NCBI GenBank assembly: GCA_963737655.1
Contig: CAVTTN010000002.1
Span: 2,208,001-2,272,000, forward strand
DNA: 64,000 bases
Source of the DNA: an uncultured Planctomycetota bacterium
GTDB lineage: Bacteria; Planctomycetota; Planctomycetia; Isosphaerales; Isosphaeraceae
Direction: 5' to 3'
The notes under the pieces are model-generated. The model did not search any database. It was not told where the DNA came from and saw nothing but the letters and a program-made list of their open reading frames with translations. Positions 1 through 64,000 of the stretch are shown here, piece after piece. Numbering within the stretch: position 1 is the stretch's first letter; the number at the start of each line of letters is the position of its first letter. The translations under genes and the position numbers were made by a program.

Positions 1-1
1 C

Positions 2-130
2 GGCGCGCCCGCGGCCAAGGAGGGCGTCACCCCGCCGGACGCCCCGAAGTCGTCGAAGGAGGCGTACGAGAAGTTCAGCGGCAAGAACAGCCTGATGGAA
101 AAGAACGCGAAGACGTACCGGCAGCAGTAA
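2..130 (+). CDS. 3' end of a small Pro/Lys-rich protein (partial, runs off window start)
   Basis: Frame 2 reads GAPAAKEGVTPPDAPKSSKEAYEKFSGKNSLMEKNAKTYRQQ-TAA(128-130) with strong GC3 bias. Small proteins of this kind often flank DUF1559 genes in planctomycetes. Confidence 0.6.
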   Translation, partial: GAPAAKEGVTPPDAPKSSKEAYEKFSGKNSLMEKNAKTYRQQ

Positions 131-355
131 TCGCCCGCGTCCGGGCCCGCCGCGCCCTCCCCGGGGGGACGGACGGGGCCCGGTCCGGCTGACGGTCGGC
201 CTCTTCGGGCGGCCCCTCGGGCCGCTCGCCTTGCACTTTCGGACGTCCGGGGCCCGGCGTGCCCTCTCCCTCACGCCGTGCCCCCGACCTCCGCGGGGGT
301 CGGAACTCGGTCCATTTCTCTCTCTCCATTCTCTTCTTCCTCGGTGGGGGGTCCC

Positions 356-1403
356 ATGGTGCAGCGTCGTCGAGGTTTTACCTTGATCGAGCTGCTGGTG
401 GTCATCGCGATCATCGGCGTCTTGATCGCCCTGCTCTTGCCGGCCGTCCAGGCCGCGCGCGAGGCGGCCCGTCGTGCCCAGTGCACGAACAACATGAAGC
501 AGATCGGCCTGGCCCTGCACAACTATGTGTCGGCCAACGACTCCCTGCCGCCGGCCGGCGAGGCGTTCAGCAACGAGTACCCGGCCCTGGGCTGGGCCGC
601 CGGGCGCAGAACTTCTCGATGAAAGTGCGGATCCTGCCGTACCTGGAAGGGACCAACGCCTACAACTCCGTGAACTTCAACGTCACGGCGATCTGGTCCG
701 GCCCGGGCGGCAACAATCAGGTGGCCATCGACGGCTACAACATCAACTACACGATCCGTCACACCAAGGTCAACTCGTACGTCTGCCCGTCGGACACCAA
801 CGACCCGGGCAGCGGCAATGACCCGCAGTCGCCGCCGACCAGCTACGGCGAGTGCCGCGGCCTGAACCGGTACAACTCCAACTGGGTGTACTCGGGGATG
901 GCCTACTACCAGGGGCACGACGCGCCCGGGCCCAGACCCGCACCTTCGCCACGATCACCGACGGCCTCTCCAGCACGGCCGCCTTCAGCGAGTGGGTCAA
1001 GGGCCAGGGCCAGATGATCCGCTACGGCCTGAACATGGTCTGGTCGATCCCCAACGGCGTGACGACCTTCGCCCAGGGCACCGCCGGCGCCGACTACCAG
1101 CTCGCCAACCTCTGCCAGGCCACCAACGCCGCGTCCTGGGACTACAAGGGCGAAGTCTGGACCATCCAGCACTCCGGCCGCGGCGGAGGCTACTACCAGA
1201 TCCAGGCGCCCAACCGCAAGAGCTGCAACTGCTGCGACGACGACACGATCGTGGGCGCCAGCAGCAACCACCCCGGCGGCGTGAACATGCTGCTGATGGA
1301 CGGCTCGGTGAAGTTCGTCAAGAACGGCATCAACCTCAACACCTGGCAGTCGCTGGGCACGATCAACTGGGGTGAGGTCATCCCCGGCGACGCCTTCAAT
1401 TGA
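356..1403 (+). CDS. DUF1559 (SBP_bac_10) prepilin-type N-methylation protein with H-X9-DG domain; two apparent frameshifts (~604, ~926)
   Basis: [57 protein letters not shown]. It continues as RILPYLE...YVCPSD, then [13 protein letters not shown], and ends with [22 protein letters not shown], across three frames. Confidence 0.92.
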
Positions 1404-1531
1404 TCGTCGCGCCCGTCGTCCTCCGACCGGCCGCGGCCGGTCGCTTCGGCTGGGCCTTCTCCGGCGATGAGCCGGGGCGGGCCCGGCCGAATTCGTCTCC
1501 GCCCCGGACCCCTCCGCCTCGGGACCCGCCC

Positions 1532-2623
1532 GTGGACCCCCTCGCACCGACCGCCCCGAGCCCGGCCGTCTCGGCCCTCTCGCGACTGGCCGCGATCGCC
1601 CGGCTCGTCGCGATCCTCGGCCTCGTCGCCCTGGCGGCCTGGCAGGCCCTGCGCCGCCCCGCCCGGGACGAGGCCCGCGCCGCCTTCGCCCGGAAGGACT
1701 ACGCCACGGCCCTTCGCCGGGCTTTGGACGATCTCGACGGCCATCCTCGGTCCGCCGAATCCGCCGGGCTCGCCGCCCGGTCGCTGAGCTTGCTCGTCTT
1801 CGCCGACGAGGCCGAGCCGTACTATCAACGGGCGGCTCGCGGGGGCCCCCTGGGCCTGCAGGCCCTCCGGGACCGGGCCGAGGGTCTGGTCCTCTCCAAC
1901 CGCCGCGATGCCGCCGTCGCCGCATGCCGGGAGATCCTCGACCGCTTCGGCGAGGACCCCACGGCGCTCCGCCTGATGTCCACCGTCCGGTGGACGCAGG
2001 GCCGGTTCGACGAGGCGGCCTCCGCCGCCGAACGTCTGTCCCGGACCGCCGAGGGCCAGAGGGTCGGCCTCGCCCTCCTTGGCGATATCCAGCACGAGGC
2101 CAAGCACCGCAAGGAAGCCGCCGCCGCCTTCGAAAAACTCCTGGCGATCGACCCGAAGCTGGAGACGGTGAAGTATCCGATCGCGGTCTTCTACCAGGGG
2201 TTCTCCGAGGACCTCGTCGCCATCGGCCGGGCCGACCGGGCCCGGGAAATCCTCGCCCCGGCCGTCGATCGCGACCCGGAGCCGGTCCTGCTGGACGCCC
2301 TGGCCGCCGTCGAGAAGACGCTCGGGCGGATCGACGAGGCCGAGGCGCTCTGGAGGCGGTCGGCCCTGGGCGACCCCGGCCGCCCGAACCCCTGGTTTCA
2401 GCTGGGGAGGCTCGCCCTGGGCCGCAGGCAATTCGCCGACGCCTCCGACGCCCTGGAAAAGGCCGACCGGCTGGAGCCGAACCGGTACGAGATCGTCTAT
2501 AATCTGGCGAGGGCCTACCACGGTCTCGGCCGGAAGGAGGACGCGAAGCTCCTGGCCGCCCGAGCCGAAGGGCTCCGAGGCGCCGAGCCCGAGCCGAGCG
2601 GAGGGATGGGCGCATCACCATGA
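1532..2623 (+). CDS. Tetratricopeptide-repeat protein with N-terminal membrane anchor
   Basis: Hydrophobic RLVAILGLVALAAWQAL, then TPR-like helices (PWFQLGRLALGRRQFADASDALEKADRLEP, IVYNLARAYHGLG). The start is uncertain (GTG 1532 chosen; the ORF is open from 1400). Confidence 0.85.
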   Translation: MDPLAPTAPSPAVSALSRLAAIARLVAILGLVALAAWQALRRPARDEARAAFARKDYATALRRALDDLDGHPRSAESAGLAARSLSLLVFADEAEPYYQRAARGGPLGLQALRDRAEGLVLSNRRDAAVAACREILDRFGEDPTALRLMSTVRWTQGRFDEAASAAERLSRTAEGQRVGLALLGDIQHEAKHRKEAAAAFEKLLAIDPKLETVKYPIAVFYQGFSEDLVAIGRADRAREILAPAVDRDPEPVLLDALAAVEKTLGRIDEAEALWRRSALGDPGRPNPWFQLGRLALGRRQFADASDALEKADRLEPNRYEIVYNLARAYHGLGRKEDAKLLAARAEGLRGAEPEPSGGMGASP

Positions 2624-4369
2624 GGATGATCGGACCTCGGGCCCTGGCCCTCCTCCTCGCCGTCCTGCTCGGCCCGATGGCCGGGTGCGGGTCGCCCGTC
2701 CCGGCCTCGCCGAAGGGTTCGACCGCATCGGCCGCCGCGCCGGCCCCGCCGGGCGAGCCGCCGAGCCTCCGCTTCCGCGACGTGGCCGAGGGTTCCGGGA
2801 TCGCGTTCGTCCACTCCAGCGGCTTCGACGCCATGAAGCATTTCCCGACCTCCTTCGGGAGCGGGATCGCCGTGTTCGACTACGACGGCGACGGCCGGCA
2901 AGACCTGTATTTCGCCTGCGCCCGCCCCCTGCCGCTGACCTCGCCCAACACGACGATGGGCAACCGGCTCTATCGCAACCTCGGCAACTTCCGATTCGAG
3001 GACGTGACCGAACGGGCGGGCGTGGGCTTCCGCGGCTTCTGCGACGGCGTGGCCGTGGGCGACGTCAACAATGACGGCAAGCCCGACCTCTACCTGACGA
3101 ACCTCGGCCCCAACGTCCTGTACCTCAACAACGGCGACGGCACGTTCCGCGACGCCTCGGCGATTTGCGGCGCCCTGGTCAACCTCTGGAGCCTCGGCGC
3201 GGCGTTCCTCGACTACGACGGCGACGGCCGGCTCGACCTCTACGTCTCGTGTTACGGCCAGTGGACCGAGGCGGGCCCTCACGAGTTCTGCGGGGACGTG
3301 AAGCGGAACATCCGGATCACCTGCTCGCCGTTCTCGATCCGTCCTCAGCGGCATTTCCTCTTCCGGGGGCGCGGCGACGGCTCGTTCGAGGAGACGACGG
3401 AGACCGCCGGAATCCTCCGCCGCGACGGCCGAGGGGCTCGCCGTGATCTCCGCGGACATCGACGGCGACGGCAAGACGGATCTCTACGTCGCCAACGACG
3501 GATGCCCGAATTTCTTCTTCCGCAACCGAGGCGACGGCACGTTCGAGGACATGACCGAAAGCTCGGGCGCGGCGCTCGACGCCTCGGGGTCGGTCCAGGG
3601 GAGCATGGGGGCGGACATCCAGGACGTGGACGGCGACGGCCGCCCCGAGCTGTTCGTGACGAACTTTCGCGGCCAGTACGACACGCTCTATCAGAATATC
3701 GACGGCCGGAACTTCCAGGACATCAGCGCCCGGGCCGGGGTCGTCAAGGATTGCCTGCCGTATGTGAAATGGGGCTGCGCCCTGGCCGACTTCGACAACG
3801 ACGGCTGGCCCGACCTGTTCGTCGTCAGCGGAGAAGTGGATAATAACCTTCGCGAGTTCGGCCAGGAAATCGACTACGAGCAGCCGGCGATGGCCTGGCG
3901 GAACCTCGGAGAAGGCAAGTTCGCGAGGGTCGCCGACCCGGGCCCGGCCTTCGCGAAGAATTACCCGGCCCGGGCCGCCGCCTTCGGCGACCTGGACGAC
4001 GATGGCGACCTGGACGCCGTGATCGGTGTGATGGACGGCAAGCCCGTGATCCTGAGCAACGAGTCGGCCAATCCCGGCCGGTGGGTCCGGTTCGCCCTGC
4101 AAGGCACCACGTCCAATCGCGACGCCATCGGCGCCTCGGTGGACGTTCGGGCCGGTGGCCGGCGGTTCCAGAGGTTGATCCGCGGCGGGGACAGCTATCT
4201 CTCGGTGAACGACCGGCGGGCGCTGATCGGGATTGGCGCGATCGACCGGATCGATTCGGCGGAGATCACCTGGCCCGGCGGGCGAAAGACCGTGTTGACG
4301 GCTCCCGAGGTCGGCAAGACGCATCGGGTCGTCGAGCCCCTGGCGGACCCGCAGGGGGAGCATCGATGA
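2620..4369 (+). CDS. CRTAC1-family FG-GAP/VCBS beta-propeller lipoprotein with C-terminal ASPIC/UnbV domain; frameshift at ~3433-3436
   Basis: Lipobox-like GPMAGC; repeated D-x-D-G-D-G-x-x-D-L-[YF] motifs; SNRDAIGA...GGDSYLS...ITWPGG ASPIC/UnbV tail. Removing one G from GGGG joins ORFs 2620 and 3443. Confidence 0.9.
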
Positions 4370-5751
4370 CCGATCCGAACACCTCGTCCATGTCACCGTC
4401 GCCCACGCCCTCGACGGAAACGGCACCGTCCCCGGGCCGCCGTCGCTGGTTGTCGATCGTCGTCGCAATCCTGGCTCTCGCCGCGGGAGGATTGCTCGTC
4501 CGTCCGATCCTGAGGGCGCTCGGGCCGGCTCCCCCGCTCGCTCCCGGCTTGCGGCTGGTCGCCGAGGGGAAGTATCTCGAAGCCCGGCCGGAGCTGGAGC
4601 GTTACCTCGCCTACGACCCCTCCAACGTGCCGGCCGGGCTGGCGATGGCCGAGACGCTGCTGGCTTTGCCGGCCCTGGAACTGGCCGAGCCGACCCCGGA
4701 GGACATCGCCCGGAGGTCTCGCGAGGCGCTGGCGAGGCTCGCGGCGATCCGGCCGGCGGGCCGGCTCCAGATCGCCCATAGCCTGCTCCTGCGAGGCCGG
4801 GCGTTCGAGGCGATGGGGCAGCTTGGCCCGGCCGAGGAATCCTGGAACGCCGCGCTGAGGGCCGACCCGCTGGTCAGCGAGGCCGGTTGGCTCCTCCTCC
4901 AGCTTTACTACGGCGAGGGCCGGGAAGACGAGGCCCGCCGGCTCGGCCTGAGGCTCTCGACGATCGAGCCCGACCCTCGCGACCGAGTCCGGCTGATCCT
5001 GGAAGCGGCCCGGTACGACGCCGAGCCTCGGGCCGCGGCCGGAGTCCTCCGCGACCTGGGACCCGCCCATCTCGCCTCGCCGGAGGAACCGCATTCGGCC
5101 CTCGCCTACTTCCGCGCGATGGCCTCCGAGGGCAAGGACGTGGACGCGGCGATTGCCGGCCTCCGCGACCTGGTCGCGCGACGCCCCGACGACCTGGACG
5201 CCTGGGACGCGCTCTTCACCGCCCTCGGGAACACCGGTCACCTCGACCCGATGGGCCGGGAACTCGCGAAAGTCCCGAAATCCCTCGCCGAGGACCCGCG
5301 GATCGCCCGCCACCGAGGCCGCCTGGCGATGGATCGCGGCGAGTTCGCCGGGGCCGTCGCCGACCTCCGCAAGGCCGTGGCCGCACGACCTTCGGACATC
5401 GCCTCGCTCCATCGTTTGGGAGACGCCCTGAAGCTCTCCGGCCAGCTCGCCGAGGCCGAAACGGTCAAGGCGCGCGAGGCCGATTTCGAGGACGCCCGCA
5501 AGGCCCTCCGGGGGATCACCGCCACGAACCAGGAATCGGCCCAGTCCGTCGCCGGTCTGTTCTCGACCGCGATGAACAACCCCCGGCTCGGCCTGGTCCC
5601 CGATCTGGATCTCTACCGGAAGTTCGCCAACGTCCGCGAGCGAATGGGCCACCCCGACGAGGCCCTCGCCTGGCATCGGCTCATCCTCCAGGAATTACCC
5701 GAAGACCCAGAAAGCAAGGCGGCCGTCGCCCGGCTGGCTCCCGCTTCTTAA
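4366..5751 (+). CDS. TPR protein with N-terminal transmembrane anchor
   Basis: ATGA overlap with the previous stop; RRRWLSIVVAILALAAGGLLV anchor; helical TPR-like repeats. Confidence 0.85.
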   Translation: MTDPNTSSMSPSPTPSTETAPSPGRRRWLSIVVAILALAAGGLLVRPILRALGPAPPLAPGLRLVAEGKYLEARPELERYLAYDPSNVPAGLAMAETLLALPALELAEPTPEDIARRSREALARLAAIRPAGRLQIAHSLLLRGRAFEAMGQLGPAEESWNAALRADPLVSEAGWLLLQLYYGEGREDEARRLGLRLSTIEPDPRDRVRLILEAARYDAEPRAAAGVLRDLGPAHLASPEEPHSALAYFRAMASEGKDVDAAIAGLRDLVARRPDDLDAWDALFTALGNTGHLDPMGRELAKVPKSLAEDPRIARHRGRLAMDRGEFAGAVADLRKAVAARPSDIASLHRLGDALKLSGQLAEAETVKAREADFEDARKALRGITATNQESAQSVAGLFSTAMNNPRLGLVPDLDLYRKFANVRERMGHPDEALAWHRLILQELPEDPESKAAVARLAPAS

Positions 5752-5778
5752 GAACGGGCCGTAGGGAAGCTCTCATCA

Positions 5779-5813
5779 CCCACTGCCCACTGCCCACTGC
5801 CCACTGCCCACTG
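5779..5813. repeat. Heptamer tandem repeat (CCCACTG)x5
   Basis: Five perfect consecutive copies in the intergenic gap before the ATG at 5824. Confidence 0.97.
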
Positions 5814-5823
5814 TTTTCTGCCC

Positions 5824-7080
5824 ATGTCCACAATGCCGGCCACAACCGCCGTTGCCCCGTCCGCTCGGGCCTCTCGCCGGGTCCGCGGCGGGATTGCGCG
5901 GGTTGGTTCTTGGGCGATCCTGATCGCCCTGATCGTGGGGAATGCCTGGTTGTTCTGGCGAGACCGGCCGACCCTGGACCTGAAGACCCTGGGACGGCAG
6001 GTCGGCGGTCCTCAGAGCGCGGAGGCCGAATCGGAGCTTCGCCGGATCGTCCGCAAGTCGCCTCACGACGCCGACGCGCTGCTGCTCCTGGCTCGGGCCC
6101 TGGCGACCCGAGGTCAAACGGCCTCGTGCGCCGAGGTCCTGCATCGGGTGCCGTTCTGGTCGCCCCGCAAGGCCGAGGCGCTGTATGCCGAGATGCTCTC
6201 GTGGCTGGAAGCCGATCGCGCGCGGCTCTCCGAACAGGCCGCTCTGGACTACCTCGACGACGACCCGAACCATCCCTACCCCCGGCCGAACCGGGGGAAG
6301 GTCGAAGAGACGCTCCTGAACCTGTACGCGCTGGAGGATCGCTGGGACGACGCCCGCGATCTGATCTGGCGGGCGTACGACGCCTCCTCGGGGCCCTCGG
6401 GCCGTCAGTTGTGGACGATCCACGCGGCGCGGACCCACCTGGAACGCTCCAACCCCGCCGTGGCGATCCGGACGCTCCGGCGATACGTCGCGGCCGACCC
6501 CCAGGACTGGGAGGCCCGCCGGGCGCTCGCCCGAGCCGCCGACAAGATCGGCGAGGCCGCCGAGGCCGACTCCGCCATCGAGGCATGCCTCGCCGCCCGG
6601 CCGAATGACCCGAGGGTCTGGAGGGACCGGCTGGCGATCCTGGAAGCCCGGGGCGACCTCCCCGCGCTCGAAAAAGCCTCCGCCGGAGCCCCGCCCGAGG
6701 CCGATTCCGAGGGCGAAATCTGGATGGTCCGCGGCAAGCTCCATCGCCAGGCCCGTGACCTCGTGGGCGCCGTCGAGGCCTACCGTCGGGCCGTCGCCCT
6801 GTTGCCGAATCAGCCGTCGGCCCACTATCAACTCGCGCTTTCCGAGCAGGCGCTCGGCCACGTCCAGGCCGCCACGGCCCACCGGGCTCGTCACGCGTTC
6901 CTGGAAGGCCTCGCGGTGAAGTTCTCCGACGCCTTCAACGCCTTCCTCGATGCGGAAGAAGCCCGACCCCGCAAGCCCGAGGACGTGAAAAAGGCGGCCC
7001 TCCGCCTCTCGGACATGAGCCGGAACCTGGGTTGGACCCGAGAGGCCGACGCCTGGACCCGCCTGGCGGCCGAGGAATGA
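5824..7080 (+). CDS. TPR protein with N-terminal transmembrane anchor
   Basis: WAILIALIVGNAWLFW anchor; TPR motifs (GAVEAYRRAVALLPNQPSAHYQLA). Confidence 0.85.
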   Translation: MSTMPATTAVAPSARASRRVRGGIARVGSWAILIALIVGNAWLFWRDRPTLDLKTLGRQVGGPQSAEAESELRRIVRKSPHDADALLLLARALATRGQTASCAEVLHRVPFWSPRKAEALYAEMLSWLEADRARLSEQAALDYLDDDPNHPYPRPNRGKVEETLLNLYALEDRWDDARDLIWRAYDASSGPSGRQLWTIHAARTHLERSNPAVAIRTLRRYVAADPQDWEARRALARAADKIGEAAEADSAIEACLAARPNDPRVWRDRLAILEARGDLPALEKASAGAPPEADSEGEIWMVRGKLHRQARDLVGAVEAYRRAVALLPNQPSAHYQLALSEQALGHVQAATAHRARHAFLEGLAVKFSDAFNAFLDAEEARPRKPEDVKKAALRLSDMSRNLGWTREADAWTRLAAEE

Positions 7081-7111
7081 AGTCTTCTCCGTCGATGCCA
7101 AAGGAGCGGCC

Positions 7112-8911
7112 GTGACGCCTCGGATCGGGATGGCCCTGGGGATGGGAGCGGTGGCCATCGCGGCCCTCGGGCTGTCGGCGGCCGTCGCCCTCCGCCCGGC
7201 CGGCCCGATGGCCCGGGCCCGATCGGCCGAGGCCCGAGGCGACTGGAAGACCGTGGCCTCGGCGACGGCCGAGAGGCGAAAGCTCGCGCCCGACGACCTC
7301 GAGGCCCAGCGGCTCGCGGCGCGGGCCTCGGCCCGGTTGGGCCGTCCGGCCGAGGCCCTTCGGCTTTACCAGTCGATCGGTCCGGAACATCGCAAGGCCG
7401 CCGATTTCCTCGCCATCGGCGAGATCCTGCTCGGGCAAGGGCGAGACGTCCTGGGCTGGGCCGCCCTCGAAGCCGCGAACCGCCTCGACCCGGCCGATCC
7501 GGCGGTCCGCGACGCCCGGACGAGCCTCCGCAGCCGCCTTGGAGGGCAGGGCGAGATCGTCCGGGTGGCCGATCGCCTGGCGGCCGTCCCCGGAGGCCCG
7601 CCCCTCGGGGAACTCGTCCTCGGCCTGGCCCTCGAGTCGCAGACGGATTCGAGCGACGATCCGGTCTTCGACGGCGTGGCCATCCGCGACCGAGCGTTCC
7701 TGGCGAAACGGGCCGATCCCCGGGCCGTCAGCCGGTTCCTCGCCCGGGTCCTCCTCGAAGCGGGCCGACCGGCCCAGGCCCGCGAGCGTCTCCTGGCGAT
7801 TTTGAAGGATGGAACCGATCCCGAGGCGTCCTGGCTCCTGAGCCGGGCGTCTCTCCAGGAGGGGGACGACGACCGCGCGGCCTCGGCCCTCGCCGCGTCG
7901 AAGGGGTTCGGCGCGGCCCATGCCCACGAGGCCGAGCCCGCCGCGTTCGTCGGCGCCCGCGCCTGCCGATCGTGTCACTCGACGATTTACGACCAGGAGC
8001 AATCGAGCCGCCACGCGACCACGCTCCGGCTCGGTCCCGAGATGGCGAGCGTCCCCCTGCCCGAAGGCGTCGTGACCGACCCGGCCGATCCCTCCGTGAC
8101 TCATCGCTTCAGCCGAGACGGCGAGAAGGTCCGCGTCGAGACGACCGCGAACGGGGAGACCTATCGGGCCCTGCTCGATTATGCACTCGGCTCCGGGCAT
8201 CGCGGGGTCACGATGATCGGCAAGGACGATCACGGGACGTTCCGCGAGCTGAGGATCTCGCACTACTCGGAGAATGGATCGGTCTGGGACATCACCAGCG
8301 GGTTCTCCGAGCATCCGTCGGACCCCCGCGAGTTCCTGGGCAAGGGGATGTCCGAGTCCGGCTTCCGCGACTGCATCCACTGCCACGCCACGAGGTTCCG
8401 CACGACGAAGGGGCGGACAGGCCCCGAGGCCGCCGATCGCGGGATCGGCTGCGAACGCTGCCACGGGCCGGGCGGAAACCACGTCCTGGCGATGGAACGA
8501 GGCTTCGGCGACCCCGCGATCGGCCGTCCCAAAGGCGCGAACGGGCCGGACCGCTCGGCCTCGTGCGCGGCGTGCCACAGCTCCGACGGCACGTTCCCGC
8601 CCACCGACCCGCAGTTCATCCGGTTCCAGTCCACCACGTTGCCGATGAGCAAGTGCTTCACGGCCAGCGGCGGGAAGCTCGATTGCGTGACGTGCCACGA
8701 TCCCCACAAGAAACTGGAGACGGCGGCAAGTGTTTATGAGAAAAAGTGTCTTGAATGCCACGCCGCCGGCAAGTCGCCCGAGCGGGTCGCGTGCCCCGTG
8801 GAGCCGTCTCGGGACTGCCTGAGGTGCCACATGCCGAAGGTGGAGGAGGTCGTCTCTCACACGTCGTTCACGGACCACCAAATCCGGGTCCACCCGGAGG
8901 GCCGGCGATGA
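7112..8911 (+). CDS. TPR-fused multiheme c-type cytochrome (c554-like), 7 CxxCH motifs
   Basis: CRSCH, CIHCH, CERCH(GPG), CAACH, CVTCH(DPH), CLECH, CLRCH(MP), and C-terminal FTDHQIR. The N-terminus has a hydrophobic segment and TPR-like helices. Confidence 0.9.
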   Translation: MTPRIGMALGMGAVAIAALGLSAAVALRPAGPMARARSAEARGDWKTVASATAERRKLAPDDLEAQRLAARASARLGRPAEALRLYQSIGPEHRKAADFLAIGEILLGQGRDVLGWAALEAANRLDPADPAVRDARTSLRSRLGGQGEIVRVADRLAAVPGGPPLGELVLGLALESQTDSSDDPVFDGVAIRDRAFLAKRADPRAVSRFLARVLLEAGRPAQARERLLAILKDGTDPEASWLLSRASLQEGDDDRAASALAASKGFGAAHAHEAEPAAFVGARACRSCHSTIYDQEQSSRHATTLRLGPEMASVPLPEGVVTDPADPSVTHRFSRDGEKVRVETTANGETYRALLDYALGSGHRGVTMIGKDDHGTFRELRISHYSENGSVWDITSGFSEHPSDPREFLGKGMSESGFRDCIHCHATRFRTTKGRTGPEAADRGIGCERCHGPGGNHVLAMERGFGDPAIGRPKGANGPDRSASCAACHSSDGTFPPTDPQFIRFQSTTLPMSKCFTASGGKLDCVTCHDPHKKLETAASVYEKKCLECHAAGKSPERVACPVEPSRDCLRCHMPKVEEVVSHTSFTDHQIRVHPEGRR

Positions 8912-10215
8912 AGGTCCAGGAGGCGTCGAGGACGTGGAAGGGTGCGAACGCCCGGCGATGGGCGCTGGCGGGGCTGGCGGTCGTGGCCGTGAGCGTCGGG
9001 ATCGGCGTCGTGGTGACGGCGAGGATGAAGACCAGTGCCCTTCGAAACGAGGCGCTCGGGGCGATCGCGGCGAGGAAGTGGGATGCCGCCGCCGGGGCCG
9101 TCGATCGCTGGGTCGCCCGCGAGCCGAGGTCGGGCGAGGCGCAATACGCCCTGGCGAGGGTCCGCCTGGCTCAGCAGCGGCCTCAGGAGGCGATGGACGC
9201 GGTGTCGAAGGCCCTGGACCTGGGCCATGACCCGGCCCCCTTGTTCATTCTCCGGGCCGTGATGCAGGCGCAGGCCGACCAGTTCGACGAGGCCGAGCCG
9301 GTCCTCCGCGGGGCGCTGGCGGAGTCCGACGCGCCCCAGCCCGAAGTCGCCGCCGCGCTGGCTCGGATCTATCTCTCGACGTTCCAGCTCGAAAAGGCCG
9401 CCGGGCCGATCGCTCGATGGATGCGAGATGCCCCCGAAGACCCGCGTCCGTATCTCTGGCGCAACGAGATCGACCGCCGCCGGGACACCGATGCCTCGGT
9501 CCTGATCGGCAACTATCGGGAGGCGCTGGCCCGAGACCCGAACCTCGACGAGGCGAGGCTCGGCCTGGCCGACCGCCTCCGCCAGGCCCACCGCCTGGAC
9601 GAGGCGGCCGACGAGTTCGCCGAATATATCCGGAGGAAGCCCAACGACCCCGACGGGCACCTCGGAGCCGGCCGAACGGACCTGGAGCGCGGCCGGTTCG
9701 ACGACGCCGCGAAGCATTTTGACCGCGCCCTGGAGCTGGACCCTCGCGAGCCCACCGCCTTGAAGGAACGAGGGGCGATCGAATTGAAGCTCGGCCGCTA
9801 TCCCAGGGCCAAGGAGCTGCTCCTCCGCGCGGTCGCGGTCGATCCGTACGATTCGGACACGCATTACAACCTCGCTCGGGCGCTTCAGAGGCTCGGGGAC
9901 ATCCCCGGGCAGGTCGCCGAAGATGCTCGGGCCCGGGCACTCCGGGCCGAGCACAACCAGCTCGCCGAATGGCGGGCCCTCCTGGTCAAGAGGCCGAAGG
10001 ACCCGGAACTCCGGTTGAAGATCGCCGATTGGTTGCTGGAGCACGGCCACGACGACGAGGGCCTCGACTTCACCAAGCTGATCCTCCACGACATCCCCGG
10101 CCATCGCCCGACCCTGGAGCGGCTCATCAAGTACTACGAGGATCGGAACGACCCGGGCCGGGCGAATTACTATCAGGTTCTGCTGAATCAGGCCCGAGCC
10201 GGTTCGTCTCCCTGA
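8908..10215 (+). CDS. TPR protein with N-terminal transmembrane anchor
   Basis: ATGA overlap; WALAGLAVVAVSVGIGVVV anchor; many TPRs (DDAAKHFDRALELDP, THYNLARALQRLG). Confidence 0.87.
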   Translation: MKVQEASRTWKGANARRWALAGLAVVAVSVGIGVVVTARMKTSALRNEALGAIAARKWDAAAGAVDRWVAREPRSGEAQYALARVRLAQQRPQEAMDAVSKALDLGHDPAPLFILRAVMQAQADQFDEAEPVLRGALAESDAPQPEVAAALARIYLSTFQLEKAAGPIARWMRDAPEDPRPYLWRNEIDRRRDTDASVLIGNYREALARDPNLDEARLGLADRLRQAHRLDEAADEFAEYIRRKPNDPDGHLGAGRTDLERGRFDDAAKHFDRALELDPREPTALKERGAIELKLGRYPRAKELLLRAVAVDPYDSDTHYNLARALQRLGDIPGQVAEDARARALRAEHNQLAEWRALLVKRPKDPELRLKIADWLLEHGHDDEGLDFTKLILHDIPGHRPTLERLIKYYEDRNDPGRANYYQVLLNQARAGSSP

Positions 10216-10320
10216 CGCCACGTCAGGCGATCTCCGACGAAAATCCGGACGGGTGGCCGTCCCATCCCGCCGGACGCGGCCTATATCCCCGATGGGGGAA
10301 TCAGCTCGGCGGACGAAATC

Positions 10321-10336
10321 CGGCACGCCTCTTGCA
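10321..10336 (+). promoter_or_regulatory. Putative sigma-54 (-24/-12) promoter
   Basis: CGGCACGCCTCTTGCA has GG-N10-GC spacing and matches TGGCACG-N4-TTGCW closely; it lies ~105 nt upstream of ATG 10441. Confidence 0.65.
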
Positions 10337-10440
10337 CTATTCCTTCTCCGCTCTCGGAAGTCGCATCGCGGCTTCGGCGAGGGGGTCCGTATCGACTTTG
10401 ACGACCGGACGTTGCGGGCAGGGAACCTCGAGGCTTCGCC

Positions 10441-11007
10441 ATGAGGATGTCACGAAACGCGACCGAGGCGAGACGGCTCGACCCGGAGCGTCTCTGGCCA
10501 TTTCATGCCACCGTTTCCCGGCTTGCCCGTCGCTCCAGGACCGAGGCGGAGGTCCAGGGCCAGCGATTCCGCACCGGCTGGGTGATCGTCAGCGCCCGGG
10601 CGCGAGCGGCCCTGGCGAGCGAGGGGTTCCTGGACGTTCGCGACTTCCTCGAACGGCACGCCAACGGCGACTCGGGCTCGGTCGGCGCGTGGAACCCGAT
10701 GGCCCTTCAGCCCGGGGGGTGGGCCGAAGGGCCGATGGCCAATCGCGCCGCCCGGAACGCCGTGGCGATCGCCGACGGCTTGGGGGACGTGGTCTCGGCC
10801 TATCCCCTGGACGACTCGGGGCCGCCGATGGTGATCTGGACGGCGCTCGGGGCGGAACCGGCGACGCTCGTCCTGATGGCCGGCGAGGCCCCGGCCGGCC
10901 CCGTGTGGGTCAACCCGTCCGGGCGGCCGTCGCGGACGGCTCGGGCCGCCCTGGAGGGATCGGGGGCCGTCAGATCGGTCCCCCCTTCGTCTTCAAGGTC
11001 AGCGTGA
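10441..11007 (+). CDS. Hypothetical protein resembling the small 'RHxxGDWG' plasmid/ICE-associated family
   Basis: The pattern FRTGWVIVS...FLERHANGDSG...NAVAIADG.GDVVSAY...VIWT...TLVLMAGE follows that family's motif order. Recognised by eye only. Confidence 0.55.
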   Translation: MRMSRNATEARRLDPERLWPFHATVSRLARRSRTEAEVQGQRFRTGWVIVSARARAALASEGFLDVRDFLERHANGDSGSVGAWNPMALQPGGWAEGPMANRAARNAVAIADGLGDVVSAYPLDDSGPPMVIWTALGAEPATLVLMAGEAPAGPVWVNPSGRPSRTARAALEGSGAVRSVPPSSSRSA

Positions 11008-11491
11008 ACGCGCCGGAGAGCCCGCCCGAGGCCATCTTGCCGACGGTGATCGTGGCCAGGCCGGAACCCGTGGCGCTGGCATAAGCGCCGGTCCCGCCCT
11101 CCAGCATCGCCGTCGCCTTGATCTTCTTGACCGGACCGCCCGGGACGGGGGCCGACAGCCCGACGTTCACCGTCCCCTTCGCATTGGTCAGCACCAGCTC
11201 GATCTGAGCCTCGCCGTTATTCACCCCCAGGGGCGTGCCGGTCGCATGGACGTGGCCCAGAGGCTTGACCGTCCCGGCCCCCGAGAGCTGGGCCGACCCG
11301 ATCCCGGCCGCGCTCAGCGACGAGATCGTGTACTGTCCCTTGATCGTCCCGGAGAGGCCCTGAGCGGCCTTCGCGCTGGCCCGGATCTTCTCGACGTGGA
11401 CGGCCGCGGGCCCGGCCAGCCCGGCCGAGAGCAGGGACCGCGATTCCATCGCCTCGAAGCCGATCGCGCGTCGTTTGGTCCTGGCGTTCAT
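10970..11491 (-). CDS. Planctomycete extracellular protein with LEPR-XLL-type N-terminal motif
   Basis: MNARTKRRAIGFEAMESRSLLS, followed by a Gly/Thr-rich beta-type domain. Confidence 0.75.
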   Translation of the reverse strand: MNARTKRRAIGFEAMESRSLLSAGLAGPAAVHVEKIRASAKAAQGLSGTIKGQYTISSLSAAGIGSAQLSGAGTVKPLGHVHATGTPLGVNNGEAQIELVLTNAKGTVNVGLSAPVPGGPVKKIKATAMLEGGTGAYASATGSGLATITVGKMASGGLSGAFTLTLKTKGGPI

Positions 11492-11594
11492 CTCTGTCTC
11501 CGTTTCGGAAGAAGATAGCGAGACTTTAACAAGGATAGAAAGTAGGATGGTGTCGGAGCAACGGCCCACTCCCCCCATCTTCTAGGGACCGTCC

Positions 11595-12281
11595 ATGGCC
11601 CCGGACGAAGTCCACGTCTGGCGAATCCCTCTTCGCCGCGATCCCGAGGCCCACGACGGGCTCCGCGCCCTGCTCGACCCGGACGAACTCAGGCGGGCCG
11701 ACCGCTTCGTGGTGCCCGACGACCGGCACCGATTCGCCGTCGGCCGCGGGATGCTGCGGACCGTTCTCGGACGATACGAGGGGATTGAGCCCGACCGCGT
11801 CGAGTTCCGATACGGGACGTGGGGCAAGCCGTCCCTGGCGTCGGGTTCGCCGTTGCGGTTCAATCTCGCGCATTCGGGAGACCTCGCCGTCCTGGCGGTC
11901 GCCTGGGGTCGGGAACTCGGGGTGGATCTGGAGAAGTTCCGCCCGATGCGAGACGCCTCGGCGATCGCGGCGAGGTTCTTCACCGAGGCCGAGGCCGCCC
12001 AGCTCGCCGAGGTGCCCGAAGACCGGAAGCTCGACGCCTTCTTCGCCGGCTGGACCCGCAAGGAAGCGTATTTGAAGGCCATCGGCGACGGCCTGGCCAT
12101 GCCTTTAGACCGCTTCGAGGTCACCCTCAAGCCGGGCGAGCCGGCGAGGCTGGTCAAGGTGGACGGCCGGCCCGGAGAGGTCGATCGCTGGGTCATGCGC
12201 GAATTCCTGCCTGCGCCGGGATATGTCGGCGCCATCGCGGTGGAAGGCTCGGGCTGGCGGCTCGAGGATCGGGAGATCTGA
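11595..12281 (+). CDS. Sfp/HetI-type 4'-phosphopantetheinyl transferase
   Basis: GKP, FNLAHSG, LGVDLE and WTRKEAYLKAIGDG motifs. Confidence 0.95.
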   Translation: MAPDEVHVWRIPLRRDPEAHDGLRALLDPDELRRADRFVVPDDRHRFAVGRGMLRTVLGRYEGIEPDRVEFRYGTWGKPSLASGSPLRFNLAHSGDLAVLAVAWGRELGVDLEKFRPMRDASAIAARFFTEAEAAQLAEVPEDRKLDAFFAGWTRKEAYLKAIGDGLAMPLDRFEVTLKPGEPARLVKVDGRPGEVDRWVMREFLPAPGYVGAIAVEGSGWRLEDREI

Positions 12282-12347
12282 TCGGTTTCCGAGCGATCGG
12301 TGGGGTCATCGCGGACCCTGCCGAAGCCCTCGCCGTCGTTCGTAACC

Positions 12348-14469
12348 TCATTCGAACCGAAGGGCCTCGATCGGGTTCAATCGAGACGCTTTCCACGCCG
12401 GGTAATAGCCAAAAATCACCCCGATGGTGAGCGAGACCGAGACCGCGCCGGCGATCGCCAGGGGGGAGGGGGCCGTCGGCCATCCGGCCAGGAGCCGGAC
12501 GAGCATCGATGCGGCCCTGCCGACGACGATGCCGACCGCCCCGCCCATCAGGCAGAGCACGACGGCCTCGACGAGGAACTGGCGGAGGATGTCGCGAGGC
12601 CTCGCGCCGACGGCCATCCTCAAACCGATCTCGCGATATCGTTCCGTGACGCTCACCAGCATGATGTTCATGATCCCCACGCCGCCGACGACCAGGGAGA
12701 TCAGCGCCACGACCATCAGCAGCCCGGCGACGAGGCCGACCGTCCCCTTGACGGCCTCGACGACCTCGGTGAAGTCCCTGACCGAGAAATCCTGAGGGCG
12801 ATCGGGGCCGATCCGGTGCCTCTGCCGGAGCAATCCATTGATCTCCCCCATCGCCTCGGGGATTTCCTCGGCCGAGGAGGCGCGGACGAGGATCGCGTCG
12901 ACGTTCGAGAACCGTTCGAGCCTCGGCGAGTCCAGCGCCTGGGTTGCCGACGCCGACGGATAGAGGCCGGTCCGCGATCGGGGATAGCGCCGGGAGAGGA
13001 AATTCCCGGGCCCTTCGGATTCGGGCGGCGCCTCGGATTTCGCCCCTCCCGGCCCGGAGCTGATCCGGAACCGGACGGTCGTCCAGGGGGCGAGCAGGAT
13101 ATCGTCCTGGTCCTCGCCGACGATGTCCGCGCCCTTCGGGCTCGAAGACGCCCTGGACCCGCAACGGGACGTCGTTGACCACGACCTCCTGGCCGATCGG
13201 CGATTCGTCGCCGAACAGGGAATCGGCCAACGTGCGACCGAGGAGGCAGACCATCGCGGCCTCGCGGACGTCCTCCTCGGAGAACGCATCGCCTTCGGCC
13301 AGGGTCTCCCACTGGCGGACTCGGAGGAAGCTCGCGGTGGTGCCGAGGAAGCTCGCGGGCACCCAGTTCTTGTTGCCCCGGACGACCTGGGCCCGCGCAT
13401 AGACGATCGGCGCGAACGTCTCGACCGAGGGGCACTCGCGGCCGATCGCCTCGGCGTCGTCGGGGGTCAAGGTCTTGATGCTCCCGCTGCCCAGGCTCAC
13501 GCCATTGGCGCTGGCGGCGCCGGCCTGGACCAGGATGTTCTCCACGCCGGTCTTGGTGAGGAGTTCCCGGATGGCCGCCCACGCCCCCTGGCCGATCTCG
13601 GCGATGGCGATCAGCGAGGCCACGCCGATGATGATCCCGAGAGTCGTCAGCGCCGATCGCAGGGCATTGCGGCGGAGCGAACGCGTCGCGAGGGCCGCCG
13701 TTCCGAGGAGATAGCCCGAGCGGTCCGGGCGGTTCGGGCTCTCCGGTCGGGGCGGGTGGTCCGAAGACGATCGGGCCACGCCCGTGGCACCGGGGTCGTC
13801 GGAGACGAGGCCGTCCTTGATGCGGATCGTCCGGTTCGCGTGGGCGGCCACCCCGGGATCGTGGGTCACGAGGAGGATCGTCAGGCCATCCTCGACGTTC
13901 AACTGGCGGAAGAGGGCGAGGATCTCCTCGCCGGTCTTCGAATCGAGGTTGCCCGTCGGCTCGTCGGCGATCAGGACCACCGGACGATTGATCAGCGATC
14001 GCGCGATCGCCACCCTCTGCTGTTCGCCGCCGGAGAGCCGCGACGGCTCATGGTCGAGCCGATCGGCCAGCCCCACTCGGGCGAGGAGCGAGACGGCGCG
14101 GGCGCGGCCTTCCTTGCGGGCCTCGCGGTCGGCATAGGCCAGCGGCATCATCACGTTTTCGAGGGCCGACAGCCGAGGCAACAGGTTGAAGTTCTGGAAC
14201 ACGAAGCCCACCGACCGGCTCCGCAAGGCGGCGCGATCTTCTTCGGAGAACCGCGAGACGTCGTCGCGATCGAAGAGATAATGCCCCGAGGTCGGCCGGT
14301 CGAGCGCGCCGAGGATGTTGATCAGCGTCGTCTTGCCCGACCCCGACGCCCCCATCAGCGCGACCATCTCGCCCGGCTCGATCGCGATCGTGACGCCCTT
14401 GAGGACGGGGACCGTGAGCTTGCCTCGCGGATAATCTTTGTAGATGTCTTCCAGGTGAAGCGAGGGCAC
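12348..14469 (-). CDS. macB: MacB-type ABC exporter (fused ATPase + permease); frameshift at ~13138-13140
   Basis: GASGSGKT, LSGGEQQRVAIARSL, ADEPTGNLD; RSALTTLGIIIGVA; VGGVGIMNIMLVSVTERYREIGLRMAVGA; PIEALRFE. Confidence 0.9.
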
Positions 14470-14500
14470 GGGGGTGGTCCTGATCGAGAAGGCAAATCCT

Positions 14501-14521
14501 GGTGCATTTCATGCACCCTAC
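14501..14521 (-). repeat. GTAG-type REP-like palindrome GTAG-GGTGCA-TGAAA-TGCACC
   Basis: GTAG followed by a 6-bp inverted repeat, overlapping the macA TAG stop. A near-identical palindrome sits at 50396-50412. Confidence 0.6.
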
Positions 14522-15738
14522 TTCTTGTTGGCATGAGGCAGGATGGACATGGCTTCATCCACCTCGTCGCGACGGGTCACGCCGACGACGACCTCCAGGC
14601 CATCCTTCAGGCCGTCGCCGGAGATCTCCGTCTCTCGGCCGTCGCTCAGGCCGACGGTCACCGCGATCGGCCGGACGAATTCTCCCCGACGGACCCAGAC
14701 GGCCGCGAGCGTCTCGCGGGTCGAGCCGGTCCGGGCGTCGGGGGCGATCAGCGAGGGCCGGGGCTTCCACCGCAAGGCGGCGTTGGGGACGTGCAGGACG
14801 CCCTTCGCCTCCGCCACCTCGAACTGCAACCTCGCCGTGAGATACGGCAGGAGCTTGCCCCCGGGATTGTCGATCTCGACGACCACCGTATACGTCACGA
14901 CGCTCTGCACCATGCTCGCGTTCAGGCGGATTTGGGCGACCTTGCCGCGGAAAATCTCGTCCGGGAACGCACCGACGGAGAAGCTCACGCCCTGCCCGGC
15001 GTGGATCGAGCCGACGTCCGTCTCGTTGACTGACGCCCAGATCTGCATCCGTGACAGGTCCTTGGCGATCAGGAAGAGGCTCGGCGCGTTCAGGCTCGCG
15101 ACGACGGTCTGGCCGATGTTCACGCGACGATCCAGGATCACGCCCTTGACCGGCGAGCGGATCGTGGTGTAGCGGAGGTTCACGCCCGCTTCCTCCAGGT
15201 TCGCTCGGGCCACGGCCACGGCCCCCTGGGCGACGGTCAGGCTAGCGCGGGCGGTCTCGAAGTCGGACTCGGCCAGGTCGCGCTCTTTTTCGCTGGCGAA
15301 CCCGGCATTCTTCGTCTGGAGGCGCCGGACGCGGTCTCGCTCGCGCTCGGCCTGCTTCAGCTTCGCCTGCGAGAGCTCGACGTCGGCCTCGGCTTTCGCG
15401 AGGCTCGCCCTCGACTGGTCCACCCGGGCCTTCAACACCGCGTCGTCGAGCCGGGCGAGGACCGTGCCTTCCTCGACGGGCGAGCCGTAGCTGATGGGTC
15501 GGGCCGGGTCGCGCGGGTCCTTGCCGAATTCCAGGATCTCTCCGGCGATCTGCGCGCCGACGTCCACGACTTCCTCGGGCTCGATCGTCCCGGTGGCCTG
15601 GATCGTGGATTTGAGGTCACCGCGACGGACCGTCGCCGTGCGGAACGCCACTCGGGAAGACCTCGCGTCGAGCCAGTACCAGATGCCGGCGGCCCCGCCG
15701 ACCCAGAGGACGGCGATCAAGAATAAGAGCTTTTTCAT
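14518..15738 (-). CDS. macA: MacA-type periplasmic adaptor (membrane fusion protein)
   Basis: MKKLLFLIAVLW anchor; ATGTIEPEEVVDVGAQIAG; IRSPVKGVIL...GQTVVASLNAPSLFLIAKDL. Confidence 0.9.
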   Translation of the reverse strand: MKKLLFLIAVLWVGGAAGIWYWLDARSSRVAFRTATVRRGDLKSTIQATGTIEPEEVVDVGAQIAGEILEFGKDPRDPARPISYGSPVEEGTVLARLDDAVLKARVDQSRASLAKAEADVELSQAKLKQAERERDRVRRLQTKNAGFASEKERDLAESDFETARASLTVAQGAVAVARANLEEAGVNLRYTTIRSPVKGVILDRRVNIGQTVVASLNAPSLFLIAKDLSRMQIWASVNETDVGSIHAGQGVSFSVGAFPDEIFRGKVAQIRLNASMVQSVVTYTVVVEIDNPGGKLLPYLTARLQFEVAEAKGVLHVPNAALRWKPRPSLIAPDARTGSTRETLAAVWVRRGEFVRPIAVTVGLSDGRETEISGDGLKDGLEVVVGVTRRDEVDEAMSILPHANKK

Positions 15739-17387
15739 AGCGGCGCGGGCTCCCGGGCGATGTCGGCGGCATTTTCCTCGACGAGACGGCCGTCCCGCAG
15801 GGTCAGCACGCGGTCGGCGGCGTCGAACGCATCCTCGTCGTGGCTGACGACCAGGACCGCCTTGCCCGAAGCTCGGAGCTCGGGCAGGATCTGATCGTAA
15901 TATTCCGCCTTGAACCGACGATCCTGATTGGCGGCCCATTCGTCGAGGATGATGACCTCGCGATCTTCGAGGAGGGCGGTCAGCAGGGCGAGCCGTCGCC
16001 TCTGCCCCTGCGAGAGCTCGACCGTCGAGAACGCCCCGCCGTTCACCCGGGTCTTGCGGCCCAGGCCGAGTCGGTCGAGGAGGGCGGAAGCCTCGGCGTC
16101 GAGCCCGGGGCGGTCGAGGCCGTGGAGCCGGGGGAAGAGGTGGCCGTCGGCGAAGACGGTGGAGACCCTCTGGCGGTACGACTCGCGGTCCGCCTCGGAG
16201 ACCTCCCGGCCATCGACCGAGATCGAGCCCGTCCTCGGCGAGTACAGGCCGGCGACGAGCTTCACCAGCGTCGTCTTGCCGCTGCCATTGCCCCCGGCCA
16301 GGATCACGATCTCGCCGGGTCGGAGGGCCAGGTCGATCGGCCCGAGGCGGAAGCCGGCGCCGTCGGCGTCACGATATTCGTAGGTCACGCCGTCGAGTCG
16401 GATCGCGTCACGAAGGGGTGCCAGGCGAGGCGGACGAGGCTCGGCGGAGCCGTCCCGTCCGGTCGCTTCGAGGAGGCCGACGACCGCCTCGATCTTCAGG
16501 AGCGAGGCCCGGGCACGCCCCAGGGCCGGCACCCACGTCAGGATCACGTCGAGAGGGGTCATCACATAAAGAATCACCAGGACGCACCCGACGAGGGTGG
16601 CGCGGTCGAGCGAGGCCCACCCGGGTCCGACGAAGAGGAGGGTTCCCAGGAGGCCGAAGAACGCGGCCTGGCTCCACGACTCGGCGGCGGCGAAGATCGT
16701 GAGCCCGGTCGTCGCCCGGTCGCGGACGGCCTCGGCCGCCGGTTCCAATCCGTCGGTGAGGAACGCCTCGCGACGGCCGCGATGCCCCTTCAACTCGCGG
16801 AAGCCGTCGAGCAGGCCCCGAACGTGCCCGACCAGCACCTCCTGGCCGGCTCTCGCCGCTCGGAGATGCCCCATCCCTCGAAACATCAGGGCCCTGTCGA
16901 TCACCACCGCTCCGGCTGCGAAGATCAGGCCGAGCACGAGCACGGCCGGCGACATCCAGCCGATATACGCCAGGCCCGCCAGGACGATCGGCCCGTTGAT
17001 CGCGAGCATCGGCAGGCCCACGAGCGCGGCGGCGAGCGTGCCCGTGTCCTCCGTGAGGACGGTCAGCAGGGCGGAAGCGTCGGTCGCCTCGAACGCTTCC
17101 AGGGGCAGGGCCAAGATCGTCCGGGCGATCCTCGCGGTGAGCCGGGCGATGGTCCCCTGACCGAGGCGGACCGTCGCCGATCTCGCCGCGAATCGCGAGA
17201 GCGACGCGACGACGACGAGCCCGGCGAACAGGCCGGCCATCGCCGGGCCCGAGGGCCGATCGCGGGCGAGCTCGAGATGGATCATCGCGATCAGGGCCAC
17301 GCCCGCCAGCCCGCCGCCGGCGCCCGCCAGGAGCGCCATCGTCAGCACCGGCCGAGACTCGCGAAGGAGGCCGCTCAGCGGGTTCAT
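15735..17387 (-). CDS. Cyclic peptide export ABC transporter (SyrD/PvdE/YojI family)
   Basis: Transmembrane domain with GFRELK; FRLGPIDL, GGNGSGKTT, LSQGQRRRLAL, LDEWAANQD (family signature). Confidence 0.93.
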   Translation of the reverse strand: MNPLSGLLRESRPVLTMALLAGAGGGLAGVALIAMIHLELARDRPSGPAMAGLFAGLVVVASLSRFAARSATVRLGQGTIARLTARIARTILALPLEAFEATDASALLTVLTEDTGTLAAALVGLPMLAINGPIVLAGLAYIGWMSPAVLVLGLIFAAGAVVIDRALMFRGMGHLRAARAGQEVLVGHVRGLLDGFRELKGHRGRREAFLTDGLEPAAEAVRDRATTGLTIFAAAESWSQAAFFGLLGTLLFVGPGWASLDRATLVGCVLVILYVMTPLDVILTWVPALGRARASLLKIEAVVGLLEATGRDGSAEPRPPRLAPLRDAIRLDGVTYEYRDADGAGFRLGPIDLALRPGEIVILAGGNGSGKTTLVKLVAGLYSPRTGSISVDGREVSEADRESYRQRVSTVFADGHLFPRLHGLDRPGLDAEASALLDRLGLGRKTRVNGGAFSTVELSQGQRRRLALLTALLEDREVIILDEWAANQDRRFKAEYYDQILPELRASGKAVLVVSHDEDAFDAADRVLTLRDGRLVEENAADIAREPAPL

Positions 17388-20300
17388 GAGGCCCCTCCGA
17401 GCATCATCCGAAGCGACTCGGCCAGGCGTTCCACGCCGGGAGATCGGAGGATGGACGCATGGTCCCCCGGCACGGTCACGACGTTCACGCCACCCTCAAC
17501 GAGAGACGACCAGCCGAGCGTTGGATCGACCAGGGCGCCCGGCCTCTTCGAGGCGCGGAAGACCGTCGCGCGACCCGCATAGAGGCCCGGTGAGTACCGC
17601 TTGCCGGCCAGGTAGTTGGCGCGGAGGACATCCCAGAGCCGACCGGCCCGCTCGGGTCCGGCGTCGAGTTGGTAGACCTGATCGAGCCCGAAGAGGCTCA
17701 ACACGCGTCCCCGGCGGCTGTCGGCATCCATCGCCTTGAGTTTCGCGACGAGCCTTCGCGCCTCCCGGGCCGAGCCGACGCCGAGGTCGGCGAGGAACTC
17801 GGCGAGGAGGCCAGGGTCGATCGCGTCGCCCGAGCCGAACAGGCCGAGCGAGGCGAAGTCCGCGTCCATCCCGGTGAGGCCTCGGGCGGAGGCGTCGCGG
17901 CCGTCGCCCACGGTCGGCGCCTGGATGTCGATCAGCGCGAGCGAAGCGACCGTCTCGCCGGCCGAGGCCAGTTGCCGGGCCATCTCGAACGCCACGAGCC
18001 CTCCGAGCGACCAGCCGCCGAGATGGTACGGGCCTTCGGGTCGATGGCGACGGATCGCCTCGACGTAGCTCGCCGCCATGTCTTCGAGGCGGTTCAACGG
18101 CGGCGACGTACCGTCCAGCCCGGCGGCCTGGAGGCCGAAGAACGGGCGGTCCGGGGCGAGCCGCATCGCCAGCTCTCGGAAGCAGTAGACGATCCCGCCC
18201 GCCGGATGGACGCAGAAGAACGGCGGCTCCTGGCCCTCGGGCTGGATCGGCACCAGGGGAGACCACGGCTCATCCCCGGTCGGGACCTCGCGGAGCCGGG
18301 CGGCCTGGTCGGCGATCGTGGCGCCGAGGAACAGCGAGGCCAAAGGCAGCTCACGCCCGAACGCCTCGGCGATCCGGGCCGTCAGGCGGACCGCCGCGAG
18401 CGAGTGGCCTCCGAGGTCAAAAAAGCTCTCGGTCACGCCGACCGAGGCGACATCCAGCACCTCACCCCAGATCGCCGCGAGCCGCCGTTCGACCTCATCC
18501 CGAGGGGCGACCGAATCGCCCGACGAGCCGGCCTGTTCCTGGGGAGGCGGCAACGCCCGGCGGTCGATCTTGCCGGTGAGCGTCATCGGCAAGGCTTCGA
18601 GCGGGGTGATCGTCGAGGGGATCAGGTGTCTCGGCAGCTTCTTCCCGAGGAACGCGCGGAGCTCGGCGGCCGAAGCCTCGTTTCGAGCCACGAAGTAAGC
18701 ATCGAGCCGGTTCTCCCCGAGGTCGTCCTTCCTCGCGACGACGATGGCCGCGGAGATTTCGGGATGGCTCATCAGGGCGGTCTCGACGTCTCCCGGCTCG
18801 ACGCGGAATCCGCGAACCTTCACCTGGCGATCGACCCGTCCGAGGAACTCAATCTGCCCGTCCCGCCGGACGCGAACGCGGTCGCCGGTGCGGAACATGC
18901 GGGCCCCGGGGCGTGGCGAGGACGGATCGGGCAAGAACCGTTCGGCGGTCATCGCGCGACGGCCGACATAACCCCCGCCGACGCACTCGCCCGCGAGGAA
19001 CAGCTCACCGGGAAGGCCCTGAGCCACCGGGCGGAGATCCTCGTCGAGGACCATCGCCCGGACGTTCGCGATCGGTCGGCCGATCGGCAGAGCGTCCGGG
19101 GTCTCGGTGTCTCGAGGCTCGAACGCCGTGGCGATGATCGAGGTTTCCGTGGGGCCATACGTGTTGATCCAGCGTACGCGATCGCCGGCCAGCACCTTCC
19201 ACGTGGCATAGGCCGCAGGAAGGGCCGCCTCGCCGCCGACGACCACGAGCCGAAGCGTCTCGGGTAATTCGAGGCCGAGGCGGTCGAGGGCCTCGACCCA
19301 GACGTGCCAGTAGGAAGTCGGCAGGTCGAGGACGGTGATTCGCTCGTCGGCCACCCACCGGAGGAAGCGGACCGGGTCGAGCACGGCGTCATCGGGTCGT
19401 TGCACGACCGTCGCCCCGCAGACCCACGCGGGGAACATCTCCTCCAAGGCGATGTCGAAGCTCACCGAGGCCACCTGGCCCACGCGGTCGCCGGGCGCCA
19501 GGCCGAACAGGTCGATGGCGGCGAGGTTGTGATTGACCAGCCCTCGATGCGAGACGATCGCCCCCTTGGGCGTCCCGGTCGAGCCCGAGGTGTAAAGGAC
19601 ATAGGCCGGATCGTCCAGGGTGGCGATGGGCGAGAGGTCGCCGCCGGGCTGACGCTCGATCGCCTCGGCGTCGGCATCCAGGTGGAGCAGGGCGGTCGCC
19701 GTTTCGAGGAGGTCGCCCCGGGTGATCGCCAGCTTCGCGCGGGCGTCTTCGAGCGTCCTCGCGAGACGCTCGCGAGGGAACCCGGTGTCGAGCGGGACGA
19801 ACGCCCCTCCGGCCTTGAGGACGGCGAGCAGGGCCACGGCCAGCTCGGGGCGGCGCTCCAGGGCCACGCCGACGAACGATCCTCGGACCACGCCCCGGGC
19901 CCGCAGGCGGTTGGCGAGCCGGTTCGCTCGGACGTTCAATTCGGCATAGGAAAGCGTGCCGCCGTCCCAGGCCAAGGCGAGGCCGTCGGGAGTGGCGAGG
20001 GCCTGCTTCTCGAAAAGCTCGTGGACCCCGAGGTCCGCGATCGGCACGACCGGCCCGGCCATCGGCGGCGGGGTCGGCCCGAGCGGGAGCCGTGAGATCC
20101 TCGTCTCGGGCTCGTCGACGGCCGCTTTCAGGAGGCACGCGAGCCGATCGACCATCGCGGAGATGGTCGGCTGGTCGAACAGGTCGGTTCGGTACTCGAA
20201 CGAACCGACGAGCGCGCCGTCGCTCTCTTCCAGGGCGAGCGAGAGGTCGAACTTGGCGGTCCCCGGCCCCTCGTCCACCCGGAGCGAGTCGAGCGACAGT

Positions 20301-23299
20301 CCGCCCTTCGAGGCGACGGGCATCCGGTTGTTCTGGAGGACGAACATGACCTGGAACAGAGGCGAGCGGCTCGGGTCTCTCGGCGGCTTCAGGGCCTCGA
20401 CGAGCTGATCGAAGGGGAGATCCTGATGCTCATAGGCCCCCAGGGCCGTTTCCTTCACGAGGGAGAGGAGGTCGCGGAACGTCGGGTCGCCGGAGAGATC
20501 ACATCGCAGGACCAACATGTTGACAAAATAGCCGATGATCCCCTCGAACTCCGCCCGGTTCCTCCCGGCGATGGGGGAGCCGACGGCGATGTCGACCTGG
20601 CCGCTGGAGCGATGCAGGAGCGTCTGGAACGCGGCGAGGAGCGTCATGTACGGCGTCACGCCCTCGCGTCGGGAGAGCGCCTCGACCTTCGCGTTCAGCT
20701 CCTTCGGCAGGGTGAAGAAGACCGACGCCCCCTGCGAGGACCGTTCGATGGGCCGGGGGCGGTCGGTGGGCAGGTCGAGCGGCTCGAGGCCATCGAGCCG
20801 CTTCATCCAGTAGTCCAGGAGCCGTTGGCGGACGTCTCCCGAGAGCCACCGGCGTTGCCAGTCGGCGAAGTCCGCGTACTGGACGGGCAAATCGGGCAGG
20901 GGCGAGGGGCGTCCTCGCGAGAAGGCTTGATAGAGGGAGGAAAGCTCCCCGGCCGCGACGCCCATCGACCATCCGTCGGTGATGATGTGATGCATCGTCA
21001 GGAGGACGGCGTGTTCCTCGCCGGAGAGCCTCACGAGAGCCGCCCGGACGAGAGGGCCGGCCTCGAGGTCGAACGGTCGGTGCAGCTCTCGCGAGGCGAC
21101 CCGCGCCGTCTCCGCCTCGCGATCGGCGGCCGGGACGTCCGCGAGGTCGATCGTCGGCAAGGGGAATTCGCCGGGATCGCCCAGGACCTGGACGGGCCGG
21201 CCGTCGTCGAGGGCGAACGTGGTCCTCAACGACTCGTGGCGGCGGACGATCTCGGCGAAGGCGCGTCGGAGGGCCTCGACGTCCAGGGGGCCGCGGACCG
21301 TCACGGCGGCCGTGACGTGGAACGTCGGCTCGCCCGGGGCGAGGCGATCGAGGAACCACAAGGCCCTCTGGGCAAACGAGGCCGGGACCCTCCGGCCTCG
21401 ATCGACCCGCTCGATCGCCGGTCCGTCGCCGGCCCGAGAGCCTCGCTCCAGCCGTTCGGCCAGCGCGGCGACGGTCGTGGCCTCGAACAGGGCCCGCACG
21501 GGGAGTTCGATCCCCCTGAGTTCGCGGAGCCGCGAGACGACCCGAGTGGCCAGCAACGAATGGCCGCCGAGCGCGAAGAAGTCGTCGAGGGCCCCGATGC
21601 GATCCCGCCCAAGGACCTCCGACCACGCCCTCGCCACGGCCTCTTCCGCTTCGGTGCGGGGCGGGACGAAGACGACCTCGCGGACGTCGTCGGGCTCGGG
21701 CAAGGCCCGGCGATCCACCTTGCCGTGGGCCGTCAGAGGGATCGTCGTGAGCGCGAGGAAGGTCGAGGGGACCATGTAATCGGGCAAGCTCATCTTGAGC
21801 CATGCCCGCAGCTCGGACCCGCCCGGCGCCGGCTCGATCGCCGGGACGAGGTAGGCCGTCAAGCGCGTCTCATCGGGGGAGACTTCCCTCGGAACGACCA
21901 CCGCCTCGGCCACCCCCGGATGCTTCGCCAACGCCGATTCGATCTCGCCGAGCTCGACGCGGAACCCGCGGATTTTCACCTGTTCATCGGCTCGTCCGAG
22001 ATATTCGACCTCGCCGTCTGGGCGGCGGCGGGCCAGGTCGCCCGAACGATACATCCTCGCGCCGGGCTGGCGAGCGAACGGATCGGGGAGGAACCGCTCG
22101 GCCGTCAGCCCCGGGCGATTCAGATATCCTCGCGCCACCCCGGCGCCCCCGACGAAGATCTCGCCGGTCACCCCGGGAGGGACCGGCTTGAGCCACCGAT
22201 CGAGCAGATACAGGCGCAAATCGGGGATCGGCCGGCCGATCGGGCTGGAGCCGGCGAAGGCGTCGAGGTCGCCTCGCGAGATCGGCCGATAGGTGACGTG
22301 GACCGTGGTTTCGGTGATCCCATACATGTTGATGATCTGTGGCGAGGCGTCGCCGTGGCGTTCGATCCAGGGCCGGAGCGACTGCAGCTCCAGGGCCTCG
22401 CCGCCGAAGATGACGAACCGGAGGGCCAGGTCGGCCGGCGAGCCGCCGGATTCGAGGTCGGTCCGGATCAATTGGCGGAAGGCCGAAGGGGTCTGGTTCA
22501 GGACCGTCACGCCCTCGTCGCGGAGCAGCTTGTGGAACGCCTCGGCCGACCGGCCGATGTCGAGCGGGACGACCACGAGCCGGCCTCCGTGGCGGAGGGC
22601 GCCCCAGATCTCCCAGACCGAGAAGTCGAAGGCGAACGAGTGGAACAGGGTCCAGACGTCGTCCGGCCCGAATCCGAACCACGGCTTCGTGGCCGTGAAC
22701 AGCCGGGAGACGTTCGCATGGGTGACCGGGACGCCTTTGGGACGCCCGGTCGATCCCGAGGTGTAGATCACATACGCGAGGTCTTCGGGTCGAGACGCGA
22801 TCACCGGGGGCGATGCCATGCTCGGTGCGTCGTCCAGCCAGACCACCTTCGCCTCGTGCTGGGGCATCCGGTCTTTCAGCGATGGGTCGGCGAGGAGGAC
22901 CGGCACGGCCGAGTCTTCCAGGACCATGCCGACCCGTTCCGACGGATAGATCGGGTCGAGTGGCACATAGGCGCCCCCGGCCTTGAGGATGCCGAGGATG
23001 CCGACGACCATCCTCGCCGACCTCTCGGCGAAGAGGCCGACGAGCGAGCCGGGACCGATGCCGAGCTCGACCAGGCGATGGGCCACGGAGTTGGCCCGGG
23101 CGTCGAGCTCGGCGTAGGAGATCGAGGCGCCGCCGAACGTGAGCGCCGGGGCGTCGGGCCGGCGCGTAACCTGGGTCTCGAACGAGCGGTGGAGGCACTC
23201 GGGCCTGGCTCTCCTCGAGCCATCCTTGAGGCGACGTTCGAGGAGCGAGGGGGCGTCGTCGTTCGGCCGGTCGGGGGCCCGGCGGGCGGTGCTAGTCAT
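17384..23299 (-). CDS. NRPS: A(Thr)-PCP-C-A(basic amino acid?)-PCP-TE
   Basis: Two A domains (YTSGSTGxPKG), two GGHSL PCPs, C domain HHIITDG, TE GWSLGG with C-terminal PGDH. Hand-extracted specificity codes: DFWNIGMVHK (Thr) and ~DIEDVGTIIK. Confidence 0.95.
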   Translation of the reverse strand: MTSTARRAPDRPNDDAPSLLERRLKDGSRRARPECLHRSFETQVTRRPDAPALTFGGASISYAELDARANSVAHRLVELGIGPGSLVGLFAERSARMVVGILGILKAGGAYVPLDPIYPSERVGMVLEDSAVPVLLADPSLKDRMPQHEAKVVWLDDAPSMASPPVIASRPEDLAYVIYTSGSTGRPKGVPVTHANVSRLFTATKPWFGFGPDDVWTLFHSFAFDFSVWEIWGALRHGGRLVVVPLDIGRSAEAFHKLLRDEGVTVLNQTPSAFRQLIRTDLESGGSPADLALRFVIFGGEALELQSLRPWIERHGDASPQIINMYGITETTVHVTYRPISRGDLDAFAGSSPIGRPIPDLRLYLLDRWLKPVPPGVTGEIFVGGAGVARGYLNRPGLTAERFLPDPFARQPGARMYRSGDLARRRPDGEVEYLGRADEQVKIRGFRVELGEIESALAKHPGVAEAVVVPREVSPDETRLTAYLVPAIEPAPGGSELRAWLKMSLPDYMVPSTFLALTTIPLTAHGKVDRRALPEPDDVREVVFVPPRTEAEEAVARAWSEVLGRDRIGALDDFFALGGHSLLATRVVSRLRELRGIELPVRALFEATTVAALAERLERGSRAGDGPAIERVDRGRRVPASFAQRALWFLDRLAPGEPTFHVTAAVTVRGPLDVEALRRAFAEIVRRHESLRTTFALDDGRPVQVLGDPGEFPLPTIDLADVPAADREAETARVASRELHRPFDLEAGPLVRAALVRLSGEEHAVLLTMHHIITDGWSMGVAAGELSSLYQAFSRGRPSPLPDLPVQYADFADWQRRWLSGDVRQRLLDYWMKRLDGLEPLDLPTDRPRPIERSSQGASVFFTLPKELNAKVEALSRREGVTPYMTLLAAFQTLLHRSSGQVDIAVGSPIAGRNRAEFEGIIGYFVNMLVLRCDLSGDPTFRDLLSLVKETALGAYEHQDLPFDQLVEALKPPRDPSRSPLFQVMFVLQNNRMPVASKGGLSLDSLRVDEGPGTAKFDLSLALEESDGALVGSFEYRTDLFDQPTISAMVDRLACLLKAAVDEPETRISRLPLGPTPPPMAGPVVPIADLGVHELFEKQALATPDGLALAWDGGTLSYAELNVRANRLANRLRARGVVRGSFVGVALERRPELAVALLAVLKAGGAFVPLDTGFPRERLARTLEDARAKLAITRGDLLETATALLHLDADAEAIERQPGGDLSPIATLDDPAYVLYTSGSTGTPKGAIVSHRGLVNHNLAAIDLFGLAPGDRVGQVASVSFDIALEEMFPAWVCGATVVQRPDDAVLDPVRFLRWVADERITVLDLPTSYWHVWVEALDRLGLELPETLRLVVVGGEAALPAAYATWKVLAGDRVRWINTYGPTETSIIATAFEPRDTETPDALPIGRPIANVRAMVLDEDLRPVAQGLPGELFLAGECVGGGYVGRRAMTAERFLPDPSSPRPGARMFRTGDRVRVRRDGQIEFLGRVDRQVKVRGFRVEPGDVETALMSHPEISAAIVVARKDDLGENRLDAYFVARNEASAAELRAFLGKKLPRHLIPSTITPLEALPMTLTGKIDRRALPPPQEQAGSSGDSVAPRDEVERRLAAIWGEVLDVASVGVTESFFDLGGHSLAAVRLTARIAEAFGRELPLASLFLGATIADQAARLREVPTGDEPWSPLVPIQPEGQEPPFFCVHPAGGIVYCFRELAMRLAPDRPFFGLQAAGLDGTSPPLNRLEDMAASYVEAIRRHRPEGPYHLGGWSLGGLVAFEMARQLASAGETVASLALIDIQAPTVGDGRDASARGLTGMDADFASLGLFGSGDAIDPGLLAEFLADLGVGSAREARRLVAKLKAMDADSRRGRVLSLFGLDQVYQLDAGPERAGRLWDVLRANYLAGKRYSPGLYAGRATVFRASKRPGALVDPTLGWSSLVEGGVNVVTVPGDHASILRSPGVERLAESLRMMLGGAS

Positions 23300-26200
23300 C
23301 GATCGGGAGGTCCTCGGGAGATAGGGTCGAGAGCATCTCGTCGAGCTCCTCGTCGGTCAGCCCGTCGAGGACGGCCGGGGACTCCTCCTCGCCCCACGAG
23401 CCGAGCATCCTCCGCGTCTCCTCCTCGCTCAGCATCGTCAGTTCTCCGATCGCGCCGTCGGGCTGGGCCACGATCGATTCCAGGAGCCTCCGGAAGTGGC
23501 CGAGCATCCGGTCGATGGTCGCCGGGTCGAACAGATCGGAGGCGTACTCCATCCTCGCCACGGGCCCGCGCTCGTCCTCGGAGACCGACAGCGTGAGGTC
23601 GAACTTCGCCGTACCGCTATCGATGTCCATCGGCGAGAGCGTCAACTCGGGCGATTCCAGCGGCGGCATCGGGGCGTTCTGGAGGACGAACATGACCTGG
23701 AACAGCGGCGTCCGGCTCGGGTCCCGGGCCGGGTGCAAGACGCCGACGAGGCCATCGAACGGGAGGTCTTGATGGGCGTAGGCGCCCAGCGCCTCGCGAC
23801 GGACCCTCGCCAGGAGCTCGCGGAAGCTCGGCTCGCCGGTGACGTTCGCCCGAAGCACCAGGGTGTTGACGAAGAAGCCGATCAGGTTTTCCGTCTCCGA
23901 GCGGTTCCGCCCGGCGATCGGCGAACCGACGGCGAAATCGTCCTGGCCGCTATAGCGATGGAGCAAGACCTGGAAGGCGGCCAACAGCGTCATGAACGGC
24001 GTGGCGCCCTCGCTCCTCGACAGCGATCGGACGCCGTCCATCAACTCCTTCGACAGGGCCGACGCGCGGATTCCGCCCCGCTGAGAGAGGATCGCCGGCC
24101 TCGGCCGATCGGTCGGAACCTCCAGGGCCGGGACGCCGGAGAGCCGGCCGGTCCAGTAGTCGAGTTGCTTCCGGAGGACGTCTCCCCGGAGCCAGTCGCG
24201 TTGCCACGCGGCGAAGTCGGCATATTGAAGGGGCGAGTCGGGCAGGGGCGACGGCTCCCCTCGTCGGAAGGCATCATAGAGGGCGGCCACCTCGCGGATC
24301 AGGACGCCGATCGACCAGCCGTCGGAGGCGATGTGGTGCATCGTCACCAGAGCCACGTTCTCGCGATCGGCCAGCTTCAAGAGCCGGGCGCGGAGCATCG
24401 GTCCCTTCGACAGGTCGAATGGCCGGCGGGCCTCGTCCGCCAGCCTTCGGAGGACCTCCCCGTCTCGATCCGCCTCCGGCACGGCCGAGAGGTCGTCAAT
24501 CGGCAGGGGGAAATCGCCGGCCTGGACGATGACCTGGAACGGCACGCCGCCCCGGGCCTCGAACGTGGTGCGGAGGACCTCATGACGGCGGACGATTTCG
24601 CCCAGGGCCGTCTCCAGCGCCGAAACGTCGAGATCGCCGGAGAGCCGGACGGCCGTGGGGATGTTGTACGTCGCGCGGCCCGGCTCCAACTGGTCGAGGA
24701 ACCACAATCGTTGCTGAGCGAACGAGGAAGGCAGAGGACCGTCTCGCGACACCCGGGCGATCGCCGGGGCGTTCAGGCCGGTCCCGGCGGTCAACTCCTT
24801 CTCGATCAGGCGGCCGAGGCTGGCGACCGTGGCGTTGTCGAGGAAATCCTTGAGCGACGGCTCCACCGCGAACACGTCGCGGAGCCTCGCCAGAAGCTGC
24901 GTTGCGAACAGCGAATGGCCGCCGAGCTCGAAGAAGTTGTCGAAGATGCCCACGCGATCGACGCCCAGGAGCTCGGCCCACATCCCGACCAGCGCCGCCT
25001 CGATCGGCCCCCGGGGCGGCACATAGGCGGCGGCCGTCGGCCCCCGGGATGCCGACGGGTCGGGCAGGGCATTGCGATCGACCTTGCCGTTGGGCGTCAG
25101 GGGCAACGCATCGAGGATCACGAACGCCGAGGGGACCATGTATTCCGGGAGCGACTCCGCCAGTACCGAGCGGATCTCGGCGAAGTTCGGCGCGGCGTCG
25201 GGTCGAGGGACGAGGTAGGCGACCAGCCGTTTCTCTCCCATCGCGTCGTCTCGGGCGGAGACCACGGCCTGGGCCACGCCGTCGCGACCGGCCAGCGCGG
25301 CCTCGATCTCCCCGAGCTCGACCCGGAATCCCCGGATCTTGACCTGATGATCCGACCGGCCGAGGCATTCGAGCGAGCCATCGGGCCGCCACCGGGCCAT
25401 GTCGCCGGTGCGGTAGAGCCGGCCTCCCGGCGTCGCGGCGAACGGGTCGGGCCCGAACCGCTCGGCCGTGAATCCCGGCCGGTTCAGGTAGCCGCGAGCC
25501 AGGCCGGCGCCTCCGATGAACAGCTCGCCGGCCACGCCCATCGGCACCGGGCGGAACCGGCCGTCGAGGACGTACATTTGCGTCTTCGGGATCGGTCGAC
25601 CGATCGTGACCGGCCCCTCGCCCGGCTCAACCTTCGCCGCCGACGACCAGATGGTCGTCTCCGTCGGTCCGTACAGGTTCCACAGGGCCCGTCCCTTCGG
25701 CAACAGTCGATCGGCGAGGTCTCTCGGCAGCGCCTCTCCTCCGCAGAGGATGGATAGCTCGGGACGGCCGGTCCACCCGCCTTCAAGCAAGAGCCGCCAG
25801 GTCGCTGGGGTGGCCTGCATCATTCCGATCCGGTCGCGTTCGAGCCGGGCGATCAGGCGGGGGGCGTCGGCCGCCTCCTCGCGAGAGGCGATCTCCACCT
25901 TCGCGCCGACGGTGAGAGGCAAATACATCTCCAGGGCCGCGATGTCGAACGAGAGCGTGGTCACCGCGAGTAGCGTGTCGGCGGCCGAAGGAGTCAGGAT
26001 CTCCCGCATCCCCTTCAGGAAGTCCCTCAGAGACCCGTGCTCGACCATCACGCCCTTCGGCTTGCCCGTCGAGCCCGAGGTGTAGATCACATAAGCAAGG
26101 TTGTTCGCCTTCGCCCCTCCGGGCAGATTTTCGACGGAGAATTCGCCCAGGCCGTCCCAGTCCGAGTCGAGCCTGACGACGTCCCGGCCCTCGATTGGCA

Positions 26201-26636
26201 GCGATTCGAGGAGGGCGGTCTCGGTCACGAGGATCTTGGCCTCGGAGTCGTCGAGCATGAAGGCCAGGCGGTCCGGCGGGTAGATCGGGTCGAGCGGGAC
26301 GTACGCGCCTCCCGCCTTGAGAATCCCGAGCAACCCCACCATCATCGACGCCGACCGGCCGACGAACAGCCCGACGAGCGTCTCCGGGCCGACGCCTCGC
26401 TGACGGAGGAGCCGGGCGAGTCGATTCGACCGCTCGTTCAGCTCGCGATAGCTCAGCGAGGCCTGGCCGTCGGAGACGGCCGGAGCGTCGGGCGATCTTG
26501 CCGCCTGGGCTTCGATCGCGCGATGGACCAGCGCCTCGGCGGTCCCGGAGGCTTTTTTCTCCCTGAGCAGCCGGGCGACGAGGGCACGCTTCTCGTCCGG
26601 CGTCATCTCGGAGGTCGGCTTGGTGATCTGACTCAC
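23292..26636 (-). CDS. NRPS: A(Gly)-PCP-C (separate gene; the ORF track fuses it to the upstream gene)
   Basis: GTG 26636 overlaps TGA 26633-26635; N-terminal MTPDEKRALVARLL helix; code DILQLGLIWK (Gly); GGHSL; HHIASDG; acidic tail LTDEELDEML. Confidence 0.88.
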   Translation of the reverse strand: MSQITKPTSEMTPDEKRALVARLLREKKASGTAEALVHRAIEAQAARSPDAPAVSDGQASLSYRELNERSNRLARLLRQRGVGPETLVGLFVGRSASMMVGLLGILKAGGAYVPLDPIYPPDRLAFMLDDSEAKILVTETALLESLPIEGRDVVRLDSDWDGLGEFSVENLPGGAKANNLAYVIYTSGSTGKPKGVMVEHGSLRDFLKGMREILTPSAADTLLAVTTLSFDIAALEMYLPLTVGAKVEIASREEAADAPRLIARLERDRIGMMQATPATWRLLLEGGWTGRPELSILCGGEALPRDLADRLLPKGRALWNLYGPTETTIWSSAAKVEPGEGPVTIGRPIPKTQMYVLDGRFRPVPMGVAGELFIGGAGLARGYLNRPGFTAERFGPDPFAATPGGRLYRTGDMARWRPDGSLECLGRSDHQVKIRGFRVELGEIEAALAGRDGVAQAVVSARDDAMGEKRLVAYLVPRPDAAPNFAEIRSVLAESLPEYMVPSAFVILDALPLTPNGKVDRNALPDPSASRGPTAAAYVPPRGPIEAALVGMWAELLGVDRVGIFDNFFELGGHSLFATQLLARLRDVFAVEPSLKDFLDNATVASLGRLIEKELTAGTGLNAPAIARVSRDGPLPSSFAQQRLWFLDQLEPGRATYNIPTAVRLSGDLDVSALETALGEIVRRHEVLRTTFEARGGVPFQVIVQAGDFPLPIDDLSAVPEADRDGEVLRRLADEARRPFDLSKGPMLRARLLKLADRENVALVTMHHIASDGWSIGVLIREVAALYDAFRRGEPSPLPDSPLQYADFAAWQRDWLRGDVLRKQLDYWTGRLSGVPALEVPTDRPRPAILSQRGGIRASALSKELMDGVRSLSRSEGATPFMTLLAAFQVLLHRYSGQDDFAVGSPIAGRNRSETENLIGFFVNTLVLRANVTGEPSFRELLARVRREALGAYAHQDLPFDGLVGVLHPARDPSRTPLFQVMFVLQNAPMPPLESPELTLSPMDIDSGTAKFDLTLSVSEDERGPVARMEYASDLFDPATIDRMLGHFRRLLESIVAQPDGAIGELTMLSEEETRRMLGSWGEEESPAVLDGLTDEELDEMLSTLSPEDLPIDD

Positions 26637-29600
26637 GTCTCGGTCCCCGATTCGAGGAGGCGTTCGATCAAGGCATCGAGCTCCGGCCGAAAGCCGGGCC
26701 GTGGCGTCGGCATCCGCCGTGCCGGGGGCGCTCCAACGCCCCAGTTGCTCGCGCTCCGCCTCGGTCATCATGGAGAGGTCGCCGACCCGGCGGTGCGGGT
26801 CGGCGGCGAGGGATTCCAGCAGGATCTTGAGGTGGCCGAGCATCCGCCCGACCCCCTCGGCGTCGGCTTCCCGCGGGTCGAACCCGAGTCGCAGGCCGAG
26901 CCCGTCGCCGGGGACGACCGTCAGGGTCAACGGATAATGCGTCATCTCCAGCACCCGGGCGTCCCGGACCCCCAGTCCTCCCGCGTTCGCCTTCAGGGCC
27001 TCGTCGATCGGGAAGTTCTCGAAGACGACGACGCTCCGATAGAGAGGGCGGCCACGGTGGACATCACTCCACGTTTGAACACTCACCGGCGGGCTGAATT
27101 CGTGGGGCAGGCGCTCGACCTGCGCCCGTTGCAAGGCCCGGAGCCACTCGACGGCCGGCGCGTCCTCGTCGATCCTAACGCGCAAGGGGATCGTATTGAT
27201 GAACATGCCCACCATCGTTTCGACGCCGGGGAGGTCCGCCGGTCGTCCTGCAACCGCCGCGCCAAAGACCACGTCCCCCCGGCCGGAATAGCGGCCCAGG
27301 ACGATGGCCCAGGCCCCCTGCGCGATCGTGCTGAGGGTGATCCGCTCGGCTCGGGCGAGGCTTTCGAGGACCTTCGTCGTCTCGGGATCCAGCACCGACG
27401 CCTCCTCGGGGAGGCCGATCGCCTCGGCCGGGGCCGACGGACCCTCGATCCCCAGCGGAGTTGGCTCCACGAACCCCGAGAGGGTACGTCTCCAGAAGGC
27501 TTCCGAGGCCGAAGAATCCCGAGTCCCGAGCCAGGCGAGGAAATCCCGGAACGGCCGGGCCCGCGGCAATTCGGCCGAGCGGCGCCTCTCGGCGATGGCC
27601 AGGACCTCGCCGAGCAGGATCGGCAGGCACCAGCCATCGACGATCATGTGATGAAAGCTCCACACCAGCCGGATACCCTCCTCGCCCGAGCGGATGAGCG
27701 TCAGGCGGAGCAACGGCGCGAGCGTGGGGACGAATCCGATGGAGCGGTCCCGGGCGAGGAACGCTTCGAGCCGATCGGCCCTCTCGGCGTCCGGGACGAG
27801 GTCCCAGTCGAGCCGATCGACGGGCAGCTCGGCCTCTCGAAAGACGACCTGGACCGGCCGATCGGTCTCGGCCCATCGGATCGCGGTCCGCAGCGCGGGG
27901 TGACGAGAGACGACCGTTTTCCAGGCGTCAACGAGGGCCTCCTCGTCGATCGTCCGGGGCAGGAGGCAGGTGAACTGGTCGATGTAGACGCCTGGCCGGT
28001 CGTCGTGGATCGAGTGGAAGAGCATGCCTTCCTGGACCGGCGAGAGCGGATAGGCGTCTTCGAGCGCCGGATCTTCGGCGAGGAGCCGATCCCTCAAGTG
28101 GGGGTCGGGATGGGGGAATTCCAAGGGCCCGCCCGGCCGATCGATCCGGGAGGCCGAGGCGGCGAGCCCGGCCACGGTCGGAAAGCGATACAGCTGAGAA
28201 GGCTTCAGGTCCAGCCCGGCGGACCTCGCCCGAGAGACGATCTGGATGCCGCGGATCGAGTCCATCCCGAGGCCGAACAGGTCGTCCTCGACGTCGACAT
28301 CCGCCACGCCGAGCACCTCGGCCACGATGGCCGCCAGGACCGCCTCGGCCGGGTCGCGAGGGCCGAGACCCAACCGGCGCGATCGGCTTCCCGAAACAAC
28401 GCTGGGCGCCGGGAGGAGACGACGATCGACCTTGCCATTGGCCGAGATCGGCAGCGAATCCAGGACCATCAACGACGAGGGGACCATCGGCTCGGGGAGG
28501 CGATCGCGGAGTTCCCGACGGAGGGCGTCGAGGTCGATCGACTCTCCGACGATCGGGACGACGTACCCGGCGAGCCGGCCGTCGTCGCGGACCGTCGCCA
28601 TCGCCGCCGAGATCCCGGGATGCGACCGCAAGGCCGCCTCGACCTCCGCCAGCTCGATCCGGTAGCCCCGGACCTTCACCTGATCGTCGCTTCGGCCGAG
28701 GAACTCGATGTCGCCCGAGGCCAGCCACCTCGCCCGATCGCCGGTGCGGAAGAGTCGCGCCCGGGCTCGGCCGAGAACGGGTCGCGGATGAACCGCTCGG
28801 CCGTCAGCTCGGGCTGGTTCCAGTACCCTCTCGCCACTCCGGGGCCGCCGACGAAAAGCTCGCCCAAGGCCCCGATCGGCACCGGCTCACGCCTCGCGTC
28901 GAGCACGTAAACGCGAGTTCCCGGCAACGGCCGGCCGATCGGCGCCACGGAACCGGCCGGTCTGTTGTCCAAAGAGCCTTCGAAAAACGTGCTATCGATC
29001 GTCGCTTCGGTCAATCCATACGAGTTCACGACCCGAGCCGTTCCGCCGAGGACTTGTCGGAACCTTTCGTGCGCACCGCATCGCCAGAGGTCCGAACCGA
29101 CCGCGACGAGCTTCAGCGGCCCCAGTCGTCGGCCGGTTCGTTCGAGGAAATCGACCAGCGGCTCGGCCACGGCCGGGACGAATTCGGCGAATTCGATCCG
29201 CTCGCGAACGATCAGATCGGCGAGTGCCTCGGGGTCGAGCAGGACGTCCCTCGGGCAAGAGACGAGGCACCCGCCCGAGGCCAGGGCGCGGACCCAATCG
29301 CCGGTGAAGACGTCGAAGGCGCCTCCGGCCATCTGGAGATGGCGCCTCGGGCCGTCGGCGAGGCGGTACGCCTCTTCCCAGGCCCGGAAGGCGTGGGCGA
29401 GGCTCTCATGCTCCACCATCACGCCCTTGGGCCGGCCCGACGAGCCCGAGGTGAAGATCACGTAAGCGAGATGCCTCGGCTCGGCGCTCCCGGCAGGAGG
29501 TTCGCAGGGTTGCGACTCGATCGCGAGGCGGTCGGCTTCCAGGTGGACGACCCGGCCGAGGAAGCCTCCGAGTCGGTCACTCGACGCCCTCTCCACGATC

Positions 29601-32600
29601 GCCGCGACGGGCCGGCTCTGGTCGAGGACGTCCGCCCAGCGCGTCGGCGGATGCTCCGGGTCGAGCGGCACATACGCTCCTCCGGCCTTCAAAACGGCCA
29701 GGATCGCCACCAGAGCTCCCGGCGTTCTTCCCGCCTCGACGGCCACGAGCTTTTCCGGCTCGACGCCGAGGGTCTTCAGGTGGTTGGCCAGTCGGTTCGC
29801 CCGGGAATTAAGCTCGCCGAACGAGATTCGGAGATCGCCGAAGACCAGCGCCTCGGCATCGGGGGTCGCCAGGGCGTGGGCCTCGACCAGCTCGTGAACC
29901 AGCCGGCGATCGGCCGCCTGTTGAGACCGCCTGCTCCACGTATCGAGGAGTAAGTTACGCTCGGAATCCGGTAGGATTGGCAATGACGAGACGCGGCAAT
30001 TCGGGTTCGTCGCGATTCCCCGCAGGAGGGCCTGATAGCTCCCTAGCAGGCGATCGGCGGTGGCCGGATCGTAAAGGTCGGAGTTGTATTCGAGGGCCAG
30101 GGCAAGGCGGTCGCCGTCGAGCGCGGCCGAAAGAGTCAGGTCAAAGAGAGCACCGTCTCGGGCCAGAGGGATGGCCTCCAGAGCGAGGCCGCCGAGAGTC
30201 ATCCTCGCCCCTTCGCCGAGGGTGGAGAACGGCGTCAGCCCTTCGGAATCGAGCCGGTGGGCTTTTTGATAGATAAACATTGCCTGGAAGATGGCCGATC
30301 GGCTCGGATCGGGCGTCGGGGCCAGGCGGCGGACGACCTCGGGGAACGGGAACTCGGCATGTTCCAGGGCGTCGCGGACGACCTCTTTCATCCGTTCGAG
30401 CCATCGGGCGAAGGTCGGGTCGTCGGCGAGGTCCGCCCGCATCGGCACCAGGTTGACGCAGTATCCGACGAGGCCCTCCAACCCCGGCCGACCTCGCCCC
30501 GCCACGGGCGAGCCCACGATCACGTCGGTCTGGCCGGAAAGCCGCGCCAACAGGGCCGAGAACGCCGAGAGCAGCGTCGAGTAGAGGCTCGCCCCGCTCG
30601 ATTCGGCGAGGGCCACGATCGCTCGTGTGAGCGTGGAATCCAGCGAGATCGTGCGAGTCCCGCCGCGCTCGCCCAGGACGGCCGGACGCGGTCGGTCGGT
30701 CGGCAGTTCGAGGACGGGCAACGGGTCGCCGAGCCGCTCCTTCCAGAACGACCAGAGCCGATCTCCCTCGGCTCCTTCCACCAATCGCCTCTGCCATCGG
30801 GCGAAGTCGGTATACGAGACCGGCAACGGCCCGAGCCTCGCCGGCTCGCCCGAGACGATCTCGCGGTACAGCCGACCCAGCTCGTCCAGCATCACCGCGA
30901 CCGACCAGAAGTCGCCCACGATGTGGTGGAGCGCCAGCAAGAGATACGATTCCTCATCCGATCGCGTGAACAGAGCGACACGAAGCAACGGGTCGGCAGC
31001 GAGGTCGAATGGGCGATTGGATTGTTGGTCGAGATTCTCGCGGATTGCCCGATCCGAGAGCGCGGACACGTCTTCGATCGAGAATCCGAGATCGCGATCC
31101 GGAACGACCCGCTGGACGGGCAAGCCGTTCTCAATGGGGAAGCTCGTCCTCAAGGCGGGGTGGCGGACGACGAGGCGGCGGAGGGCGTCGCGAAGGGCCG
31201 GGACGTCGATCCGCGAGCGAATCCGGGCCGCGCCGGCGATCGTGTGCGCGGCGCCCTCGGGATTCACGTGCTGGAGAAACCACAGGGCCTGCTGGCCCGG
31301 CGCGAGCGGATGATCGCCGGGAACGTCGCCGGTGGCCTCGATGGCCTCGGCCGCGGGCCCGCCCACCTTCGGGAGCAATTCATCGGCGATCTCGGCCAGG
31401 CTCGGGCCCTTCATGAGGCTCGCCAGGGGGATCCCCAGCCCGAGCCTCTCTTCCACGCCCGCGCGGAACTCCATCGCCATCAGCGAATCGAGCCCGAGAG
31501 ACAGGAGAGGCCGGTCGGTGTCGATCCGCTCCGGGGCGAGTTTCAGGACGTCCGCCAGGGTCTCGCGGACCTCGCCGAGGATTCGGTCGCGGAGCTGGGC
31601 CGGCGGGACGGTGGTCAGGTCGAGAGCCGCTTTCGAGGGCCGCCGGTCGATCGGCCTAGCCTCGTCGATCGAGTCGAACAAGGGGCGGAGGCCGGTCGTC
31701 CCATGAAGCGTCTTGAGGGTCGGCCAATCGACGTCCGCGACGATCGCCCCGGCCGATCCCGAGGCGAGTAACGCGTCGAAGGCGGCCAGGGCGCGGGGTC
31801 CGTCGAGCGAGCGGAGTCCGAGCAATCCCAGCGTTCGCGTCTCCTCGGCCGCCATGCCCGATCCGCTCCACGGGCCCCAGCCGATGGAGAGGCCCGGGAG
31901 GCCGAACGAGCGTCGGCGATGAACGACCGCGTCGAGGGCCGCGTTCGCCGCCGAATAGGCCGCGGACCTCGCGGCGCCGATCGTGGCGGTGATCGAGGAG
32001 AACGCGACGAAGAAGTCGATGGGCAAGGATCGCGAAAGCTCATCGAGCAGGATCGCGCCGACCGCCTTGGGCCGGGCGATTTCGAGGAGATCCTCGGCCG
32101 AAAGGGCGACGGTCGGCCCCGGCCGGACGAGGCCCGCCGCATGAACGATCCCCCGAATCGGCGGAAGGGTCCTTGCGAGTTCGGAGAAGAGGCGACCCAT
32201 CGCGTCGCGGTCGGCGCAGTCGGCCGGGGCGATCATGACCGTCACGCCGATGGCTTCCAGCTCGCGGACCCTGGCGACGGCCGGATGATCGGCCATCGCA
32301 TCCCAGAGCGACCGATCGGGCAGCCCGCGACGGCCGACCAGCACCAACCGCTTGGCCCCGCGATCGGCCAGCCTCCGGGCGACCTTCAATCCCAGGGCAC
32401 CGAGACCGCCGGTGATCAGATACGTCCCGTCGGGCCGGAGCGCGGGGACCGCATCGCCGGTCGAGGTCCGCATGAGCCGGGCCACCGACCTCCGGCCGTC
32501 TCGGAAGGCAATCTGGTCTTCCCCGTCGGGATGAGTGATCTCTTCAAGGATCGCGGCGGAATCCAGCGAATCCGGGTCCGCGTCGATCAAACCGCCCCAC

Positions 32601-35600
32601 ACTTGAGGGAATTCCAACGCGATCGATCGACCCAGGCCCCAGAGGGGCACGCCGGCGATCGTCGGCGATTCCGATCCGATCGGCTGTGCGCCGTGAGTCA
32701 CGATCCAGAGCCTTGGGGGAGAGGGGCGATCGGTCGACGCCAGGCGCCGGATCAGGTCGAGCAGGCGGTTGCCCTGGCGATGATAAGACGCCTCGAAATC
32801 CTCAACCTCCCCGGCAGGGTCGGCCAGGAGGATCACGGCCCGGCAGCCTGCGAGGTCCATCTCCGAGGGCCGATCCTCGCCGATGAATGCCTCGCACGAG
32901 GCCCCTCGGGCGCGAAGCCCTCGGGCCAGCGATTCGAGGGCCTCTCCACTCACTCCGGCCGAGATCACCCATCGGCCTTCGAGGAGGGAGGTTCCGTTGC
33001 GGCTGGCCCGTTCTTTGGAGGTCCAGGTGAGTTCATAGACGAGGGAAGAAACGTCCGGCGCGGGGGCGACGGCTTCTGGGACGAGCTTCCGGGTCGGCGG
33101 CGTCTCGATCCAGAACCGCTCATGCTTCCACGGGTAGCGCGGCAGCCGGACGAATCGGTCCGACGGGTTCACCCTCGCCCATTCGGGCCGGAATCCCTTC
33201 CGGTAGAGGGCGCCGAGCGAGTCGAGGAGGGCGGCGCGGCCGTCCTTTCCGCGACGGATCGAGCCGAGGGCCTCGCCTTCTCGTCCGAGCTTCCGCAACG
33301 TCTGCTCGATCGATCCGACCAGGACCGGCCTCGGGCCGATTTCGAGGAAGACGCGGTGATCGGATCCCGCCAGCGCTTCCACCGCGTCCGAGAACCGCAC
33401 CGGTTCGCGGAGGTTTCGGGCCCAGTACGTCGCGTCGAGAGTCCGGCCGTCGATCTCGCGGCCGGTGACGGTCGAGATCATCGGGATGGACGTCTCGCGG
33501 GCGGAGATCGCGCCCAGGGCCTCGGCCAGCACCTTGGCGACCGGGTCCATCCGCGGGCTGTGGAAGGCGAAATCGACGTCGAGCATCCGGGCGAATACCT
33601 GGCGCTCGCCCAGGGCTGCGACCACCTCGCCCACGGCCGACGAATCGCCCGAGAGCGTGAACGACCGAGGGCCATTCCTCGCCGCGACGAACAGGCGATC
33701 CTCGCGACCCCGCAGGACCTCGTCGACCCCGGCCTCGTCCAGATCGACGGCCGCCGTCCGCCCCCGCCCGGCGACCCTGGCCAGCAGAGCCCCGCGAAGA
33801 CGGACGATCCGGCAGGCGTCTTCCAGCCCGATCGCTCCCGAGACGTGCGCCGCCGAGACCTCTCCCAGGCTATGCCCCGTGACCGAATCGGGCACGATCC
33901 CCCACGATTTCCACAGGGAGGCCAGGCCGACCTGGATCGCGAAATGGACCGGCTGGGCGATCGACGAATCGGACAGGTCGGCGTCTTCGTCGGCGATGGC
34001 GTCGAGGACCGACGGGCCGTCGTCGGCCCGGAAGACCGCGTCGCATCGTTCGATCGTGGCGCGGAACACGGGCTCAACCAGGAGGTCGCGGCCGGCCCCG
34101 GCCCACAGGGCGCCCTGGCCCGAGAAGACGATGGCCAATCGAGGCGGGCCCGACGGCCTCGCCTTCTCCACCTTCGGGCCCGTCCCATCCAGGAACGCGG
34201 AGAGTGCCGCGATCGCCTTCGTCCGGTCGTCGACGACGATCGCCAATCGGTGATCGTGATGCCCTCGTCTCGCGCCGGCCGTGGCGGCGATCGCGGCGAG
34301 CGATCCATTCTCGGTCGCCGAAGTCAATAAATCCCGATAGGAACGGGCCAGAGAGAGTAAGGAGTCCGGGTCTCGGGCCGAGATCGGCAGGAGGACGGCC
34401 CGTCCGTCGGCCGGCGTGTCGGTCGCCGTGCGATCGGGTGAGGATTGGACGATCATGTGGGCATTCGTCCCGCCGAATCCGAACGCACTGACCCCGGCGG
34501 TCCGGGGGCGTCCGGGATCGGGCCAGGATTCGGCCTCACGAGCCACTCGGATCGGCAAGCGGTCGAATGGGATGAGGGGGTTCGGGGTCTCCAGGTGGAG
34601 GCTCGGCGGGATCATCCCGCGATTCACGGACAAAGCGGTTTTGATGAGTCCGGCCACTCCGGCGGCGGCTTCGAGGTGGCCGAAATTCGTCTTCACCGAG
34701 CCGATGGGGCAGGGGGAGTTCCGGCCCAGCCCCAGGGCGTTTCCCAGGGCGAGGGCCTCGATCGGGTCGCCCAGGAGGGTGCCGGTCCCGTGGGCCTCGA
34801 CGTAGCCGATCGCGTCGGGTTCGAGGCCGGATCGCCTCAGGGCCTCGCCGATCGCGGCTTCCTGAGCCTTGCCGTTGGGGGCGGTCAGGCCGTTGGATCG
34901 GCCGTCCTGGTTCACGGCCGAGCCGAGGATCGTGGCGACGATCGGGTCGCCGTCCCGGAGGGCGTCGGAGTGCCGTTTCAGGACGACGATCCCCGCCCCT
35001 TCGCCCCGGGAGTAGCCGTCGGCCGAGGCGTCGAATGCCTTGCACCGGCCGTCGGGCGAGAGGAAGCCGGCTCGCGAGAACTGCGCGGTGAGTTCGGCCG
35101 AGAGTATGAGGTTCGCCCCTCCGGCTAGGCACATCGAGCTCTCGCCCCGCCTGAGGCTCTCGCAGGCGAGGTGGACGGCCACCAAGGACGACGAGCAGGC
35201 CGAATCGACGGCCAGGCTCGGCCCTCGGAAGTCGAACGCGAAGGAGATCCGGTTCGACGCGATGCTCGCCGCATTGCCTGTCAGCGCGTGGGCGTCGGCC
35301 GTTCCGGGCGCATCGCGGATCAAGGCGCCGTAATCGTTCGTCGAGAGGCCGACGAAGACACCCACGGCCGAACCGGCGAGCCTCTCGGGAGCCTGTCCGG
35401 CGTCTTCGAGCGCCTCCCAGGCCACTTCGAGGAGGATTCGTTGCTGGGGGTCCATCCGCTCGGCCTCGCGAGGGGCGATGCCGAAGAACGCGGCGTCGAA
35501 CTCGTCCACGCGGTCGAGAAAACCGCCCCGGCGAGGGGTCGCAGGGTCCGAATCGCGGGAATTCCGCTCGCTGGAGGTGTCTCGACCCTCGATCAGGAGA

Positions 35601-37644
35601 TCCCAGAACGCCTCCGGGCCGCTCGCGCCGGGGAACCGGCAGCCGATTCCCAGAATGGCAATGGGCTCGGTGGTTGGGGCCGGGATTTCCCGCAACGGCT
35701 CCGCGTCCTCTCCAGAGAGGAACCGCGAGAGGGCCTCGATGGTGGGATATTCATAGATGAGCGTCGGCGAGAGCGATCGGCCAAGCCGCGTTTCCAGCTC
35801 CCCGGCCAGCTCGACCGCCCGTAGCGACCCAAGGCCGAACCGAGAGAACGGCGCCCGGACGTCGATGTCGGCCGGATCGATCCCCAGGGGCCCCGCGAGC
35901 TTCCCTGCCAGCCAGCCCGCGATCTCGCCGGCCGTCGTCCGCGGGATCTGATGCCCATGGGAACCGTTCTTCGACGCTTCAAGAACCGATCCCTCCGGGC
36001 GGGTCCAGCGGGCCGCTTCGTCCAATGTCCCGGCCACGAACGCGGCTCGGCAGGCGAGCCGGCGGACCTTGCCGCTCGATGTCCTCGGCAAGCTCATCGG
36101 CCGGATCAGGACGACGGCCGAGAGATCGATGTCATGCTCCTCGGCCACGGACTGGCGGAGCGCTCGCAGAACCCCCGGAGCATCCTCGCCGCGCCGGGAC
36201 CGCTCGACCTCGGCGACGATCACGACCTGCTCGCCAGCCTCGTCGAGCGCGAACGCCGCCGCCCCGTCCGGATTCAGGGCGGGACTGCTGTCGGAGGCCG
36301 TTCGTTCGAGGTCTTGGGGATAAACGTTCCGGCCCCGGACGATGATGAGGTCCTTCCGCCGGCCGGTCACGAACAGCTCCCCCTCGCGGAGGAACCCGAG
36401 GTCTCCGGTTCGGAGGTAGGTTTCCTCGCCTCCGCCGACGATCCTCGCCTCGAATCCCTCGGCTTGACCCCAGTAGCCCTTCGCCACGCTCGGGCCCGAG
36501 ACCCAGATTTCGCCTTCGTCGGCCTCCGATCGCGGCCGGAGCGTCTCGGGATCCACGATCTGGAGCGAAAACCCCGGGGCGGCCGGCCCGCTTGAGGCGA
36601 TCGGCCGTCCGGCCCGTTCGATGACCGTTGGCGCTCCGCCGGAGACCATCAACGTGGCCTCGGCCAGTCCGTAGCAGGCCAGGAACGCGTCGCGACGGAA
36701 CCCGCGGGGCGCGAACGCGGCGGCGAATCGATCGAGCGTGTCGGCCCGGATCGGCTCGGCGCCGTTGAAGGCGACTTCCCAGGAGGAAAGGTCGAGCTCG
36801 GCCCTCTGCGCCTCGGGGATCTTTCGGCGCAGAGGTCATAGGCGAAGTTCGGGCCCCCGCTGATGGTGGCGCGATCGCGGGAGATCGCCTGGAGCCATCT
36901 CAACGGCCGTTGAAGGAACGCCGCCGGGGCGATCAGGGTGCTCGTTCCCCCACAATAGATCGTCTGCAACACGCCGCCGATCAGGCCCATGTCGTGATGG
37001 AGAGGCAGCCAGAAGACCCCCCGGCTCTCGCGATGGGAGCGGAACCGCCCCTGGATCGTCTTCGAGTTGTGGACGAGGTTCCCGTGAGAGACCATCACGC
37101 CCCTGGGTTCGCTGGTCGAGCCCGAGGTGAACTGAAGGAAGGCCAGGTCGTCGGGCGAGAGGGCCGGGGCGATCCACGAATCGGCCTTCGCGAGATCGAG
37201 GGCGTCGGTGGCGATTCGGGGGATCTCGGCGATCTCGGGTATCGGCTCGGCGAGGAGGGCGGAGGTCGTGAGCACGACCCGCGGAGCCACGGCCTCGATG
37301 ATCGCCCGGAGCCGGGGGGATGGCCGATTCGGCCTCGGAGGCACCGCCGGGACGACCACGACGCCCGCATACAAGCCGCCGAAGAACGCCGATACGAACT
37401 CCAGACCCGGCGGGAAGACGAGCAACGCACGCTCGCCGGCCATCCCTCGATCGCGAAGGACGGCCGCCAGGGCCCGGGCCCGTCGGTCGAGTCCGCCGAA
37501 GGTCAGGGCCTCGGGCCGGTCGCCGTCGGTCTCGGCCCGGAAGGCCAGGACGGGGCGGTCCGGGTCGCGATCGGCCCATCTTCGCAGGATCGCGACGAAC
37601 TCTCTCGGCCCGTCGCTCGGGTCGTCGGTGGGGTCCGTGCTCAT
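26633..37644 (-). CDS. Hybrid FAAL-PKS-NRPS: FAAL-ACP-KS-AT-KR-ACP-C-A(Orn-like)-PCP-C; frameshifts at ~36827, ~28761, ~26684
   Basis: [83 protein letters not shown]. ACPs: [20 protein letters not shown] code ~DVGEAGSIDK. PCP: GMDSI. Terminal [22 protein letters not shown]. Confidence 0.9.
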
Positions 37645-37645
37645 C

Positions 37646-37861
37646 TCAGGCCGAGTCGCCCCCGCGGTCCCGGAGCGAGAGCGGCCTCATGTCGGTCCAC
37701 GTCTCCTCCACAAACGCCAGGCACTCTTCGCGGGTCCCGCTCCGACCCGCCCCAGTCCAGCCGGGCGGTTCATCCGCCTCGGAGGGCCAGAGCGCGTATT
37801 GCCCCTCGCCGTTGACGACGACTTTCAGGACCCGGGCGCCCTCGACAGTTTCTCGGCTCAT
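37646..37861 (-). CDS. mbtH: MbtH-like protein
   Basis: VVVNGEGQYALWP...PPGW...CLAFVEETWTDMRPLSL signature. Confidence 0.96.
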   Translation of the reverse strand: MSRETVEGARVLKVVVNGEGQYALWPSEADEPPGWTGAGRSGTREECLAFVEETWTDMRPLSLRDRGGDSA

Positions 37862-38247
37862 TGACCGTCACCTTCACAATCGGGGAGGCATCCTCGGGCG
37901 GAGGAGCAGGCTGGCGGAAGATCCCGGCGCGGAGCCAGCGACCGGCAAGCAAGTTCCGGTCCGACTCCTTGAGACCGTTCGGAACCAAGCGACGGCCTCG
38001 CACCGCCGTGCCCTCGCCCGAAAGGTCTGTATCTACTCTATAGTTGGGCAGGCAAGTGCAGGGCAGGCAGGAGAAACCTGGCCACTCCGTCTGGATCTCC
38101 TCGCGGCGAGACGCCGACAAGTCGTCCGTGAGCCGGTCCGGGCCCGATTCCTTCGAGGCGGAATGAGTTCGAGGGGTCGTTGCTCCGCGGGTGCGCCCGC
38201 AAACTCGCATGCAGGTCGCACATCTTCCCTGTCCGTTCTGTCCTGCC

Positions 38248-38319
38248 ACCCTACTGACGACGGGCCCAGCCTGTCAAGTTCTCCCCCAATTGACATTCCC
38301 CGCGATGTCACTCTAGGGG
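38248..38319. promoter_or_regulatory. Back-to-back sigma-70-like promoters with a TGACAT-N8-ATGTCA palindrome
   Basis: Minus strand: TTGACA(38277-38272)-N18-TAGGGT. Plus strand: TTGACA(38290-38295)-N18-TAGGGG. The palindrome spans 38291-38310. Confidence 0.5.
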
Positions 38320-38631
38320 GCTTCCGTTAGCGGTGCCAGATCGCTCGGCGCGCCCGCGATGAGGGCTAGGTCCTAAAATTTTCGGACGTGGCCTTGGCAT
38401 CCACGAAGGAAATCGTTTAGGGTGGCACCATACGGCGTCCACCGATGTATTCTGGAATAGCTCTCCGAAGCAGAAAACCACGCAATTCGGCCTTGTCGAG
38501 CACGTCCGAAAACCGGGAATCGAGGACGAATCGTTCTCCGCGAAGCCAATCGCTTGATCGCAAGCGGTTTCGACGCATTCAAGGTCGTCTAACTAGACGC
38601 GAAGGGTCGCACCGGCCCGGGAGGCACGACC

Positions 38632-40513
38632 ATGGCGGGGCGTTCCTTGTTCGGCCCGGTGTTCGCTTTCGAGAGCCTGACCATCCCCAGGCGCTGGCAG
38701 CTCTTCGCGGGGCGGGCCCTGTTCATCTCCGCCCTGCTCGTGGTGATGTCGCTTCTGTGGTGGCCTTTGGACCGTCTTGACGAGCAGGTTGGCCTTCAAC
38801 AGTTGGCGGAGATCGGGCAGGAATTCTTCCGGTCGCTGCTGTACGTCCAGATGGCGGTGGTCCTCCTGACGGCCCCGGCGGCGACGGTCGGGGCGATCTG
38901 CGTGGACAAGGTCCGGGGGACGCTGTTCCACGTCTTCACGACCGACCTGACCGACCGCGAAATCGTCCTGGGGAAGCTCGGCCCTCGGCTCCTTTCGATC
39001 ATCTCGCTGATCGCGTGTTCGGCCCCGGTGCTGTCGATCGGCGGGCTGCTGGGAGGGATCCCGTATGAGGCGATCGTGGCCCTCTTCCTCGTCTCGCTGG
39101 GGGTCGCGGCCCTGGGATGCTCCCTGGGCCTGCTGTTCTCGGCCTGGGCCCGAAAGCCGAGCCGGGCCCTGATCGCGGCGTACCTCGTCCTCGGCCTGTG
39201 GACGCTCGTGGCGCCGGCTTACATCGATTTCGACCGATCGTCCCCCGGTTCCGTGTCGCCCGAGGTTCTCCGGTTCCTGAGGCTGACAAACCCCTTCCTC
39301 GCCCCTCGGGCCTTGCTCGATCAGCCCGGACGCGTGAGCTTGCTTGCCCCCCTGGCCCTGATGCTAGGCCTATCGGGGCTGTCCGCCGCCATCGTGGGAT
39401 GGGTCGTCTGTTCGCTTCGCAAGGTGGTGATCCGTCAAGCCGATCGCCGGGCCAGGCCGAAGAAGATCGGGGCCCCAGGCAAGCTCGTGATGCTCCTACC
39501 GGCCCCTCCGCTGGACAGCAATCCCATCCTCTGGCGGGAGTGGCACCGGAAGCGCCGAACACTGTGGGTCGGCCGGGCGTGGACCGTCTATGCCGTCTTG
39601 GCCCTGCTGGCCAGCGGCACGGCCATCTTCGCCTACTTCGACAATCCCTCCGGCATTGGCCCGGACACTCTGGCCGGGGCTATCAACGGCTTGAACGTGG
39701 CGATCGGCCTTCTCCTTCTGATGATCTCGGCCACGACCGCCCTGGCCGAGGAGCGCGATCGCGGCAGCCTCGACGTCGTCCTGACCACGCCCTTGCCTTC
39801 GAGGACGATCCTCTGGGGCAAGTGGTGGGGCACATTCGCCATGGTCCCCCGGATGGCAATCCTGCCGATCTGGGTCGGTGCCGCGCTGGCGATGGTCACC
39901 GGCGATCTCGGCGCCTTCCTCCTGATGGTCGGAATGATCCTCGCCTGTTCGGCCTCCGTCGTGAGCCTGGGCCTCCTTCTCGCGACCTGGGTCCCGAGGC
40001 TCTCTCGGGCGATCCTCCTCGGGGTCCTCCTCTATGTCCTGGGGTCGATCGGGCTGATCTTCATCCATGGCCTCTATTCGAGCCAGGCGACCCGCTCGTC
40101 GAATTTCACCTCCCAGGCCGTCTGGCAGATTTCCGGCCCGTCGAGCGTGGTCCGCGTCCAGGCGGGCAGAGGCCGATTCTCGGGCGGCACCGTCGTGTGG
40201 AGCCCGGCCGGGCGGCGGCAGGACGGCCCCCCGGACGTCGACTGGCTCCTGCTCGCCGGCCCGTACCATGGGATTGCCGAGACGACCCGATGGGCGGGGC
40301 GGCGTCCGAGGGCGATGGAACAGCTTCGACTGGCCGGGCCCGGAGCCGAGGACCTACCGGGTCGGCGAGGGCGTGGCGCCGGAAGCCGCCGTCTTCTGGA
40401 TCGTGGCCCACCTCGCTGCCTCGATCCTCTTCCTGTTCGCGACCCTGACGACGTTCGACCGCTGCCTCGGCCGGGTCCGCTCCCGAAGGCCGAGCCGCCC
40501 CCGGACGACATGA
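38632..40513 (+). CDS. ABC-2 type (GldF/NosY-like) permease with two repeated membrane units; frameshift at ~40291-40320
   Basis: DKVRGTLFHVFTTDLTDREIVLGK and EERDRGSLDVVLTTPLPSRTILWGK repeats; NPILWRE; the C-terminal TM ...TFDRCLGR is in a shifted frame. Confidence 0.8.
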
Positions 40514-40571
40514 GACGACCCGGGCGAACGTCCCGAATCCGCCGCTCTCGTCCCGAATTAAGACGGCTCGG

Positions 40572-42071
40572 TCAGTCCCCGGTGGTCCCGGCCGTGGCTA
40601 CTTCCATGATCGCCTCCTCGGTCCACTCCGAGACGGGCCTAGCCGGGCTGAGGACTCCCCGACTCATCACCGCGATCCGGTCGCAGACGCCCAGGAGCTC
40701 CGGCAGGTACGAGCTGACCATCAGGACCGCCTTCCCTCGGCCCGCCAACTCGCCGATCATCCGATAGACCTCCGCCTTCGAGCCCACGTCGATCCCGCGG
40801 GTCGGCTCGTCCAGAAGGAGGACATCGGCCTCCTGATGAAGCAACCGGGCAATCGCCACCTTCTGCTGGTTCCCTCCCGAGAGTTCCCCAACGGCCTGGG
40901 AGACGCCTCTGGCCTGGACTCGCAACGCCGCCATCCATCTTGAGGCCTCCCTGCGCCTTGTTCGAAGGTCCAGCCAGCCCCAAGACGAATACGGGGCGAG
41001 TCGCGAATAGGTGAGGTTGTCCTCGATCGACCTGGCCAGCGCCAGCCCTTCTCCCTTACGGTCCTCGCTGAGCAGCCCCAAACCCTGGCCGATCCGCCCT
41101 CGGGGTGTCCCGCTCCCCGACGTCATCCCTCGGACCATGACTTGTCCCGCCCGAACCGGGTCGAGACCGAAAACCGCCCGCAACATCTCCGTCCGGCCCG
41201 CGCCGACCAGCCCGGCGATCCCGAGCACTTCCCCCCGTCTCAGGGTCAGGTCGGCCCGACGAGGCAAAGGGGAGCCGGCCAGCCCGCCGAGCTCCAGGAT
41301 CGGCTCGCCCGGCGTTCTCGGCGATTTCGGAAACAACTCCGTGAGCTCGCGACCCACCATCGCCGTGATGATGGAAGCCAGAGACGTCCTCGCCATCGGC
41401 CCGCTCGCCACCGATCGGCCATCGCGGAGGACCGTGAACCTCTGCGATAAACGCCCAACCTCTTCCAAGAAGTGGCTGATGTAAACGATCGCCAGGCCCC
41501 GAGAACGAAGACGATCGATGACCTCGAACAGCCGAAGCGCATCCTTTTCGGTCAACGAGCTGGTGGGTTCGTCAAAGACGATCACCCGAGCGTCGGAAAC
41601 CAGCGACCTCGCCACCTCGACGAGTTGCTGCGCCCCCACGCTGAGCTCTCCGGCCTTCATGTCCGGCCGGATGTCGGGATGTTCGAGGAGGTCGAGCGCC
41701 TCGGTCACCCTCCGCCGATGCTCCCTCCGGTCGATGACGCCGAACCGCGATCGCTCGCGGCCGAGCATCACGTTGGCCTCGACCGTCAGATGAGGGGCGA
41801 CGGTCAATTCCTGGTAAATCATGGCCACGCCGAGCCGCCGGGCCTCTCTCGGGCCGCTCGGGGCATACGCGGCGCCCTCCAGGGTCATCGTTCCCGAATC
41901 CGGCCGATGGGCCCCGCTGAGCACCTTCATCAACGTGCTCTTGCCTGCCCCGTTCTCGCCGATCAGCGCATGGACTTCCCCCGCGAAAAGGTCCAGATCG
42001 ACCCCATCCAGGGCCCGGCCCACGCCGAAGCTCTTGCGGACCCCTTTCATCACCAGCCGAGGCCCATTCAT
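40572..42071 (-). CDS. Sugar ABC transporter ATP-binding protein (RbsA/MglA-like, two NBDs)
   Basis: GENGAGKST, DEPTSSL, LSGGNQQKV, DEPTRGIDVG. Confidence 0.95.
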   Translation of the reverse strand: MNGPRLVMKGVRKSFGVGRALDGVDLDLFAGEVHALIGENGAGKSTLMKVLSGAHRPDSGTMTLEGAAYAPSGPREARRLGVAMIYQELTVAPHLTVEANVMLGRERSRFGVIDRREHRRRVTEALDLLEHPDIRPDMKAGELSVGAQQLVEVARSLVSDARVIVFDEPTSSLTEKDALRLFEVIDRLRSRGLAIVYISHFLEEVGRLSQRFTVLRDGRSVASGPMARTSLASIITAMVGRELTELFPKSPRTPGEPILELGGLAGSPLPRRADLTLRRGEVLGIAGLVGAGRTEMLRAVFGLDPVRAGQVMVRGMTSGSGTPRGRIGQGLGLLSEDRKGEGLALARSIEDNLTYSRLAPYSSWGWLDLRTRRREASRWMAALRVQARGVSQAVGELSGGNQQKVAIARLLHQEADVLLLDEPTRGIDVGSKAEVYRMIGELAGRGKAVLMVSSYLPELLGVCDRIAVMSRGVLSPARPVSEWTEEAIMEVATAGTTGD

Positions 42072-43081
42072 CGCTTCGCCAGGATCCCGGCCTCCCTGAG
42101 CGCCCGGAGCATCCCCGACGTCGCCGACTCGTTCGAGCAGAATACGCCGTCGATCTGCCCCCGATACCGGTTTACCAGGCTCTGAGCCGTCTTCTGGGCC
42201 GAATCGGAGGTCGCCCCCGCGTATTGATTGTTCGAGAGATAGGTGATCCCCGGATACTTCGCGATCGTGTCCTCGAACCCCTTCTCCCGCTGCTCGGTGC
42301 TCTCCGAGCCGACGGCATATCGCATCATGATGATCTTCCCTTGGCCGTCCAGGAGCTTCGCGAGCCTCTCGGCGGCCAGGCTGCCTCCGCGATAGTTATC
42401 GGTGGCCACGTAGCTGACGATCTTCGACGAGTTCAGCCCCGAATCGATGATGACCGCCGGGATGCCCGCCTCGATCGCCTTCTCCACCGGAGCCACAAGG
42501 GCCGTCGCGTCCAGAGGCGCCAGAACGATCCCATCCACCTGAGCTGCCACGGCGTTTTGCACGAGCTTGATCTGCTCCGTCCGGTCGTCCTCCTTCTGCG
42601 GACCCTGCCAGACGATCTCGACGTTACCCAGCCCCTCGGCCGCCTTCAGGGCCCCGGCGTGGATCGTCTTCCAGTGCTCGTGGGTCGTCCCCTTGGGGAT
42701 CACCATCACTCGCCACTTCTTCGCCTTGCTGCCGGAAAGCGACGAATCGGCCGAATGTGGGACCTTCGGCGGGTTCAGGAGCGGCGCGATCTCCGCCGAG
42801 GTCATGTTCTCGGACGTGACCAGCAGCTCTCCCGTCGAGATCTTCGACTCGACGGCCTTCTTTTCCAGGGCATGGACGAGCGTCGTGACCGCCACTTGCC
42901 CCATCTTGTAAGGGTTCTGCACCACGATCCCCTGGAGCTGACCCTGGCGAAGGGCCTCGATCAGTGGAGGACTCGCATCGAACCCAACGAACTTCACCGC
43001 CCGAGGGGCCGGCTCCGGAGCCGACGTCGAACCTCCACATCCGGCTAGCACGACGAGACACCAAACCCAGGGACGACGCAC
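42068..43081 (-). CDS. Sugar ABC substrate-binding lipoprotein (RbsB-like), circularly permuted
   Basis: RBS GGAGGG then GTG; lipobox VLAGC; VKFVGFD...QNPYKMG lies before VIPKGTTHEHWK...GVFCSNES. Confidence 0.88.
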   Translation of the reverse strand: MRRPWVWCLVVLAGCGGSTSAPEPAPRAVKFVGFDASPPLIEALRQGQLQGIVVQNPYKMGQVAVTTLVHALEKKAVESKISTGELLVTSENMTSAEIAPLLNPPKVPHSADSSLSGSKAKKWRVMVIPKGTTHEHWKTIHAGALKAAEGLGNVEIVWQGPQKEDDRTEQIKLVQNAVAAQVDGIVLAPLDATALVAPVEKAIEAGIPAVIIDSGLNSSKIVSYVATDNYRGGSLAAERLAKLLDGQGKIIMMRYAVGSESTEQREKGFEDTIAKYPGITYLSNNQYAGATSDSAQKTAQSLVNRYRGQIDGVFCSNESATSGMLRALREAGILAKR

Positions 43082-43231
43082 GTTCGCCCTCCAGTCCGGC
43101 AAAGTTGGGATCGTAAAGTCAGGGAAGGGGCCTCATCGTAGAGATGCGGACTCGGGCCCGTCAACGAGCTGCTCCGACACCCATCCCCCATGAACCCCTC
43201 ACCCAATCTCCACTTTTTCCGAGCCAGCCGC

Positions 43232-43259
43232 TTGACCTGGCCGATTCTCCGGGTATCAT
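43232..43259 (+). promoter_or_regulatory. rRNA operon sigma-70 promoter
   Basis: TTGACC-N16-TATCAT upstream of the leader; boxA-like CTCTTTGACAATT at ~43416. Confidence 0.75.
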
Positions 43260-43680
43260 GACTCTCGCCGACGACGAAACGAACGCTTCGACGACGGCAA
43301 GCACGACGCGACGATCACCCGGGTTTCGAACCGGATCGGTTCTGGCGACGTACTTCACAGGCCGGGGTGACGAGCCTCTCACAAGGGCGAGTCAACCCGG
43401 CCACTGGCGTCCGGTCTCTTTGACAATTCGGCCGATCGCGAGATCGAATGACAAGCTCGAAGAGCTTGTGGACCCGTGAGGGAAGCCGGCGTGGGCCGCG
43501 CATCCGCCGGGGGCGTTTGGAATCACCTCTTCGGGGGCGATCCGGGCGTACCGGGGGGCGGTCAGCACGCCCCGGCCTCTCGAGAGAGAGTCCGGAGCGA
43601 CCATCAGCACATCCTCGACCCATCGAGGAGCGACGGGGCGACTCCTCCTTCGCGAGAGGGAGGGGGCTACCCCGGAGCAC

Positions 43681-45203
<1,523 letters not shown>

Positions 45204-45328
45204 CTAAGGACGATCGACCTCGGCCCGGGATCCTCGGATCTCGGTGACCGCATCGGCCCGCCCCTCCTCCTGCGGTGAGGGCGAGGCCTACGCCGGCTCC
45301 CCCCGCGGGTCCACGCGGAACGGACAGA

Positions 45329-45495
45329 GAGATCTTGCGATCGGCCGCATTGCGACCCCGTCTGCCCCTCCGGGCGCGGGCCGCGGCATCCCTCCCCGAG
45401 CGGGGGCGTGCCCCGGCCCCTGGCCGGCGGCCAGGCGTGCCGAGGAGGAATCCTCGGCCCGGCTTTTTGACAATTTGGCGTCGGTGACGAGACGA
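45329..45495 (+). promoter_or_regulatory. ITS processing stems and boxA
   Basis: 45331-45352 is complementary to leader 43424-43446 (16S stem); boxA-like CTTTTTGACAATTT at ~45463; 45471-45491 is complementary to 48674-48694 (23S stem). Confidence 0.8.
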
Positions 45496-45722
45496 GACGA
45501 AGATTCGTCCGCCCCGGGATCGATCGGCCTCGGCCGAGGAATTCTGGGGCGGGACAGGGTCTAGGACAGGATAGGTTTCATCTCCTTGGATGCGACCCGC
45601 CCGGCCGCGAGGCCGCGCGGGGATCGTTACTCAGCGCCCCGTGGAGCGTCGCGAGACGCGCGGCGGGGCGGGGACATGCGACCATTCGTCGGCAGGCGCC
45701 GGAGACGGCGTCGGGTCGGCGT

Positions 45723-48522
<2,800 letters not shown>

Positions 48523-48731
48523 ACCCCGACCCGCCGCCGCACGCCCCCCCAAAGGGCATGCGACGCGCCGGGCCGATCCGGTGGCCCAGGTCCCCGAGCA
48601 AAGATGGTAACGATCGCCGCATCCGGCGAGATGACGCCGTCCTGCCACGACCCATGCCGAATCGAATCGACGCCTCGTCACCGACGCGAGATTGCCGCGA
48701 CCCGCGGGGCCCGACCGCCCCCGGGCCGCGT

Positions 48732-48841
48732 TCCCGGCGACCAGACCGGCGGGGCCACACCCGTTCCCATCCCGAACACGGCCGTTAAGCCCGCCGGGCC
48801 CATGATAGTGCCCAAGGCGCGAAAGTCGGTGATCGCCGGGA
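48732..48841 (+). rRNA. rrf: 5S rRNA (~110 nt)
   Basis: TCCCGGCGA...TCGCCGGGA terminal stem; CACCCGTTCCCATCCCGAACACGG. Confidence 0.96.
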
Positions 48842-48850
48842 TCCCCCAAC

Positions 48851-48895
48851 ACGCCCGCCCCGGAGACGAGACCCGTCTCCGGGGCGGGCGTCTCT
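48851..48895 (+). terminator. rRNA operon terminator hairpin
   Basis: Perfect 18-bp stem ACGCCCGCCCCGGAGACG / CGTCTCCGGGGCGGGCGT with a 5-nt loop; weak U-tract. Confidence 0.75.
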
Positions 48896-49198
48896 ACGCG
48901 CCTCGAGCGATGACGCCGGAGGATGGGTGATTGCGGAGGTTCTTCGCCTGAAGGCCGAGCGGGTCCGCCTCGCCGGAGATCACGCAGGGGTTGGGGATCG
49001 GGCGGACGTCGGTGACTGGGCGGATTGCTGTTGGACCGGCCGGGACCGGGGGAGGGCTGGGAATGCGTCCCGGCCCTACTCGTTCGGAGTGGCCCGGGGA
49101 CCGTGCAGGGCGGTCCCCGGCACCAACGTGTCCATCGGTCGCGACATTTTCCGGAGGTGCTTTACCATACGCCTACAGTCGCGGCTCGCTCTTGAACC

Positions 49199-50279
49199 TT
49201 ACTTGTCGCCGTCTTTTTGGGCGGCCTTCTTGTAGGTCTCGAGGCGGTCCTTCATGTCGGGGTCGGCGTTCTCGCCGGAGAGCTTGACGGCCCGTTCTTG
49301 GGCTTCGAGGGCCTTCTTGGCGTCGCCCGAGTCGTAGTATGCCTTGGCGAGAGTGTCGGCGATCGCGCCGTTCTTGCCTTCGGAGAGATCGTCAGCGCGC
49401 TTGGCAGCTTTCAGAGCGAGACTCAACGAGCTTGGGGTCGCGCTTGCCAGCGGCGGGATCGACGATCAGCCAGGCGACGTTGTTCAGGGCGTCGGCGTTG
49501 TCCTTGAAGGTGTCCTCGACGAGCTTCTTGCCAGTCTCGACGATCTTGTCGATGTCGGTACCCTTGCGGACCAGGAGCATGTACTTCTGGAGTCCGAGCA
49601 TGGGAGCGAGGCTTGGCTCGTCGGCCATGATCTCGTCCATGGCCTTGAGCAGGGCGTCGGGGCCTCGCTGCTGGGCGGCGATCAGCCTCTGCTGGAGGAG
49701 CATCATCTTCTGCTCGCGGGCCTTCTCTTCCTTGGCCTCGGCGATGGCCGCCTTGATGTCGAACGAGCCGTCGGCGACCTTGGCCAGGACCTTATCCATG
49801 TTCATCGGGTGGCCGATCCAGACGATCTTGCCCTCGCCGTTGACGATGAACGCGGCGGGGATGCCATTCTGCTCGGCGGCGGCCATCCAGTTCTTGGACA
49901 TCTTGCCCTCACCGCCGCCGGAAACGTCGTCCAGCGCGACGGCGTAATCCATCTTGTCGCCCATCTCCTTGACGAACGGCTTGACGGCGTCCTGGTCCTG
50001 CTCGGAGACGCTCACGCCGATGAACTTGATGTCCTTGTACTTCTTCTGGAGCTCGGTGAGGTGGGGGATCGAGGTCTTGCACGGGCCGCACCAGGTGGCC
50101 CAGAATTCCACGACGTAGACCTTCCCCTTCTCGAACGCCTTGACGGGTTCGCCCTTGACGAATTCCTTGACCTCGATCTTTGGGGCGGGGTCGCCGATTT
50201 TCAATTCCTGGGCCCGGGCCAGGGCGGGCGAAGCGGCGATCAGGACGATGGCCAGACGGGATGCGAGGGTCTTCGTCAC
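49199..50279 (-). CDS. Exported TlpA/ResA-family thiol-disulfide oxidoreductase with C-terminal TPR; frameshift at ~49421
   Basis: Signal peptide ALARA|Q; VVEFWATWCGPC; ALNNVAW...IADTLAKAYY TPR tail in a shifted frame. Confidence 0.9.
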
Positions 50280-50395
50280 GGAAGCGGCCTCCTAGGGTGA
50301 GTTGAAGGTGATTCGAGAGCCTGTGGGGGATTGTACGGCGGCGGCTGTGGCGGCCACAAGCGGTGGGATCGTGGGACCGAATCCGGAGCATGTTT

Positions 50396-50412
50396 GGTGC
50401 AATTCATGCACC
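50396..50412. repeat. Palindrome GGTGCA-ATTCA-TGCACC (second copy of 14501-14517)
   Basis: 16/17 identity with the 14501 copy; intergenic between the divergent tlpA-like and MFS genes. Confidence 0.6.
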
Positions 50413-50490
50413 CCCCGGGGGATTGCTTCGGCGAATGGGTTGTGGCACCCTGGCGGCCCTGGCATGGGTTCGGGCGAGGAGAGGGTGTCG

Positions 50491-51939
50491 ATGGCCGTCC
50501 CGTTGAGCGCTGTGGAGGCGAGCGTGGTCCCGAGACGGGCGGCGTGGGGGCTTTGCTGGCTCCTGTTCGCCTCGACGGCTCTGTGTTACATGGATCGCCA
50601 GGCCGTGGCCCTGGTCAGCGTCGATATCAAGGCGGAATTCCGGCTGGATGATCGAGGCTATGGCTGGGTCGTGGCCGCGTTCGGGATGGCCTACGCGTTG
50701 TTCCAGGTTCCCGCGGGGTTCCTGGCCGACTCTCGGGACGTCCGCGGGACCTATGCCCTGGCCGTGGCGGGGTGGTCGATGGCCGGGATCGCCGCGGCGT
50801 TCTCGCCGAGCCTGGGCGTCTTGCTCGGCCTCCGGGCGATGCTGGGCGTGGGGGAAGGGTTCAACTGGCCTTGCGCCTTGAGGGTGACCGGCCGCATTTT
50901 GCCTCCGGCCGACCGGGGACTGGGCAACGGGATTTTCAACTCGGGGGCGGCCGTTGGGGCGGTCCTCACGCCGTTGATCGTTCCGGTTTTGGCGGCTCGC
51001 TGGGGCTGGCGAGCAGCATTCGTCGTCGTCGGGTCGTCCGGGTTCGTGTGGACTCTGGTTTGGCTGGCGATCACCCGGAGGATGGCCCGGGAGACGTTCG
51101 CGCCGGAGGTGCCGTCGGGCGGCTCGTCGCCGATGCCTCGCCGGTCCGCGATCTCGGCGCTTGTTCTGGTCGCGATCGCCTCGGCGACGGCCTTGACCGG
51201 GCTGAAAGTGGGTCTTCCGGCATTGTGGTGGGCGGTGGCAATGCTGGTGATCGGGCCCCTCGTGATCGCCCGGGGGCTTCCCGAGTCGCCGAAGGGGCCG
51301 GGCTGGCTTGCCTCTCTCGGACGGATCGTCCGGCTTCGGCGGTTCTGGACCCTGGCCGTGGTCTCGATCTCGATCAATGTCTGCTGGCATTTCCTGGCGA
51401 ACTGGATCGGCAACTTTTTTCAGGAAGAGAGGAGCCTGGGCCTCCTCCGGGGAGGGGCTGTCAGCGCCTTGCCGTTCCTGGCGGCCGACGCGGGGAACCT
51501 CCTGGGCGGCGGCCTCTCGCGGAGGCTGACGAACGGGAGCCGAAGCCCGATGGCGGCGCGGTTCCTAGTGATGGGCGGGGGGGCGGCGCTGATCGCCTCG
51601 GGGTCGGGCGTCGGTTTGTTGCATCGGGACGCGGCGATCGTGGCGTTGTTGATGGTCATGGCCCTGGGGGCGGCGTCGTTCATGGCGAATTACTTCGCGC
51701 TTTGCCAGGAAGTGGACGCGGCGAGGACGGGGCTGGTCGTCGGATATCTCGGGTCTCTGGGCAACCTGTTCGCGGCTGGGTTCCAGCCGATCGCCGGGCA
51801 TCTCAAAGACGTGACCGGCGGTCTCGGAGTGAGCTTCGCGATTGTGGGCCTGCTGCCGATTATTGGCATGGTCGCGCTGGCGGCGGGGTGGGGTCGGGAT
51901 CGACCCGAAGGCCGCGGGCTCGCGAGCGATCTGGGGTAG
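50491..51939 (+). CDS. MFS transporter, ACS/ExuT-like
   Basis: LCYMDRQ, LGVGEGFNWP, RGLGNGIFNSGAAVGA, GWRAAF; RBS AGGAG upstream. Confidence 0.9.
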   Translation: MAVPLSAVEASVVPRRAAWGLCWLLFASTALCYMDRQAVALVSVDIKAEFRLDDRGYGWVVAAFGMAYALFQVPAGFLADSRDVRGTYALAVAGWSMAGIAAAFSPSLGVLLGLRAMLGVGEGFNWPCALRVTGRILPPADRGLGNGIFNSGAAVGAVLTPLIVPVLAARWGWRAAFVVVGSSGFVWTLVWLAITRRMARETFAPEVPSGGSSPMPRRSAISALVLVAIASATALTGLKVGLPALWWAVAMLVIGPLVIARGLPESPKGPGWLASLGRIVRLRRFWTLAVVSISINVCWHFLANWIGNFFQEERSLGLLRGGAVSALPFLAADAGNLLGGGLSRRLTNGSRSPMAARFLVMGGGAALIASGSGVGLLHRDAAIVALLMVMALGAASFMANYFALCQEVDAARTGLVVGYLGSLGNLFAAGFQPIAGHLKDVTGGLGVSFAIVGLLPIIGMVALAAGWGRDRPEGRGLASDLG

Positions 51940-52064
51940 ACGAGACGGGGCGACCCTGGCATAATCCGCGCCTCATCTCGTCTCGGGGGCGTTCGCCCGT
52001 CCGTCCGCAACCGGAATCCCCGTCCGACCCGATCGCGGGGCGCCTGGCCCGCAAGGAAAACGCG

Positions 52065-52322
52065 ATGAACGGTCGTCGCCCGCTGATGGCCGCCGTCTTG
52101 TTGAGCTCGTCGATCCTGACGTTCGCCGGATGCGAGTGCCTGGGGGGGCGGTGCGGCCTCCGAGGGCAGAAGGAGCCGCCCGTGATGGCGGATTCCGGCC
52201 CCGTCGAAGGCAAGATCGAAGGGACCCAGGCCGTCGAGAAGCCCCAGAGGGCCGCCTGGAGTTCCGACGCCGCCGAGGTCGAGAAGGGCCTCATGAACCG
52301 GGAGGTCAAACCGACCTGGTAG
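52065..52322 (+). CDS. Small putative lipoprotein (85 aa)
   Basis: RBS AAGGA; MNGRRPLMAAVLLSSSILTFAGC lipobox; C-terminal WSSDAAEVEKGL. Confidence 0.7.
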   Translation: MNGRRPLMAAVLLSSSILTFAGCECLGGRCGLRGQKEPPVMADSGPVEGKIEGTQAVEKPQRAAWSSDAAEVEKGLMNREVKPTW

Positions 52323-52410
52323 CCGGGCTTTCGGCAAGGGGCCCTTCGGATCTGGGGACGGGCATCGGGCGACCCCGTCGGAGCGAGTCCCCAAGTCCGA
52401 ACGCCCGGTC

Positions 52411-53397
52411 TCACCCCCGGCCGTCTTTTTCGAGGCGGATCGGCGGCAGGCCGACGATGTCGTACGTCGCCGAGGCGATGCCGATCCCGGCGCCGTCCAG
52501 GCTTCGGAGGATCTCGCGACTCATGGCGTCCTTCAACTCGCGGATACCCCGGTCCTCGGCGATGAACCGAACGGTCAGCTCCAGCCAGTTGTCCGTGAGG
52601 CGATAGTAGACCCTGGGCCTCATCTCGGCGGTCTTGAGGAAGTAGCGCCTTTGCATCTCATGGAGTGATTCCTCGCTGAGTTCCTCGATGCGGACGGTGT
52701 GGTGCTCGGCCGCCCCCTGGAGGATCGCCTCGGCCTTCTGACGGTCGGCCGAATAGGGGATCGGCAGGACGAGCTCTTCCCAGATGTAGGGGAAATCCCT
52801 CGTGTAATTGTACACGGGTTCATCAAAAATCTTGGAATTGGAGACGGTGACGATCCGGCCGGAGTATTGCCGGCCCTGGACCCACATGGCCGGGTCGGCC
52901 TTCTGGACCGCCGGCGGCTGGCCCATCTCCATGATGGTCGTCTGGAGGAAGCCCAGGGCGATCACGTCGCCGCGGACCCCTCCCATCGTGATCCGGTCGC
53001 CGACGTTGAACGTCTGCCCCCGGAGGATCACGAAGTAACCGGCGATCGCCGTGACGACCCGTTGCAAGGCGAACGCCAGGCCGGCCGAGACCAGCCCCAG
53101 AGCGGTGGTCAGTCGCGTCGGGTCGTCGAACCAGATCGAGACCATCCCCAGGAACATCACCACGGCCAGGGCGAGCCGGACTCCCTGACGGGTCCAGAAC
53201 TGGATGCGGACGTCCTCGCGGCCCCTCAGCAACAGCCGGACCATCGCCTGGACGGCCAGGTTCAGGAGCAGGACCAGGCCGATGAAGCCGAGGGTCAACA
53301 GGAGCTTCAGCCCGTTGTCGGCCGTCACGCCGACGAGCTTCACGCCGAAGACCTCGACGGCCCGGTTCGGCCCGACGAGCCGGAACATATGACCCAT
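52411..53397 (-). CDS. mscS: Small-conductance mechanosensitive channel family protein
   Basis: GLAFALQ, FNVGDRITMGGVRGDV, GRIVTVSNS. Confidence 0.9.
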   Translation of the reverse strand: MGHMFRLVGPNRAVEVFGVKLVGVTADNGLKLLLTLGFIGLVLLLNLAVQAMVRLLLRGREDVRIQFWTRQGVRLALAVVMFLGMVSIWFDDPTRLTTALGLVSAGLAFALQRVVTAIAGYFVILRGQTFNVGDRITMGGVRGDVIALGFLQTTIMEMGQPPAVQKADPAMWVQGRQYSGRIVTVSNSKIFDEPVYNYTRDFPYIWEELVLPIPYSADRQKAEAILQGAAEHHTVRIEELSEESLHEMQRRYFLKTAEMRPRVYYRLTDNWLELTVRFIAEDRGIRELKDAMSREILRSLDGAGIGIASATYDIVGLPPIRLEKDGRG

Positions 53398-54653
53398 CAG
53401 CGGAGACCCTCCTCGACGATCGCGGGATCGGCGGACTCACTGGCGTCCAGGCCCGAACCGTGGGCCGGGCCGGAGTCTCGCCTCCTCCGGGCGAGCCACT
53501 GCGCCACGACCACGTCGGTCGAAGAATGCGCCAGGATCGACCCGGCGATGCACAGCGCGACCAGGTGGAACAGTCGGTCCGCCTCGGACCAGGCGATCTT
53601 CTCTGCCTTCGCATCGTTCAGGATCAACAGGCCGAAGACCACCGAGGCGAACCCCTTGGGTCCGAACCATGCGGCCGTGGCGCGTTCCCGCCAGTCCAGA
53701 GGGCTCCTCACCAGGGAGATCCACAGCGCCACCGGACGCACCGCCGCCAGCACGAGCAATGCGAAGACGTACCCCGAGAGCGGGATTTCGCCGAGGAATC
53801 TCGGCGAGATCAACGCGCCGAAGACGAGCAAGGCGGCGAGCTTCAGGAGCTCGGCCACGAGCTCGCCGAACCGGTGGAATGACTCCCGGACCTCGGGCCC
53901 GACCGTTGCCACCGTGATTCCTCCGGCGAACCCGGCGAGGAATTCATTGCCGTGGGCGATCTTCGAGGTCGCCAGCACGAGAAGCCCGATCGAAAACGCA
54001 TTCAATGGTTGATATGTTGCGTGGGCCGAGAAGAACCGGCTCTGGCCCAGGCGGATCGCCGCCCAGGGGATGGTCACGCCGATCCCGATGCCCAACGCGA
54101 TCTCGCCCAGGATCGTCCCGAGCGAGAACCGGCCCGATCCGACCACCGCGAGCATCGCCAGGACGATCGGGAGCGCCAGCCCGTCATTGAGGCCGCTCTC
54201 GACGTTCAGCAGGTGGCGGAGCCTCGATGGGACTTCCTTCCGGCCGACGATGGCCGAGGCGAAGACCGGGTCGGTCGGGCTCAGCACAGCCCCGATCAGG
54301 AACGACTCGGCCCACGGCAGGCCGACGACCCACCGGGCCAGCAACGCCGTGCCGAGCAGCGTGAGCGGTAGCCCGAACAACAAGGCGCGGCCCGGCAGAT
54401 TCCAGGCGGAGGTCAGGTCCTTCAACCCGACCTTCATCCCATCGGTGAAGAGCACGCTGAACAGGGCAAGCTCGGCCAGTCCCGCGACCATCGGGTCATC
54501 GGGCCTCGGCGAGACCACGCCGAGCCAGCATTCGCCCGAGAGGACGCCGGCCCCCAGGAACAGGACGGCCGTGGAGAGGACCGTCCGATCGGCGAGGTCC
54601 GAGATCAGGACGGCGGCCTGGAGGGTCAGAGCGAAGACGAGGACGGCCGTCAT
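53397..54653 (-). CDS. Cation:proton antiporter (CPA1/NhaP-like)
   Basis: LSPTDPV, LNVESGLNDG, WFGPKG. Confidence 0.92.
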   Translation of the reverse strand: MTAVLVFALTLQAAVLISDLADRTVLSTAVLFLGAGVLSGECWLGVVSPRPDDPMVAGLAELALFSVLFTDGMKVGLKDLTSAWNLPGRALLFGLPLTLLGTALLARWVVGLPWAESFLIGAVLSPTDPVFASAIVGRKEVPSRLRHLLNVESGLNDGLALPIVLAMLAVVGSGRFSLGTILGEIALGIGIGVTIPWAAIRLGQSRFFSAHATYQPLNAFSIGLLVLATSKIAHGNEFLAGFAGGITVATVGPEVRESFHRFGELVAELLKLAALLVFGALISPRFLGEIPLSGYVFALLVLAAVRPVALWISLVRSPLDWRERATAAWFGPKGFASVVFGLLILNDAKAEKIAWSEADRLFHLVALCIAGSILAHSSTDVVVAQWLARRRRDSGPAHGSGLDASESADPAIVEEGLR

Positions 54654-56010
54654 CCGTGAGCCTCCCTCGGCCCGGGGGCGTCGGCCTCGCCGTCGAGCCG
54701 GTGGATGGCCTCGCTCAAGCGGCCCTCGGCATCCAGGCGGTCCAGGGGGGCGTCCAGAGCGTCCCGGCCGCCTCGTTCGATCGCCTCGACCTGGCGGCGG
54801 AGGGCCTCGCGAAAATTCGGGTCGCTGGTGTGCGCGCCACGGCGGCGATCGTCTCCAAGAGGCGGAGGGTGACCGCCACGTCTCCCCGGGCGGCCTGGCG
54901 GACCTGATGGAACGCCGCGCCGACGATCCCGGGGATCGTCGAGGCCTCGACGACGATACGGAGCCGCCCTTCCTCGTCGAATCGATAGGGAGACGGCACG
55001 GCTCTCTGGGCCAGGGCGCACAGGGATGCCCCGAGCCGGTCCACGCACGCGATCGCCGTGAACGGGTCGTTCACCCCGGGCGAGAGCGCCCGGACGGCCA
55101 CTTCCACGAGCTGATCGATGGCGAATTCCACGTCCTGGGCCAGAGACCTCCTCGGGCCGAAGTAGAACGCGCCCCGGACCGCATGCACCATCTCGTCATC
55201 GACGTGTTCGCCCGGCCAGGCGCGGGCGAGCTCGTCGCCCCGGAAGAAGAACTTCCCGGGCCTCCGGCTGACCCGGAGGACCAGGTCATGTTCCTTCGCC
55301 AGGGCGAGCAGGCGGTCGAGGTCGATGGCCTGGAGGTAGTCGCTGACCGGGGCTGAGATCGGCGCCGAGTCGTCCTCGAACCGCACCGGGAGCCTCGGCT
55401 CGACCGGCTTCTCGACCGGAGGCCCCTGGCCAAGGCATTCCGGGTAGAGCCGATCAATCGCCCGGTGCAAATCCCGGCTGACCGACGCGATCACGTTTTC
55501 GGCCTGGATCGACTCGGCCGCATGATGGAAGAAAAAAATCAGCACGCCAAGACTGACCATCGCCAGCAAGAGCCCCACCGTCACCGAGATATGAGGGACG
55601 AATTGCTCCCCCTCCGTCCCGTTGACCGTCCTCAGGACGAGCAGGCAATAGGTGAAGGTGGAGATGAACGTGCCGATGGCGATCTGGTTGACGCTGTCCC
55701 TCATGAAGTTGCGGAGGAGTCTCGGGCCGAACTGCGACGAGGCGAGTTGCAATGCCACGACCGTGATCGAGAACGTCACGCTGGCGATCGTCATCATCGA
55801 GCCGGCGACCGTGGAGAGCAGCGCCCGCGACCCCTCCGGCCCCCGGGTGAAGGTCCATCCCAGGGTGGCGACCCAGTTGATCTCAGGCGTGGCCCTGTCC
55901 AGGTGAATCATCGCCAGGGACAGCACCGCAGCCGAGGCGACCATCAGCGACGGGAGGAACCAAAAGCTCGTCCTCAGGGCGTCCCACTTGCTCTCTAGCC
56001 ACAATCGCAT
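54650..56010 (-). CDS. DUF2254 family membrane protein; frameshift at ~54835
   Basis: LQLASSQFGPRLLRNF, RALSPGVNDPFTA; the C-terminus continues in the 54650 frame. Confidence 0.88.
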
Positions 56011-56222
56011 CGCGAAGAGTCCCCTCCCGGGGGGTTTGAAGGCCCGTCCCGTCATTTCGAAGGGATGACGCAACGGCCCAGCGTCGCGGCGACTCGGCAG
56101 CCCCGACTCGTCTGGGCCAGCAGCTTTCGCGCCGCAGGACCCTGGCGATGCCTCGCCAGCCCGGGTATTTATCGGAGAGTAATCCGAGACGCATCTCCCT
56201 TCGAGCCCACGGCCTCCGAACG

Positions 56223-56648
56223 ATGAACGGGTCCGACACTCCTCCTCCCCGGCCGACCCAGCTCCGCGCCTGGATGTCCCGCTTGCTCGGAGATCGCGGC
56301 GAGCGAGAGGCGGCTCGCTACCTCCGGCGCAAGGGGATGCGAATCCTCGCCCGGGGGGTCCGCTCGCCGGTCGGCGAGATTGACCTGGTGGCCCGGGACC
56401 GCGACACGCTCGTCTTCGTCGAGGTCAAGACCCGGCGTCGAGGCGTCCCGGCCGAGGCCGTGACCCCGGAGAAGCAGCGGCGCATCTCCCTGACCGCCCT
56501 CCACTTCCTCCGCAAACATTTCGCGATGGAGGTCCGGGCCCGATTCGACATCGTCGCCATCGTCTGGCCCGACGACCGCTCCTCTCCGACCGTCGAGCAT
56601 GAAGAAAATGCCTTCGAGGCCGTCGGTCGCTACCAGATGTTCCGATAA
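56223..56648 (+). CDS. yraN: YraN family (UPF0102) PD-(D/E)XK nuclease-like protein
   Basis: LGDRGEREAARYL, GEIDLVA, VFVEVKTR, RFDIVAI. Confidence 0.93.
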   Translation: MNGSDTPPPRPTQLRAWMSRLLGDRGEREAARYLRRKGMRILARGVRSPVGEIDLVARDRDTLVFVEVKTRRRGVPAEAVTPEKQRRISLTALHFLRKHFAMEVRARFDIVAIVWPDDRSSPTVEHEENAFEAVGRYQMFR

Positions 56649-56804
56649 CGGCCCCGACCAACGGAAGAGCTCTGCCGATCCGGGACGTCCCGTGCGCATC
56701 GAGCTGCAAGCCTGGCCGTTTGAATTCTGACAATGCGTAAGCTGGGAAGACCGGGCGGCGGATCGACGACGATCTCGGCTCCTCGGGACGGGTGAAGCCG
56801 GATC

Positions 56805-56820
56805 CGGCATCGACATTGCA
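56805..56820 (+). promoter_or_regulatory. Putative sigma-54 promoter of the EF-hand gene
   Basis: CGGCATCGACATTGCA with GG-N10-GC spacing; ~110 nt upstream of ATG 56929. Confidence 0.6.
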
Positions 56821-56928
56821 GTGATCGGGGCCGACTTCACCGGCGGTCGAGGCGATGCGGATTGTCTCGCCGCCGGTCATGGATCGGCCCGGATCGGGAG
56901 TCGATCGCAAGCAATGGAGGAAATGATC

Positions 56929-57843
56929 ATGAGAAATTGGAATCGAACTTCCCTGGCGGCCGGAATCGTCCTGGCGACCGCCGGGCTGGCGACGGCCCAG
57001 GTGGCGGTTCAGCCGGCGACGGCCCCCGTGGCCGCCCGGCCCGCCGTCGAGCTCAGGCCGGGCGACCTGCCCGGACCGATTGACAACCTCCAGGATTTGC
57101 AAGACACCGGCAAGATGCTCTTCAAGCTCGCCGACACGAACAACGACGGCCTGGTCTCGCAGAAAGAGGCCGTCGATGCGGGCAACCTGCTCGTCGGCGG
57201 CTTCTTCTTCCGAGCCGACCAGAACGGCGACGGCACCCTCAGCCCCGAGGAGGCGAAGCAGGCCCGAGAGGCCCTCTTCGCCCAGCAACCGCTGCTCCGT
57301 TACGTGCTGAACAAGGGCAAGGCCGCCGCGACCGCCTCGGGCGCCAACGCCAACGCGACCAACCCCGGCCAGGCCATCATGAGCCTGCTCGATACCAACA
57401 ACGACAAGCAGATTCAGGCGACCGAGCTCCGCCAGGCCGTCCAGACGACCGTCCAGGGCGTGTTCGCCACGGCCGACACCAACCGAGACGGCCAGCTCAG
57501 CCCCACCGAGATCAACGCCGCCATGGTCGGCATGGCGCGGACCGCCGCCCAGGCCGCCTTCCAGCAGGCCGACGCCGACCACAACGGCCAGCTCAGCCGC
57601 GAGGAGTTCGACAAGGCGATCATCGAGCCGGCCAACATGGTCTTCGCCGTCCTCGACGCCAACGGAGACGGCCAGATCACCGAACAGGAAGCCCAGCAAG
57701 CGCGCCAGATCGTCGCCTCGCAACTCCGCAACCTGATGATGCCCGACGCCCCTAACTCCGCCCGCAACCTGCTCCGCACCGGGGCCACCCCCGACCAGGT
57801 CGCCCCGATCCCCGCCGTCCCCATCCCGGCCCCTCGCCGGTAA
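56929..57843 (+). CDS. Secreted multi-EF-hand calcium-binding protein (6 loops)
   Basis: Signal peptide ending ATA|Q; loops DTNNDGLVSQKE, DQNGDGTLSPEE, DTNNDKQIQATE, DTNRDGQLSPTE, DADHNGQLSREE, DANGDGQITEQE. Confidence 0.92.
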   Translation: MRNWNRTSLAAGIVLATAGLATAQVAVQPATAPVAARPAVELRPGDLPGPIDNLQDLQDTGKMLFKLADTNNDGLVSQKEAVDAGNLLVGGFFFRADQNGDGTLSPEEAKQAREALFAQQPLLRYVLNKGKAAATASGANANATNPGQAIMSLLDTNNDKQIQATELRQAVQTTVQGVFATADTNRDGQLSPTEINAAMVGMARTAAQAAFQQADADHNGQLSREEFDKAIIEPANMVFAVLDANGDGQITEQEAQQARQIVASQLRNLMMPDAPNSARNLLRTGATPDQVAPIPAVPIPAPRR

Positions 57844-57849
57844 GCGGTT

Positions 57850-57902
57850 GAGGGAATGGGACCGCCAGGGCGCCAGGTTCGCCCTGGCGGTCCCATTCCC
57901 TC
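57850..57902. terminator. Long hairpin between convergent genes (probable bidirectional terminator)
   Basis: Perfect 23-bp inverted repeat GAGGGAATGGGACCGCCAGGGCG with a 7-nt loop. Confidence 0.75.
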
Positions 57903-57912
57903 GGTCGATCCC

Positions 57913-58914
57913 TCAAATCGCCGCCAGGATCGCATCCAGGACGCGCATCTGGGCCAGGCCATCCTCGGCCGGCTCGACGAGCTTGCCGTCGGCGACACTC
58001 CGGGCAAAGGCATCCACCATCGCCGCGTACTGGTTCCGGCCGTCGAAAATGATCGTCTCGGGCCCTTTCGGCTCGGCGCCCTGGGAGAGGCTCTCGGGGG
58101 CCGCGTTGATGTCTCGCGAAAGGATCGCCGCGGGCCGGTCGGGAGGCAGGTACGCATCGGGGACAACGATCGATCCCTTGGTGCCGACCAGCTCATACAC
58201 GCATCGGAACGGCTGTTCAAAGCTGCAATCAATCGATGCGACCACGTCCCCCGGGAACCGGAAAGCGATCGCCATCGAGAGGTCCACGCCCGAAGGCCCG
58301 ACGTGCGCCGTCGCGCGGACCCGATCCGGCTCGGACCCCGCGAACAGCCTCGCCGTATTCACGCCGTAGCAGCCCACGTCCCAGAGGGCGCCGCCCCCCC
58401 GGCTCCGATCGAGCCGCCAGTCGTTCATGTCAATCGGGAACGAGAATGACGACCGGACGAGCCGGAGGTCGCCGATCGTCCCCTCCTGGACCATCTTGAG
58501 GACGTCCAGGGTCCGGGGCTGGTGTCGCCACATGAACGCCTCCATCAGGAGGACGCCGCGGGACCGGCAATGCTCGACCATCGCCAGGGCATCGGCGGAA
58601 TGAAGGGCCAGCGGCTTCTCGCACAGGACGTGCTTGCCGGCGTCCGCCGCGCGGAAGACCCACTCCCGGTGCATCTCGTTCGGCAGGGGGATGTACACGG
58701 CCTGGACGTCGGGATCGGCGACCACGGCCTCATAGGAACCATGAGCGTTCGGCACGTCGAACTCTCTGGCCCACTCGCGGGCCGTCTCCGCGTTCCGGCT
58801 CCCCAGGGCGACCAGCCGGCTCCCCGACGAACCGGCGATCCCCGGAACCAACCCCCGGCGGGTGATCCGGGCACAGCCCAGGATGCCCCAATTCAGCGTG
58901 GCGGACTTGCTCAT
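57913..58914 (-). CDS. Gfo/Idh/MocA family oxidoreductase
   Basis: WGILGCARI, AVYIPLPN, GKHVLCEKP, GGGALWDVGCY. Confidence 0.95.
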   Translation of the reverse strand: MSKSATLNWGILGCARITRRGLVPGIAGSSGSRLVALGSRNAETAREWAREFDVPNAHGSYEAVVADPDVQAVYIPLPNEMHREWVFRAADAGKHVLCEKPLALHSADALAMVEHCRSRGVLLMEAFMWRHQPRTLDVLKMVQEGTIGDLRLVRSSFSFPIDMNDWRLDRSRGGGALWDVGCYGVNTARLFAGSEPDRVRATAHVGPSGVDLSMAIAFRFPGDVVASIDCSFEQPFRCVYELVGTKGSIVVPDAYLPPDRPAAILSRDINAAPESLSQGAEPKGPETIIFDGRNQYAAMVDAFARSVADGKLVEPAEDGLAQMRVLDAILAAI

Positions 58915-58984
58915 GATGGCGCTCCTGGCTCGAAGGAGTTGTCAGTTGGGGAGTTGTCTGAGGCCCGTGGTCGGCGACGAAGGG

Positions 58985-59137
58985 TCGCTTCGACCCTGCG
59001 AGTAGGAACGCCGTCTTCGACGCTCCGCGTCATCATCGGCCGGGCGTTGCGAGGAGCTCATCGGGTGTCGGCGTCAAGGTTTCGTCCGGCTCGCGGTGCG
59101 TGCGAGACGGTATTCTCGCGCGGAGCGTCGAAACGAG
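58985..59137. repeat. Degenerate REP-doublet/REPIN-like intergenic element
   Basis: 14-bp inverted repeat TTCGACGCTCCGCG (59016-59029) / CGCGGAGCGTCGAA (59119-59132), with further imperfect symmetry on each side. Confidence 0.55.
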
Positions 59138-59175
59138 TCGTCCATGCCGAACAGGGACCCCCGAGATCTGCCCGT

Positions 59176-60123
59176 TCAGTACGATGGCTTGTACTGATCC
59201 ACGTTTTTCTTGGAAATCACAGGCAACGGGGTAATCACATCTTTGGTTGGAGGCTTCGCCGCGAGGAGGTCGGCGGCGGCTTTGACGGCCAAACGGCCCT
59301 GTTCGTCGGCGTCTTGCAAGATCGTGGCCGTCATCGTGCCGCCCCGGATGGCCTCGAACGCGCCCTTCGTCCCATTGAACCCGAAGACGGCCACGTCCTT
59401 CCAACCGGCCTCGCGGGCGACCTCGGCGGCAGGGAGCGCGAGTTCGTCGGCCTGAGCCACGATCGCCCGGATCGCCCCCGGCGAGAACCGGCGGACCAGG
59501 CCCGTCATCGTTTCTTTGGCCTTGTCTTCCTGGAAGTTCGTGTACTGATCCGCCGCGATCTGGATTTCGGGATGCGAATCGATCGCCTCATGCAGGCCCT
59601 TGCTCCGGCTGACCTGCGGGCTCGAACCGGGCGTGCCCTGGAGGTACACAATCTTGCCGCCCGAAGGCCCGAGGACCCTGAGGAGTTCCTCGCCCTGCTC
59701 CTTGCCGCCGAGGGCGTCGTCGGCCCCGACGTAGGCGACGACTTCGCCGCCGTTCACCCGACGGTTCAGGGTGATGACCGGCACCTTCGCCCGGTTCGCT
59801 TCCTCGACGGCCACCACCAGCGCGTTCTCGTCGCGAGGGCAAAGGATCAGCACATCAATCCCCGCATTCAACAGGGCCTTGACCTGCACCAGTTGCTTCT
59901 GGTCGTCGTCCTGGCCGTCGCGGACGTCGATCGCCAGGCCCAATCGCTGGGCCTCGGCCTTCAGGCCGTCGCGTTGCGAGACGAAAAACGGATGAGAGAA
60001 CATCGGCAGGACCGCGCCGATCTTCTTCGGCTTCGGTCCCTTCGGCACGGTCCCTCCCGAGCAGCCGAGGGCCGCGACCATCAGCAAACTCAGGGCGATC
60101 CGGCGGGGCAGGGTGCGGGGCAT
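59176..60123 (-). CDS. Sugar ABC substrate-binding lipoprotein (RbsB-like, canonical order)
   Basis: Lipobox AALGC; HPFFV, VPVITLNR, VFGFNG, ATILQD. Confidence 0.9.
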   Translation of the reverse strand: MPRTLPRRIALSLLMVAALGCSGGTVPKGPKPKKIGAVLPMFSHPFFVSQRDGLKAEAQRLGLAIDVRDGQDDDQKQLVQVKALLNAGIDVLILCPRDENALVVAVEEANRAKVPVITLNRRVNGGEVVAYVGADDALGGKEQGEELLRVLGPSGGKIVYLQGTPGSSPQVSRSKGLHEAIDSHPEIQIAADQYTNFQEDKAKETMTGLVRRFSPGAIRAIVAQADELALPAAEVAREAGWKDVAVFGFNGTKGAFEAIRGGTMTATILQDADEQGRLAVKAAADLLAAKPPTKDVITPLPVISKKNVDQYKPSY

Positions 60124-60164
60124 GGTTCGGCTCGACCTGTGAGGACGTTTTGGGAGAGGACTCG

Positions 60165-61121
60165 CTACGAACGCCGGGCCAGGGCGTCGGCCGCCGCGAA
60201 CGTGAGGATCACGGCGCCTACGGCCAGGCTCCGGTACTCGTCGGGGAACCCGCTGATCGTCAGGTAAAGCCCCAGGGCCTGCAAGAGGAGGCAGCCCAGC
60301 GCCGCGCCGATCACACTGCCCGAGCCTCCTTGAAGCGATACCCCGCCGACGACGCATGCGGCGATCGAATCCAGCTCATAATTTTGTCCGACATCCGGCT
60401 TGGCCACGCGGTAATAGGCGAGGTACATGACCGCCGCCAGCCCCGCGGCCATCCCCGACAGGCCGAAGGCGACGACGCGGAGCCGGATCGTCGGCAGGCC
60501 CGAGAGCCTCGCCGCCCGGACGTTCCCGCCCACCGCATAAAGGTGCCGGCCGAACACGGAGAAGCGCAGGACGACCCACGCCGCCGCCGCCACCGCGAGG
60601 AACAACGCTCCGAGGAAGGTCACGCGAAGCCCGCCGACTTCCGCCCCCGCATTGAGCCCCACGAACCCGAACACGCGCTCGATCGGCAGCCCGCCGAGGA
60701 CCGCGAACGCCGCCCCTCGGTAGATGAGCTGCGTGCTCAATGTCGTCACGAACGGATTCGTGTTCACGGCGGCGACAAAGAATCCGTTGATCGAGCCCAG
60801 GACGAACCCCACCGCGAGGGCCGCCGGCCCCGCGGCCCACGGCGACACGCCCTTCGTCGCCGCAAGCCACGCCGCCACGGCCGCCGAGAGGGTCACGATC
60901 CGCCCTTGAGACAGGTCGAAACCGCCCCCGATCAGGACGAATGCCTGCCCGACCGCCATCACGCCGACGACGCTCCCCAGCAGGAGGACGTCGGAGACGA
61001 CCCCCGGCTTGAGGAACCCCGGAGTCCAGGCGATCGCCGCGATCCCGACGGCCGCCAAAGCCAGCCTCGGCAGAGACCGGACGGCCCAGCGGATTCGTGA
61101 TCGACCGGAAGGCATGCTCAT
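60165..61121 (-). CDS. Sugar ABC permease (RbsC-like)
   Basis: GGFDLSQG, PFVTTL, GRHLYAVGGN, YELDSIAACVVGGVSLQGG. Confidence 0.93.
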   Translation of the reverse strand: MSMPSGRSRIRWAVRSLPRLALAAVGIAAIAWTPGFLKPGVVSDVLLLGSVVGVMAVGQAFVLIGGGFDLSQGRIVTLSAAVAAWLAATKGVSPWAAGPAALAVGFVLGSINGFFVAAVNTNPFVTTLSTQLIYRGAAFAVLGGLPIERVFGFVGLNAGAEVGGLRVTFLGALFLAVAAAAWVVLRFSVFGRHLYAVGGNVRAARLSGLPTIRLRVVAFGLSGMAAGLAAVMYLAYYRVAKPDVGQNYELDSIAACVVGGVSLQGGSGSVIGAALGCLLLQALGLYLTISGFPDEYRSLAVGAVILTFAAADALARRS

Positions 61122-61128
61122 GACCCGA

Positions 61129-62382
61129 CTAATCCCTCCGCGTCGTCCCGGCCGAGGCGACCCTCTCGAAATAGTCCTTCAACTTCGGCACGCACGTCTC
61201 CAGGCTGTATTTCTCCTGGATCACGGCCCGGGCCGCCTTGCCCAGAGGGCGGTATTCGGCCGGGTCGTCCAGGACCTTCAGCGCCGTCTCGGCCAGGCGG
61301 TCGGCGTCGAACAACGGCTCGACCAGCCCGGTCTTTCCCGGTTCGATCACCTCGCGGACCGGCGGCGTGTCCGAGCCCAGGACCACGCATCCGCAGCTCA
61401 TCGCGTTGATCAGCGACCACGACAGGACGAACGGCACGGTCAAATAGAGATGCAAGTCACTCAGGCACAAAAGCTCGGCGAGGTTCTCGGGCTCGATGTG
61501 GCCGAGGTAGAGGAACCGCGATGGGTCGTTGTCGATCCGCGACTCGGCCCAGGCCTTGAAGCTGGCCTGTCCGGTGTGGAGCGCGTCCCAGCCGTAATAG
61601 ATATGTTCGGTCCCCGCGATGGCGAACACCACGTCGGGCCGGGCCCGGGCGATCCGTCGAGCGACCTTCAGGAAGATGTCGAACCCGCGGACCGACTCCA
61701 GCCCCCGGGCCACGAACGTGACCACCTTCGTGTCCGGGGGGATCGTCCGCCCGCCGATGACCCTCGGCACCTTCTTCCGAGGTCGATACAGGTGGGTGTC
61801 GATCCCGTCGAAATGCACCTCGATCTTCGAGCGGAACCGCTCGGGGAACGTGTTCCTCTGGAACTCGGTGGCCGAGTAACCGGCATCGGCGTTCACCAGC
61901 CCCATGAGGACCGGCGCGTTGATGCACTTCGGGAAGAACGGGGCCACCTCGGCCGCCGGGGGCAGGTCCACCCGGAAGGAGATGTCCGAACGCCTCTTGG
62001 CGAAGTAATATTCGCAGTAATTAATGATCGGGCAGTCCACGACCTCGGGCAGGAACGGCGTCGGCGCCCCCCGGCCGCCGTGGGCGACGACCAGGTCGGG
62101 CCGCAGGCCCGGGCGCGAGCGGATGCCCTCGAACACCGACCGGCACAGCGCGAGGAACTTGCCGTAGATCTGCGGCCAGGGCGTGGGGCGGTTGTCGCGG
62201 TCGTCGGCCGGGATCACCAGCTTGTGGATCTCCAGCCGTTCGAGCATCTCGCGGGTGGGCGTCGGGCAGGTCGAGAGGTCCTCGATCAGGAAGCTGCACC
62301 GCCACCCGTGGACCTTCGCCAACTCCAACGCCAGCCGGCCGAACTGGGCCGGGAACGCCTGGTGAATGAACAAGACATGCAT
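61129..62382 (-). CDS. GT4 glycosyltransferase (Glyco_trans_4_3-type N-terminus)
   Basis: MHVLFIHQAFPAQF, TFVARGLESVRGF, HLYLTVPFVLSWSLINAMSCG. Confidence 0.92.
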   Translation of the reverse strand: MHVLFIHQAFPAQFGRLALELAKVHGWRCSFLIEDLSTCPTPTREMLERLEIHKLVIPADDRDNRPTPWPQIYGKFLALCRSVFEGIRSRPGLRPDLVVAHGGRGAPTPFLPEVVDCPIINYCEYYFAKRRSDISFRVDLPPAAEVAPFFPKCINAPVLMGLVNADAGYSATEFQRNTFPERFRSKIEVHFDGIDTHLYRPRKKVPRVIGGRTIPPDTKVVTFVARGLESVRGFDIFLKVARRIARARPDVVFAIAGTEHIYYGWDALHTGQASFKAWAESRIDNDPSRFLYLGHIEPENLAELLCLSDLHLYLTVPFVLSWSLINAMSCGCVVLGSDTPPVREVIEPGKTGLVEPLFDADRLAETALKVLDDPAEYRPLGKAARAVIQEKYSLETCVPKLKDYFERVASAGTTRRD

Positions 62383-62417
62383 ATTTTCGATCTCGGTCGA
62401 GTGGATTCCAGGGCGGT

Positions 62418-63675
62418 TCAGACGACGGTCGAGGAGGCGAGTTCGAAGAGCATGTCCGCGAGCTTGGGGAGGCAGGCGTCCTGCGAGAATCGCTCGCGCA
62501 CGGCCCTCGCGGCGGCCTCGCCGACGGGCCGATAGGCGGCCGGGTCGTCCAGGACCCTCATGGCCGCCTCGAACGCCGCGTCGGGGTCGTCCGGCGCGAC
62601 GAGGAGGCCCGTCGCGTCGGGTTCGACGAAGTCGCGGACCGGCTCCGAGTCCCATGCCAGGAGGACCGATCCTGCCGACATCGCCTCCACCATCGACTTC
62701 GCCACCACGTACGGCCGACTTGGATAAACATGCAGATCGCTAATGCCCATCAACTCGGTCATCAGTGCCGGCGCAAGCAACCCCGGGGCCCAGAACCGCT
62801 CCGGGTCCGGCGGCGGGTCGTTCGCCAGGCATTCGGCCATATAATTGCGACCATGATGGCGGACGTCGAGCATCCGCGAGACCGAGCCCGCCCCCGCCGC
62901 GATGCACAGGACGTCCTCGCGGGTCTTCGCCAGCCGGTTGGCCAGGGCGAGGAAGCGCTCGAAGCCTCGAAGCCAGTCGGGGGCGTTGCTGGCGAACGTC
63001 ACGACCTTCGTCTCGGGCGGGATCGTCCGCCCGAAGAGCTGGCGGGGCCTCTCCTTCGGGCGGACGAATCGGCGGGCGTCCACGCCGTCATAAAGGACCG
63101 TGAACTCGTCTCGATACTCGTCGGGATAGAGCGAGTGCTGCCAGGGCGTGGGGACCCAGGCCGTCGAGTCGTTCTCCAGGTCGAGGAGGTCCATCGCGTT
63201 GGCGGCCCTCCTCCACAGGAAATACTCGGCGGGCATCTCGACGCCCGCCTCCCCGGCCAGGTCGTACTTGTGGGCCCGATAAAAATAGTCGAAATAATTG
63301 ACCCGAGGAATCCCCGGATACGAAACCGAGGCGAATAAATTCGAGCCCAGCCCGGCAGACCGGCCGAGGATCACATCGACGGGCCGGGGCCGTCGGGCGT
63401 CATAAACTTCCCAGCCTCCGTAGGCGTAGCAGAGTCCCCGTTCGAGCCCCTTTCGTCCAGGCGACGGACGGCTCGCGGGCGACCCCGCCGACGTTGAACT
63501 GGACCAGCTCGATCCCTCGGTTGACGGCCTCGGGCCAGAGGGCCGGGTCGTCGGTCTGATGGCAGTAGAAATGGATACGATAGCCCCGGCGACGGACCAG
63601 CCAATCGGCCACAAATCCAAGCCGGCCAGGGAAATACGGTTCTACAATGATCAGGCAGAGCGGGTCTTGGGGCAT
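62418..63675 (-). CDS. GT4 glycosyltransferase, divergent paralog of the downstream gene; frameshift at ~63447-63453
   Basis: IVEPYFPGRL, LYDGVD, TFASNAPDWLRGF, HVYPSRPYVVAKSMVEAMSAG. Confidence 0.85.
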
Positions 63676-64000
63676 CGGCGAAGTCGCCCGAAAAAACGAG
63701 TGCGAGAGGGCACGTCAGGGGCCGGGACGATCCCGGGCCGAAGCGGATGCGGCATCCTAGCAGATCGGAACGCGAGCGGCGACGCCCCAGCCTCGGGCAT
63801 TCGAAGGCCGACTGGCGACGGGTCGGCGGGAGTTTCCGCGGGGCCGTCCGATGCGGCACGTCGGGCTCGTGAATCGATCCTCAGGCCGGGGACTCGGCGG
63901 AAAGTCTGGCCAGGTCATTCCAGAAACCCGGATAGGTCTTCGCCACGCATCCCGGATCGAGGATCGTGACCCCGGGGACTCTCAGTCCCGCCAGGGCGAA

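What the first reader, a model, noticed from the sequence alone, without database searches (positions are those of the whole stretch)
11595..37861. Self-contained planctomycete FAAL-PKS-NRPS cluster predicted to make a short cationic lipopeptide (acyl-Orn-Gly-Thr-Lys/Arg-like)
Seen in sequence: MbtH, a FAAL loading unit, one KR-containing PKS module, four A domains, a TE, a dedicated Sfp PPTase, a SyrD/PvdE exporter and MacAB, many joined by overlapping stop/start codons. Established: DILQLGLIWK is the Gly code, DFWNIGMVHK is the Thr code, and DVGEAGSIDK is 9/10 to the Orn code DVGEIGSIDK of bacitracin/fengycin synthetases. Inference: acidic residues at 239/278 in DIEDVGTIIK suggest Lys/Arg/Orn, giving a beta-hydroxy-acyl tetrapeptide that may be cyclised through Thr or the beta-OH. 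I know of very few characterised planctomycete natural products and do not recognise this architecture.
Basis: partly seen in the sequence, partly recalled or inferred. Interest (0 to 1): 0.85.

Follow-up and report, generated by a model that had tools for sequence, protein, structure and literature searches.

The report
Planctomycete plug-in lipopeptide assembly line
This is a real gene cluster for making and exporting a small fat-tailed peptide of unknown identity; versions of it occur in many relatives of this bacterium, built from swappable enzyme blocks that appear to clip together, sometimes from distant parts of the genome.

Summary
Observation confirmed: MbtH, FAAL-ACP-KS-AT-KR-ACP, four NRPS modules, TE, SyrD-type exporter, MacAB and an Sfp PPTase at 11595-37861; the four A-domain codes are as read. 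The four frameshifts match the assembly's background (3.8 expected, rpoC also hit), so decay is unlikely. The cluster is not unique: its exporter marks 45 of 120 other Isosphaeraceae genomes, cultured Singulisphaera, Aquisphaera and Tundrisphaera among them, and 20 fetched loci share the backbone with swapped residues. (1) Subunits break between C and A domains, with an acidic tail and a basic head that look like a docking pair; one frameshift hides such a break. (2) Module 1 has lost its E domain but kept the D-donor-type C domain. (3) In 6 of 6 relatives whose cluster ends without TE, a Gly | Thr-Arg-TE subunit pair lies elsewhere beside a sulfotransferase, whose close ortholog this genome carries 3.4 Mb away; so the cluster is probably not self-contained. 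Best reading: an exported beta-hydroxyacyl-Orn-Gly-Thr-Arg lipopeptide, probably O-sulfated; cyclisation unsupported. No product found in print. New variant of a known kind; interest 0.62.

The parts
37646..37861 (-). MbtH-like protein, 71 aa
   Evidence: PF03621 1.6e-17; only copy found in the genome
26633..37644 (-). Gene 1: FAAL-ACP-KS-AT-KR-ACP-C1-A1(Orn-type)-T1-C2(D-donor type, no E domain)-acidic tail; three frame changes (about 36822, 28760, 26690)
   Evidence: relatives encode it as one ORF of about 3750-3830 aa
36100..37644 (-). FAAL loading domain; 18-22 residues shorter than 6 of 6 homologs in the stretch where the FAAL-specific insertion should lie (location recalled)
   Evidence: top PDB hits are FAALs 7r7e-g, 3kxw, FadD23/32/28; alignment
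31379..35668 (-). One PKS extension module KS-AT-KR-ACP; KS Cys/His/His, AT Ser with malonyl-type signature, KR Tyr read by eye
   Evidence: Pfam; translation
28394..29884 (-). A1, code DVGEAGSIDK (Orn-like; Dab or Lys not excluded)
   Evidence: no close solved pocket
26730..28340 (-). T1 of the type that precedes E domains, directly followed by D-donor-type C2; E domain absent
23292..26636 (-). Gene 2: basic head helix-A2(Gly)-T2-C3-acidic tail, 1114 aa (a natural A-T-C unit)
17384..23299 (-). Gene 3: A3(Thr)-T3-C4-A4(Arg-like, DIEDVGTIIK)-T4-TE, 1971 aa, no frame change
15735..17387 (-). SyrD/PvdE-family cyclic peptide ABC exporter
   Evidence: TIGR01194 above cut-off
14518..15738 (-). MacA-like periplasmic adaptor, 406 aa
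12348..14469 (-). MacB-like ABC transporter, one frame change at about 13140
11595..12281 (+). Sfp/HetI-type phosphopantetheinyl transferase, convergent with macB
   Evidence: sole Sfp-type hit in the genome

Best explanation
In the living cell this is an intact three-subunit assembly line for one short exported lipopeptide. The FAAL loads a fatty acid, one malonyl extension with ketoreduction gives a beta-hydroxy acyl chain, and four modules add Orn (or a similar diamino acid), Gly, Thr and Arg; the TE releases the chain, most likely linear. The subunits are cut at the C-A linker and held in order by an acidic C-terminal helix binding a basic N-terminal helix. A sulfotransferase encoded elsewhere in the genome probably sulfates the product (Thr hydroxyl or beta-hydroxyl). 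The SyrD-type exporter moves it to the periplasm and MacAB with a TolC from elsewhere secretes it, where it most likely acts as a surface-active or antagonistic amphiphile. Shown: domain content, codes, gene boundaries, E-domain loss, family distribution, neighbourhood of the sulfotransferase. Inferred: intactness, substrates, docking, sulfation, release mode, export route, function (function about 0.45).
For: Domains and codes. Frameshifts at background: 23 frame changes in 157.8 kb, 22 of 132 orthologs, 3.8 expected against 4 seen; rpoC is split across frames in this genome and not in 3 others. Conservation: 45 of 120 other family genomes carry the exporter ortholog; 20 of 20 fetched loci have MbtH, FAAL, NRPS modules and exporter, and at least one C|A gene boundary. 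Tail and head motifs conserved in 21 sequences each; the head profile finds 122 proteins, nearly all at the N-terminus, 51 before a C domain, 37 before an A domain, 2 read-throughs, 1 TE, 31 unassigned, as expected of an NRPS docking element. Sulfotransferase beside Thr-Arg-TE genes in 8 genomes; among 46 cluster carriers 11 have both Thr module and close ortholog, 3 Thr only, 1 ortholog only, 31 neither, and 0 of 75 non-carriers have it; this genome's copy is 64-65% identical and unbroken.
Against: No reads could be checked, so the frameshifts are not directly shown to be errors. The FAAL lacks 18-22 residues present in 6 of 6 homologs, an in-frame loss that may impair loading. The head of gene 3 is a weak copy of the motif. 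The Orn, Gly and Thr assignments rest on recalled codes; the paper searched gave only His, Asn-type and Arg-cluster support, and its supplement held none of the six code stems searched. The sulfotransferase link uses an identity threshold (63%) chosen after seeing the data, kin are not independent, Thr modules can be missed in fragmented genomes, and weaker homologs (38-55%) occur in 35 further genomes. Distribution is patchy: 9 of the 47 best-quality genomes carry it (my count). No expression or metabolite data.
Confidence: 0.68

Rival explanations
1. The product stays in the cell envelope as a peptide-headed lipid (like ornithine lipids) rather than acting outside the cell.
For: Short polar head on one acyl chain, basic first residue (Orn or His type) kept in most relatives, vertical-looking position-specific C-domain clades, GC like the genome.
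Against: MacB is kept in 19 of 20 loci, which points to secretion; whole genera of complete genomes lack it (g48, 0 of 9); residues 3-4 and the release domain vary freely.
Confidence: 0.15
2. The product is a metallophore.
For: PvdE-type exporter plus MacAB is the pyoverdine export layout (recalled); His, Orn and Asn occur in the family's palette.
Against: No Lys/Orn N-oxygenase in this genome or 3 of 4 relatives, one weak hit in the fourth; no hydroxylase or TonB receptor among the 49 flank proteins or the window ORFs scanned.
Confidence: 0.08
3. The product is a trypsin-type protease inhibitor with Arg at the C-terminus.
For: Arg-like last module; G067 and G069 end in a domain like the N-terminal reductase of PigE after the same Arg-like module, which would give an argininal.
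Against: This cluster ends in a TE, giving an acid or ring, not an aldehyde; many relatives end in Orn- or Gly-type modules.
Confidence: 0.12
4. The cluster is decaying in this organism.
For: Four frame changes, shortened FAAL, weak gene 3 head, absence in 2 of 3 same-genus genomes.
Against: Frameshift density equals background, P(>=4)=0.52; rpoC is also hit; no in-frame stops; changes sit at runs of 3-4 identical bases.
Confidence: 0.08

Closest known systems
Iturin/mycosubtilin synthetases (Bacillus)
   Same: Fatty acid activated by a loading adenylation domain, one KS extension, then NRPS modules (PMC3039948, passages); subunit breaks between C and A (recalled, not confirmed by any search).
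   Different: Aminotransferase and beta-amino acid there, AT-KR here; seven residues with E domains there, four without here; different exporters.
Cyanobacterial and proteobacterial FAAL-PKS-NRPS lipopeptides (puwainaphycin, cyanochelin, variochelin types; recalled)
   Same: FAAL-ACP-KS-AT-KR-ACP-C-A start; nearest named proteins of gene 2 are unnamed NRPSs of about 46-58% identity from cyanobacteria and others.
   Different: No characterised protein among the best 120 hits; no hydroxylases or halogenases; C|A-split subunits.
PAX three-helix-bundle / type 2 docking domains
   Same: Short helical pair, hydrophobic core with acidic C-terminal and basic N-terminal partners (PMC11221535, PMC9113145, passages).
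   Different: Described at carrier/C junctions (PMC7496407 says the PAX pair links T to C exclusively); here between C and A. No sequence match to a PDB docking domain (best E 0.3 and 0.11).
Engineered exchange units (A-T-C) and type S NRPS
   Same: Split at the C-A linker just after the conserved Trp, with an added interaction pair (PMC8362031, passages); the natural tails here begin at that point.
   Different: Those are synthetic; this is natural and uses its own motif pair.
SyrD/PvdE exporter with MacAB (syringomycin, arthrofactin, pyoverdine)
   Same: TIGR01194 member followed by MacA and MacB (PMC3039948).
   Different: No outer-membrane factor in the cluster; product much shorter.

Membership tests
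FAAL-initiated PKS-NRPS lipopeptide cluster | FAAL-type loading domain fused to ACP | tested here: met
   Best PDB and NCBIfam matches are FAALs; PP-binding follows
FAAL-initiated PKS-NRPS lipopeptide cluster | FAAL-specific insertion | tested here: inconclusive
   12 residues against 34 in 7r7e and 18-22 fewer than 6 of 6 homologs; the CDD model was not available; position of the insertion is recalled
FAAL-initiated PKS-NRPS lipopeptide cluster | Complete KS-AT-KR-ACP and C-A-T modules ending in a release domain | tested here: met
   catalytic residues read by eye
Iturin family | Aminotransferase domain giving a beta-amino fatty acid; heptapeptide | tested here: not met
   No aminotransferase in Pfam scan; four A domains
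D-donor (DCL) condensation module | C2 sequence of DCL type | tested here: met
   Top ten PDB hits 228-344 bits are McyB, PvdL, BacC, SrfA-C, TycB (DCL status recalled), next 111 bits; C3 gives the reverse order; own clade of 15 rows, support 100 (quick tree)
D-donor (DCL) condensation module | Upstream E domain | tested here: not met
   TIGR01720 absent here, present in a T-E-C module of G063 that aligns on both sides; carrier Ser to C start only 60-78 aa in 14 of 14 measurable homologs
PAX/type 2 helical docking domains | Sequence or structural match to solved pairs | tested here: inconclusive
   No PDB match below E 0.1; motif position and charge agree
Hydroxamate or beta-hydroxy-acid NRPS siderophore | Orn/Lys N-oxygenase or beta-hydroxylase, TonB receptor nearby | tested here: not met
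   genome is 88% complete, and only part of the flanking ORFs were scanned
Any MIBiG-characterised cluster | Syntenic high-identity match | not testable with these tools
   No MIBiG or antiSMASH here; no named product among 120 best homologs

The most novel reading that the evidence does not exclude
Isosphaeraceae run a natural plug-in NRPS: A-T-C building blocks joined at the C-A linker by one portable docking pair, shared between unlinked loci, so that one genome makes several lengths of a sulfated cationic lipopeptide; the E-less D-type C domain still selects or tolerates a D-configured first residue. It would be the first nonribosomal peptide family of planctomycetes and a natural counterpart of engineered type S NRPS.
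Probability: 0.4. Interest if true: 0.82.

Novelty: new variant of a known kind. Interest (0 to 1): 0.62.

Why it matters
The 2025 review passages read (PMC12673574) list stieleriacines, carotenoids and halogenated compounds from planctomycetes but no nonribosomal peptide. This cluster family gives a concrete mass target in cultured strains (Singulisphaera acidiphila DSM 18658, Aquisphaera insulae JC669, Tundrisphaera sp. TA3). A natural docking pair working between C and A domains would be directly useful for NRPS engineering, which splits at that very linker with synthetic zippers. The split loci also warn that single-region mining mis-predicts these products.

Tried and rejected
Sequencing runs: none was listed for window 22000-31000, so no read check. 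Complex prediction of a tail/head pair from G120 with alignments: no verdict, score 0.09. Scan of genome contigs with the head alignment was not possible, no conserved stretch. A first genome-wide tblastn timed out and was rerun in fast mode. The C-domain tree is the quick method only. No sigma-70 promoter or terminator upstream of mbtH. A1 pocket has no close solved relative. Earlier findings: nothing. Literature searches gave no description of this cluster family or its product; two returned nothing, so the iturin C|A precedent stays recalled; PMC23941 was not held; Calisto 2025, Wiegand 2020 and Kallscheuer & Jogler 2021 were not seen and their tables or supplements may list these clusters. 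Rejected: the 1795-aa fused ORF as a real protein (16 of 16 relatives with C2 break there); C2 as a dual E/C or LCL domain; a conserved tailoring gene in the main cluster's flanks (49 selected proteins). A systematic comparison of PKS and TE active-site residues across relatives remains open; for the window they were read by eye.
Full report
Observation. The window lies on a 7.6-Mb contig of a 68.7% GC genome; named relatives place it in Isosphaeraceae. The order on the minus strand is MbtH, gene 1 (FAAL-ACP-KS-AT-KR-ACP-C1-A1-T1-C2), gene 2 (A2-T2-C3), gene 3 (A3-T3-C4-A4-T4-TE), a TIGR01194 exporter, MacA and MacB, with a convergent Sfp-type PPTase. No other C domain, MbtH or Sfp-type PPTase was found in the genome at E<=1e-8 (88% complete). 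GC content matches the genome.

Frameshifts. Intact homologs used as queries show frame changes at about 36822, 28760 and 13140; a fourth at about 26690 is seen in the sequence, where the true end of gene 1 and its stop overlap the start of gene 2 in another frame. To judge them, 248 ORFs from 20 regions of G118 were searched against this genome: 132 had an ortholog (>=50% identity, >=70% cover), 22 of the 132 with a frame change, 23 changes in 157.8 kb; 3.8 are expected in 25.9 kb and 4 are seen. rpoC is split across frames here and not in three other genomes. Assembly error is the likely cause; reads were not available. One feature does count against intactness: the FAAL is 18-22 residues shorter than 6 of 6 homologs in frame.

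Substrates. Gly, Thr and Orn assignments are recalled. For A4, PMC12283262 (passages) gives an Arg cluster that matches 7 of 10 positions, and the pocket's best solved relatives are CmnG and ApnA A1 (substrates capreomycidine and Arg/Tyr recalled), so Arg is preferred to Lys.

A family, not a singleton. The exporter has a close ortholog (best E<=1.6e-45) in 45 of 120 other family genomes; the other 75 reach only 2.8e-28 or worse (my count). In a phylum sample 5 of 400 matched at E<=1e-70, at 29-40% identity, and of 55 more distant loci scanned over 10-kb flanks only two planctomycete ones (L046, L081) looked like this cluster's end. I fetched 20 of the 45 loci first: all 20 have MbtH, FAAL, NRPS modules and exporter, 19 MacB, 3 an adjacent PPTase; 10 have KS-AT-KR, 6 lack KR, 4 lack the PKS module. 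Residues are drawn from a small palette: Orn-type or His-type first (DSALIAEVWK is His in PMC12283262), mostly Gly second, then Gly, Asn, Thr or Orn, then Orn, Arg-type, Gly or Asn. Named cultured strains carry it: three Singulisphaera records, Aquisphaera insulae and Tundrisphaera TA3. PMC12402505 (passages) counts two mixed PKS-NRPS clusters in S. acidiphila without describing them.

C|A splits and docking. All 20 loci have at least one gene boundary between a C and an A domain, and 16 of 16 with C2 break right after it. The upstream protein ends in an acidic Leu-rich motif and the downstream one begins with a basic Leu-rich motif with an invariant Lys-Arg; where one is weak the other often is too (by eye). 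The head profile finds 122 proteins among 1.84 billion, nearly all at the N-terminus: 51 precede a C domain, 37 an A domain, 2 are read-throughs like this window's, 1 TE, 31 unassigned. It thus looks like an ordinary T|C docking element reused at C|A. Reviews read in passages describe NRPS docking at E|C, T|C and T|Cy junctions; engineers split at the C-A linker with synthetic zippers (for background). A natural C|A precedent in iturin synthetases is recalled only. Binding is inferred.

Lost E domain. C2 matches D-donor C domains far better than others and forms its own clade; T1 has the carrier signature that normally precedes E (recalled), yet no E domain fits in 14 of 14 measurable homologs. 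A module in G063 that keeps T-E-C aligns with T1 and C2 on either side of its TIGR01720-positive E domain. Four of 20 loci have an ordinary C there. Residue 1 is therefore probably L, with D possible.

Split loci and sulfation. Six fetched clusters end in a C domain with a free tail and no TE (G001, G002, G011, G014, G055, G056). All 6 genomes hold a second locus, A(Gly)-T-C | A(Thr)-T-C-A(Arg-type)-T-TE, equivalent to genes 2 and 3 here; in G001 and G014 it lies about 2.8 and 3.4 Mb away on the same contig. The four placed in the tree fall in the gene 2 and gene 3 clades. Each has a Sulfotransfer_3 gene beside it, as do G063 and the full cluster of G021. This genome has an unbroken 64-65% ortholog at C2:5680311-5681399 among unrelated genes. 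Among 46 carriers, 11 have both Thr module and close ortholog, 3 Thr only, 1 ortholog only, 31 neither; 0 of 75 non-carriers have it. The threshold was post hoc, kin are not independent, and weaker homologs exist in 35 more genomes, so this is a lead, about 0.55.

Mechanism and function. Best reading: beta-hydroxyacyl-Orn-Gly-Thr-Arg, probably linear and O-sulfated, exported through the SyrD-type pump and MacAB. Cyclisation through Thr or the beta-hydroxyl is not a family trait, and G067 and G069 end in a PigE-like reductase domain. A metallophore role is weakened by the lack of an N-oxygenase and receptor. Function is unproven.

Verdict. Real; a new variant of the FAAL-PKS-NRPS lipopeptide kind; no product or description found in ten literature searches, with key genome-mining papers unseen. 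The interest lies less in this one tetrapeptide than in the family's C|A docking, split loci and testability in cultured strains. Interest 0.62. Other papers seen in passages and of little bearing: PMC12820801, PMC12819058, PMC9205934.

Noticed in passing
window 43681-48841 (+): Complete 16S-23S-5S rRNA operon.
   Followed up: no
window 259-10215 (+): Typical planctomycete run of DUF1559, TPR, FG-GAP/ASPIC-UnbV and a TPR-multiheme cytochrome gene; the DUF1559 and ASPIC genes are split across frames.
   Followed up: no
L137:10499-11989, L139:10499-11998; similar long tails in G039, G066, G055:C119: NRPS ends in a roughly 430-aa domain without Pfam match, weakly like the PigE N-terminus; a likely non-SDR reductive release domain.
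   Followed up: partly
G014, G036, G044, G067, G069, G019; G029, G030, G054, G082: Stepwise loss of the PKS module across relatives: truncated AT and no KR, or no PKS at all.
   Followed up: partly
L101:10024-11616: Tn5-like transposase between the TE gene and the exporter in one relative.
   Followed up: no
P0001: The public protein collection holds the artefactual 1795-aa fusion of gene 1's end and gene 2.
   Followed up: yes
G000:C2 about 3.872-3.880 Mb and 5.544-5.545 Mb: A second type I PKS locus and a lone A-like domain that may share the single Sfp PPTase.
   Followed up: no
L135:2951-3070, L165:4000-4119: Head motif present twice in tandem in G019 and G020.
   Followed up: no
L187 (G107:C1:2547001-2567000): A second PKS-NRPS uses the same tail and head motifs at an ACP|C junction.
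   Followed up: no
window 38632-43102 and 59179-63620: ABC-2 permease, sugar ABC transporter parts and two GT4 glycosyltransferases; no sign of a link to the cluster.
   Followed up: no
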